Shown piece after piece: positions 1 through 64,000 of a stretch of 64,000 bases of DNA. A program made the position numbers and the translations under genes. The number at the start of each line of letters is the position of its first letter. Within the stretch, counting starts at the first letter, position 1. This stretch comes from Mustelus asterias (taxonomy: Eukaryota), in contig NC_135809.1 in the NCBI RefSeq assembly GCF_964213995.1, forward strand, positions 38,440,001 to 38,504,000, in the 5' to 3' direction. The notes beneath the pieces were generated by a model that was not told the DNA's origin, did not search any database, and was given only the letters and a program-made list of their open reading frames with translations.

Positions 1-1395
1 GGCCTCCTCATCAGCCTCTTAATTGCCTCAGCCCATTCATGCTGTTCTTGACCACTAGCTGGTCCCAGCTGGCACCCTATACATGGATCTCTGTGCCATC
101 AGTGACACTGAGTGCTCCATGTCACTCTTTCTGTATACATCTGTGCACTGCTCCTGTACCCAGGCGCTGATTCAGCTGTCCAAGCAGATGGCCACTCTCT
201 GTGCAGACACTCACTCATCAAATCCCTGAGCAATGACGGTGCACATGTACTGCAAGAACTCCTCCACTGCCTGCCCATGGCTCTGCAGGACCTTCAAATA
301 TACGATATTCAGGGACTTATCCGCCTCTGATTCTGCGGATAGACTCTTCTTGTTTGTGATACCCGAAGCCCAGCATCCTTTTCCTGCAGAGCATGGATAA
401 TTGTCAGTCCTCCATCCTCTGAGGGAGGCTGCTTACAGCTGACTCTGCCTCACTCTCCTGCTGTTCAGTCTGTGCTTCCTGTTCTAATTTGTGGCCCCAG
501 GTATAGCTTCGCTGGTGCATGCTGTGGACGTCTGATATAATGGTGCCAGCTCTGTGGAGTCTGCCCCCACCGAGGAGGCCGGCAACGTCTATTCCACTTT
601 GTCCTGTGCTGGTTGCTGGCGACACAAGAAGAGGAAAGGTGTTGAAGAGACAAGAGCACAACAAACCCCATTGATGAAAGCAGTCAAATAGCCAAGGGTG
701 CATTAGGCAGGAGTTTCCTCCATAACCTTCACCTGACGATGGAATTATCAAATTCTGTATGAAGCTCTGTCACACCGTCGCTAGTGGCCTAGTATCTGCA
801 CACTATCAGTACCACTACCTCCATTATGGTCCAAATGTCAAGGTCCGCCGCCACACCACTACCCATCTGAAAAATGTTCTTGCTCGCATGCACACTCTCT
901 TTTTCTGCAGTGTGAGGAAACAATTATTTATCAGGAGCCTGCCCTCCTTCACCTTCTTCAGCATGACACTCATATCAGATGTTGCCCGCAGTGCGAGAGA
1001 GGCATCGCAGAACCTTGGTGCCACCCATGGACACTTGCCCGTGCCAGCTTTGATCCGTTGCACACACTGCTGCACCTCATCGGTGAATGGCAAGCCCACG
1101 CATGGCTAGCATTTGCCTTTTGAAGGGACCCTTGGTTCCTGGGTTCTGCATCCAGGCTGCTCCCAATACCACTAATGGCTCACTGAACCTGGCCAAGTAC
1201 TAGTTAGATTACTGGATTTTCAACACTGTGTTGAACAATGGAGGAGAAGCATTGGTCGCTGCTCACTGAACCTGGCCAAATAGGTTCTAAATATAAGAGA
1301 ATCACATCGCGTCACTGATGCTGACGTGACAAAGGGCCAGGACTCTGAAATGATCAGAATGTGGAGTTCCTAACCCCAGATTGAAAATCTAGGCC
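1..1395 (-). mobile_element. Degraded Harbinger/PIF-like DNA transposon remnant (Myb/SANT-like ORF fragments)
   Basis: Minus-strand fragment 'PWVAPRFCDASL' resembles the 'APRFSDASL' start of Myb/SANT-like proteins in fish/shark Harbinger elements. The region ends in 'aaaatctaggcc' (~1384-1395), a TIR-like terminus. No intact ORF. Confidence 0.35.
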
Positions 1396-3950
1396 ACTCT
1401 CCCTCTTTCCTTTCTCTCCTATTTCTGTCTCTTTGAACCCACACTCTCTCTCTGTATTAGATTATAATAATAGAGAGCAAAACAAAAGCTACAAGAGTTG
1501 AGCAATCTGAGCAATTACAATTTTTTCACAGGAACACACATAACTATCTCAGAATAAAAAGTTCACCACTTGAAAGTTCTTTCTTCCAATCAGTAAATTG
1601 TATCATTGTAGTGGTTTGTGATAAAGGTTGACTTTGACTTTCAAGCAACTGAATGGCAGATGGCCCTGATTGACTGTTCATTCCAACAGCAAAGAGGTCC
1701 CCACAATTTTGAGACCCTGGCCTGACCTCAGTTAAATTTAGCAGACCAACTGTAAGGTGCAAGAAAGGTAACCAATGCCCACCAGGTTGAGATTGAAGAT
1801 TGGGCCGCAGCATCTCCTGCAACTCTGGGGCCCGCAGAAGTAATTTGACTGCTACCTTTGGCAACCCTTATTGGAGCTATCGCTTGTGGTATGGTCAGAA
1901 TATGCTTGGCACGTGACCATTTCTATTTATGTCTTCAGACCCCAATTTCCTTATTAAAGATTTATAGAGGCCTGAAGTCTGAAACAGACAACGACTATAG
2001 GCCTGACAGTGGATGGCATTCAAAACGGTGCTGACCATGCCATCAGTGCTAACACGGTGATAGGCTACAATATTTGAACCAAGCAAGGGGCAGTTCCCCA
2101 ACTGAACAGTAGAGGAGAAGCATTAGTCAGCCATGTCAAAGGCTTCAGACAGGCTGAGAAAGATGAGGAGGAATAGTTTACCATGAACACTGTCGCATTG
2201 GATGTTACTTGTAACTTTGATAAGATTGTTTTTATACTGTAACGGGAGCAGGAGCCTGAGGGGAGGGATTCAAACAGAAAGTTGCGGGAATGAGACTGAA
2301 GGAACAGGAATTGTGTCTCATGGACACGCTGAGATCAGAGTGGCTATGGGGCAGGCTAGGGGAGGTAGGGGGAAAGTAGAGAACGATGCAAATTTAGGTT
2401 CACCTTTGCTGTTCACCTACGTCTCTGGAATATTTTTCTTTACTTATTCATGGTTATTTTCAACTGATTTCCTTTAGGATATTGTATGTTGCAAAGTAAT
2501 CCACTAGAATTGACCTCCTGGGTGTTAGAAGAAGCATGTTGTAAGGGCAAGCCTTGCTCTCCCTTCTTTTTTATATGCTCGAGAGCTCAGTGAAGGATTC
2601 TTCAATATCGTTTGCTGTTTGGAGTCATTAGCAATTTAATCTCTTGTCCTATATATGGGACAAAAACAGTGGTGGACAATTAAAATAGAACAGCTAATAT
2701 GCTTTACCTGAGGGACTTACACTGCTGTCCCATGGTACCAAATTTCACCCGGATAGTTATTTTGCTTGTTGAAAAACCAGTCAGGTGGCATCGGATGAGA
2801 AACGCAGATTGTGGAAAGATCTCTCTGGCGATAGCTTTGACTTGCCTTGCATTTTGGTGGTCCAAAGACATGCTCTTGAAAACTTTAAGGTAAGCATCCA
2901 AAGTCACCCTGATTAATTGAATTCTTCCTCCTGAAAAGACTGACGTGCACCTACACGCTATGAGTGATATTTTGTCTGATTGCAGTGAAGTAGTGCTTCA
3001 AGGGAACTGTTAAGTGTGTTTACACTCCGGGGTGAACAATGCCTGGGCATGGTTGCTGCTGGAGTTGGCCAGGTATCAACCATTCAGAAAGCTTATCTTG
3101 CAAGTACATTGATGCAGCACCGCCAGCACCGGTCTGTATACATGTAGGAACAGGATAGAAAGGTGGAGACAGAAACTCTTCCTCTCGGTTCGACAGGGAG
3201 AACATGTTTGCTTTCGGAAAAGAGAACAAACACGAAGCAAAGCAATGAAAAATTGCTGAAGAACGGCAAGCAACACTGAAATAGGGCCACACTCCACCTA
3301 AAAGCATTTTGAAATATGAGAAGGCTTCACTGAGTTTAGAAAACCACATTATCTAACACACAAAATACTGAGAACTTTCAGCAGGTTAGTTATCATCTGT
3401 GGAGAAAACCTATGGATTAATAGGTTATTTAATTGTCTATTATAATTTTGTCTTTTAAAAAACATTTAGACAGTTACATGGGTAGGAAGTGTATAGAGGC
3501 ATATAGGCCAAACATGGGCAATTGGGGCTAGCTTAGTGGTTAAAAAAGGGCGGCATGGACAAGTTGGGCCGAAGGGCCTGTTTCCATGCTGTAAACCTCT
3601 ATGACTCTAATATTACAGGTACAGATTTACATTTATACAGCACTTCCTACAATCTCAGAACGTTTCAAAAGTGCTTTTGAGCCAACAAAATACTTTTGAA
3701 GAATGGTCACTATTGCAGGAGGTGAGATAGACTATTTACACACAACAGGGTCCTACAGCCAGCAATGTGATCATAACCAAATCGTCTGTTTCAATGATTT
3801 TGGCTGGAGGATAAAAATAAATTATTTCCATTGGACGCCTTGATGTCAATTGATGCTAATCGGGGCTCCTCCTCCACCATAAACTGACCAAACTTTTTTT
3901 TAAATTCATTCCTGAGACATGGGCGTGGCTGGCTGGCCAGCATTTATTAC

Positions 3951-4211
3951 AGTAAGAAATTTAACAACACCAGGTTAAAGTCCAACAGGTTTATTTGGTA
4001 GCAAAAGCCACACAAGCTTTCGGAGCTGCAAGCCCCTTCTTCAGGTGAGTGGGAATTCTGTTCACAAACAGGGCATATAAAGACACAAACTCAATTTACA
4101 TGAATAATGGTTGGAATGTGAATACTTACAGCTAATCAAGTCTTTAAGATACAAACAATGTGAGTGGAGAGAGCATCAAGACAGGCTAAAGAGATGTGTA
4201 TATCTCCACAT
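3951..4211 (-). mobile_element. Penelope-like pLTR fragment (family A) with hammerhead motif, inserted in a CR1-type 3' end
   Basis: Reverse complement of the family-A pLTR seen at ~9800-10045 and 6100-6395, plus tail end 'tctccacatca'. Flanked by direct repeat CAGCATTTATTAC (3938-3950 / 4212-4224). Confidence 0.8.
4008..4052 (-). ncRNA. Minimal type I hammerhead ribozyme motif
   Basis: Minus strand reads ccactcac-CTGAAGA-a-GGGGC ttgca GCTCC-GAAAGCTT-gtgtgg. Confidence 0.65.
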
Positions 4212-4696
4212 CAGCATTTATTACCCATACCTGGTCACCCTTGAACTGAGTGGCTTGCTAGGTCATTTCAGAGGACACTTGAGAGTCAACCATATGGCTG
4301 AGGCTCTGGAGTCACATTAGGCCAGACCAGGTAAGGACGGCAGATTTCCTTCCCTAAAAGATATTAGAGAACCAGATAGGTGTTTCAGACATTCGACAAT
4401 GGTTTCATGGTCATCAGTTTTAATTCCAGATACTTTTTATTGAATTCAAATTACACCATCCACCATGGCGTGATTCGAACCCAGGTCCCCAGAACATTAG
4501 CTAAGTTTTTGGATTAATAGGCCAGCTTTAATATCACTAGGCTAGCGCCTCCCCAATTGTTTTGAGTTTTTATTTAAAATCTTCCCCCTCTCAAATATCA
4601 CAAATTGTACAGAATAAAACAGCAGCTTTTGCGACAGAACACCACAAAAATGAAAAAGGGAACAAGGAGCAATAGCCAGTGGTTATGACCTGGAAT

Positions 4697-4993
4697 CACT
4701 GCAGAAGAGGCCATTTGGCCCATCGAATCTGCACCAACTCTCTGACAGTGCATCTTACCCAGTCCCCTGCCCTATCACTGTAACACCTAGATGGCTAATC
4801 CATCTATCCTAAGGGGTAATTTAGCATGGCCAATCCACCTAACCCGCACATCTTTGGAGTGTGGGAGGAAACCCACCCAGACACAGGGAGAATGTGCAAA
4901 CTCCACACAGACAGTCACCCAAGGCCGGAATTGAACCAGGGTCCCTGGAGCTTTGAGACATCAGTGCTAACCACTGTGCCACCATGCTGCCCC
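4697..4993 (-). mobile_element. HE1-like tRNA-derived V-SINE
   Basis: Minus-strand tRNA-like head (GGTGGCACAGTGGTTAGCAC...GGTTCAATTCC), central 'gtgtggagtttgcacattctcc' domain and CR1-like tail. Near-identical copies occur elsewhere in the window. Confidence 0.85.
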
Positions 4994-5136
4994 ATGTCAA
5001 CTTGTAATAGAACATGGTGACAACATGCATGTGACCGGGGCCTAACAGTTAAAAATAACATCTGGATGCAGAGCAGTCTGGAGATGTCCCATAGTACTGT
5101 AGTAATAGAAATGCCTTACTTATGTTCCATGGATTA

Positions 5137-6430
5137 GTTGCATTCTTGGACACACGCATCTCCATCAAGGACGGTCACCTCAGCACTTCACTGTACCACA
5201 AGCCCACAGATAACCTCACAATGCCCCACTTCTGCAGCTTCCACCCTAAACACGTTAAAGAAGCCATCCCCTACGGACAAGCCCACCGAATACACAGGAT
5301 CTGCTCAGATAAGGAGGATCGCAACAGACACCTCCAGATGCTGAAAGATGTCCTCTTAAGAATAGGATATGGCGCTCAACTCATCGATCGACAGTTCCGA
5401 CGCGCCACAGCGAAAAACCACACCGACCTCAGAAGACAAACACGGGACACGGCGGACAGAGCACCCTTCGTCGTCCAGTACTTCCCGGAGCGGAGAAGCT
5501 ACGACATCTTCTCCTGAGCCTTCAACATGTCATTGATGAAGACGAACATCTCGCCAAGGCCATCCCCACACCCCCACTTCTTGCCTTCAAACAACTGCAC
5601 AACCTCAAACAGACCATTGTCCGCAGCAAACTACCCAGCCTTCAGGAGAACAGTGACCACGACACCACACAACCCTGCCACAGCAACCTCTGCAAGACGT
5701 GCCGAATCATCGACACGGATGCCATCATCTCACATGAGAACACCATCCACCAGGTACACGGTACATACACTTCCAACTCGGCCAATGTTGTCTACCTGAT
5801 ACGCTGCAGGAAAGGATGTCCCGAGGCATGGTACACTGGGGAGACCATGCAGACACTATGCCAACGGATGAATGAACACCACTCGACAATCACCAGGCAA
5901 GTGTGTTCTCTCCCAGTTGGGGAACACTTCAGCGGTCACGGGCATTCGGCCTCTGATCTTCGGGTAAGCGTTCTCCAAGGTGGCCTTCACGACACACGAC
6001 ATCGCAGAGTCCCTGAACAGAGACTGATAGCCAAGTTCCGCACACATGAGGACGGCCTCAACCGGGATCTTGGGTTCATGTCACACTATCTGTAACCCCC
6101 ACGATTTGCCTGAGCTTGCAAAATCTCACTAACTGTCCTGGCTGGAGACAATACACATCTCTTTAACCTGTGCTTAACCCTCCACTTACGTTGTCTGTAC
6201 TTTTAAGACATGATTACCTGTAAAGACTCGCATTCCAACCATTATTTTGTAAATTGAGTTTGTGTCTTTATATGCCCTGTTTGTGAACAGAACTCCCACT
6301 CACCTGATGAAGGGGCAGCGCTCCGAAAGCTAGTGGCTTTTGCTACCAAATAAACCTGTTGGACTTTAACCTGGTGTTGTGAGCCTTCTTACTGTGTTTA
6401 CCCCAGTCCAACGCTGGCATCTCCACATCA
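5137..6430 (+). mobile_element. Penelope-like retroelement, 5'-truncated: RT C-terminus, GIY-YIG endonuclease, pLTR and tail
   Basis: Frameshifted ORF pieces: FLDTRISIKDGHLSTSLYHKPTD...AIPYGQAHRIHRICS (RT thumb), and ANVVYLIRCRKGCPEAWYTGETMQTLCQRMNEH...VGEHF...EQRLIAKFRTHEDGLN (GIY-YIG). Followed by a pLTR with a hammerhead and a ~37-bp tail ending 'catctccacatca'. Confidence 0.9.
6296..6336 (+). ncRNA. Minimal type I hammerhead ribozyme motif in the Penelope pLTR
   Basis: ccactcac-CTGATGA-a-GGGGC agc GCTCC-GAAAGCTA-gtgg: intact core boxes, stem II, and stem I cac/gtg. Confidence 0.7.
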
Positions 6431-7429
6431 TTAGATATTATTTCTCAGGTTATATGGAGACCTAGAAACATGCTTCAGAGAATGCCAAGTCATAGCAGTG
6501 ATGCGCCTGATATGTGGAAATCTGTTGCTTGTCCAATGTGTTGATAAACTACTTAGTTTCCAATATGACAATGAGTATAACGATCACCATAAAATATGTG
6601 ATGCATTATATGCTTTATTTCATGTTCATTACAGACTACTTTTGATTTGAATGAATTACAAATTGAGATTCATCCTGGCTGTACATCTTTGCTGCAAATC
6701 GGGCTTAAGATCCCAATAATCTTTCCCAAAGATTTCCCAAAATATTTGTTATGAGACCACACCCCTCCCTCTGCTGGAGTTCAGTCTCTGCTCTTTGTTT
6801 TGACTTCTTTTGAAGGTTTTAGTAACATTTCAAAATAAAGTCTGGAAGCCATAATCAAAGCCTCTTACAGGTTTAAAGAAAGGACTTTGATGTAAGCTGC
6901 TTAATGCTCCCAGCTCTCTCACTGACATTCAAAGATGTATGGCTTAATCTAGTAATGACAAGATTGCAAGCCTGATTAAAAAGCATAAAGCACAGATTGT
7001 AGCTGTACAAACAATCACACAAATTGAAAAAATCCCTCAACCAAGGATATTGGGGAGCCACCAAGAAATACTGGGTTGGTTGCACTTATTTAGACGGATG
7101 CTGCTGGAAACCCTAATGGAGGTTCAATAGGAAGGATTAAATCTATTACATTTTATAATTATTTTAATAATTATTTTATCATCATTACTCGCAGCTGACA
7201 AATGGAATTGGACTTGCTCCTTAATGGAAAGGAGCTCAGAGGAATCAGTGGGAAAATCGATAGCTGCAAACTGAAGAGACGAGCCAGAAGAGGGGTAGAT
7301 ATCTACCTTAACAATAAAGTCAACCCTGGGAATCCACAGCTTACACTGTGAGGAGTCTGGGAGAATTGTTAAAAGAACCCACTGCACTCTAAAGGAAACT
7401 GATCCTGAAAATCCATGATCAACATTGAA

Positions 7430-7810
7430 AGGGGCATTGGAGATGGTCAATATGAAAAAATAAAACAACTGTTAGATAACTGGAGGTGGGTGATGGGTGT
7501 ATGGTATGTCATATAGGCAGCTGAGGTTCGTATGTGTTAAACAGTGAAGCATGGGAGGCTGGCCAGGAGTGCCTTAGAATAATTGAGTCTGGGGATGTCA
7601 AAGGCAAAGATTAAGGTTTCAATAGCAACAGGCTGCGGTAGAAATCGAGGAGTCCAACTAAAATGGTATTAAACAAGTCAAGCCTTGAGGTAATGAAAGT
7701 GTGGGTGAGGGTTTCAGTGGCAGAAGGGGAGAGAAAGGATAGAAGCATGCAGTGTTGTAGTGTTGCAACTGTTTTGGTAATGGAGGAAAAAATATGTATT
7801 TTCACATTGG
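7430..7810 (-). mobile_element. L2 LINE remnant
   Basis: Minus-strand peptide SPSATETLTHTFITSRLDLFNTILVGL matches the L2 ORF2 C-terminal motif (AETLIHAFVTSRLDYxN). Confidence 0.6.
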
Positions 7811-8350
7811 GAGTGATGCTGATAAGGGTGAATTTTTATCCGTCGCTAATTGCTCTGAGAGATGATGGTGGACCTTGTTCTAAAACTGCTGCAAACTTTA
7901 TGGTTATGGAGCTCCCACAAGCTGAGTTCAGGGTCAAGCAGGACACCAATGCTCCTCAGATCCAGGCTCAGCTTGAGGAGGCAGCTAAAGGTTAGCGGAC
8001 TGGGGGCCTGATCCTCGGAGCTGCAGGTGGGATATCTGGTGTATGTATTGGCTCATTCAGGAATTGACATCAGACATGCAATTTGTTTGGTAACATTGTA
8101 CAGCATGATTTCCAGGTCAATATAACAATATTGCTGCTTGGTGACAATAACTCCTTATAGTGCACTTTAGCAACTGAAATGTTTGAAATCATCCATATAA
8201 ATTAGATATATCAACACAATTCCATTAATTCAGATTGATAGCTTTCAAAGCAGAATAATTTTGACCTTTGACATTACATAATTGTCATTGGGGAAATTTA
8301 ATTTTGACTTGTGATCTATACTATCTAGTCTCCTGCACACATATACATAT

Positions 8351-8917
8351 AGTAAGAAGTCTCACAACACCAGGTTAAAGTCCAACAGGTTTATTTGGTA
8401 GCAAATACCATTCGGAGCACTGCTCCTTCGTCAGATGGAGTGGATATCTGCTCTCAAACAGTGCACAGACACAGAAATCAAGTTACAGAATACTAATTAG
8501 AATGCAAATCTCTACAGCCAGCCAGGTCTTAAAGGTACAGACAATGTGGGTGGAGGGAGCATTCAACACAGGTTAAAGAGATGTGTATTGTCTCCAGACA
8601 GAACAGCTAGTGAGTGTTCTGTCTGGAGACAATACACATCTCTTTAACCTGTGTTGAATGCTCCCTCCACCCACATTGTCTGTACCTTTAAGACCTGGCT
8701 GGCTGTAGAGATTTGCATTCTAATTAGTATTCTGTAACTTGATTTCTGTGTCTGTGCACTGTTTGAGAGCAGATATCCACTCCATCTGACGAAGGAGCAG
8801 CGCTCCGAAAGCTTATGGTATTTGCTACCAAATAAACCTGTTGGACTTTAACCTGGTGTTGTGAGACTTCTTACTGTGCTTACCCCAGTCCAACGCCGGC
8901 ATCTCCACATCATGACT
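8351..8917. mobile_element. Penelope pLTR fold-back (inverted partial pLTR + pLTR + tail), family A
   Basis: ~255-bp near-perfect inverted arms (8351-8605 / 8615-8875) around a short spacer. Tail 'gtgcttaccccagtccaacgccggcatctccacatcatgac' is present on the right arm only. Confidence 0.85.
8782..8818 (+). ncRNA. Minimal type I hammerhead ribozyme motif
   Basis: ccat-CTGACGA-a-GGAGC agc GCTCC-GAAAGCTT-atgg. Stem I is ccat/atgg, compensatory relative to cac/gtg in other copies. Confidence 0.7.
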
Positions 8918-9049
8918 ACATATATATACACATACACGTTCATACAAGGTACATGTTCCCTTTCATTGGCAGACAAACACAGTGGAAAAGAAGGAACTGG
9001 CGCACTCCTGTGACAGATAACCATTATTGTAAATTTCTATGCAATGAGT

Positions 9050-9565
9050 GCCAGCTGTGTCTCATTTGGTAGCACCCTCTGAGTCACAGGGCTTTAGGTT
9101 CAAGTCTAACTCCAGTGTTTGAGCACAAATATCAAAGCCGACAATCGGTATAGTATTAACGGAGTGCTGCATTGTTAGAGGCACAGTCCTTTCCAATGAG
9201 ACATTAAACTGAGGTCCTGTGCATTCTTGCCAGGTGGATATAAAGTTAAAGTTTAAAGTTTATTTATTAGTCACAAGTAAGGCTTACATTAACACTGCAA
9301 TGAAGTTACTGTGAAAAATCCCATGCCACTATTTCAAAGAAGAGCATGGGAGTTATCCCGGTATCCTGTCCAATGTTTATCTTCTAATCCACATCACAAA
9401 AACAAAAATATCTCATCATCATATTGCTGTTTGTGGGAGTTTGCTGTGTGCAAATGGATTGTTGCATTTTGTACATTACAATAATGATGTAGACTTCATT
9501 GTCAGTAACGTATTGTGGACTGTGCTGTGCTTGTGAAAGTCACTATATAAATGTATGTCTTTCCT
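9050..9565 (+). mobile_element. SacSINE1/DeuSINE-like tRNA-derived SINE, interrupted by a SINE tail fragment at ~9243-9315
   Basis: tRNA-like head (ggtagcac...ggttcaagtc) and Deu-domain-like 'gagtgctgcattg...gagacattaaactgagg...aggtggata...atcccatgccactatttc'. Confidence 0.65.
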
Positions 9566-9590
9566 CTGACAACAATGGTAAAGATATTAA

Positions 9591-10045
9591 TTACGGTCAC
9601 GGGCATTCGGCCTCTGATATTCGGGTAAGCGTTCTCCAAGGCGGCCTTCGCGACACATGACGGCGCAGAGTCGCTGAGCAGAAACTGATAGCCAAGTTCC
9701 GCACACACGAGGACGGCCTCAACCGGGATATTGGGTTCATGTCACACTATCTGTAACCCCCACAGAGTTTCACTGGCTGTCTTGTCTGGAGACAATACAC
9801 ATCTTTTTAGCCTGTCTTGATGCTCTCTCCACTCACATTGTTTTGTTTCTTAAAGACTTGATTAGTTGTAAGTATTCGCATTCCAACCATTATTCATGTA
9901 AATTGAGTCTGTGTCTTTATATGCTCTGTTTGTGAACAGAATTCCCACTCACCTGAAGAAGGGGCTTGCAGCTCCGAAAGCTTGTGTGGCTTTTGCTACC
10001 AAATAAACCTGTTGGACTTTAACCTGGTGTTGTTAAACTTCTTAC
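9591..10045 (+). mobile_element. Penelope-like 3' fragment (endonuclease C-terminus + pLTR with hammerhead at 9945-9989)
   Basis: Homologous to 5933-6392. Exact 12-bp TSD TAAAGATATTAA (9579-9590 / 10046-10057). Confidence 0.85.
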
Positions 10046-10652
10046 TAAAGATATTAAGACAGAATGCATTGCTGCTAATTATCTAAAATAATATAAATCG
10101 AGATTTACAATGAGGAATTGCTGGCTTACAAGTAGAAATACTGACTGATGCTGTACCTTTAAAATGATTTATCTGTCCACTGAATGAAGCAATCACCCCT
10201 ATGCCTCTACCTACTGCATGAGATTAGAGATAGACCAGTACTAGATCATATCAACTCTCTGCGCACACTTTCCGATAACTGCCAAAGTGAGCTCATCAGC
10301 TGAATGATCAGAGGCTGGGTGATGCAGCATGTGTGCCCTGGATTCTACATGAAATGAGGTTGAAATATTCTCAACTTGGTTCACGTTGGTATGAATCCAC
10401 AGTACAAATTATAAATTAAGGGCTTGGAGTGCAACCAGATAAGCTGTGACCCTTTAGTGCAGCCCCTTTAGACACTGAACGTGGTGAGTGCTGTCCCATC
10501 AGACCTGCAGCCATTTGAAAATAACAACTTGCACTTCTACGTAGTACCAAAGTTTAGTGATGAGTCATGTCACCATCAAGGTGAAATATGGCATTGCTGC
10601 AGAATGAAACTTTTCACTTTTGCACTGAGCAAAATTAACATTCAGCACTCCT

Positions 10653-10955
10653 AGAGAATCATAGAATCCCTACAGTGCAGAAGGAGGCCATTCGGCCCAT
10701 CAAGACTGCACTGGAGACAATCCCACCCAGGCCCTATCCCCATAACCCCACATATTTACCCTAGCTAGTCCCCCTGTCTCTTAGAGGCAATTTAGCATGG
10801 GCAATCCACCTAACATCTTTGGACAGTGGGAGGAGACCCAGAGGAAACCCACGCAGACATGGGCAGAATGTGCAAACTCCACACAGTCACCCGAGGCCAG
10901 ATTGAACGTAGGTCCTTGGCGCCATGAGGCAGCAGGACTCACCATCACGCCGTCC
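10653..10955 (-). mobile_element. HE1-like V-SINE
   Basis: Same head, central domain and tail as 4697-4993. Confidence 0.8.
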
Positions 10956-12274
10956 TAGTGCTGCACTAACACCAGGTAAGTTCCTCCATTTTTAAGCATA
11001 AACATTTTGGATGCAGCAAGACTAAGAGCACTGTACAAAATTACATGGTAAAAATTTCGAGGGAGAAGAAAGAAAAACTATCAGGTCAAACAAGATTGCT
11101 TTGTGATTAATGGCCACCCTTCAAGAAGAGGACTCTGAGACTCTACCGCACAGTAGAAGAGGAAAATTGGCAAGATAAAAGGTAATACAACTAAATTAAA
11201 CCAATGTTCAATTTAATATGCAAAATTTCCCACCACTAGAAACAAATGAACTCTGCATTTTTGCCTAAGGGTAATATACCTGTTAGAAGGCTGTATAATT
11301 GCACTGTTGTTTTTGATGGCAATTGATTCTCTCAGGTTCCAATGAATGGGAATGCTTTACATGCCTCAGTCAGCTGTTAAGCAGCTGAACTTTCAAGGGT
11401 AACATCTGCTTTAGGCAAATGACATGAAACACTTTCTTATATTGTAACTTGTAGTTACAATTTCATCAGATCCTTTGTGCAAGAAGAAGAAGAACTCATT
11501 AAGAGTTACTATATCATTAAGAGGAAATGCACAGGACATCCAATTTAGGATTTCTTTTTAAACTTGAGAAGAGATTGTAATTAGTGATGAACCACAGCTT
11601 AATTGAACCCTGAGCCTAGACTTGGCCTTTGAATTCTTGCTTATTCTATCAAGAAACCTTTCACAAAACTTCCATATCGAGTCAGGAGGTGCGGGAATGC
11701 CCCTCTGTTCCACAGTACTCCTGATGGCCTCTGTCAGGCTGCAATCACTTTAATATTCTTCTCCCACCCTGTAGTTGACCGAAAGCTGGTGGTCAGCTTA
11801 CGCCAGCAAGGCAGACAGACTAAATTTGATCTATGAGAGAAGGAGCAGTGCAAGGGAAATTGAGTTGTTGGACTGGGAGTTGCAGAGGGGTTATAGGGGC
11901 ACAGGAGCCATGAGGTTGAGGTCAGGAGGCCTTGGGTCACAGTGTGATTGGGCAGGAAGCATAAGGTGGCAGGCCGGGAGGCAGTAGCATCAAGTCCAGC
12001 AACCACATACAGGTCACGTGGATAGAACTGAGTATAAGCTGTAAGCCAGACCGCTAGTGCAGGTGGGTTTACCGGGTAGAACATGATGTGTGACCCAAAA
12101 CTGGGCAAGAGTATTCATGTTAAATGAGGTTGGAAGATAACCACAAGCCTTGATGGTGTGCTCTGCAAATGAATTAAACCATTGAGACTCATCCTTTTCC
12201 CTTGCTGCTGATAATGGTATAAATGCACACAATTTTCACCCTTTGTGACTCCTCACATACTGAAGCAATCCGTC

Positions 12275-13230
12275 ATACTGCAGCATGACCTGGACAACAT
12301 TCAGGCTTGGGTTGATAAGTGACAAGTAATATTCATGCCACATAAGTGCCAGGCAATGACTATCTCCAACAAGAGAGAATCCAACCATCTCCTCTTGACA
12401 TTCAATAGCATTACCATCACTGAATCCCCACCATCAATATCTTAGGGGTTACCATTGACCAGAAACTGAACTGGACCAGCCATATAAATACTGTAGATAC
12501 AAGAACAAGACAAAGGCTGGGAATTCTGCAGAGAGTAACTCACCTCCTGACTCCTCAAAGCCTATCTGCCATCTAAAAAGTACAAGCTAGAAAGTGCGCT
12601 GAAATAATTTCCACTTGTCTGGGTAAGTGCAGCTCCAACATTTAAGAAGCTTAACACCAGCCAGAACAAAGCAGCCCACTTGACTGGCACCCCACCCATC
12701 ACCTTCAACATCCACTCCCTCCACAGACACACGGTATGTACCATTCATAAGATGTACTGCAGCAAGGATCCTTCGACCAACGCCTTTTGAACCCGCAATC
12801 TCTACCAAGAGCAGCAGATATATGAGAACACCACCACCTGCAAGTTCCCGTCCAAATCACTCACCATTCTGACTTCAAAATATATTGCTGCGCCTTCACT
12901 GTCACTCGATCAAAACCCTGGAACTCCTTCCTGAAACAGCACTGTGGGTGTATCTATACGGTAAGAAGTCTCACAACACCAGGTTAAAGTCCAACAGGTT
13001 TATTTGGTAGCAAATTTGCTACCAAATAAACCTGTTGGACTTTAACCTGGTGTTGTGAGACTTCTTACCGTGTTCACCCCAGTCCAACGCCGGCATCTCC
13101 ACATCATGTGTATCTATACCACATGGACTGCAGTGGTTCAAGAAGGTAGCTCACCACCATTTTCTCAAGGACAATTAGGGATGGGTAATAAAAATGCTGG
13201 CCTACCCAGCAATGCCCAAGTCCTTTGAAA
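12275..13230 (+). mobile_element. CR1-group LINE 3' portion, interrupted at 12960-13107
   Basis: Decayed LQHDLDNIQAWVDK*QVIFMPHKCQAMTISNKR RT C-terminus and 3' end 'caccaccattttctcaaggacaattagggatggg'. Confidence 0.75.
12960..13107. mobile_element. Perfect 110-bp palindromic Penelope pLTR-end insertion plus tail
   Basis: 12960-13069 is a spacer-less palindrome centred on gcaaa|tttgc. TSD GTGTATCTATAC (12948-12959 / 13108-13119). Confidence 0.85.
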
Positions 13231-13407
13231 AATGAAACACCCATTGTCTCCACTGAATGCCCATTTTGTGTGATTTAACCCTTATTTTAAATAGCTTGAA
13301 AATTGCGAGAGCATGTGCTCATACTTTTAACATGCATGCATTCCCAATAGGTAAGCCTGCCTGCCAAAGGGTGTCATGTTATAGGGCTGAGCAGTGCAAA
13401 TTGCAAT

Positions 13408-13842
13408 GATTTGATTTGATTTGATTTATTATTGTCACATATATAAGTATACAGTGAAAAGTATTGTTTCTTGTGTGCTATACAAAGCACACCGTTCATA
13501 GAGAAGGAAATGAGAGAGTGCAGAATGTCGTGTTACAGTCATAGCTAGGGTGTAGAGAAAGATCAACTTAATGTGAGGTAAGCCCATTCAGAAGTCTGGT
13601 GGCAGCAGGGAAGAAGCTGTTCTTGTGTCGGTTGGTACGTAACCTCAGACTGTTGTATCTTTTTCCCGACAGAAGAAGGTGGAAGAGTGGATGTCAAGGG
13701 TGTGTGGAGTCCTTAGTTATGCTGGCTGCTTCGCCGAGGGAGCAGAGTCAATGGATGGGAGGCTGATTTGTGTGATGGATTGGGCTACATTCACAACCTT
13801 ATGTAGTTTCTTGCGATAAATCAAATCAAATCAAATCAAATC
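13408..13842 (-). mobile_element. LINE 3' fragment (probably Rex1/Babar) bounded by inverted (TTTGA)n / (TCAAA)n
   Basis: 'gatttgatttgatttattattgtcac' tail on the left, 'agcagggaagaagctgttc' body, and (tcaaa)n on the right. Confidence 0.5.
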
Positions 13843-15770
13843 TTGGACCGGGGCAGGGGAAATAGGGGCTGGCCCTGAGAGATCCGGGGAGGCCAGCGAT
13901 CGGGGGTAGTGGGTATTTAGAATTTTTTGGGAGAATCCCAGCCTCCATGTTTCGATTCCCACTAAAGGACTTAGTCCTCAGATTGGATAATTTTACCCAG
14001 CGTGTTGTGGTTTTTGTTTAATCAGAATCCTGAGCCAAGATTAGAGTAATACATGCCAACCACCAACATTTTCTGGTGATTTTAATGTCTTGGGGGCTCA
14101 CAAAGCAAGCCAATAGCAATAACTCACAATGGTCAAGCTCCTCTCAATCTGAGTTTGCAGCCTATGTGTACTATAGGTGGAAACTTCTGTAAAGTGAGGC
14201 CACAATGCTGATAATTAGAGCAGGGAATACTCTTGAATGGAAACAGGGTTGTATGCTAACCACTAGACTGAGATATGGGCAGGGGGAAATGGGCAACAGA
14301 AGAAGAGAACAGGTTTGGATAGCAGTGAAGGAGGAGGTAGAAGAAAGTATATCAGTGCAGGAGAGGAGAATGGACAATAGTGAAAGAATAGGGGGAGGAG
14401 GGACAGTGGTAAATGAGTGAAAGGAAAATGGATGGAAATGGATTTTACAATAAAATTTTCAAATTTTCCATTTTTAAAAATCAGAATTTAATAATTATGA
14501 AGTAACAATAAGCATAAAGTGAAGCAGAACACATAACTTTAGTAATGAAATCCAGTATGTTTCTGAACCCCCAAATCCCATAATGATGACTGATTGATTT
14601 ACTCCCTAAGATTTTCTTCTTTCTCTCATCCCTTAGCTTGGACAGTAAACAACTCCTCATTCTCGATAATAACCAATATCATTTATACATTCATTCTAAC
14701 CTAGAACCCCCAATTCTCTGGAGCTTTCCCCCTTCTTCTACCCATGTTTTCCAAGTTAACTTTACCTATAAGATTCACTTCAACTCTCTTGCTTCCATTT
14801 TCACTCCTAACTTCAGTGAAGGTCTGATTTTATTTCAGATTTCCAGCATTCACAATATTTTGCGGTTGTCCTTTTCCTAGTTTCTTTGCTAGCTAATATT
14901 GCCTACGACTTGAGCAACTCAATTTAACTAACCCTGTTTTTGTAAAACCTTTATTTCAGCAACATCAGATAATGGCTCCCTGCTGTGCTCTCAACAGCTG
15001 TGCAGTAATGTGCCCCACACCATTTCTTCTTCTTGTTCTTACCTTTGTCCCTCTCCAGCACGTTAATGAGTCCCTGAACAAGTTTAGCAGCCAGTTAATT
15101 GGAGGTGCGTGAGTTGTTCGTTCCCCCACTACTGCCATTGCTTTGAAAATTCCAGTCCATCCTGGAGGCTTCAGAAGACTGAAATGCCATCTGGGAGCAC
15201 CATTTCAAATTGTGCCTACACCCAGCCTTGCCCTTACAAGCTCACTCCATCCTGCCCATACTCTGATATCATCTATTATCTCCATCACTCCTCTCAACCC
15301 ATCAACTGCCTCTGCACTGTCAGACTAGTTATCTGATTCACAATTTCCTTTAGCTCATGAGAATGAATTGAGTCATCACCTTCTTCCCCACTACAAATTC
15401 TGCTCTCTTGCATCAACTCCATCCTCCCTTCCCCCTATTGGATACTAGTCTCACTCAGATCAAAATCTTGAGGCCCTGTTCAAAATGCCATTTATTTTCT
15501 TATACAAAGGCTACATTTCATATGTTTGAATCTACCTTAGCCCCTTTAGTACTTAAACCCTGATATTCACCATAATGACTCAGGAAGCCCGACTGGAAAG
15601 GGACATAGTTTATTAATGCAAAGTAAAACCACTGCTGTGGTGTACACACACTAGTCCCTGCCTGGCACTACCATTCAGCAGGCCCAGTCTGGTTGTTGTT
15701 GCTGTTTGAAATGCAATCGTTAAGTTGTAATTGTTTTATACAAATAAAAACATATTATTTCCTCATAAGT

Positions 15771-15776
15771 TTTATT
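15771..15776 (-). terminator. Candidate ASCL4 polyadenylation signal (AATAAA on minus strand)
   Basis: TTTATT on the plus strand ~560 nt past the ASCL4 stop, in AT-rich context. Other candidates exist (e.g. 15609). Confidence 0.4.
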
Positions 15777-16335
15777 TCTGCACTATACAATAGTCTTGAA
15801 TTTCATTAGATCTGGTTTTGTGAAGAAGGGTTGTTTTGTGTAAACATGCTGTTCAGTATCTGCATCATATCCGGACCTCAGTCATGAACAAAGTTTCTGT
15901 TTCTCTCCTCCGTCCTCTTCCAGACTTCTTATATATGGTTATTGCTTTGAGGAAGGTGAGAGAAATAATTGAGCTTCCAGTTGAAAATGTCACTGTGCGC
16001 AATCTCTAAAACAGTATCCATTGCCTGCACATCAAGCTGTTGTCCAAAATTGTCTTTGCTATGTTACACTTCGTGAATTTTATATTTAAAAGCTACGTGA
16101 GACTCTTGCGCGTTCTGCCTGCCTGTTGCCCTCTGTTTACCCGCCAATCTGCGGAGGTGCATTGATTTGATGACAAAGCATTAATGATGCATGAATGAGG
16201 AATGTATTACATACTGCAGGTCAGGAAGGGTCACTGCATGGAAGAGATGTATAGCTTGTCCGAAAAAAAGGTCTGGCAATCTGTAGTGGGTGACTGTACG
16301 TGAAATGGGTTGGATCTATTGCATCAACTAGTTGG

Positions 16336-16896
16336 TTAGCTGCTTAGCTCACCAAGATCACTGAAGGGTGAAGAGGATTTAGACTCTCCATCACTATTGC
16401 CTTCTCTTCTTGGTGCAGGACAGGGAAGCTTATGAATCTCCACAGCCCTCGGAGATAGTGACCCTCTCTCCTTAGTCTCTGAAGGGTTCAGTAACTCCTG
16501 AAGGTGTTTGATGTAGCTGATAGCAGCCCTTAAGGTCTCCACTTTGCTCAGTCTTTTGTCTGCAAAATCTTCCGGGAGATGCTCCCTGAGTCGTGCATAG
16601 CCTTCATTGACATAGCGCACCCTCTGCCGCTCCCTTTCATTGCGTTTCCTGATAAAAGCTGGCTCAAAGGAATAATCATAGATGCCCAAGTGGCTGTGAA
16701 AAGGTAGGTAAGACAGCCTGTTGGCATATCCTTCACAATATGTGCCATCCAGATATGCAGGATCAACAGGAAAAGATAATGGCAAACCCTCTGCAAAGGG
16801 CATCGCAAGGCAGTCATGTACCCTAGCCATGGGCATCCCAATGGGTCTTGGGTAGGGAATTCTTTCCAGTGATGATCCTCGCTGATCGCCATCCAT
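16336..16896 (-). CDS. ASCL4: Achaete-scute family bHLH transcription factor 4, 186 aa, single coding exon
   Basis: bHLH EPAFIRKRNERERQRVRYVNEGYARLREHLPEDFADKRLSKVETLRAAISYIKHLQELL is of the ASCL3/4/5 class, and the gene is divergent from PRDM4 as in human. The track start at 16977 is TTG with an in-frame TGA upstream; the first ATG (GAAATGG) is at 16896. A splice acceptor 'ttttattttag' lies at ~17106. Confidence 0.88.
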   Translation of the reverse strand: MDGDQRGSSLERIPYPRPIGMPMARVHDCLAMPFAEGLPLSFPVDPAYLDGTYCEGYANRLSYLPFHSHLGIYDYSFEPAFIRKRNERERQRVRYVNEGYARLREHLPEDFADKRLSKVETLRAAISYIKHLQELLNPSETKERGSLSPRAVEIHKLPCPAPRREGNSDGESKSSSPFSDLGELSS

Positions 16897-17512
16897 TTCA
16901 GATTCAAGTATCTGCAGCTCACTTCCAACTTTATGGCAATTTGCCGTCAACAGTTGTGTAAAAGTTTCAAATGTCAATTTTCCTTGTTTGAACTTCTCAA
17001 ATACACCTCATGTTACACTAGTCTCTTTCAAACTTCAGAAAAAAGATGGATAAACATTAAATAGTGCAGAAGCTGTTCTGTGTGTCCTTGATGGAGTAGT
17101 TTGTCCTAAAATAAAAATGCAGAGTGTAAGTTACACCAAAAGAAACTTAAATTAGCTTGCTCTGAGTTTTTGTCAGTACTTAACTTCTCACAGCATTTGT
17201 TGCCATCATGTACATGATATTATAGCAAACAATGTTTTAACACTTTGGTAGAAATAACACTTATTTTGTTTGTTACATATAAGACCAAATGACTCATAAA
17301 TTAAACTTGGTGGTTACTGAGAATTAAAGACCTGGTCTAATTACCCTGGGGTAGTAACCATGACTTACTGTGTGGCCTAGCAACCCAAGGTCTAGAAGGT
17401 TGCTCCTTACACTATGCTTGTAAGGAGATGTTTTGAATAAATGTTATTTGTTCACCTGTTCTCAATTGCAAAATTGGAGGGGAATTTAACTCTTCCCTAC
17501 CCAGCAGAAATA

Positions 17513-17650
17513 GGGAGATGGGGAGGAAGAGAGGGAGACGATGGGGAGGAAGAGAGGGAGACGATGGGGAGGAAGAGAGGGAGACGATGGGGAGGAAGAG
17601 AGGGAGACGATGGGGAGGAAGAGAGGGGGACGATGGGGAGGAAGAGAGGG
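17513..17650. repeat. 23-bp purine-rich tandem repeat (GGGAGACGATGGGGAGGAAGAGA) x~6
   Basis: Directly visible. Confidence 0.95.
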
Positions 17651-19545
17651 GTGGAGAGGAGGAGGGAAAGGGGGTGGTCAGTTCAAATTAATCTGGAAAC
17701 TTACCTGCTGACCAAGGACACCCATGCAAAGCAAATGGGGTCCTTGTTTCAATATGCAGAATGAGTCCAGATGACACAATTCGGACCCTACTACAACATT
17801 AACCACTGGATGACCTACCCTGGGAAACCAAACTGCTTGGAACACGAACCATGGTTAGAAAGGGTCAAGCAAGTTAGGATTTTTAAAAAAGTTTTTTTTT
17901 CTGCAGTACAGGAGGGAAATGAGTGCAAGGATGAACCTCATGAGGAAACTTTGAACAACCCTGCTCTGGGCCTCCATTTCCCTCCAACCTCTACCACTCT
18001 CCCCAAAAGTTATGATCACCTTTGCACCCCCCCCCCCCCCCCTTCCCTGGCCTGATGCCAGGTACCATTGCCTATGGGTCCCAGGCTTCTTGCCACCCAA
18101 AATCCATTCCTGCCTGCTGGCCTCCTTGGTATTCCCATTGAGTTCCGCTACAAATTTGTCCTGTAGAACATTAAAATCAGCTCAGCCTCCCCGTTGTGCT
18201 CCTGGACAGGTCAGCCATTCACGAGGTAATATTCACACCCAAGAGGATCCAACATCTTTGCACAATATGAAAAATAATCCTTACTTATAATGTTGTTCTA
18301 AAGCTACTTTAAATCACCATTCTGCCTTAAGACTGGATGATCTACTGTTCACCCTCACTGTTAATTATTTAGTAATTAAGCATTTAATTGCATTCAGGTG
18401 GTGGGCATTAACTGGGGTTTCACCTGTGCTCCTATAGATAACAGCAGATTGAAACTGTCATTGATGGATTTGGAAGTTTTGTTCTTAATGTGTATAAATG
18501 GCTCATAAAGTGTGTGAAAAATATGGTACCATGTCTACCCTTAACCGCCTGGCTTTCAGATTCACAAGACACTCACCAACTTGAACAAATATACTTTCAA
18601 GAATACTCCAGATCACCAAATTTTCTATAAGTTAAAACAAAAGTCATTTGTTACCTTATTAACTCACACAGATGAGACAGAGGCTGAGACTGTATCAAGA
18701 AAAAGATTATTCAAAGCGAGAGATTGGTAAGCGAGAGATAGTGAAACACTGAAATTCAAGGATAGGTGTGATTTGGAGTCGATTTTGAGTGGACATATAT
18801 TTGTTCGGTCTGAGACATTTTCCCTTGTATCACTGTTTAAATTTCAATTTGCCAATACTGCAAAAGGATATGGTGTCAATCAGTGTAATGGGTTAAATAT
18901 TTTATCTTTTGGGTTTACTGTACGTGGATATTCAGGAAAGGAAGAGATCAAAATGTCTCTGTGCCTCTGCATTAAAATGAGTGGGATTAGAAATAAATCT
19001 TAACAAATAAATGAAGTAAAATGAGAAATGTAACACAATGAAATGCATTGAATTGAAGGTAGACATCAGAGGGTCAAGATGAGAAAGAGGAAATAGTATT
19101 TAATCTGAACACTAGTACTCAGAAAACAAAGGGAATGAAATAAATACTTATTGAGTATCGCAAAGGAGAAAGAAAGCAAAATGTTCAAGTGTCTCTGATT
19201 AGGAAATTTATGTCAACTATTGCAACTTTGGAAAAAAATTCAATATTGAGTTTATACTAAAAAAAACAAGCTTCAGAATTAAATAATAGCACAATCCATC
19301 TGGAGAATTCAGCGATGGAAAACAAGAATCTGAAAAGAATGAAAAAGGGAGAGAACTAGAAAGAAAAGGTTGGAAAAAGACAAGATGTGGATTTTTTTTA
19401 AAAAAATGATAAAGAGAGAGAGAACAATGAAGTAAGATGAAAAGAAAAGGTTGCATAAATAAAAAGAAAGTTTGATGAGAAAAGCACAATACCCAGGAAT
19501 TTTACTTTCAATTGCTGTGATTGTTTTGTGTGCAATTTTTCTTAC

Positions 19546-19880
19546 CTTTGGCTCTAAGATTTTCTGGTCATTTTTACTGTTTGCCTCATTCCCTGTAGCC
19601 TTCCTAAGGGAAACGGGAACACAGTCTTTGATTTCTTAGAGCCTGGAAAATTTTCTAAAGTCTTCCCAGTGTTTGAGCAGCTTTACAAGTTCCTGGTCCA
19701 AAGAGTTGAGGAAAGCTTTGCAAGCGGCAGACGGAGAGCTTCTTCCTCTGTTCTGCAAGGTATACCAAAGACTGTTTCAGGCTCCTGTGTTTTGGGATCA
19801 GATAATTCCACTCAGATCAAAGAGTAGCACAGATTCTTCAGAGCCCTGCCTCCTCCCACCCAGACACTTGGAAAATGTTT
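19546..19880 (-). other. Candidate non-coding 5' exon of ASCL4
   Basis: Non-repetitive sequence ending in a consensus donor AAG|GTAAGA on the minus strand at ~19546/19545. A further donor CAG|GTAAGT lies at ~17704. The 5' boundary is unknown. Confidence 0.3.
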
Positions 19881-20329
19881 GAATAGCGGTGATTGAAATA
19901 ACTTCACTACAGCATAGATCAGTGATCAGATTTCAGTTTTACAGAGTGTATGGCAGAAGAGGTGGGTAAATGAGAAGGAAGCTGGAAAAATCAGACCCGC
20001 AGTCAGAAATATAGAGCTGTAATAATACAAAGACAAATGTATGAAAACATACACATGGTGATGGATGGGAGAGATAGATATAAAAAAGATAGCACAACAG
20101 ATAAACACAGATGGAAACATTAATAAAGATAGATACAAAGTGGTAGCTAAAGTGAGAGACGGAAGGCTAGACAGATTGGTAGAAAAATGTTCACCAGACA
20201 GGTTATGATGATGAGGACAGTACTTTGTTAGAATATTAGCTGATTACACTCCAGTTTTTTAAAAATGATTTTTGCTGCGCCATGGCAGCTTCTGTCTCCT
20301 AAGACGTTGTGGTGGTCAACTCTGTGTTG

Positions 20330-21560
20330 AGCATCACCTGGTGTGTCCCAGAAGCACCACTCTGACATGTCAGTCTCTGCTGCATTTGTTGCAGAAGACA
20401 ACAGTGGCCTGAGAAGGTGCACGATTCACTGGTCTCTGTTTTCTCTGGGCCCTCAACCAGGTGAGTTTTTCATTTCTGCTCCCCCCTTCCAATACCCTTC
20501 AAAACAGTCAGCCTCCAGAGGTCACAGCTGTCAGTGACTGTCTCCCAGTTGTCAGCGTCAGTGTCTCATCTTCATATTTCACTGCAGGTGTTCTCGTAGC
20601 AGAGATATTAATACCCAGGAGGTCATGATCTGGTGTCCAATTCACTGGACAGGAGGGCATACAGCTGTCAACCATTGGATGAACGTGGTTGAGTAAGCGC
20701 AGATGTTGTTGGTTTAGCAGTGAGTGGACGCTGATGGAATTACCATACTCCAGGACCTCTGATAACCGTGTCCTGTCAAAAGATGCAAAGGATATGTCTG
20801 AGACAGTGAAGGTAGAAACTGTTTATCTTCTTCCTCCATCTAGCATATATTGTTCAGCTCTCACTGCTAAGAATGCAGTCTTGGAAACTGGTGATTTTCT
20901 GTCCTCAGTCAGGTTGCTGTTGTTCCACATTCTCTTACTTAGCATGGACATAACGGCTGCAGCTTTTGCAATATGTGAGTTGATTTCAGCATCAAGTGAC
21001 AGATTGTTGTTGAGCTTAGATATGTGAAGCTATCCACAACCTCCAACGGTCACATTGTCAATGTTGATTGATGGTATGGCAACATCCTGGACGAGGACAT
21101 TTATCCTCCTGATGCTGATAATCAAACCAAATCTTTTTGCAGGCATGATAGAGTCTGCCGCTGAAGAGGTTCCTCGGGATGGAATGGTAGTGTGACATTG
21201 TCAGTGAAAAGCGTCTCTCTGATGAGGACTTTCTCTTGGATCTCAGGTGAGCAAAGCTGAGCAGCTTCCTGTCAGTTCTGGTGTATAAGTAGACATCCTC
21301 TGTGGGTGACCTGAAGGAAGTCTCACAACACCAGGTAAAAGTCCAACAGGTTTATTTGGTAGCAAAAGCCACTAGCTTTCGGAGTGCTGCTCCTTCGTCA
21401 GGTAAGTGGGAGACCTGAAAGCACAGGACAGCAGCCAAGAGACGAATATACCAAAGAGTACCAGTGCCAGAACACAACCCTGTTTGACCCACTGCTAACC
21501 TCAAAGGCTTTTGATGTTGCACTCTTATGGGAGAAGATGTGTCCTGGCAAGCAACATGAA
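20330..21560 (-). mobile_element. RTE-clade LINE remnant, interrupted by a Penelope pLTR piece at 21316-21411
   Basis: Minus-strand peptides: frameshifted 'AFEVSSG..KQGCVLA..LFGIF', 'SLDAEINSHIAKAAAVMSMLSKRMWNNSNLTEDRK' and 'SVHSLLNQQHLRLLNHVHPM', all typical of RTE ORF2. Confidence 0.75.
21316..21411 (-). mobile_element. Penelope pLTR fragment with hammerhead motif (21369-21409)
   Basis: Minus strand reads cttac-CTGACGA-a-GGAG..CTCC-GAAAGCTA-gtgg. Flanking direct repeat GACCTGAA (21308-15 / 21412-19). Confidence 0.75.
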
Positions 21561-22794
21561 AACCACAGCACCATCGTTTAATGGTAGTCCTGAGTATTTT
21601 TTTCTTCAATGTCAAGCATTTAGTTTTATTGAGTGGAGCACTGCTGCCTCTTGAGGTTGTTCTCTGAGGTAATGGCAGTATCTACATTGCTAAAGTGCAG
21701 CTGCGATCAAGATTTTCCCCATGAGCGATCCTGACATTTAAAATCTCTGACCAGTTGTTTCTTAGTTTCTGCAACACAGAAGGAGTAGGTACCACAGCAT
21801 TGACAACCCAACATATTCTAGAATTCTTTCTTTGTGATATAAAATGAGCATTATATCACGACAGTGCCTTTGAGTTCAGTCAGAGTAAACTGTGAAATTC
21901 TACATAGTTCATTATTTCGGAGATGAGTGTCGTTGGCAGCAGCACTGTATTCTAAAAAGCTCACCTGTCTAACAGTGACAGGACATTGTGAGGTCCCCCA
22001 AAATTACAAGGAAAAAACATCCTACCTTTATATAAATCAGGTGCCACAATCTGGGCTCCATTGTAGAATAAGTGATCACAATTTATTAAAGCTGCCCTGA
22101 ATTTGTTACATTTATCCATAATGAACATTCTAAAAACTATAGGTTCCTGAAATTCCATGACCCACCTTCTGCAAGTCTGGCAGTCCAGCATTTCCACTTA
22201 GCGGACATCCCTGACACTCCCTCATCAGAAATTCCAGAGGCAACTAATTAGAATACTGCCCAATGGGTTAAAGATATAACCAAACCAGTTATATCAGGAG
22301 GCTCAGAAACGTATGGGGGAATAAAAGAAGAGCTTGTATAACTGCTGTATCTGCAATTAAACCAGAGAAAAAACAGTGAACAGAAAGCTCTAGAAATGAG
22401 CAATTGGGAGCTTAATTTAAATGTAACAACTGCTGTATGTGAGTCCAGAAAACCCAGCAGTGAAAGGAAGACAGGAGCAGCTGTCTCAAGAGAATAAGTG
22501 CCTTGTGGGTCAGAAGCAGCAAGAATGTTCTATTCGGCTCCTCTGGAATATTTTCTACCTCCACTGTGTCTATCATGGCCTAACTCCGCCCCCACCCCCC
22601 CAACCCAACCGCCATGATCGTTGATCTTCCTCCTCACTGACCCCTGATCTTTTACTCCCTTCATCTTCACAATTGCTGGGACAGTCAGCAAACATTTGTC
22701 ACTTATGGCTTTTTCTCCCTTGCACCCAGCAGCTAGCCAGCTTGGATGTTAAATTTAATAGAAGCTCCCCATCCCTGTTTGGCTGGGTTTTACT

Positions 22795-22903
22795 CCACTC
22801 ACCTGAAGAAGGGGCTTAGAGCTCCGAAAGCTTGTGTGGCTTTTGCTACCAAATAAACCTGTTGGACTTTAACCTGGTGTTGTTAAACTTCTTACTGTGT
22901 TTA
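22795..22903 (+). mobile_element. Penelope pLTR 3' fragment beginning at a hammerhead motif (22795-22839)
   Basis: ccactcacCTGAAGAaggggcttagagctccGAAAGCTTgtgtgg followed by the pLTR end 'aacctggtgttgttaaacttcttactg'. Confidence 0.75.
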
Positions 22904-23999
22904 CTCTGCTCGCCCACTTCCTCCCATCTCCCTGCAAAATATCAGGGCTTTTGCATGAGCTCCCTAACCCCCATGTCTATCCCCTTGGGTGTAGGAACAA
23001 TTTTAATGGCCTCACAATATAAAGAAGTGTGATAGCCGCAGACTGCTGTCCCTCAATATTGAAAACATGACAGATTAATATTAATCCTAAACATGCAGTA
23101 CAAATTTAAGACAATATACATCTGATCGAAATGTACAGACTCCTTCACCTGGAGCAATTAAACAATATCCTTGGAGAATCCTGCCACGTGTAAGCTTTTT
23201 GATGGTTCATTTTCTCTGTGGGAACTCCATATTATAAGTCATTGGAGCTCTCCAGTAAGTGAATAAACAAATCTGTGACTGAAAGTAACAGCTATTCTGA
23301 TCTCATGTAGGAGAAGATTGAATGGGATCAGTGAGCTACAGGGTGAGAAACAGGAATTAACTCAGCAGCAGAAGACAACTGAGATACTGTTGGCTGCTTT
23401 AGAAGAGGCAACTGAGGAAGGAGATGTGGGAGTCCGTGCTTCCACATTTAGTTTGTGCGGGACAAGTTTTTATTGATGTCAAAAACTTTTTTGTTTGATA
23501 TTCATACTCTGAGGAGATTATTACATAGGCAGGGCAGTGAAGAAATGATGGTTACTGGGAAATTCACTGCATTTCTCTGTCTTTTACTGTTTACAAAGTT
23601 GGAAGTAAGAAAGTAGCTGCCTCCAATTTCAAATGGACCTCACTTCCATTGCTGATGTTGGCTCCAAAACAGTTGTTTCTTCTTTCATGGCAAACAATTC
23701 TACGTGTTGGAATCACACAGTTTCTTCTTACAGTTCATTAATTCCAAGGCTAAAACTGAAAAAACGTCCTTCCTTTCTTTTGCAGATTTGAACTTTAAAA
23801 GCCCCAGCTTGGCTTCATCCTTACTTGTGGTATCTTAGTGAACACTTACTTGCCTGTGCAACATTCGCCACACTGCAAAGATAATTCATTGGATGCAAAG
23901 CGCTTTGCAAGTCCTGAGAATATGACTAAACAACGCAAGCTCTTTCTTTGCTTCCCCAGTAACTTCAGCATTCCTGATACTTTCTCAGCCTGGTCAATC

Positions 24000-24140
24000 A
24001 GTGTCCATTGACCCGGGGATGGGGAATGGAGTCACTTCTGGGGATGGGCAGCAGGGGGAGGCAGTGGGTCGGCGCAGGCGCAGCACGGCTGTGTGGAGAA
24101 GGCGTGGATGTGCGGCTGCGCAGAGTGTCAGGTCAGTGAC
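24000..24140 (+). promoter_or_regulatory. Candidate PRDM4 promoter / first exon
   Basis: Locally GC/CpG-rich, with an NRF1-type site GCGCAGGCGCA at 24072-24082 and a donor CAG|GTCAGT at 24131/24132, 1.7 kb upstream of the ATG exon. Confidence 0.45.
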
Positions 24141-24434
24141 AAACAATCGGGGGAAAGACAACAAAAAAGGAGCAAAGTGAGTGGAGAGAGAGTGAGGAGC
24201 TCGAACCTGGCACATCAGCACAGAGAAGCTAACACAGGGCAGCCTGGCACAGGGCAGCCAGCCAGGCCAGGCTGAGAGGGGCCGCTCACAGCGAGCATCA
24301 CTGCAGAGCCGGCCTGAGGCATTATGAACCCGGTTAAAGAGGCAGCTACCCTGACACCCACACTGAGAGACTGAGCCTGAGCCAGCCTGGGGCTGCCACA
24401 CACACCTACTCTGTGTTAACTTCACTGTACTGAT

Positions 24435-24665
24435 GTGCCCAGCTTGCTGCAGCACCCACTGGGTACCTGGCCTGTTCCAGCACCTGCTGGGTGCCCAGCC
24501 TGTTCCTGCATCCCGCAGGGTGCCCAGCCTGTTCCTGCATCCCGCAGGGTGCCTGGCCTGTTCCTGCATCCTGCAGGGTGCCAGCCTGTGCCAGCCTGTG
24601 CCAGCACCCACTGGGTGCCTGGCCTCTATCTGCATTTGCTCTGTGCCCAGCCTGTGCTTGCACCA
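24435..24665. repeat. 30-bp tandem repeat (GGGTGCCTGGCCTGTTCCTGCATCCCGCAG-like) x~7, degenerate
   Basis: Directly visible. It explains the six-frame ORF cluster at 23994-24798. Confidence 0.9.
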
Positions 24666-25819
24666 GCTTCATGCAGACATGAACCCACGTCTGATAAGAC
24701 TAATTGGCCAGGGTGGAATTGACCTTTTTCTGAGCAGGACATGCAGCTGCTCAAAATTCTTTCTGCTCCACAGACTGAGAGCCTATGGTAAATATTAATA
24801 GATTGGATTTGGTAGTTGTATCCTTATGGGTTGTTTGTGCATTTGTTCTGGGTTCCTGTTGGGTATTCAATGGGTTTTGTTGGTGTAAGCTTGTTGGGTA
24901 ATTGTGGCATATTCTGAGAAAGTCTGTGCTGGTGTATGACCTTAGTAGGATTAATATGTGCTGGTTCTGGAGACGTGTAGGTCTGTGCTGGACTGGTATC
25001 AGTATTGTGTGGGATCATATATGGGCTAGTGTAGGCAGATACGTACCAAATGGATTTGTATTGTAACTGGGCTATCGGGGGTATATTTGTATGGAGGTCC
25101 ATATCTTGTCTTTCTCCTGATTTTCCTTTGCCTTCCACAGTGGGAATAGATGGATATTTCAGGAGAGAAAACCTTCTGGGATAGGATAAACCAGGAGACA
25201 CCTTAAGGTAAATTCTTGCTTTTGTCTTAGAAATGTGTGATTACTGTTTGAGGAAACCAATTTCTCTTCTCTACAGTGCAGTACCTGGATGTTTTTCTTT
25301 ATTTGGTATTTCTATTGGTTGTTCGGTGAGGAGTGAGTAAATAAGGAAGAGTGTAAAATGACAATGGTTGGAAGGGTGGCACTTTTATTTTGAAAAGCCT
25401 TGGAGTTAGGCCATAGAGCTAGTGCCATCAACTCATTTGGCCTCAGGTCTCTAACCCCAGAATGAAGTAAATTAGTGCTGTTCAGAGGCACAGAGTCAGG
25501 ATCATTACAGGACAGGGTGATTTCTCCAGAGCTTACATAATCAGATCTCTGACTCGGTAAATGAATGTAGGATTTTAAATCCAGTTCTCTGCTGGATTTG
25601 TGGGGTGGAGGTGGCCATCATATGGAGTTGCACTCGTCAGTGAATGCCATTGGAGATATTGAATTAATGTATTTTCTTTAATGTGGTGAAATGTCTTTTG
25701 TTACATTGTATGTACTTTGAAATTTTTGTTGAAATGAACTGTGTTTGAGATTGCTACACTGGCGGTTAATCTCAGGCCACATCGACAATTAATAACACAA
25801 ACGTTGTGTATTTTGCAGC

Positions 25820-25949
25820 ATGAATGACATCAACCTGAGCTCTGTGGGGATGGATCAGCTGAGTGTTTCATCTGTTAGCAGCAGCTTACCTGTTACAGGA
25901 AGTCACTTAGGCATGGGTTCACCCACTCACAACCCTCTCCCAGCTCCAG
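25820..25949 (+). CDS. PRDM4: PRDM4 coding exon 1 ([14 protein letters not shown]...PLPAP)
   Basis: Acceptor ttttgcag|C-ATG, donor CAG|gtatga. Homologous to human MNEMNLSPVGMEQL. Confidence 0.9.
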
Positions 25950-28900
25950 GTATGAAAAGCTGATATAAACTGGAAGAGTTCAGTGTGCAATAACTGATAT
26001 TCCCTGTCACTGATCAGCCAGCGGACTGCATGTTCCTTACTGATCAATCACCCACCAAACTCGAGTGCCAGTTACACTTTTTATTTCCTTTGGATTATTA
26101 CTTCTTGCAAGTGTGTGTTTTCTCATTTATTTTTCTCATTGTATTTGCCTCATCGAATACATAATAACTCCTTGCTGTACACGCCAGCTCCAGACTGGAT
26201 CAACAGCATTCTAGAATATTAATATTATTTTCACTGAAGGTTTGTTTGCCTTTTTGAGCTTATATCATTCCATAGCAGACGTGGCCAAACCTTAAGCCCA
26301 CATACAATAATCTCCAGATATTCTAGAGCTGCAAGACACAGACAAACTTTACAGATACCATTTTTATTACTATTGCACACACTTATGTGAGGAAAGCTTC
26401 GGCTTTTCCCTCTCATATCTTCCAGGCTTCCTTCACACACAATTCAGATCATGGCAGAAGAAAATCTGCTTCATTGACACACTTCAGAGTTAGCATGTAC
26501 TCACTGATCAACTGACTCTGGTAATCTTGCTCTTCCAATGTGGAAAATCAGTCAGGAGATATTTTTAAAAGCATTTTACTTGATAAAATGTTGTAACCAC
26601 CTACAGAACAACAAATTCGAATCAGAGAACCTGTGTTCCAACACAGTAGATTCTTGCTTTCCTGTACTGTATTGAACTATTTCCTCAACTTTCCGGGCTG
26701 TAAGTTGAAGGGCTAGCAGCAAGAGGATGGGTTAGGGAGCTGCTAACATGACTGAGGGTCATACGATTCTACTTAAGGCCAACGGGAAACTATGAAATTC
26801 TTGCTAGGATGCTGGAACGAATTGTTGATCTTATAAAAAAAACTCCTCCCCCTCTCCTCCCAGTACCGCGGCCTACTCTGCGGTTCGCTCCTTCTATGAA
26901 GCTGTTGGCTGCTGAGGCTGCACCTGGCTGTTTACTTCCTGCTATTATGTGATTTAACGGGTTTGACAGGACAAGGAATGAGCTGCATTCTGTGTCAAAG
27001 AGCTGCTTAGGGCCACCCCTGTTTGATGGTCTGAAACCTATTCTCCAGTTTATAACCGTTTTGCCTGTAAAATCGTTGCGCCATAGGCACTCTCGTTAAT
27101 TTTATTTGCATTTGGCTTTTATTGAAGTCTCAACTGATGTTTCGTGATGCCTCAGGATGCTTCTTTCTCGCTAGATCTGAATACACAGTGCCTCAGTATT
27201 CCTTAGAGTTGGAGTGCAAATTTTACTAAGTGATTGTCTCTGAAACTCGGCTTTAGTGGGCCCAAAGAACTATATAAATGGAGACAGATATTTGTTCAAT
27301 TTGAAATTAACTCGCAAGGTGGCCCCATCATTCTTCCTCGTGGAATGTGCATCTTTGTCACAAATTGAAAGACCAACAACCTATCTAAAAAAAGGGAATG
27401 GGCCAAATGTCAATCATGTGCCTTGGAAACACATTTTTCAACAAAAGTTTTGGCAACAGGTCCTAGCTGCGCCAAAGTGGAGTTCATAGATTAGGATGTT
27501 ACTCCCTTGGCTCCATTTCAGCAACTTGTTGGGAAGCTCTAAGAGTTGCAAGCACTGATAAAGCTTGAGTTGCAAAATGGCCATGGAGAGTCACTTCAAA
27601 AAGACCATGATCCAAGGACAGGGTTTGTGGTTACTTCATGCTGTATAGGAATTTTGTATAGCATTGGTGTTGTGGGAGGGGCTTTCACGATATGTGGGAC
27701 CTGAGAACTGCTTAGTCAATTTAGTAAGAGTTTTAACAACACCAGGTTAAAGTCCAACAGGTTTATTTGGTAGCAAATCCACATCATGACTAGTCAATTT
27801 AGCCCAGAGACCAATAGGCGTGCAAACTAACAACTTTTTGCATTTATGTAACACCTTTAACATAATAAACATTTCAAGGCAAAATTTGACACTGAACCAC
27901 ATAAAGAGATATTAAATCAGATGGTCAAAGAGGTAGGTTTGAAAGAATGCCTTAAAGAAAGATGGAGAGGTTAAGGGGAGGAATTCCACAGTTAGGGCTT
28001 AGGGTGGGATACTCAAGAGGCTGATAGCTGATGAATTGAGATGGAGATTGAATTAACAAGATTGAGAAGTCACTCACTCGGCACAGAGGCTCTAGGGAAG
28101 AAAGCAGTGAAGCGATCTCGGTGAGAAATGTGCATGGCACTTGGTGGACAAGAAAGAATGAGGAGTTTAAATGAGAGGCAAAAAGAGTGGATCAAGGTGA
28201 GACACTTAAAGTATTAAAGGAGTAAGGAGAAAGTGGGAAGTGAATAACAAACTACATTTGAAGAAACGCAGAAAATTACCCCAGATGTCTGTAGATAATT
28301 TGATTTCCTCAGGTTCCACAATTTATGGAGTTTTGATGCATCGTAACCAGGATGTTTTGTCTGCTAAGTAATTTTAGTGCCAGGTAAATGCTGAAAGATT
28401 AATCCAATGCCTCACTGCTGTAAATACCATACCTGTATTGTGTGAAATCGTAATCAGGGTCACTGATATGCAATAACTGAACATGCCAAATTCATTTTTA
28501 TTTTTGTAACATAGGGTTTGGCAGTCTTACTGGCATTTAAGGATCTAATTCTTTGATTTCACCCTCCTTCCCACCAAAACCATAAATTGGCAGCCTTGAT
28601 GATAGTGTACTATCACAGACTGTGCATTTGCTATTCACAAGTATAGCGTTTTGTGATGTTATTGGAAGGGTTAGCAATTAGTCTGTGCTTATTCAAGCAA
28701 AACATGCTGCGCAGAAAGTTTGGAAAGCATTGATTATTTTTGTGCTTATTTTAATTCATTTCTTGGTGTTTAAACTGCAGGAATGCCAGTGGCAATACCG
28801 AATCTTAGTCCTTCCTTAGGCTCCCTCCCGTCAGCCCTCTCATTAATGCTTCCAATGAGCATTGGAGAACGTGGAGTAATGTGCAGCATTCCAGAGCGAA

Positions 28901-31900
28901 ATTATACCTTACCGCCTCCTCCATATTCACACTTGGAGAACAGCTACTTTCGGCACATTCTGCCAGGTAAGTAACGATCAGCAGCAGAAGGGAAACAATG
29001 TAGTGTTTGCTTTCTTCTAAACATCATGTCAGAAATATAGGGGGTGATTCTCAGAGAAGTGCTGAGTTGGCGGGAAAACTGTTCTAGATCACGACTGTTT
29101 TGTCAGTTTAGCTTCACACTCGAATCTCCCCACTTTGTGCAATGCAGAGGTCCCAATTGGGAATCTCATTAAAAACGCAGGGGGGTGGGGGGGCGGGGTG
29201 CCTATTCACGCCAGAATCTGAAAGCTCTGGAACTCTGCGCATGCGCAGTGGTCCCGATCTGTCAGTTCCCCCGTTTGTTGGCCAGCTCAATCGCTGGCCA
29301 GCCCGGGATCCCCGCAGTGCTGCCCCTCCAGCCCCCTCCCCCCCACTTTTCCCCAATAGTCCAATCGCGGCTCCCACAACAATTCCCGGGCCAGTCCTGA
29401 CCGCCCCTCCCCAACCCCTCTCCCAACTGTCCGAGAGCACCCAGATGTCCAGCCCATCCCCCACAGCAGTAACGATCCCCCCCTCACTCCGTCAGATCCC
29501 CCTCCACCCCCCCACCCCCCAGCCCACCCCAATCGCTGCCCTCCCTCCATCCCAGACCGATCCCCATGCAGAGTGGCAGCTGGACCCCCACCTCTAGCGC
29601 CCCCCCCCCCCCCCCCCCCCACAATAGGTCCCACCCCCTTGGCACTGCCCGATGTCCGGTGGGAAGTGCCAAGGTGCCCCTGGCCATGAGCAGTGCTGGG
29701 GGCACAGGCTGGCACTGCCAGGGTGCCCATGCCGAGGGGGCACGATCCCTCTGCTGCCTGACCCTCTGGGGGGCCCCAATTGCCCCCTCTTAATTCTGGC
29801 GGGGTCTCCCGCTGGTTCCCCGAATGTGGGGAGCTACTCTAAACCTCGCTGGAATGAAGTACTCCCGGCGACGCGCATCTCCCACCCCGACCCGCCAGAA
29901 AAGTTGTGGGTCAGGATGGGAGAATATTGTGTATTCCAACAACTGCCAGGCACACATGCTTCCCAGTCTATCAGTGCTGCTCCCCCATGTACCCCATGTC
30001 TGTTTCTTCTCGGTGCCTCTCCGCTGTCTGTCTCAATCCCTTGAATGACAGTCTCTGTTATTTCAAAAGTTTTTTTAAAAAGTTTATTTATTAGTCACAA
30101 GTAGGCTTACATTAACACTGCAATGAAGTTAATGTGAAAATCACCTAGTCGCCACAGTGGGTACACTGTGGGAGAATTTAGCATGGCCAATGCACCTAAC
30201 CTGCGCGTCTTTCGGACTGTGGGAGGAAACCGGAGCACCTGGAGGAAACCCACGCAGACACGGGGAGAATATGCAGACTCTACAAAAGCAGTGACCCAAG
30301 CCGGGAATCGAATCCAAGTCCCTGGCGCTGTGATGCAGCAGTGCTAACCACTGTGACACTGTGCTGTCCTCTGTTAGCCTTCCATCTCTCTTTATTGCTG
30401 TCTTCACATTCCCTTCATGTGTCTGTGATGCTTCCTTCATGTTCCCGTCATGTGTCCATTCTGCCTCCAAGTTCCCATCCTGTGTCTGTGCTGCCTCCAC
30501 GTTCCCGTCCTATGTCCGTGCTGCCTCCATATTCCCGTCTTGTGTCCGTGCTGCCTCCATATTCCCGTCTTGTGTCCGTGCTGCCTCCATATTCCCGTCT
30601 TGTGTCCGTGCTGCCTCCATATTCCCGTCTTGTGTCCGTGCTGCCCCCTCTGCACTGCTGTTGTTTGACACTTTTAGAGAGTACATTCCAACTCTTTTCC
30701 CTTTCAGATGGGTGACTGAATTGCTGACCTGCCGTTCATTTTCACCTGTAATTCCAATACTTTGGACTAGTTTTTCCTTCTCACCATGTTGTTTATGGAA
30801 TCAAATGTGTTCTGAGTAAACTTTTCAGTAGCTACAGCCCTTTTTATTACTGTCAATGATAGTTACCACTTTGTTTTCAATTCCTAACCTCTAAGCAAAA
30901 CACAATTCCTCCAATGGAAAGATAAACAGACTATTTGTTCCTGTGCCTCATTATTGGTCACTGTGAGGGCTGTGACAGCAGTCTGGCAGGATCTCCAATC
31001 CTGTAGGGGAGGCCTGGACTCCACAGTTCACACCTTTATGATGGTAGCGCTGAGACTGAGAACACGCTGTCCAGAAACAGTCTGTTATATCTTTGAACAC
31101 CATGAAATCTATAACAAGTTGGGTCACTGGTCTTTTTTTTATTATGCGTAATGTTATTTCCAACAGATATATTTGATTTTTTAAGTATTCTTCAAAACAC
31201 TTGCATAACTTTCGGGCAGGTGAACAACAAAAAATTCAAATCCTTTTCCACTTTGCATATTCACATCCCCAGGTGAAAAATTCTGTTTCTGCCCAGGAAA
31301 TGCAGTTCTTTCTCCCCATTCCACTCTTTTTATTCCTTCTTGTACCGCACATCGATAAGGAAGAGTCATGATTTGATGTGAAGTAAAGGTAATCTTTCTT
31401 GATTTACATTTGTTATTTCCTGCAGGTATTTTGTCTTACTTGGCTGACAGACCACCTCCCCAGTACATCCATTCCAGTGCTATCAGCGTGGACGGCAGCC
31501 CTGCACTGCCGGTATCTGGCAACCAGCCGACCCTTGACCATTATGAACCGAGTGGTGCAGTGGGCTTGGAGTCCAGCATCGTCTCCATAGACTCGAGACA
31601 AGTAGGCACCCACGACTCCCAAAGTCTGCATCAGAGCAACAACCAGGAGGTCCCATTGGATGCTAACATCTCCATGGAAACGGTTTCTCGAGTAAATAGT
31701 CCCATCTCTACGGAAGGGATGGGTGAAGATTTGACCTTGAATGGCGTCACAGGTGAGCCACAAGCATTGCCCTCTGGCTCCAGAAACCACGAAACAATAA
31801 CTGTGGACTCGGTGGGAAATAATTTGGAGGCAGAGGCAGTAGTAGGGCAGAACACAGTGATTCCAATTCATGCCAATGCAATAGAGTTGCCAGTTGTCAT

Positions 31901-34900
31901 GGAACCAGAACCAATGACTGGTCGAGTAAGCAACCTGCCAGAGAATACTCTGAGTGACTCCATCCATGCTGCTGCAATGAACTCGAACCCAGTAGGAGTG
32001 GCACTTTCTTCCTCGCACTCATTGCCTTCACTTGAGCCAGTCTCGCTTCATGGGTCCAGCGTGGGACTGGACACTGTCTCCGTTTCAACCATTACAACAG
32101 AGGTTTCCATGGGTACCAATCGGGTGGATGGGTCCTCAGAAAACCTTTCATTTGTATCAGGATCTCTGCAGATGGAGGACTCCAGCTCTAACAAAGAGAA
32201 TCTCACAGATTCCTTTACGATCTGTAAGTAGCAATTTTTGTTAACATTAGTATTTGAAGAATAAAATCTGTATTCACTTTTGAATCCTGGACACAAGAAT
32301 ACCTCTCATTTTTAAACTACAGCAGCCTGGCTGATGTACTAAAGCAGCTTGTGTCAGCCATTTTCTAATGTCAGCATCCTCTGGTGGTGTCAATTTTGTT
32401 AATATTGGGAATGGAACACTATTTTCCTTTTTACAGATGGTGTTCACATCCAGTATCTCCAAGGTGAGGGACACCATGGATATAGATGCATGTCCAAACA
32501 CGGTACCTTTTAATTCCTGACCCAGAAGAGTATTCCCTTGTATAACATTTAATCTTTTAGCTTCAATTAATCAGAGTCAACTTGTCTTTTTTGAATTTAA
32601 ACAAAAGCCGTCTTCTTGGCCTCTCAATCGTCATGCTAATTTGCGTTGAATTATGAAGGATGTATTGTCAGGTTGAAATTGTCCAAACATTTACCCTTAA
32701 GGAGTGGATATTCTCACCTTATTATTCTCTGCTGGATTCCAACGTCACTCACACAGGCAACAGGGATATTGTTGAACCCACTGCACCAGTCGTCATATTT
32801 TCATTGTAATATAAATGGTGACTGAAATTGCACATTGCATTTCTGTTTGATATCTTTTAATCTAGTAGTTACATTGGTGGGGTTGATCCTTTAATGGTTT
32901 GTTTTGTTTCAACTTCAGGAAATCTGATATCTGTCAGTTTATATAGCTAGTTCTCAATAAGTGTCCCAGACTAGTAACTCATACAACGGGGACATGGGTA
33001 CCACGACTATGACAATCCTGCTTTAAATTTGGATATGTTTCATCAATAGCAGCAAATATTTTCAAATAATACTTAAACTGCTTTTACATTACAATCTGGG
33101 TCTTAGTAGACTGCGCTAAGTACAACATTCTCCTGCAGGCTTTAGACCATAAGGCATAGGAGCAGAATTAGGCCACTTAGCCCATCGAGTCTGCTCTGCC
33201 ATTCATTCATGCTGATATTTTTCTCATCCCCATTCTCCTGCCTTTTCCCCATAACCCCTGATCCCCTTATTAATCAAGAATCTATCTATCTTTGTCTTAA
33301 AGACACTCAATGACTTGGTCTCCACAACCTTCTGCGGCAAAGAGTTCCACAGATTCACCACTCTCTGGCTGAAGAAATTCCTCCTCATTTCTGTTTTAAA
33401 GTATTGTCTCTTTAGCCTGAGGTTGTGTCCTCTGGTTCTAGTTTTTCCTCCTGGAAAATTTTGTAAATTCTGTAAATTGACCATGTTGTGGAGTTTGCCA
33501 TCCTGCTGAAGTGCAGGTCGGGTGACATTTTGACCACCATCAGGGAGCAGCCTATTTAATGACCCGAGGCAGCCAGAAAAACTTTGTTTAATAAGTTGAT
33601 CTTTGTGGCCTTAAAAAAAAAATGTCTGGTCCATTTATCTTTGATGGCTACCAGCTGTACAAGACCTGGGAGCTGGCAGCTGAGGACTAACATAAAAGCA
33701 GCTTTAACTGTCACTGATAAAAATATACCACTGTTGATATTGAAGTTTTGTTTTTCCCTGTTCTTCAGGGTGTACTCTGTGTGACCGGGCTTATCCTGCT
33801 GACTGTCCTGAGCACGGAGCTGTAACTTTCATTCCAGACACACCGGTCAGCAGCCGAGCCAGACTGTCGATCCCGAGACAGCTAAGCCTCAGGCAGTCCG
33901 TCACGGGAGAAGATGTTGGTATGCAGGAAGTTTCATCTCATTATATGTTCTGCCTATTTATAAAAGGAAGTTGTCACCTTAAGGATTCTTTTGAGAACCT
34001 TCTGGAATTTCTGGAATAGCCGAGATTGAAAATTAATTGCATTGGCTGCTATGGAACAAACTAAACTGTAGCAGATGACCTTTTTTTTATGGTTATAGTC
34101 TTTGTAATGTTTTTGTCCATCTGCTTATTTTAGGGAGTATATTTTAATTTTAATGGAGATTTATAGACATCCTCCATAAAGCATAATTTTAAAATGTATT
34201 TTCTTTAGCCACATTCGACTTGCCCCAAATCTACTTATCCTCTTTTCAGACTCCAAACGTCTCTTCCAATTCCAGCTGGTTTGCGCTTCCATCCAAATCA
34301 CCCAAATCCAACTGCTCCTTACCTCCACCCTGCCCCATACTCGGGTAATCTGTGCTTTCCCCTGCGCCCATTAACCATCTTGGTGCCTCCTCCGAGCTCT
34401 GCATTCCTCTCACCCAGCCAACCTGCACCTCGCCCCAGCAGCAGCAGACAAATCTAGTGGCACCATTAATAATGTTTGGTCACTCGGATTGCCTCAGAGC
34501 ACTGAGTGCGTCTGTTTACTGAGACTGCCCCAGCTTCACTGGCTCTGATGTCTGACAGGTGTATGGAGTCAAGAAACAATTCCTGTACGCACCTGTTTTG
34601 GACCTCTGATTGGAGAAGAGATTAACTTGTTGGAAGTCGCCGATTGGTCAAACAAAAGCAACACTAATATCTGGAAGGTTAGTGTGACAGAAATATACTG
34701 TAAAACCAAACCTTGTACTTAATGTTTTGTGATAGTATCTTAATACAGTAATACTAAAAGACAGAAAAGTGGAGGGTCACTGACACAGTATTGTCTGATA
34801 TGTTAGCCTCTGCCAATAAATAGCTAATTGGGAATGCAGGTGTAACCAATTGACTTTATGAATAGTAAACATTGGGCGGCAGAGTAGTTAACACTGTGCC

Positions 34901-37900
34901 TCACAGCGCCTGGGACCCAGGTTTAATTCTCGGCTTGGGTCACTGTCTGTGCGGAGTCTGCACATTCTCCTCGTGTGGGTTTCCTCCGGGTGCTCCAGTT
35001 TCCTCCCACAGTCTGAAAGACATGCTGGTTAGATACATTGGCCATGCTAAATTCTCCCTCAGTGTACCCGAACAGGCGCCGGAGTGTGGCAACTAGGGGA
35101 TTTTCACAGTAACTTAATTGCAATGTTAATGTAAACCTACCTGTGACACTAATGAATAACTTTAAACTTTAGAAAAATAAATAATAGATACTGTAGCTGG
35201 CATGTGACTTCAATACTCATATAAACAAGGCATATGCTATATCTTACATACTTGGTGAATTAGCTAGGAAAGAGGGTCAGAGAGATCAGGCGTGCTAGTT
35301 GACCCATCATTGATATGCCGACTCATTGCAGAGCAGTGATTAACAAAGCAAACAGAATGCTAAATCTGTTGTCAGATTAGCAGAATGTAAATCTGCAAAA
35401 GTTATCTTGAAGCTGCATTGTGTTCCTGTCAGACCAACTGTGTAAGCACTGCATTCATTTCATGAATGGAGGTATGTGGAAACAAAAGGGCCACAAAGCC
35501 TATCCCAGAGGACAGACATGTGTGGAAAGATTTGAACAATTTTGACCCTTCCTCTTTGAAAGGAAATGAGAATGGGCCGTATGGAGGTGCTTAAGATAAT
35601 AAACGGAATAGGAAAGGTTAACCCAAAGCACTACTTCAAGTTATGGTACAGAGACAAGGGCACTTTGTTAAATCAGACCACAAGGCTGTGCTCCTGCTCC
35701 CAGCTTACAAGCAAAAACTGAATAGGGAGAATCAGATAAAGAAAGTCAAAGTCATGCAATGTTGGTCTGAGGAATCGGATGATCTCCTATGGGACTGCTT
35801 TGAGTCAATAGACTGGTCAATATTTAAAAACTCAGTGACCAACCTGAATGAGTACGCCACTACAGTAACAGGCTTCATTAGTAAGTGCATACGAGACTGT
35901 GTGCCAAAGAAGCAAATCCAGTTTCCCAACCAGAAACCATGGCTGAACAGGGATAGCCATTGCTTGCTGAAGTCCAGGTCTGAGGCTTTCAAGTCAGGCG
36001 ACACTGACCTATACAAGAAATCCAGATACGATCTATGGAGAACCACCTAAGATGCAGAGACAGTACCGGACCAAGCTAGAGTTCAAGGCTAGCCACATGG
36101 ACTCTCACCGACTAGGGCAAAGTCTGCAAAATATAACAGGCTACAAGATGAAGGCATGTAGATCGCCAGCACCAATGTACCCCTCCCCAGTGAGCTCAAC
36201 ACATTCTAGGCCTGTTTTGAGCAAGACGTCAGCGAGAGCACGCCTTCCGCCTCAGAAGCCTCAATCGAACCGGTATCCAAGGTCACCATCGCAATGTCAG
36301 ATCGGCCTTCTCGAAAGCCAACCCATGGAAAGCGACTGGCCTGGATAGGGTACCTGGACGAGCACTCATGGTCCAGCTGGTGGGGGTATTCACAGACATC
36401 TTTAACCTCTCCTTACACTGACCTGAGGTCCTTACTTCCTTCAAGAAGATGACCATCATCCCGGTCCCAACAAAAAGCCAGGCAGGTGCCTTAATGTCTA
36501 TTGTCTGGTGTCCATCATTATGAAGTGCTTTGAAAAGTTATTCGTGGCACAGATTAATTTTGGCCTCCCAGATTGCCAGGATCCACTACAGTTTGCCTAT
36601 TGCCACAACAGGTTTACAGCATTTGCCATCACCCTGGCCCTATACTCAACCCTGGAACACCTGAATAACAAAGACATTTAGGTCAGACTCCTATTTATTG
36701 ACTACAGCTCAGCCTTCAACACCATTATTCCTACAAAACTTATCTCCAAACTCTGTGGCCTAGGGCTCGGCTCCTCTGTCTGTGACTGGATCCTAGACTT
36801 CCTAATCTGAAGACTGCAATCAGTAAGGATGGCAACAACACCTCCACGATTATCCTTAATATTTCAGTTGTGGCCTAACCTGAGCTTTATACTGGTTCAA
36901 TCTAACTTCCCTGCTTTTGTACTCAGTACATCTATTTATGAAGACCACCTTATCTCTTCTGCCAAAATTTATCACCCAATTTCTCTGTATTAAATTCTGC
37001 CCGTCACTTGTCTGCCCATTCTGCTAGTCTATCTATGTCTTCTTGCAGCCCCTAAGCATTCTATCCAATGGTGTAATTTTCTTTGTTTTTTAATCTAGAT
37101 ATTTCACAATTATGTTTTGGAGTTCCTAATAGTAACAGCAGATGAGAACATCTGTAACTGGATGATGTTTGTACACAGAGCTAGGTGAGTCAATTTCTGT
37201 AATGTCCTAACTATGTAAGGGTTTGGGTTTTTGCACAAAAAGAAACGTGGTTTGCACACGTAGAAACAACTAACAACAACAGATTTATTGAAGAGCTGCT
37301 CTCTGCACTGCACTGAGTACCAAAACTGAAAGTAAAACAGGAGTCTGTGGCAACACCCTAATGACATCACCAACAAATCATGTGATCAGGTCTTAACGCA
37401 ACCGTCCACCCATTTAAATACATAACAGTTTCCACTAGATGTATGGAATGTGGGGAAGCGAGCAATACGGATCACACAAATGGTAAAATACTGATTGAAA
37501 GGCTACAACATGCTTACGTAGAGCCCATGAATTTGACAATTCCTACTCATCCCAGTGTACGATTCTCAACCCAAAGCCATGCAAATCTGGTATAAAAACA
37601 TGTTGCATTTTTTTAAAAATAGTGTCTCTGGATGTTCTGGGCAAACGTTCTCCAACTTGACACCTGGGTGCACGAACACAAGAAAGCAATGTGATAATCT
37701 GCTTTTAATCATGTTAATTGATGAATAAATATTGGCTAGGGTACTAGAGATAACTCCGGGCTCTTTTTTGAAGCAGTCTGTGGGGATCTTTTTTTACATC
37801 CACCCAAACAGGCAAGTGAGGCCTCGGTTTAACGTCTTGTCCAAAAAATGGCCTCCCCAATGGTGCAGCACTCCCTCGGTAATGCACTGGAGTGACATCC

Positions 37901-40900
37901 TTGATGTTTGTGCCCAACCTTGGAATGGTTTTGAACCCAGGGCCTTGTGACTCAGAGGTGAGAGTGCTATCAACTGAGCCATGGCTGACACAATATTCTT
38001 TAATATCCTGTCACTGAATGCTTTGGATAAGTGCCAATGCCAATAGTGGGGTATGGCATCACCAAACTTGAAAGAGAATATGGTAAAATAGGAAGCAGTG
38101 ATTAGGTGCTGAAAAGCTTTGGGATCATCGGATGGTTTTTCAAAAGGGTCAGCAGCATTTAATGGAACAGATTCAGTTGATGTAGGAGCAAGTGTACAGT
38201 ATACTCCTGATAATTAATGTTGCTCAGTGCTAAATCTACCATTGCAGCAATTTGTAGCCCATTATGTACAAAAAGCTCTAAGGACTGAATTTTTTGTTTC
38301 CCCAACCCCTTTTCCCCACAAGCAGCAAGTGCCACGCCTGTAGTTCAACTGGCATTTTACCAGTGGCAGGGAGCCAACTGTCTTTAGGTTAGATTCTCTG
38401 AATGATGAAAGAGCTGTTGAGTAAAATTGGAGCTTGAGTCGCATGGTCATTTATCTGGCATTTTACCTCTGGATCATATTGAAAATCAGGCTGATGGGAT
38501 AAATGCTTCCTCTTCCTTATAAAGGAAAGTGAAGCATGTTTGGGGCAGTTTCAGCTCCATCTCTGGTGGATAATTTATGTAAGATAACGGAAATAGGATT
38601 GTATTGGTGTGAAGGGAGTGCTCTTTAGGGGCTGTGGTTAATGTAATGGAATTCTTCCCACCCTGTACTCGCCCCGAGTGTGCAGAATTGTGCACTGCAG
38701 AGTAACCCTTGCATTTCGCTGATGCTTTATTGGGCTGGGAGTATTTGATGGGGCAAGGGCAGAGGAGGCTTCAGGTGTACCTGAGCTGTGAATGTTTGAC
38801 ACTGATGTGAGGTGCAAAAATATTGCATTCCCAGAGCACATGCCCTTTGTCACTGTGCATAATTCTCCATAATGTTTGCATTGTTACATACCTCTTGCAG
38901 AAAGTTTTAAATAATTTTTCACTATCATTTGTTTCCTTCTCCCATTCATTTTCCTTCTTTCATGTGGTGCAGTCACTTCATACAAACACTTGTTGGTTGT
39001 AGCTGGCCTTGAGGATGACATTTTTATTCCTGATGCTACAATTGTTCTGGAAGCATTGACTTTGTGAATTTTACATTTGGTTCTTTTTATTTGTATTCAA
39101 TGTAAGCCTTGCTTCAGTGATGGAAGAATCACTCCAGGTCTTGAGCACACAATCTAGGCTGCCAGTGAGGCTAATACTAAGGAAGCGCTGTATTCTGGTT
39201 GAGAATTTAAACTGAGGCCCAATGTGCCCTCTTGAATGGATGTAAAGGATTTCTGAACTATTTGAAGAAGATGGGGGAATTCTCCAAGTGTACTATCCCA
39301 CACTCCACATCACTAAAACAGAACGTCTAGGGCAGAATTCTCTCAACCAGCCCGTGGTGGGTTTGGTCTTGGGAGGACACAGTGAATCTGGCAAGAGCCA
39401 AAAAGTCCGAAATCCGCTGGCATAAAATCTTGCTGTAATTCTCTCAATGGCGGGTTATGGTGGATCGCACTTCCCGCTGCCAGGTGACGCAAATTCCATT
39501 TGCATTTCATGAATCCTGACTGAACAACTGCCCGTTGGCATCCTGTCAGGCATTCCAATCTTACATTACGTCAACGGGAATTTATATTGGCATCAAACCC
39601 AATTGCTAATGAGTGCTGTGCACAGAGTGTTCCTCAGTTTGCCAGAGACTTTGGGGAGAGTGTAACAACTTTCTGTCATTGTGCTGCATTGCTGCTAATG
39701 CACCATTCACCACCCTGTTGGGGTAGACCAGATCCTTCCTCCATCTCCATGTCGAGCTGGTCTTCATGGACAGCACCATGCTGCTGGACCCATAGATCCT
39801 CCTGTGTCAGAATCAGATCAGTACAGTGCCTGGGATAGGGGTGTACAGGGGGGGTCTCCTTGTCCCTGGTGCCACACACCAGTACTTATCTGGACAGCAT
39901 TATGTTGTGGGACTTGCACAGCCACCCCAACAAAGGTCCAAAGTTTGACCGGCCTGGGGGGGTTTACCGGATGAAGAAGGGGGAGAGGGGGGTCAAAGGG
40001 ATACCATATTGTTTACTGGAAGGGGACACATGAAGACTCCAGGTGTGGTGGTTGGAGGTCCCAGTAGGGTATGGGCAGGCGATAGGCTCAGGGGGGTGAT
40101 GATTAAATCAAGGAATGGACTTCTTTTTGAGGCTGCTATCCTTTTCCCTCTGGGTTACTGACATCCTGCACGATCTGGTGAAGACAAGTGGGCTGGAGAA
40201 AGTGAGATGATGTGCTGGACTGGTATTTAAATATAGCTCCATATATTCTGCATGGGGAAGGCAGATGCATATTCCACAAGAACGGTGCATAAGGTTCAGT
40301 TGGCTTAGGTGGTGGGTGGACAAATCAGCTGCTGGCCCACCAGGAGTTCGGAGAGGAACTCCCCTGTGCAGAATTAATCAGGTTCCAAATGCAAAATTTG
40401 GCTTGGGATCCTGCCATTTTGGTTGGCGCTACCCGCTACCATATTTTGCCTCAACGTGGGAGAATTCTGCCCTGGTTGATTACTTCACTGTTGCTTATGA
40501 GACCTTGCAATGTGCAAATTAGCTATTGTATTTCTCTATGTTAGTATCCTTCAGTCATGATGTGGAGATGCTGGCGTTCGACTGGGGTAAACACAGTAAG
40601 AAGTTTAACAACACCAGGTTAAAGTCCAACAGGTTTATTTGGTAGCAAAAGCCACACAAGCTTTCAGAGCCTTAAGCCCCTTCTTCAGGTGAGTGGGAAT
40701 TCTGTTCACAAACAGGGCATATAAAGACACAGACTCAATTTACATGAATAATGGTTGGAATGCGAATACTTACAGCTAATCCACATCTCTTTAGCCTGTC
40801 TTGATACTCTCTCCACTCACATTGTTTGTATCTTAAAGACTTGATTAGTTGTAAGTATTCGCATTCCAACCACTATTCATGTAAATTGAGTTTGTGTCTT

Positions 40901-43900
40901 TATATGCCCTGTTTGTGAACAGAATTCCCACTCACCTGAAGAAGGGGCTTCAGGCTCCGAAAGCTTGTGTGGCTTTTGCTACCAAATAAACCTGTTGGAC
41001 TTTAACGTGGTGTTGTTAAACTTCTTACTGTATCCTTTAGTGCCAATCTTAAATGGAATGTTGCTTGTCTGTAGCCTGTTTTCCCTCTATGTGTCTCATG
41101 CCCAATTACTGTGTGGTTGTACGTGCATGCAGAGAATCAGATTGCCACTTAACACTCCCCCAAAATAATTTGACAATAATTTGTAATTTACACAAGTCCT
41201 CAATCCATTACTTGAATAATTGAGTTTGCATAACAAGCCTGGTCTTGTAATAACTTTTGACATCAATACTTTTAACCATGTAACTTATTACTGGATTCCT
41301 GACGAAATCTAGGAAAGGAAAATGCAGAGGTCCAGGTTTCCAGACATGCCCAGGGTCACTAGTAATTGTTTGTAATAAAATTTCCCTTTCATTCCAAGAT
41401 GACCTCATTAGATCCTTACATCATAAGAAATAGGAGCAGGGGTCAGCCACTTGGCTAATCAAGCCTGCTCCACCATTTGATAAGATGATGCTTGATCTGA
41501 TTATGGGCATAACTGCATTTTCCTGCCTGCAGGGGGCATAATGTTTGCCCCCCCCCCCCCCCCCCGTAGATAAAAAAATCTGTAAAATTCAGTCGTGAAT
41601 TTATTCAATGGCCCAGCCTCCATTACTCTCTCAGGAAGAGAATTCCAAGACTAATGACCCTCTGAGAGAATAAATCCCTCTGCATCTCTATCTTCTATCG
41701 GAGAGCCTTATTTTGAAACTGTCTCCTCTAGTTTTAATGTCCCATGAGAGGAAACATCCTGTCAGTCCACCTCAAAATCTTATATGTTTCAATATGATGA
41801 CCTTTCATTCTTCTAAACTCCCATGAGTATAGGCCCAACCTGCTGAATCTTTCCTCATGGCACAATCCCTTCATCCCAGGAATTAGCCTGAGTTTTTTCT
41901 GAATTGTTTCCAATGCATGTATATCCAGCTATAAGTAAGAAAGCCAAATTTGACCAAGATAAACAGTTACTTGCATGGGGAAGGCAGATGCATATTCCAC
42001 AAGAACGGTGCATAAGGTTCAGTTTCAAAGCATTAATTAATTGGAAGCCTGTTTGAGGAGGTTGGGCTCAACTTCCTTCCAACTCTAGGTTTCTTTCAGT
42101 GTCACATCTCTGAGCCTCCCGCTGATGTGCTACTCAAAACAGACAAAAATATAATGCCTCCTTATTCTGCCAGTGCCATGAAAGCAAAAGATCTTGGCAT
42201 GGTGAATTAGAGGGATTTTAAAAATGAAACATTTTTAGTCTGTTTAGTCTGTTATTTCCTGTAGGACTCGGGAGGAGCAAAACCTGGTGGCCTATCCTCA
42301 TAATGGGAAGATTTATTTCTGTACATCCCGGGAGGTCCCTCCTGACCATGAGTTACTGTTTTATTACACCAGGGATTACGCAAGGCAACTTGGTAAGTGG
42401 ACTGGGTCAGTCTTACCATTCATTTGTTTTAGATTTACTTAATTACTCTGGATAGTTCAAGAAGCAATAGCCAAACCCCGAGCATTTGTGCAGCTGTTTA
42501 ATACCAGCTTATCCCAATCTAAAGGAAATTTTGGTATCACGCATATATAGCAGTAGTTATTACCCATACTCAGCAGCAGATGTGAAATCTCTCCATTAGG
42601 TACCCCATTGGACTTCTGAGTACAGTGTAATAATTCTGCACGGAACATGGATATATACTTGGGCAGCAAGCATGCAAGTGTTTTAGGAGTCGGCTGCTAT
42701 TTTTCTGTTTACTGGTCAAAATCTTTATGAATAGGAACCGGGGGCCATATTTCAAAATCTCTAGACCAGAGACTGAAATCAGAAATAATGTGGTTATTTC
42801 TTGTTATGTTTAGAAATATTTACTGTTCATTCCTTTTCACTTGTTCATCTTTAATTATCCTCCAACTCAATTCATATAACAGCTGGGAAATTCTATCTAG
42901 CAAGCATTGCAAAGCCTGCAACATGATTCTGTTGTTATCACTGTACGTAGCCACACAGTTTGGCATCCCTAGGAATTAGAAGTTGGCATTATGTCTTCAA
43001 AGTTTTGAGTTTTTTGATGTTTACTTGAGCAATAGGACTTATGTAATTTCTGAAAATGTATGCTGCTGTACAGAAGTCCCTGTTCTCCATGATCTACTAC
43101 TTTGTGAAATTCAGGGGAGTGTCATGGGGGTGTAGGGTAGGTATTTGGAGTTATGTTATTTCCTCTTTCATTTGTTCAAGGATATGATAGGGCCCCTAAT
43201 TAAGCTGGTTGTAAGAGTAAAAAGAAAATTATTTTTATTCCTTTCTTTCTCTAAAGTTTTGGTGGATGGAGTGTAATTTGGAAAAAAAGGATGTGGTCTG
43301 CTTTGATGGAACGAATTGAAAAGCAGAAAATTATTTAATTGGAGAAACTGAATGCTGCAGTAGAGGGATCTGAGTGTCCTCTACAAAATGTTAGTACGCA
43401 AGTAATTAGGAAGGCAAATGGAATATTGATCTGCATTACAATGAACGGGGAGTATAAAACTAGGCAAGTCTTACGATAATTGAGACCACAAAATTCCTGA
43501 AATTTTGGTGGTCTTATTTGAGAAGGATTATACTTATAATGGAGAGAGTGTATTAGATAATTCCTGGAATGAAAGGGTTGTCTTATGAAGAAATGTTGAG
43601 CAGGTTGGTCTTACGCTGATTTGAGTTTGGAGAAATGAGTGGTGAAATACATGAGACTCTGAAGGGGTTTGACAGGATAGATGCAAAGAGGATGTTTTTC
43701 TTCGGGAGGGAATATAGAACTAGGGGGGCACAGTTTCAAAATAAGGGGTTTCCCATTAAAGATGGAGATGAGGAGGAATTTCTTCTCTCAGATAGTCGTT
43801 AATCTTTGGAATTATCTACTCCAGAGAGCAGTGGAGGCTGACTCATTGAATATTTATTCAAGGCTGGGTGAGACAGATTTTTGATCTACAAATGATTTGA

Positions 43901-46900
43901 GTGTTATGGGGGTCAGGAAGGAAAGGAAGGCCACAATGAGATCAACCATGATCTTACTGAGTGACAGAGCAGGCATGAAGGGCCAAATGGCCTACTGCTG
44001 CTTCTTATTACAAAAACACTTCTCTTTATAGCTCAGTACCAGACCTTGATATGCATCCATTGACCTAGAGTGGAATATGTACATATGTGCATTTATTTTG
44101 TTGAAGGAGTTCCAGAACATCCAGATGTGCACATGTGTCACTGTGGGAAAGCGTACGGCACATACAGTGAGCTGAAGTTGCATCTGAGCAGCCATGGACA
44201 GAGCCGAGAAAGGAAATGGAAGTGCTCCATCTGTCCAAGAGCATTCACCTCCTCTACCAAACTGAATGTTCACATGATGGGGCACATGGGGATGAAACCA
44301 CACAAGTGTGAGTTCTGTAGCAAGGCATTCAGTGATCCCAGCAACCTGCGAACACACCTCAAAATCCACACAGGTAGGTCTACTATTCTCAGCTTCAGCT
44401 AAATTTACCACTGGTCATTGCAACTGATCAAGGACATTTATTTACCATAAACATTTTTTCCTGTAATTTACCCTGCACCCAGAGCAAGGATAATACTGGA
44501 AGCAAAAAATACAATTTTCCTATTTCGCTGAATGTTTTTCACCACATAAAACTGGTGAACTTCCATCTGCGGCCTTTTTGAAACTTCACAGCTTGGAATA
44601 ATTAACTTTGTTACATAGATAAATCTCTAAACCCAGCCTCTGTAATTAGTACAGAATATTACCAGCAATCAGGTGCCAAATAATGAAAACAGATCATCTG
44701 GTTATCACATTACTTTTTGTGGGTTCAAATTGCCCACCTTGTTTACTACATTATGACAGTGACTACATTTCAGACATTGTTGGCTGTAAAGTGGTGTGGG
44801 GTGGTCATGAAAGGTGCTATACAAATATGCCCTTTTCTATCTAGCTAATTTCAGCATATAATCTATGATGAAACTCCAGTGCTGTACTATTAAAAGGACT
44901 GTGCATCTGCCTGTTTTAGTGGTTCCAATGAATGTTGAAGGTCCAACGATTTACCCTCAACTAATAACACCAAACAAAAAGACTGAGCATTGGTCTCATT
45001 ACTGTGTGTTCTGCTGTAGTGCTTGCATTTTTAAAATTTATTCATTCACGGGATGTCTGTATCAATAGCAAGATCAGCATTTATTGGTGTCCTAATTGCC
45101 CATGAGAAGGTGGTGATGAACCAATGTGGCCCATGTGGTTTAGGTACACACACAGTGCTGTTAAGGAGTTTCAAGATTTTGACCCAGGAACTGAATGAAC
45201 AGCAATATATTTCCAAGTCACGATGGTGTGTGACTTGGAAAGAAATTTGCAGGTGGTGGTGTTTCCATGAATCTGTTGTCCTTTGAGGTGATAGAGGTTG
45301 CGTGTTTGGAAGGTGCTGTCAGAGGAGCCTTGATGAGTTGTTGCAGTGCATCTTGTAGATGGTACACACTGTTACCACTGCAGTGGTGGATGGATTACCA
45401 ATCAAGTGGGGTTGCTTTGTCTTAGATGATGTCAAGCTCCATGAGTGTTGTTGGAGCTGCACTCATCCAGGCGAGTGGAGAGTATTCCATCATGTTCCTG
45501 ACTTGTTCCTTATAGATAGTCGACAGGCTTTGGGAAGTCGGGATGCGAGTTACACTCCACAGAATTCCCAGCATCTGACCTGCTCTCATATCCACAGTAT
45601 TTATATGGTTGTTCCAGTCAGTTTCTGGTCAATGGTAACCCACAGGATTTTGATAGTTGGTGAATTCAGCAATGGTAATGTCATTGAATGTCACGGGTTA
45701 GATTCTTATTGGAGCGGGTCGTTGCCTGGTACATGTGTGGCACAATGTTACTTGCCACTTATCATCCCAAGTCTGAATGTTATCCAGGTCTTGCTGCATA
45801 TACAGACTGCTTCAGTATCTCAGGAGTTGTGAATAGTGTTGAACATTGTGTAATCATCAGTGAACATCCCCATTTCTGATCTTACGATGGAGGGAACCAC
45901 ATTTGCCCACATAGAATAATTAATCGTTGAAGTATTTGCTTCTGAAAGATGCTATAAGGTGCTGCAAAAACAGCTTGCATTTATGTGATGCCTTTAATGT
46001 GAAAAAGACTCTTCCGAGATTTGTGAAGATGTAAATGTCTAACCGTTAGGCAGAATGACATAAACATTTGATCTAACTGATGGATTTAAAGAAAAGTCTT
46101 AATGAAGTTGTGTGTGGCGAGGGGTTTAGGAAGGAAGTTTCAGAGCAAGGGGTCGCAATATGGAGATGGGAGCTGGTGGATTTGTAAGGCTGGAAAAGGT
46201 TTTAGTGATGGAGGGGGACAAGGCCAGGAAGGGGTTTAAACACAGAGAACATAGAACAGTACAGCACAGAACAGGCCCTTTGGCCCACGATGTTGTGCCG
46301 AGCTTTATCTAAAACCAAGATCAAGCTATCCCACTCCCTATCATCCTGGTGTGCTCCATGTGCCTATCCAATAACCGCTTAAATGTTCCTAAAGTGTCCG
46401 ACTCCACTATCACTGCAGGCAGTCCATTCCACACCCCAACCACTCTCTGAGTAAAGAACCTACCTCTGATATCCTTCCTGTATCTCCCACCACGAACCCT
46501 ATAGTTATGCCCCCTTGTAATAGCTCCATCCACCCGAGGAAATAGTCTTTGAACGTTCACTCTATCTATCCCCTTCATCATTTTATAAACCTCTATTAAG
46601 TCTCCCCTCAGCCTCCTCCGCTCCAGAGAGAACAGCCCTAGCTCCCGCAACCTTTCCTCATAAGACCTACCCTCCAAACCAGGCAGCATCCTGGTAAATC
46701 TCCTCTGCACTCTTTCCAGTGCTTCCACATCCTTCTTATAGTGAGGTGACCAGAACTGCACACAATATTCCAAATGTGGTCTCACCAAGGTCCTGTACAG
46801 TTGCAGCATAACCCCACGGCTCTTAAACTCCAACCCCCTGTTAATAAAAGCTAACACACTATAGGCCTTCTTCACAGCTCTATCCACTTGAGTGGCAACC

Positions 46901-49900
46901 TTTAGAGATCTGTGGATATGAACCCCAAGATCTCTCTGTTCCTCCACAGTCTTCAGAACCCTACCTTTGACCCTGTAATCCACATTTAAATTAGTCCTAC
47001 CAAAATGAATCACCTCACATTTATCAGGGTTAAACTCCATTTGCCATTTTTCAGCCCAGCTTTGCATCCTATCTATGTCTCTTTGCAGCCTACAACAGCC
47101 CTCCACCTCATCCACTACTCCACCAATCTTGGTGTCATCAGCAAATTTACTGATCCACCCTTCAGCCCCCTCCTCTAAGTCATTAATAAAAATCACAAAG
47201 AGCAGAGGACCAAGCACTGATCCCTGTGGCACTCCGCTAGCAACCTGCCTCCAATCTGAAAATTTTCCATCCACCACCACCCTGTCTTTGATCAGACAGC
47301 CAGTTACCTGTCCAATCGGCCAACTTTCCCTCGATCCCACACCTCCTCACTTTCATCATAAGCCGACCATGGGGGACCTTATCAAACGCCTTACTAAAGT
47401 CCATGTATATGACATCAACTGCCCTACCTTCATCAACACACTTAGTTACCTCCTCAAAAAATTCAATCAAATTTGTGAGGCACGACTTGCCCTTCACGAA
47501 TCCGTGCTGACTATCCCGGATTAATCCGCATCTTTCTAAATGGTCGTAAATCCCATCCCTAAGGACCTTTTCCATCAATTTACCAACCACCGAAGTAAGA
47601 CTAACCGGTCTATAATTACCAGGGTCATTTCTATCCCCTTTCTTAAACAGAGGAACAACATTCGCCATTCTCCAGTCCTCTGGCATCATCCCCGTGGACA
47701 GCGAGGACCCAAAGATCAAAGCCAAAGGCTCTGCAATCTCATCCCTTGCCTCCCAAAGAATCCTAGGATACATTTCATCAGGCCCAGGGGACTTATCGAC
47801 CTTCAGTTTATTCAAAACTACCAGGACATCCTCCCTCCGAACATCTATTTCCTCCAGCCTATTAGCCTGTAACATCTTCTCTTCCTCAAAAACAAAGATG
47901 AGAATTTTAAATTGCAGGCATTGGGGAAGTAGAAGCCATTACAGGTCACCAAGACCATTCAATGGGCAAGTGGGACATGTAGGATAGGTTAATTATGGCA
48001 CATTTGGGACGAGTTGAAGTTGAAAGTCTTTAGTGCATAGATGGCCAGCTATTAGAATAGCCGAGGGTGACCAAGGCACGACTCAAAGTTTCAGCAAGTA
48101 AATATAAGTTTACCCTTCCTTTGAACTGAAACATAAGAAAAGTAATGGGATATTAACAAAAATAAATGTAAGTGACTTATATCCTGAATAACTAATTAAA
48201 ACACATCCATATATTTACATTCACTTCCAGGTCAGAAGAATTACCGCTGTGAAATGTGTGACAAGTCTTTTACCCAGAAGGCTCACCTGGCCTCCCACAT
48301 GATAATCCACACCGGAGAGAAGAACCTGAAATGTGATTATTGTGAGAAAATGTTCATGCGGCGGCAGGATCTCCGGCAGCATGTGCTGACCCACACACAG
48401 TAAGTCACCTATTGTTCGAAATGTGGTTCTTCTTCCCTGTTAGTATTGAGCATTTGGTAAGGGTATTTGCAGAATCTAGTGTACCAATTATATGTAAACT
48501 GAATCAATACACACTCTCCAGATCAGTGTTTCCCAAACTTTCCCACCCACAGAACTCTTTTGACCTTCCAAGAGTACTGACAGAATTATTAATTATTCTT
48601 ATTATGCTGAAGCGTTATTAGTTGTTTTTGAACAATAGGCATAAACATACAAAAGCAAATTTATAAAAGCCTTTTCCATTTCTGACATGTATACATGTAC
48701 CATAATTATTATTTTTTTAATCTTCTTCAGCAAATAGTTAAATCTTGCCTTTTTTGCAATTTTTACTGGGCGGAGTGTTGCTGCTTCATTTGCTCACAAA
48801 CTTGTCTAATATTAGGAGTGCTGCTGAAGAACTGGATTCTCATATTAGACACGCACACAGATTCACACCCAAAAGAAGCGTACACACACATAGCTCTTGT
48901 CCCGTACCCCCTGAGTCAGCCTGCCCTAGCCTTGTGTTGTCTTCCCCCTCCGCCTTCACTCTCACCCTGGCCTTTCAATACTGTCTTTGCTGGCTGTTTC
49001 CTGCTCATCCAATCAGAAGCTAGCTTCTCAGTGCCTTGACTGCTGATAGGCTGTGTGAAAACCATCTTTGATTAGACAAGCTAGAAAGACAGCTTCTTTC
49101 AAAATAAAAACGGCCAGATCTACAGTGGAACCCCTGGATGAATCCTACAGAATCTCTGGGTTTCCACAGGACTTTTCATTGCTGTTAACCAGCAGTGCAC
49201 AATTTATACTTTTCTTGAAAGTAGCAAAAGCATCTGGGAAAATACATTATGATCCTCTTAGTCACTATATTGCAAAACAAATGCTTAACATTTTACACCG
49301 AGAAATTACTAAATACAATTTTGTTATACGTGTGTAGTGTTACTTTGAAACATGAGCTTCTTGCACCACCACATTTGTAATTTCTGGATTTATTGCATTA
49401 TTATTTGGACACGATACAAAATTGCAAGTCTTACATTAACTAGACATCCTCCAATTAACATATGTTTCCCGATACAATATAATCATAGAGCTAATATTAA
49501 TTAACTGAAGCTGAATCAATTATCTATTGTTATGTTTTAAAAGATGACCAGTCACACATTCACTGAACTCAATAACAACCCTGTATGTAAAAGGCTTTTA
49601 AGAAGTAGCATAAACAGCAAAAACTTGTTAATTTACACCATACTATCAGCAGTGTGGGATTGGTCATGTAATTTTTCCCATGCTCCTAGTCCATAGAATC
49701 CCTACAGTACAGAAGGAGGCCATTCAGCCCATCGAGTCTGCTCCGACCACAATCCCACCCAGGCCCTACTCCCGTAACCCCACACATTTACCCTGCTAAT
49801 CCCCGGACACTAGGATCAATTTAGCATGACCAATCAACCTAACCCGTCCATCTTTGGACTGTGAGAGGAAACCAGAGCACCCGGAGGAAACCTACGCAGA

Positions 49901-52273
49901 CACGGGGAGGATGTGCAAACTCCACACAGACAGTGACCCGAAACCGGAATTGAACCCGGATCCCTGGCACTGTGAGGCAGCAGTGCTAACCACTGTGCCA
50001 CCGTGCCTCCCAGTCAGTAATATTTGTGTAGTTGGAGAATAATTTACCATGAGATGTTCATAAGAAGACTTCACATTTATTAACATACAAAGAACAGTAC
50101 AGCACAGGAAACAGGCCCTTCGGCCCTCGAAGCCTGTGCCGCTCATTGGTCCAACTAGACCATTCGTTTGTATCCCTCCATTCCCAGACTGCTCATGTGA
50201 CTATCCAGGTAAGTCTTAAACGATGCCAGCGTGTCTGCCTCCACCGCCCTACTTGACAGATCATTCCAGGCCCCCACCACTCTCTGTGTAAAAAAACGTC
50301 CCTCTGATATCTGAGTTATACCTCGCCTCTCTCACCTTGAGCCCGTGACCCCTCGTGATCATCACCTCCGACCTGGGAAAAAGCTTCCCACTGTTCACCC
50401 TATCTATACCCTTCATAATTTTGTACACCCCTATTAGGTCTCCCCTCATTCTCCATCTTTCCAGGGAGAACAAGCCCAGTTTACCCAATCTCTCCTCATA
50501 GCTAAGACCCTCCATACCAGGCAACATCCTGGTAAACCTTCTCTGCACTCTCTCTAACGCCTCCACGTCCTTCTGGTAGTGCGGCGACCAGAACTGGACG
50601 CAGTACTCCAAATGTGGCCTAACCAGCGTTCTATACAGCTGCAACATCAACTGCTTCAAAATGTTGCAAACCGACTCGCCTAGATTTTAAATAATTATTT
50701 TCCTTCAGTATTTACCAAGGAGATAGAACAGGTGGACATGACATTGAATGCTGAGATGAGTAATGAGATGAATGCATTTAAAATTAAGCAGCTCAGATTG
50801 TTGGGCCGAGCACTCAACCCTGAAGATCTCCTGCAGTGATACTCTGGATTGAAATATTGGCCTCCAACAACCACCTTTTTCTGTGCACGGTCTGACTCCA
50901 ATCAGAGAAATGTTCCACCCCCGCCTGATTCCCATTGACTTTAATCTTGCTAGGGCTGCTCGATGTCACACACTGTCAAATGCTGCCTTAATGTTGAGGA
51001 CAGCTCTTTTGTCCATGTTGGGACTGAGGCTGTAAAGAGGTAATGCCAGAAACGCGTGGGATACATATCAGGAAAGGATTACAGGCTGGGTATCTTTTCT
51101 CTTGAAAAAATGCTGAAGGGTGATCTGGTTTTAAAATCATCTATTATGAATAGTTTTAATAGAGTGGATACAGAGAGCGATGTAGAGACAATGTTTCCTC
51201 TTGTAGGGACAAGCATATCTCGAGTATATCAATACCAGATAGTCACAAGTAGAACTTGCTACCACAGGAACTGGCTGAAGGGAATAGTATAGATGGACTT
51301 GAGGGAGATGGCAGATTAAATGAAAAAAATGGGGGAATGGCCTGTTTCTCTACTTTTTTATCTTGTGTAATGTAATTCTGTTTGTCCCACAAGTAGCAAT
51401 GAGATGAACAGATAATGTTTTTGATGTTGCTAGAAGACTCTTGCTCTTCCTTGAGTAGTACCATGAATTATTTCTTCATGTGAGCTGAACATGCAGACTT
51501 GGTTTAATGTGTCATCCAAAAGACACTGGTTGTGACTAAGAGACGTTCTTTCAGTGCTGCACAGAAATGTCAATCTAGATTATATGCTCATGCCACTGGA
51601 ATGCGGCTTGAACACACACTAAGGCAAAAATACTGTCACTGAGCCCAGACACCTGCACTAGGATCACCTCAAAAGGATTAAAATCAGTGTCAACTGGTTT
51701 CTTGACAGGGGTAGGTAGACCAGCCCCAAACGTAATGACAGAATTACTGCTCACTCATGCAAGTTGCTATAGATTCCAATCATGGGGAAAACTCTACAAG
51801 TAGGTTAGCTTAAATAATATTGTTAATGGGTATTTCAGGTCATCATTGAAGATTAGAGGTGGAGGATCTTTGATTTTACATATAATCATATATGGTATCT
51901 ACTAAAAATAAAGAGTGCAAATTAAAAAGCATCCTTTTTAAAGAATTGTTTTTATACGTTTTTGTGCAGAGAACGACAAATCAAGTGTCCAAATTGTGAC
52001 AAGCTCTTCTGGAGGACAACTCACTTAAAGAAACATCTCAACTCACACGAAGGAAGAAGGGATTTCATCTGTGAGAAGTGCTCAAAAGCATACTTGACAA
52101 AATATCACTTGACTAGACATTTAAAGATTTGTAAAGGCTCCAAGACATGCCTACCTATGCAAGATCTGGAGGAAGAGGAAGTAGATAGTGAGGATGAAGA
52201 ACTGTTGCAATCTAGTGCTGGGACTTGCCAGTTGAACAATGAAGACTACACCACAGAAGACAGTGCTCAGTAG
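25820..52273 (+). CDS. PRDM4: PR domain zinc finger protein 4, spliced CDS 2337 nt (778 aa)
   Basis: join(25820..25949,28781..28966,31426..32223,33769..33918,34559..34677,37099..37184,42265..42392,44107..44373,48231..48399,51970..52273). All introns are GT-AG and phases match. The product has a zinc knuckle, PR/SET domain, C2H2 array and acidic tail like human PRDM4. Confidence 0.95.
27725..27790. mobile_element. 66-bp Penelope mini-insertion (inverted pLTR end + tail end)
   Basis: Exact 12-bp TSD TAGTCAATTTAG (27713-27724 / 27791-27802). Confidence 0.75.
28781..28966 (+). CDS. PRDM4: PRDM4 coding exon 2
   Basis: [25 protein letters not shown]...[18 protein letters not shown], bounded by ag|...|gtaagt. 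Confidence 0.95.
29040..29926. mobile_element. GC-rich non-autonomous TIR element (Harbinger/MITE-like)
   Basis: Starts 'ggggtgattctc' and ends 'gggagaat' (partial inverted terminus). C-rich interior with a poly-C tract. Confidence 0.5.
30063..30366 (-). mobile_element. HE1-like V-SINE with alternative 3' tail
   Basis: V-SINE head and central domain. Its tail 'gcagtgttaatgtaagcctacttgtgactaataaataaacttt' differs from the CR1-like tail of other copies. Confidence 0.8.
30414..30645. repeat. 30-bp minisatellite (TGTGTCCGTGCTGCCTCCATATTCCCGTCT) x~8
   Basis: Directly visible. The 3' copies are identical and the 5' copies diverged. Confidence 0.95.
31426..32223 (+). CDS. PRDM4: PRDM4 coding exon 3 (798 nt)
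   Basis: [16 protein letters not shown]...[19 protein letters not shown], bounded by tgcag|...|gtaagt. Confidence 0.96.
33145..33456 (-). mobile_element. CR1 LINE 3' end
   Basis: TRGHNLRLK...[22 protein letters not shown]...DRFL plus CR1 3' UTR. Confidence 0.85.
33769..33918 (+). CDS. PRDM4: PRDM4 coding exon 4 (zinc knuckle)
   Basis: [50 protein letters not shown]. Confidence 0.95.
34559..34677 (+). CDS. PRDM4: PRDM4 coding exon 5 (PR domain)
   Basis: [40 protein letters not shown], 119 nt. Confidence 0.95.
34874..35170 (+). mobile_element. HE1-like V-SINE with alternative 3' tail
   Basis: Same subfamily as 30063-30366. Confidence 0.8.
35660..36860 (+). mobile_element. Rex1/Babar-clade LINE internal fragment (degraded)
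   Basis: [16 protein letters not shown]...[10 protein letters not shown]...FPNQKPW, then [39 protein letters not shown], with frameshifts and stops. Confidence 0.8.
37099..37184 (+). CDS. PRDM4: PRDM4 coding exon 6 (PR domain)
   Basis: [29 protein letters not shown], 86 nt, bounded by tctag|...|gtgagt. Confidence 0.95.
37680..37990 (-). mobile_element. SacSINE1/DeuSINE-like SINE
   Basis: Minus-strand head 'ggctcagttgatagcactctcacctctgagtcac...ggttcaaa' and the Deu-like core shared with 9050-9565. Confidence 0.65.
39329..40473. mobile_element. Non-autonomous TIR element (Harbinger-like) with perfect 14-bp TIRs
   Basis: AGGGCAGAATTCTC (39329-39342) and GAGAATTCTGCCCT (40460-40473). No clean TSD seen. 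Confidence 0.65.
40556..41029. mobile_element. Penelope pLTR fold-back with two hammerhead motifs (40652-40696 minus; 40928-40972 plus)
   Basis: Inverted arms, with the tail on the left arm. TSD GTATCCTTCAGT / GTATCCTTTAGT (40544-40555 / 41030-41041). Confidence 0.85.
41420..41960 (-). mobile_element. CR1 LINE 3' remnant
   Basis: 'cataagaaataggagcagg' 3' end and decayed ORF2 C-terminus. Confidence 0.7.
42265..42392 (+). CDS. PRDM4: PRDM4 coding exon 7 (end of PR domain)
   Basis: [42 protein letters not shown]. Confidence 0.95.
43300..44010 (+). mobile_element. CR1 LINE 3' remnant
   Basis: [26 protein letters not shown] and 3' end 'ggccaaatggcctactgctgct'. Confidence 0.75.
44107..44373 (+). 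CDS. PRDM4: PRDM4 coding exon 8 (zinc fingers)
   Basis: [15 protein letters not shown]...[11 protein letters not shown]...[24 protein letters not shown]. Confidence 0.95.
45035..45895 (-). mobile_element. CR1-group LINE 3' portion (same family as 12275-13230)
   Basis: Reverse-complement similarity to 12275-13230. Confidence 0.75.
46246..47893 (-). mobile_element. Young, 5'-truncated CR1 LINE (ORF2 RT), antisense in a PRDM4 intron
   Basis: KSPGPD...NYRPVSLTS...QHGF...DFSKAFDKV (47237-47875 frame), then [10 protein letters not shown]...KFADDTK (46321-47340 frame). One frameshift near 47290 and an intact CR1 3' end. Confidence 0.95.
48231..48399 (+). CDS. PRDM4: PRDM4 coding exon 9 (zinc fingers)
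   Basis: [56 protein letters not shown]. Confidence 0.95.
49692..50011 (-). mobile_element. HE1-like V-SINE
   Basis: Full head, central domain and CR1-like tail. Confidence 0.85.
50085..50655 (-). mobile_element. CR1 LINE 3' fragment
   Basis: [41 protein letters not shown]...RGHGLKV. Confidence 0.9.
51970..52273 (+). CDS. PRDM4: PRDM4 last coding exon
   Basis: [13 protein letters not shown]...[21 protein letters not shown] plus an acidic tail, stop TAG at 52271-52273. Confidence 0.95.
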
Positions 52274-53372
52274 TAGTAATTGCAAGGTACTTCAGTGGTT
52301 GTGTAATAAGAGCAAAGCACATGGGGCTGAAAACTTGAGCAAGAACTTGTTCATGGACCAAATGCAGTTTTCATCGTCTCAAAGTTAATGGGTGCCATCT
52401 GAAAGGTTACAGAATTGTAAATGATTGGCATTAAGAGTCTGAAGTCCATCTTCCCTGAACTAAAAAGTGCACCTAATGCAGAACTGAAGACAGTGCAGCA
52501 TGAAGCAAGAGTGGATGAGCAGAGCAGCAATGTAGCAGTAAAGTTTGTATCAAGCAGTCTGTTACTGCTGAATATGAAACAGATTATAAATGGTCAGATT
52601 CTAAAATAAGTTCTCAAACAAGGTCAATCCTTTGATTATGTATATGTATCCAGATGAGTGTCTTCTCATTTCTATATAGAATCATTGAAACATTTTTGAG
52701 ATTGACCAGTAAGATTACTGCCCTGAGCGAGCCCACAGATGCCAGCTTTCAAGATATTTTGCAATCTCTGCCACATGGACAAAAAGAGTAGTTACTTGCT
52801 GTCCCGTGGTTATTGCTGCTATGGGATTTGGAGCATAGCTCCTTGCAGCCCATTAATGGTGATATCAAGGATAAATGAAGGGCTTGGTTAACATGCAAAA
52901 TAAATCGAAGAACTTAGAACATTGCTTCAAGGTATTAAGTATAAAAGCTGAAAGTTCATGATTGTATATTCAAGTTAAATCAGCACAATTTACTGTTTTA
53001 CTCTGGACTACTTAGTCCAGAGTGACCAGCCCAGTGGAGGACAAACATGTGCCTATTGATTACCAGCATCACAGTCGATATCTTGTATAGGAGCTGATTC
53101 TCTGTCTTAACATTTTAGAAATTAACTGTTCACTGTAAAAGAGCTTTCCATATGCACACTAGCTGATGATAAATATTACATGGCATGTGAAGCAGTCCCA
53201 CACTTTTCTAACTGTAACTGAACAGTGAGAAGCTTCAGGAGATTGTAAATCTCAATTTGTGGAGCTGCCTCATAACTATTTAGTTCTTGTGACTCTATAT
53301 GGCTTAAGACAAAATGCATGCTTATCAGCAGATAGATGGTGGATGGGCAGGTAAGAAGGTTGTTAGCCAAAA

Positions 53373-53606
53373 GAGAAAACACTGGAAAATCTCAACAGGT
53401 CTGGCGGCATCTGTAAGGAGAGAAAAGAGTTGACGTTTCGAGTCCAGATGACCCTTTGTCAAAGCTACCTAATCCTAACTTTGACAAAGGGTATCTGGAC
53501 TCGCAACATCAGCTCTTTTCTCTCCTTACAGATGCTGCCAGACCTGCTGAGATTTTCCAGCATTTTCTCAGATTCCAGCATCCTCAGTAATTTGCTTTTA
53601 TCCAGA
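53373..53606. mobile_element. Family-B fold-back element (Penelope-like) with decayed hammerhead motifs
   Basis: Inverted arms ~53374-53465 / 53478-53569. The minus strand reads agct-TTGACAA-a-GGGTC atctg GACTC-GAAACGTC-aact. TSD TTGTTAGCCAAAA (53360-72 / 53607-19). Confidence 0.7.
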
Positions 53607-55223
53607 TTGTTAGCCAAAATGGACATTATAGCCTGTGCATTTGTGTAATATATTGTAAATTTTTCTGTAATATATTTTCCTTTATGCTCCATTCAAACTA
53701 ATATAAAATGTGAATTGGAATGCAGCATCATTTTTATGTTAAAGGCAAAATAAATAATCTTGTTTCAACATTTTGCCTTACAAAACTGATCTACAAAAAA
53801 GCCAAATAAACCAGTTTTTGGTACCAGAAGTCCTTTTTTCTTGGTACTTCTTCCAAAACCAGCTGTTCAACCAAAGTTGCTAATCATGTGGGGAACCATG
53901 CAGACTGTGAGTCTATGTAGGCTGAACTGTCATACAAATCCTTTTAGCAGTGGGCTTTATACAATTATACTTGTGTGAAATATGTTGATTGCTCCCAAAG
54001 AGTTCACAGCTAAGTGTTCCATTCAAAATCCATAATAATGGCGAAGTTTAGCCTTTAAGTGAAAATGTAATGGGGACAAGTGGTTATTCTCCAGTTGTAT
54101 ATTTTGCTAAACTGAAATGCTTTAGGTGACCCGGAAAAGTATCCAAGCCTGATGCACTGGAAGATATTTTATCCTGCAGAAATATTTTTTAGCAATTGGG
54201 ATAGTTTGGGAGGAAATGTCTCCTCTGGATTCCAACTTAAGCCTTATTGATGGAAAGCCCCTTTGGGTAACTGTGATCATTTCTGGAGAGTACAAGATCA
54301 GGGCACTAAATTGTAATGTCTAAGATCACGTGATGTCTATAATTGGAACTCGAAGTACAGATCACATCCCTTTAAGCAGGTGTATTCCTGCAAACATGAT
54401 GGTTGGTGTAAGAGCTGTCAAGACTTGCAGACCAGACCTCCTGTCCAGCTGGCTGGTATCCTCAGGTTACCAGGCTACCCACCAACCTGAGTTGGTGGGT
54501 AGCTTGGCCTATGACAGCAAGACGACCAGGATCAACCTCAGCATTGGGAGCAAGTAAAGTGGCCAAAAAATAATTTAATAAAGCACTCCTTTCACAGCCT
54601 CCCACTACCTGCGAAAGGGCTGCAGAGAGATTTATCAAGTTTATTTAACTGAGCACTTGCCTTGCAGTGTTGAGCAGGTCTTTGCTCAGCAATCACCATT
54701 TTCTGTTCCCTGTCATCAGATGAGTGATTTTCTCTCTCTTGGCCTAGTAAGTGCTCCTGAATTCTTATCACATTAATACTGCTATGACATGGGGTTCAGG
54801 TGATTTCTAAACGATTACCTCTTTTTGGCCAATATGAAACAACTGCCCTTTTCAAACAGGTGATTAAAGTGATTGGGCTTGTATTCAGATAGTTACAATA
54901 CTGAAGGTGAGTTTGACATTCAGGGCAGTAAGATTTATTCTGTATGCAAGTGCTTCTTGAAGGACATATTTTCAAATTGCTTTCCACATTCAGGCATTTT
55001 AGTTTACTCCCTCCCCCCACTTATTTAAAAACTGTTACCTAGTTTTACTACTATTCTTAAAGCCATACCCATAACCAATACGGCATTAATTACCATAATC
55101 TGAGTTCATATTAAAGTATTAATGCAGTTCCAGTTGTTTACAAATTAAATGAACTCCTAGCTACCTAATTACATGAGCAGTTATTTTCTTATGTTAGGTT
55201 AATTGAAAATATTCACTCTAGTA

Positions 55224-55460
55224 ATAAAGGTAAAGTCACATAGTCCCAGATGGCTGGAGGCTGCTCTCCCCTTTTAAGGGGGAAAGAAGTGACTGGTGGT
55301 GATTATAACCAGAGGATCACCCCATGTCAGGTGAAAGGCAAGGTTTGAGAAGGCGGGCCTTCATGAATAACCTCAGCTGGTACAGGAAATGAACCCATGC
55401 TGGTGGTCTTGCTCTGCATCACAAACCAGCTGCCCAGCCAACTGAGCTAAACCAGCTCCC
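55224..55460 (-). mobile_element. tRNA-derived SINE (distinct family)
   Basis: Minus-strand head 'ggtttagctcagttgg...gggttcatttcc' and a 'gactttaccttta' tail. Confidence 0.6.
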
Positions 55461-55734
55461 AAGACAGTTATGCAATTGGTGTATGCTTTACCAAGTAATA
55501 GTTCTAGTTAAGTGAATTCCTACTCTTAATGGCCAGAGGTATAGAATAAATCACTAGGGAGAGCGCTAAACAAGTTTCCAATTGCATCTCCTGCTGCCCC
55601 CACATCCAGACCAAAAACAAAGAATTAACCAAAGTAATTATCAGAGAGCACTAATTTTGACATAGGACTGCTTTGTACAGTGCCAAAATCACAACTAAAA
55701 ATCCCAAGGAAAGAAATTGCATAAAGGATGACTG

Positions 55735-55829
55735 TCCAGGTCATATATATTTATTCCAATTTATTTTACAATAAGGTGGTTTCTCCAAGTGTCAGATAAA
55801 CTTCCCCAGAAATGTCCACAAAGGAAACA
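55735..55829 (-). other. NDUFB2: Probable non-coding terminal exon of NDUFB2 with polyA signals
   Basis: Acceptor 'tttttcttccacag' ending at 55830. AATAAA on the minus strand at 55760-65 and 55750-55. It pairs with donor ATG|GTAGGT at 56936/56935. Confidence 0.6.
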
Positions 55830-56232
55830 CTGTGGAAGAAAAATACAAACCAATGTTAAAGCATTCAAGTTTTATGAACTACAAATATTTACAAGAAAAA
55901 TCTACTGTTGCTTAATGGCTCAGCAGGTAAGTGACTGTTTAATGCAGTACTGGGACATACAGATCAGAAAGATTCATGGTTTGATTCCTACTGTGGCTAT
56001 TAGCTCAGTTCTACACTTTTGCTTGGTGGGGCAACTGGAAGGGAAAGAAACAAAGTAGATTGGCAGTGACTTTGCCCCTTGCTGGAACATGTTCATCTGA
56101 ATGCAGGGTGAGGACAGGATCAAACTTCATGGTGGGCTCATCACAATTAAATAGTCTTCTGGCACTCAGACAGGAAGAATGGTCTTGCAGAACTGACTCC
56201 CAGGGAAACAAACCCCTGCATCAGTTATCACC

Positions 56233-56449
56233 ATAAGAAGTCTCACAACACCAGGTTAAAGTCCAACAGGTTTATTTGGTAGCAAAAGCCACTAGCTTCC
56301 GGAGCACTGCTCTTTCGTCAGGCAAGTGGGAGTTCTGTTCACAAACAGGGCATACAGAGACACAAACTCAATTTACAAAATAATGGTTGGAATGCAAGTC
56401 TTTACAGGTAATCAAGTCTTAAAGTTACAGACAACATGAGTGGACAATG
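56233..56449 (-). mobile_element. Penelope pLTR fragment (hammerhead core mutated GAAA>GGAA)
   Basis: Family-A sequence with exact 12-bp TSD TCAGTTATCACC (56221-32 / 56450-61). Confidence 0.8.
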
Positions 56450-56958
56450 TCAGTTATCACCGACAGGATACAGAACAAAATAATTCGGATAAAAATCTAC
56501 AGTAGTGACTTATGAGTCTCAACCTCCTAGAAATAACAACACACAAGGCCAATTTCCAAGATAATATTGACATTAAGGGAAAGCAGGTGACTAATTTATT
56601 GAATAGTGGAAGACTATCTGACAAAACAGCATGATTTGGCTTAGACATGACAAAGGATCCACACATGCTCCTGCGTGGAAGTATCTGTGCTTGTCATTAA
56701 GGGCAATGGTTCCAGCATATGATTACTCTGGTCAGCAAGGGCTCTCTTGGAAGCTCCTAAAAATCTCTTGGCTTTTGGCCATCTGCCATAATACCACCTT
56801 ATGTGGCTTGGTATTAAATTTTGCTTTATAATATTCCTATGAAATTTTATGTTAAAGATACTATATAAACACAAGTTGTTGCAGCAGGTACTTTGCCAAC
56901 TCTGCAAGTACAGACTGTAGATCCATTATACCTACCATTTCAGGGAAGCAAGTTCAAG

Positions 56959-57033
56959 TTATTCTTCATCAATTGGAGGGATACCAAGCTCCTCATCAGT
57001 CCATTTGGAGGGATCAGGATAAGGAAAATGACC
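56959..57033 (-). CDS. NDUFB2: NDUFB2 exon 3 coding part
   Basis: [24 protein letters not shown]. Confidence 0.95.
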   Translation of the reverse strand, partial: GHFPYPDPSKWTDEELGIPPIDEE

Positions 57034-60000
57034 CTGTTATAAAATATTAGTTGTTAATAAATGGAGCAGGATGTAATAGCTTAAACACAATCTTCCCTTG
57101 AAATCAATAATATATCCAGAATGCAAGGGTAGATTTTTGTTACAGCTTGTTTACTTCTGCTGTAATCATGGACAAATAATTAAAGATTAACAGGAAACAA
57201 AAATAAACAAACTCTGAAAATGTAAGCTTTTTTGTAGTCTTTTAAAACAAACAACAGGAATATTTTGCTCTCTAGAAACAGGCAATGGTAACTGTGTACT
57301 TTTATTTATGTGCACATTAATTACTTTATATGGATCAAAAACAGAAAATGCTGGATAATCTCAGCAGATCTGACAGCATCTGTGGAAAGAGATCAGAGCA
57401 AAGAGTCATCCAGACCTGAAACATTAACTCTGTTTCTCTCTCCACAGATGCTGTCAGACCTGCTGAGATTTTCCAACATTTTCTGTTTTTGTTTGATTCC
57501 AGCAATTTGCTGGAATCAAACAAAAGTAATTTGCTTTTATTTTACTTTATATGGATGTGTTTATATTATTTCATAAAATGTAGAATCCATAGAATCCTAC
57601 AGTGCAGAAAGAGGCCATTGGGCCCATCGAGTCTGCACCAACCACAATCCCACCCAGGCCCTATCCACATATCCCTACATATTTATCCACTAACCCCTCT
57701 AACCTATGCATCCTGGGACACTAAGGGACAATTTAGAATGGCCAATCAACCTAGCCCGCACATCTTTGGACTGTGGGAGGAAACCCAGGCAGACACAGGA
57801 AGAATGTGCAAACTCCACACACACAGCGACCCGAGCCGGGATTCGAACCCAGCTCCCTGGAGATGTGAAGCAGCAGTGCTAACCACTGTGCTACCGTGCC
57901 ACCCATGTACAAATGTATTCAGTCAGAACTGAGGGAAGCTAACTGTTTTGTTTTAATTTTTATACCATTTTGTACAATGTATTTGTATTAACATTTACTC
58001 ACGGGATGAATTATGCTGAGGCCTCAGGTTTTACTTGTGCTGGGACATGTTACACATAATGAGACCAGCATGTACATTCATAGCACTGATCAGCTAACTT
58101 TGGCAGAGACCACTAACTCGTGTACAGTGCATGATCAGAGATCAGAATCAATTAGTGTCGGCCACCTCTGCAAGTGTGTTTAATTAACCAATGAACGTGA
58201 ATGGGTGTTCTCTGAAATAATGTATAATAATGACTAAGAAAGAGAACAATCATGTAAGACAGAGAAGGAACTCCTAATAAACTCGTACGATTGTACCAGA
58301 CCACGAGATGTCGGTGAATTCTTGAAACTAACAGAACTCTGCTTTCAACAGTCTCTACTTTTATCCCTTTAATAAGGCATGGAGGCATCTGTTCCTTTAT
58401 CTAAAGTAGTTTTGGCTATAATTTTGTGCCACTTGTTGAATGTGAGTTGTGTCAAGAAGTAGGATCAAATAGAATGTCAAGTCTACCAAATCTTCATAAA
58501 TTTCTATTAACTTCTGCATCATAATCCACCAGAATAAATACTACCACAATGAGAAAAGTTTATTGAACTCTACTGCGTGTGTCCTAGCTGGCACCAGGTC
58601 TTGTTTGCCCATCACTTCTGTGCATTCCGGCCTTCACTGGCTCCTGCTTCAACAATGCCTCAATTTGAAAACAATCATTTTTTTAAAAATTCCTTAATGA
58701 TCTAACGCCTCCCTATCACTAAGTTCTTCCAGCTTCACAAACCTCAGATCTGTGCGTTCCTCCAATTCTGGCCTTTTGCACCTTCCCAATTTTAACTTCC
58801 CAACTGGCGGCAGTGTCACCAGACCAAAGAATTGGATTTCCCTCTCCAAGTTCTCTCATTTTGGGACCCATCTTGTTGATCAAGCTTTTGATCATCTGTC
58901 CTAAGTCCTTACATGGTTCAGTGTCAAATGTTGTTTAATAGTTCTCCTGTGATTCACATGTTTTCCTGCAATAACGATGATATATAAATACAAGTTGTTG
59001 TTCGAAGTGAATAATATAGCACTGAAGATGACCTTGATAGTCCATCTATACTGCTGGTTCTTTTGAACAGCACTTCAGTTAGTCTCAATCTCCCACTCTT
59101 TCACATCCCTGCAATTCTTTTCTCTTTCGAGTCATTCTGACTAAATCTGTGCCCTCTTGTCATCAACCCTTCCGCAATAGGAAACAGATTCTCTTCATTT
59201 GCTCTTTCTAACCCCTCATGACTTTATACAGCTCTATCAAATTTCTTCTTAGCCTTCTTTGTTCTCAAAACAAAATACCCAGCTTCTCCAATTTATCCCT
59301 GTAACTGAAGTCCCTTATTCCTAGAACAAATTCAGGTAAAGCTCTTCTGTACCCTCTCCAAAACTTTAGTGTCCTTCATAAAATGTAATATACAGAATTG
59401 AATACAATACTTCAGCTGGGGGCTGAGTCAGTGTTTTATGTAGGTTTAGTCCAAGATCTGAAATGCTTTCTTAACTGTTTTGTTAACATTGAAGGTGGCA
59501 GGACACATTATATGCACCAACACCCCAAGGGTCTCTGTTTTGCACCCCTTTAAAACTTGTATTGTCACTCTAATATACAAATCAAAACTTCAACATAGTG
59601 TGGAAGAAAAAACAATCTCCAACTGAATAAGTAAGGAGCTCAGATGTCTTCCATTCGCTTTGAATGTCCTTAAATTGATAGAGTTACAGTACCAGTTAGA
59701 CATACAGTCTGGAATAACATTGAAGTACTAGAACTGGGAAAATAAATTTATTTTTACAGAACCATCCCTTAAACAATTGGCAAATTGATGGTGAATATTA
59801 AGAGCCAGGCAAGACTTCATTCTTTCCTAAGAGGTGAAGTGAAAATCATAACACTAGAAGTACTCACAAAGACTGCATCAGGATCATGCCATAGGTGCCA
59901 GAAAATCCAGAACCACATAAAAGCACTGAGAAACTCCGACTGCAGTACTTGATTCTTGGTCAGTTGTGGATACTGTCGATATTGAGGTTCAATGTGGGCC

Positions 60001-63000
60001 CCACCACCAGCTCTGGAAAAGGAGGGAGTAGATAGGCATATGTTAGAAAATGTATATTGCCATGGATTGAAACCTAATTAATTAACATTCTGAGGAAGGG
60101 CAATAAACCCAGGTAAAATTTCCAAGGAATGCTCAAATTTCACCGAACCTCAATTAGTCACTATAAAGGTGGAGAATCCTTTGGCAGATAATCGAGGCTG
60201 CAGAGCAGTGAAAAAGATTATACCAACCAAACATTCAGGGTACAATAATGTCTCTAAGACAACTTTCTTTTCAAATATTTTATTTTAAGCTGACAAAAGA
60301 TTTGAAAAGCAACAACAGACAAGAAAGGCTACAAGGGCCTTTCTGCTCACCTGAACAGGCTGATCAATACACGTTTCACTGCTTCCTGCAGTATTGTCTG
60401 CCACCACCCACAGAAATTCAAAGGAGTAAGGTGAGTTCAAACAATCAAGAGTTGAACTGTAGGGGATATTCCAGGACGTCAGTTTATTATTGCAACCCAT
60501 ACAATTTCAGGGCGGCATGTTGGCACAGTGGTTAGCACTGCTCCCTCACAGCACCACTACGCTACTATCTCCCATTTGAGATAAGTCAGAAAGAATTCTT
60601 AAATTTTCTTTAATAGGCCATTCAAACAAGTTATTCAATATTCATAGGTGTCCAAGAAAATAAATAAAATACTGGTTTGATCTAAGTTGTACTTAATCTT
60701 GCATGTGAAATTCTATTCAGTTCTGGTCTTCATATCAAAGGAAAATTGTATAATTATTGAAGGGAATCTAGACGAAGATCTACATTATTGATTTCTGATC
60801 TACGAGGAAAGCAGATCAATCCTGTGGCATTATTTTCTGCAGAACAGTGAGGGAGTGGGTGGTGGAAGCGGGAAATTGGGAACAGTCTGTGATTTTCAAA
60901 AGAGACCGCATGATTTTCTCAGATGTGAAGATTTTATACTCAGGGAAGTTCTTAACATCTGGTACAGAATCCGATGACAAGGTGGACAAGAGTTTAATGC
61001 CAAAGAAGTGCAGTTTAATAGGGTGACCAATTTGTGGAATGAACAGTTAGGACAATGACACAAATGTACAAGGAGTTTATTTTTAAAGGACCTGGATTCA
61101 TTCATTAATAAAGCGGGTCCAAGGCCATCAGTTCTAGAATTAGGAAGGAAAATGATCAATGGTTAGAACGACCAACGGTCTCTTATGCTAAGCAATGCTG
61201 TGCTGTACCACATTCCTTATAACAACAGTGACTACACTTCAACTTCATTAACTGAAAAATGCATAGGAACATCCTGAGGTGGCAAAAGGCACTATGTAAA
61301 TGCAAGTTTTTATTTTGCTAGAAATGTCCTTAAAAAATTATACTTTGCGCATAAAATTTGCAAAAGTACATTTTGTAAATGCCAATTTGAACTGTATGTA
61401 AATTGAAACCTCTCCCCTTAGTCCAGGAACAGGAGATTTATAAGGGATTTGATGAAAATCTTTTTCATCCAGAGGGTGGTGGGAATCTGGAACTCTCTGC
61501 CCTGAAAGGGTGGCCATGATGTGGAGATGCCAGCGTTGGACTGGGGTGGACTCAGTAAGAAGTGAGTCACCTATGAAGGGACAGCGCTCTGAAAGTTTGT
61601 GATTCCAAATAAATCTGTTGGACTTTAACCGGGTGTTGTGAGACTTCTTACTGAAAGGGTAGTGGGGGCAAGAACCCTCAAAACATTTTAAGCAGCATTT
61701 AGACGAGTAGTTGAAACGTCATGGCATACAAGGCTACAGACCAAGTGCTGGAAAATTGGATTAGAATAGATGGTTGGCACAAACATGGACCAAAGGTACT
61801 CTTTTTGTGCTGTAAAGCTCTACAACTCTGAAACACAATTCAATTTTTTTTCAATCCAGTGCATGGAATTGAGGTGCCATTCCACATAATTACAGTCTAT
61901 ATTTACAATATACATTGCACATCATATTCTCTGGTAAATGGAGCCTGGAGAAGTTTTCCACAGGTTTCAGACCCATGGTGTATTATTTTGGGAAGCCTTT
62001 AAGCTGTGGCATTTCCTCAATAGTCTTTGCAGCAACTGCACCAAGCTTTTGTGTATCCTTCAGTACACAGTCCTGGACCTTGAAACATGTCAGACTGCAA
62101 CCCTCAATCATGGACTTTGCAGTGAGAGTATGACACATTTCAGGCAGACCAAAGAGTGTGTCAAGTTGATGCTGTGCATCCCTGGCAATAGAGCATAGAG
62201 CAGTGTCCTGCATTATGGAACAGCCCAGGATGAAACACAACTAAAGCTACTACATCTCTGCATGGGCACATTCCAGAAGGAATTGGGCAACAATCATAGA
62301 ATCATAGAATGCTACAGTGCAGAAAGAGGCCATTCGGCTCATCGAGTCTGCACCGACCACAATCCCACCCAGGCCCTAACCCCATATCCCTACATATTTT
62401 ATCCACTAATCCCTCTAACCTACGCATCTCAGGAAACTAAGGGGCAATTTTATCATGGCCAATCAACCTAACCCGCACATCTTTGGACTGTGGGAGGAAA
62501 CCGGAGCACCCGGAGGAAACCCACGCAGACACGAGGAGAATGTGCAAACTCCACACAGACAGTGACCCGAGCCGGGAATCGAACCCAGGTCCCTGGAGCT
62601 GTGAAGCAGCAGTGCTAACCGCTGTGCTACCGTGCAGCAATCGTCCCCATTGCTGCCACAAGGGCAACATATAGCATCGCTGAGGCTCCAGATGTCATCA
62701 GGATCTGACAGGGGGGGTACTTCTTACCAACAGCCCAAACTACATTTGAGAGTTCTGTCATATCCTTTTAGTCTGTTCACTGAACCATCCAACATGATCT
62801 GGTCAGCACAGTGGCTAGCACGCAGGACCCGGGTTCAATTCCAGCCTTGGGTCACTGCCTGTGTAGAGTTTGCCCATTCTTCACATGTCTGAGTGAGTTT
62901 CCACTGGGTGCTCCGGTTTCCTGCCACAGTTCAAAGACGTGCAGCCGAAAGAGAAAATGCTGGGAAATCTCAGCAGGTCTGGCAAGTAATCTCAGCAGGC

Positions 63001-63678
63001 CTTTGACTAAGGGCCATATGGACTGGAAATATGAGCTATTTTCTCTCCTTACAGATGCTGTCAGACATGCTGAGATTTCCCACATTTTCTCTTTTGGTTT
63101 CAGATTCCAGCATCCACAGTAATTTGCTTTTATCCAAAGATGTGCGGGTTAGGTTGATTGGCCATGCTAAATTGACTCTAGTGTCAGCAGGTTTAGTAGG
63201 GCAGATATGGTGGGGTTACAGGAATAGGATCTGGGTGGGATTGTGGTCAGTGCAGACTCAATGGGCCGAATGGCTTCCTTCTGCACTATAGGGATTCTAT
63301 GATCCACATCTCATTTATCTACAGGGCCCCAAGGGCATTGTGTCTCTTCTGGACTGCTCGTCACAGGAGTTCTGCACAAACTTTTCTACAAGAGACAAAT
63401 GCTCCAACTGAATGAAGGGTTCTGTGAGAATATGGTCCGACCCATCCTGTACAACACATCCCGAGAATCTGGAGTTTATAGCTATAGTAAAGTTGCCGAC
63501 TTTTACCAGGATTCCCAGCTCTCCCTCGCTCCCAGTCACTGGGAACTTGTTTGCACCCACCCGGGTCCAGTTGGAGGGCTGACACTCACCTCCTGACCGG
63601 TACTTTCCCTGCACTGCGGCCCTGCAGTAACCGGGAGCCGCTCCTCAGCACCGCCCGCAGCGCCCTGACCGAGGACAT
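56959..63678 (-). CDS. NDUFB2: NADH:ubiquinone oxidoreductase subunit B2 (AGGG subunit), 102 aa
   Basis: complement(join(56959..57033,59868..60012,63590..63678)) translates to [102 protein letters not shown]. Introns are GT-AG and the N-terminus is an Arg-rich mitochondrial presequence. Confidence 0.96.
57336..57541. mobile_element. Family-B fold-back element
   Basis: Inverted arms (aaaaacagaaaatgctgg...ccaacattttctgttttt) plus an extra palindrome at 57488-57523. TSD TTACTTTATATGGAT (57321-35 / 57542-56). Confidence 0.7.
57582..57903 (-). mobile_element. HE1-like V-SINE
   Basis: Matches the other copies in the window. Confidence 0.85.
59868..60012 (-). CDS. NDUFB2: NDUFB2 exon 2
   Basis: ttttccag|A GCT GGT GGT GGG...GTC TTT|gtgagt, 145 nt. 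Confidence 0.95.
61514..61650. mobile_element. Degraded Penelope mini-insertion within a CR1 3' remnant
   Basis: Inverted tail plus pLTR end. Flanking CTGAAAGGGT(GG/AG) repeat (61502-13 / 61651-62). The hammerhead core is broken. Confidence 0.65.
62294..62636 (-). mobile_element. HE1-like V-SINE (young)
   Basis: Close to the consensus of the copies in this window. Confidence 0.88.
62800..63302 (+). mobile_element. HE1-like V-SINE interrupted by a family-B element (62943-63134)
   Basis: The SINE halves rejoin across TSD CAAAGAYGTGC (62932-42 / 63135-45). Confidence 0.8.
63590..63678 (-). CDS. NDUFB2: NDUFB2 exon 1 coding part (mitochondrial presequence)
   Basis: GCGATGT start and donor GAG|gtgagt, in CpG-rich context. 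Confidence 0.9.
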
Positions 63679-63699
63679 CGCGCCCGCTACCCAACGCCC

Positions 63700-63890
63700 C
63701 CTTCACTACAGTACATCGCAGTAACAACAGCCCCTATTGGAGAACAGCAACCCGCCAGTAACAGCGTCTCTCATTGGGTTATAGTCAGTAACGGGGACCT
63801 CGATTGGACGAGACCTGGCGACCCGCTTCCAGCCCGTCAGAGAAGCCGAGTCACGGGGGGGGCGGGGCTTGCTGATGGGGCGGGGCTTGT
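63700..63890 (-). promoter_or_regulatory. NDUFB2 CpG-island promoter: three CCAAT boxes and GC boxes
   Basis: ATTGG on the plus strand at 63736, 63773 and 63803, and GGGGCGGGG at ~63859 and ~63877. No TATA box seen. Confidence 0.75.
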
Positions 63891-64000
63891 TGCTAGGGGA
63901 TTTGTTGTTGGGGTTTGTTACTAGGATGTTTGTTACTAGGGGGCGTGTTATTATGGGCTTGTTGCTAGGGGTGGGGCTTGTTGCTAGGGGGTTGTTACTA
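63857..64000. repeat. Degenerate G/T-rich tandem repeat (GGGGCTTGTTGCTAG-like), truncated by the window end
   Basis: Directly visible. Confidence 0.8.

Follow-up and report, generated by a model that had tools for sequence, protein, structure and literature searches.

Hammerhead motifs in the window

The window, ie the whole 64-kb stretch of Mustelus asterias DNA that was analysed, carries eight minimal hammerhead ribozyme motifs (min-HHRs) with intact cores, lying in 3' fragments of a Penelope-like element that are often arranged as head-to-head inversions. The earlier note had claimed eight such copies, and 8/8 were found in place and on the expected strand, both by direct reading and by descriptor search. 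A sequence-independent min-HHR descriptor gave exactly 8 matches in the window; the window reversed gave none, and 20 order-2 Markov controls gave 0-1 each. Three copies said to have broken cores (near 8410, 56298 and 61570) are each real as well. The features are listed below.

3949-4208, minus: truncated pLTR around the 4008..4052 motif; 12-bp target-site duplication (3939-3950 and 4213-4224)
4008..4052, minus: intact min-HHR, subfamily A; C3 4044, H17=U 4014
5137..6095, plus: 5'-truncated 3' part of a Penelope-like ORF; RT thumb, CX4CxxC linker, GIY-YIG endonuclease
6296..6336, plus: intact min-HHR, subfamily B; C3 6304, H17=A 6332; its pLTR follows the ORF remnant, tail to 6431
8351..8613, minus: arm of a head-to-head insertion, in inverted orientation, its HHR broken by a 6-nt deletion at about 8400-8440
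8782..8818, plus: intact min-HHR, subfamily C; C3 8786, H17=U 8814; stem I CCAU/AUGG
9595-10046: remnant endonuclease end and pLTR holding the 9945..9989 motif; 12-bp target-site duplication
9945..9989, plus: intact min-HHR, subfamily A; C3 9953
12958..13108, no single strand: tiny head-to-head insertion, no HHR; tail on the plus arm
21369..21409, minus: min-HHR, subfamily B; C3 21401; core intact, stem II down to 4 bp; pLTR remnant 21317-21411
22795..22839, plus: intact min-HHR, subfamily A; C3 22803
27723..27777, minus: pLTR 3' end truncated 3' of the cut, without HHR
40652..40696, minus: min-HHR, subfamily A; C3 40688; tail-bearing arm of inversion 40553-41031
40928..40972, plus: intact min-HHR, subfamily A; C3 40936; other arm of inversion 40553-41031
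53432..53462, minus: family 2 min-HHR; UUGACAA core (U3-A8), ACGU palindrome, H17=C; inversion 53373-53620
56234..56444, minus: pLTR remnant with a broken HHR (G10.1 -> A, A13 -> G); 12-bp target-site duplication
61509..61653, plus: old pLTR remnant with a broken HHR (G5 missing) and inverted tail

The core boxes CUGANGA and GAAA...UH occur in type I order in 8/8 copies, and the order claimed for the whole motif, stem I - CUGANGA - A - stem II - GAAA - GC - U - (U/A) - stem I, holds throughout. Every copy has an extra A between positions 9 and 10.1. Stem III is, as claimed, reduced to a palindrome, AGCU in 8/8, with no helix III. N7 is A, C or U and loop II differs among copies, both in agreement with the variation proposed; the suggested covariation in stem I is seen at pair 2.1-1.1, where seven copies have C-G and the one at 8782 has U-A. 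The copy at 40652-40696 has G-U instead of G-C at 10.1-11.1 (C11.1 -> U), and in that at 21369-21409 the inner pair of stem II is gone. The motif at 8782..8818 is the sense arm, with tail, of inversion 8351-8919, and the remnant 22795-22904 begins at the 5' edge of stem I. The deletion near 8410 (minus) runs through GAAAGCU; the copy near 56298 (minus) carries its two substitutions in the motif, and that near 61570 (plus) lacks G5. Confirmed on these grounds, the eight motifs are real copies of the min-HHR type described from Penelope elements.

Two observations go beyond the earlier note. Three more arms are truncated 3' of the cut and have no HHR (two at 12958-13108, one at 27723-27777); both arms of 12958..13108 begin about 5 nt 3' of the predicted cut. 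The minus-strand motif at 53432-53462, with one mismatch in stem I, belongs to a second hammerhead family with a U3-A8 core. Tandem Repeats Finder reported no short tandem hammerhead array in the window.

The source element and its relatives

The claimed origin in Penelope pLTRs held up, since a locus elsewhere in the genome (L046) and window positions 5137-6431 place the motif in pLTRs flanking a reverse transcriptase-endonuclease ORF. At L046 an 892-aa RT/GIY-YIG ORF lies between two pLTRs 3,005 nt apart; there is one motif per 3,005-nt tandem unit, the AUG is 99 nt past the predicted cut, and the 5' motif copy has a 3-nt deletion in its core. The 892-aa protein (P0002) matches RVT_1 at E 4e-9 and has a CX4CxxC linker at residue 754, VYLI-C-x3-C at 792, YIGET at 806, NEH at 819 and GEHF at 835 (CCHH). 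The Pfam GIY-YIG model gave no match to P0002 itself; PF01541 (GIY-YIG) is recorded for many of its relatives. A PDB sequence search with the element ORF found no match. The best protein matches are shark proteins (84-95%), as expected from the shark host that had been named. The ORF remnant at 5137..6095 is 86-92% identical to P0002 residues 573-892 (tblastn), with one frameshift near 5481-5487. Genome-wide there are 643 exact tail-AUG-ORF junctions, and copies that are long enough run into an ORF. Among Penelope-like elements that carry an endonuclease, Neptune forms one clade (Craig et al. 2021, PMC8557442), and the element appears to be of Neptune type, Nematis being the alternative.

The genome contains 107,612 exact intact-core matches (control 0), about 29 per Mb, and 187,064 exact matches to the pLTR 3' end. 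The family amounts to more than 100,000 fragments, mostly dead, of a very abundant and recently active retrotransposon. Among neighbouring pairs within 3.5 kb, 17/26 are divergent and 7/26 on the same strand. Most copies are head-to-head inversions, truncated and lacking a same-strand partner of their own, and are therefore probably inert; read-through RNA of an inversion would pair the motif with its own complement.

As the earlier note had stated, the class is already known. Metazoan Penelope-like min-HHRs, with weak cleavage as dimers, were described by Cervera and De la Pena in 2014 (PMC4209133), and the anatomy found here matches that account: type I, no helix III, a palindrome spanning A15.1 to U16.1, an additional nucleotide between 9 and 10.1, G10.1-C11.1, location in pLTRs, a U3-A8 variant, opposite-strand pairs 100-700 bp apart and tandem pairs about 3 kb apart. 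The shark element differs in a stem II of 5-6 bp and in a predicted distal extension of stem I and competing 3' hairpin, and its count is about ten times the top figure given there (about 9,000, Xenopus tropicalis). The shark families were not found named in that paper, and six shark or skate names are absent from those of its supplementary files that were searched. On the sequence evidence the shark element family would be a further member of this known class.

The Poseidon element PAc of Anolis carolinensis (Frangieh et al. 2024, PMC11167929) also has a pLTR hammerhead near the start of its ORF and a 30-40 nt tail at one insertion end, marking two reverse-transcription start sites. In PAc, however, the cut lies 26 nt inside the ORF, which also contains the tail, whereas in the shark element the cut precedes the AUG by 99 nt and the tail stops at that AUG; the shark element, unlike PAc, has the zinc-finger-like linker of Neptune/Nematis. 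According to that report, cleavage of PAc needed protein, insertion in vitro did not require the hammerhead, and RNA ends at the hammerhead cut were not detected. Non-LTR retrozymes share the very high copy number (up to 120,000 hammerheads in axolotl), the type I fold and the Penelope link (PMC7229834; bioRxiv 10.64898/2026.07.22.740005), and one chondrichthyan is among the genomes of the preprint. They are short tandem non-coding repeats, with canonical hammerheads in axolotl (PMC7229834), whereas the shark copies are the truncated ends of an autonomous element and lie dispersed.

Conservation between subfamilies and decay after insertion

Covariation had been claimed across copies, and it is present in 23 natural types of the motif, where the compensatory pairs reflect a few source-lineage events and not many independent ones. 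Proximal stem I and stem II are paired in 100% of types. Pair 2.1-1.1 is C-G in 17 and U-A in 6, a stem II pair is A-U in 12, G-U in 9 and G-C in 2, and G10.1-C11.1 is found in 23/23. Over helices I and II, 94% of cells are paired, against at most 57% in slid controls, and 4 pairs change on both sides. In the distal stem one pair is unpaired in 15/23 rows.

That a repeat end resembles a hammerhead core by chance is largely refuted and barely credible. An Rfam scan at E up to 5, it is true, gave 15 matches and none to a hammerhead family, as is expected, we infer, for motifs without helix III; and with all copies derived from few sources, copy number is not independent evidence. Against this, the extra nucleotide, the G10.1-C11.1 pair, the palindrome and the pLTR position all co-occur, and compensatory changes are seen in two unrelated families.

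Whether the core is kept relative to its flanks has a divided answer. Between five subfamily majority sequences the core is kept, with 0/11 variable columns against 14/47 in the flank (P=0.05) or 36/104 of all non-core columns (P=0.017), and variation falls only at positions known to be free (N7, H17, loop II and stem pairs). Across copies it is not: private substitutions number 9/957 for the core and 49/4,340 for the flank. Once a copy is inserted, its core changes at the rate of the flank, ie neutrally, as dead copies should, and only the comparison between subfamilies is informative. That comparison favours selection, acting in source elements only. Counting against selection specific to the core, the 11 nt examined 3' of the motif are likewise well kept. 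Within the window the motifs are most likely neutral remnants.

These results bear on a reading in which dispersed copies cut host introns or read-through RNA, in trans or with a chance same-strand neighbour. The plus-strand motifs at 6304, 8786 and 9953 have AGCU in common, intact cores are as dense and same-strand neighbours as frequent as given above, and contigs of four runs presumed to be RNA cover the pLTR, a coverage which does not show transcription and, coming from contigs, says nothing on where RNA ends lie. We consider this very improbable, given the flank-rate mutation of the core after insertion, the weak 4-bp AGCU-type duplex (predicted at -4.5 to -6.5 kcal/mol), base-pairing of inverted arms across the motif, and the low activity reported even for dimers (PMC4209133).

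Predicted folding, insertion ends and the proposed role

The reading we prefer, with a probability of about 0.8, is that these are min-HHRs of a Neptune-type pLTR, selected in source elements, where they process tandem transcripts as dimers, the dispersed copies being neutral and mostly inert. The earlier proposal that the ribozymes process the element's RNA is accordingly retained in part: it plausibly applies to tandem source elements, but not to the dispersed copies of the window, most of which are truncated or inverted and which decay neutrally. Where tandem elements are transcribed as multimers, two motifs would pair through AGCU to form a shared 4-bp stem III, probably assisted by the element protein, and would slowly bring the RNA to unit length, by cutting it or by cutting and rejoining it. 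Because the site is intact in most copies, most reverse transcription would use RNA that was uncut or had been rejoined.

Several predictions count against cleavage. Stem I has a probability of 0.03 or less in 7/8 monomers; in subfamily A and the 21401 copy a rival hairpin just 3' of the cut wins in the predicted fold; and cofolding of two copies prefers an intermolecular stem II duplex to the AGCU duplex. Such predictions cannot model the hammerhead core. H17 is U in the commonest subfamily and in 133/176 scored copies, and U17 hammerheads cleave poorly. U at this position lengthens the palindrome to AAGCUU, which could tie up A14.

The competing hairpin, the low stem I probabilities and the prevalence of U17 would all fit a hammerhead-derived motif that no longer cuts in young subfamilies, and persists as a folded element that binds protein or serves as a 5' leader, or is carried along with a generally conserved pLTR end. 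Moreover, the 11 core nucleotides are complete in 107/129 copies picked independently of the core, and a copy that extends across the site must have come from uncut or rejoined RNA. The hammerhead is reported to be dispensable for in vitro insertion (PMC11167929) and absent from Naiad elements (PMC8557442). We nevertheless regard this as unlikely: only positions known as free vary between subfamilies, and the C3-G8 to U3-A8 swap of family 2 is what catalysis demands.

Family 2 is unrelated to family 1 and has the same anatomy with C3-G8 swapped for U3-A8; its palindrome between 15.1 and 16.1 is ACGU. By hand count, the core pair in the first 100 among the matches listed is U-A in 85, C-G in 9, C-A in 5 and U-G in 1. 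Most sampled copies begin at the first stem I nucleotide, 30 nt past a TATAAA box. A candidate full element at C1:20.32 Mb was rejected, being two separate insertions with no matching ORF.

Insertion 5' ends at the predicted scissile bond give a mixed picture. In subfamily A, the youngest, 1,188 junctions lie at the bond against 366-377 at the two upstream positions, an approximately threefold excess, and they often carry an extra G, as if from untemplated C. Small deletions were rejected as the source of this peak, most of the junctions being inversion junctions. Subfamily B has no peak at the bond (2/21 junctions lack the A of position 17), and subfamily C no clear one (325 against 373, the filters being unequal, and a single palindrome making up 37 of the first 100 listed). 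Among sampled arms, which are not independent and in some cases ambiguous on inspection, 7/238 begin exactly at the bond against 2.1 expected; within 2 nt of it there are 13 against 10.5 (P=0.26). Counting against cleavage, 0/30 copies bearing the ORF start begin within 10 nt of the cut. It is doubtful that junctions record the RNA template, with the A peak reflecting in vivo cleavage, a minority of cDNAs having stopped exactly at the bond, and the family 2 ribozyme sitting at the transcript 5' end as a cap-removing switch.

Such motifs cut poorly in vitro (PMC4209133) and were dispensable in one reconstituted element (PMC11167929). The shark element offers a good family for probing the role of the min-HHR: its intact-core copies exceed 100,000 and fall into several subfamilies, some copies keep long open frames, and a second family has the alternative core pair. 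Junction statistics over all copies or RNA ends from shark germ line could reveal cleavage in vivo.

Two further candidates were set aside. The idea that family 1 transcripts start from the 5' edge of stem I was rejected: the hotspot at -35 to -39, with 14/103 at risk in the first sample, did not recur in subfamily A (2/49). So was an intron from a donor-like GTAAGT to an acceptor-like CCCCAG around the hammerhead, the expected joint being absent from the 14 joints listed in contigs of four runs, a result that says nothing on expression or splicing. As a separate observation, old subfamily D copies cluster loosely at the 5' edge of stem I.

Hammerheads in the window and their carrier

The earlier note had proposed eight intact and three broken hammerheads in Penelope pseudo-LTRs (pLTRs). 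All eight were found in the positions and on the strands claimed, and a descriptor requiring no more than both core boxes, at least 4 bp in stem II and at least 3 bp in stem I returned exactly these motifs in the window. The reversed window yielded none, and each of 20 Markov controls 0-1. The three broken copies matched their description, two of them being on the minus strand. No hammerhead family was matched in an Rfam search of the window with E values up to 5. The eight motifs are a correct catch of a class already known. Sub-threshold Rfam microRNA and CRE hits at 8558-8662, 12965-13064, 53402-53542 and 57348-57479 are long hairpins of head-to-head insertions.

Self-comparison showed that a single repeat, totalling 3,783 bases of the window, contains all the hammerhead copies. 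At 5137-6095 it runs on into a frameshifted ORF end; when this piece was searched against the genome, 150 matches were scored, with identities of 91-94%. A long-ORF copy elsewhere in the genome (L046) has two pLTRs, their predicted cuts 3,005 nt apart, and between them an ORF of 892 aa that encodes an RT domain, GIY-YIG-type residues and a CX4CxxC linker. Its AUG lies at the end of a tail of about 40 nt, 99 nt downstream of the predicted cut, and its 5' hammerhead has a core deletion of 3 nt. The closest protein relatives of the ORF are shark proteins (84-95% identity). In PMC8557442 a linker of this type is the mark of Neptune/Nematis, and the L046 element (family 1, subfamilies A-D) would be assigned there by its linker.

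Insertions are 5'-truncated, frequently head-to-head, and carry the tail on one end only, like those described in PMC8557442. Neighbouring motif pairs up to 3.5 kb apart were divergent in 17 of 26 cases, same-strand in 7 and convergent in 2 (57 motifs in 36 stretches, 20 of which had been selected beforehand for carrying a motif). At another locus, L003, two near-identical short inversions (5700-5900 and 7480-7700), 1.8 kb apart and with a common junction, suggest that an inverted insertion was duplicated locally or copied again. The pLTR hammerhead is enclosed by a donor-like GTAAGT and an acceptor-like CCCCAG (window ~9868 and the tail; 1732 to 1541 in locus L166), a joint absent among those listed for contigs of four runs.

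Exact genome-wide matches numbered 92,096 with the stem II arms of the earlier note, and 107,612 once pairable variants were allowed. The pLTR 3' end had 187,064 such matches and the tail-AUG-ORF junction 643; reversed-pattern controls of all these counts gave 0. PMC4209133 gives about 4,000 for coelacanth and 9,000 for Xenopus. The absolute number is no record, because axolotl retrozymes reach up to 120,000 copies (PMC7229834). The literature searched contained no description of these shark families, which may be listed in Repbase, Dfam or the dimer study of Lunse et al.; the one paper that mentions sharks beside Penelope-like hammerhead ribozymes uses 'shark' only as a word for fold shape, and the text searched in two of the three supplementary files of PMC4209133 held no shark or skate names. 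A 2026 preprint has retrozymes in one chondrichthyan. What sets the shark case slightly apart is its scale, the presence of two families whose core pairs differ, and the prospect of using junction statistics as a test of cleavage in vivo.

Constraint on family 1 and its predicted folding

Conservation was assessed on 227 arms with upstream flank included, 186 of them in five clusters of at least three. Between the five cluster majority sequences none of the 11 core columns varied, compared with 14 of 47 in the upstream flank (P=0.05) and 36 of 104 among all non-core columns (P=0.017). The earlier note had set core mutation at the flank rate against its ribozyme reading. Such equality was absent between subfamilies but present across copies, where private, post-insertion substitutions affected the core at 9/957 and the flank at 49/4,340. 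The core is unprotected once inserted, and only the between-subfamily comparison bears on function. A cruder count, admitting shared variants, gave 12/960 for the core versus 114/4,225 for the flank.

Among 23 hand-picked natural types, stem II and proximal stem I were paired in 100% of cells, compared with at most 57% in slid controls. Stem I pair 2.1-1.1 is C-G in 17 types and U-A in 6, and at the middle pair of stem II 12 types have A-U, 9 have G-U and 2 have G-C. The distal extension of stem I changes on both sides (A-U 13, U-A 7, U-G 1), one pair being open in 15 of 23; few independent events lie behind the stem covariation.

The predicted probability of stem II closure was 0.71-0.96 for five copies of the eight; for the other three it was 0.15-0.31. 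That of stem I was no more than 0.03 in seven of the eight monomers; the sole copy favouring stem I was that at 8786, with 0.57. In subfamily A, a hairpin predicted immediately 3' of the cut competes with stem I. Computed energies of the palindrome duplex were -4.5 to -6.5 kcal/mol; left unconstrained, cofolding favoured a stem II duplex. According to PMC4209133 and PMC6765202, core closure without helix III is impossible for a lone motif but becomes possible for two via the palindrome, and activity is low. For the Anolis motif, PMC11167929 gives cutting only with the element's protein, dispensability for insertion in vitro, and no RNA-seq ends.

We infer that multimeric transcripts of tandem source elements would undergo a slow, assisted cut to unit-length RNA, which might be rejoined. 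Genomic copies spanning the site derive from uncut or rejoined RNA, and most copies span it. Dispersed copies are probably inert, because they lack their own partner on the same strand and, in inversions, double-stranded RNA would bury the motif. The predicted 3' cleavage product of a subfamily C copy (window 8815-8835, plus strand) begins with AUG, opening a six-codon frame, MVFATK; the 99-nt leader of subfamily A has no AUG.

Insertion junctions as a possible record of cleavage

If cut RNA were copied, a pile-up of 5' ends would be expected at the bond (3' of H17, position 0). Among the first 30 of the 643 copies that contain the ORF start, 11 read across the upstream cut and no 5' end falls within 10 nt of it. 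Sampling by the 3' end gave 238 arms, in which breakpoint density was 0.0107/nt in the hammerhead span versus 0.0044/nt upstream (about 2.4-fold, P=3e-6), with 7 breakpoints exactly at the bond (2.1 expected) and 13 in a 5-nt window there (10.5 expected).

Subfamily A junctions genome-wide, counted with three non-consensus bases required before the junction, numbered 148 at -4, 366 at -2, 377 at -1 and 1,188 at 0, with 353 at +1, where the filter was stricter than elsewhere. One extra filter letter gave 852 at 0 versus 324 at +2, the latter count also requiring a 3' marker. These ratios are rough, because the filters differ and the junction bases are A-rich. Most junctions at position 0 are inversions. 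In many of them a recurrent CAAAA(G) linker stands before the predicted 3' product, as would be expected if the cDNA had folded back onto its own sequence, in some cases with one additional base beforehand; G precedes the start in 39 of the first 100 listed (hand count). The other two subfamilies counted speak against a cleavage footprint. Subfamily B showed no peak at the bond: of the 21 true junctions among 100 listed, 19 retain the A of position 17 (the estimated share of B among the arms is based on just 7 of 146). Subfamily C had 325 junctions at 0 versus 373 at -2, a single palindrome making up 37 of the first 100 listed. The subfamily A peak is probably due to local sequence, cleavage of a minority of templates being a less likely source. 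Subfamily A copies at two other loci (L222, L223) and the 5' copy of L046 share one starting nucleotide, an A six positions ahead of C3, and all three have a non-consensus G in front of it; three are too few to call a capped start.

A second family and other features

A further motif, with flanks unlike those of family 1, was present in the window together with its relatives.

53432-53462, minus strand: family 2 motif, core UUGACAA, same extra A, 5-bp stem II, palindrome ACGU
53373-53620: inversion carrying the family 2 motif
57336-57520 and 62945-63136: decayed family 2 relatives

A degenerate family 2 pattern gave 4,569 exact matches. By hand count, the core pair among the first 100 listed was U3-A8 in 85, C3-G8 in 9, C-A in 5 and U-G in 1; the U3-A8 swap is already known from Schistosoma (PMC4209133). 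In two of 22 family 2 loci (L186-L207), the upstream sequence is the C-terminal end of a related ORF (E 1e-13, 5e-11). Thirteen of the 25 arms at these loci start 3-4 nt before U3, ie with the first bases of stem I. Starts nearer than 3 nt were barred by the search pattern, palindromic inversions account for three arms, and one junction is common to two loci; about nine independent starts remain after these caveats, with fewer than one predicted at a uniform rate. A TATAAA box starts 30 nt upstream of this start, and an acceptor-like TTTAG ends at the start itself. A transcription start is the simpler reading, because no upstream exon common to the family 2 arms was seen. The idea of a transcription start at the edge of stem I failed to replicate in subfamily A of family 1.

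On the minus strand, a single open frame at 16339-17007 encodes a helix-loop-helix domain (Pfam HLH, E 2e-18), with no link to the hammerheads seen; it resembles an achaete-scute-type gene. Two overlapping frames with RVT_1 matches at 46324-47938 (minus strand) are a broken LINE-type reverse transcriptase. Stretches related to one another lie at 12248-12959 and 45138-45827, and at 46249-46809 and 50087-50647. Another repeat, about 330 bases long and apparently SINE-like, is dispersed through the window, its copies 72-87% alike:

4794-4997: repeat copy
10655-10944: repeat copy
30048-30369: repeat copy
34875-35194: repeat copy
49690-50012: repeat copy
57581-57908: repeat copy
62297-62638: repeat copy
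62825-63303: repeat copy
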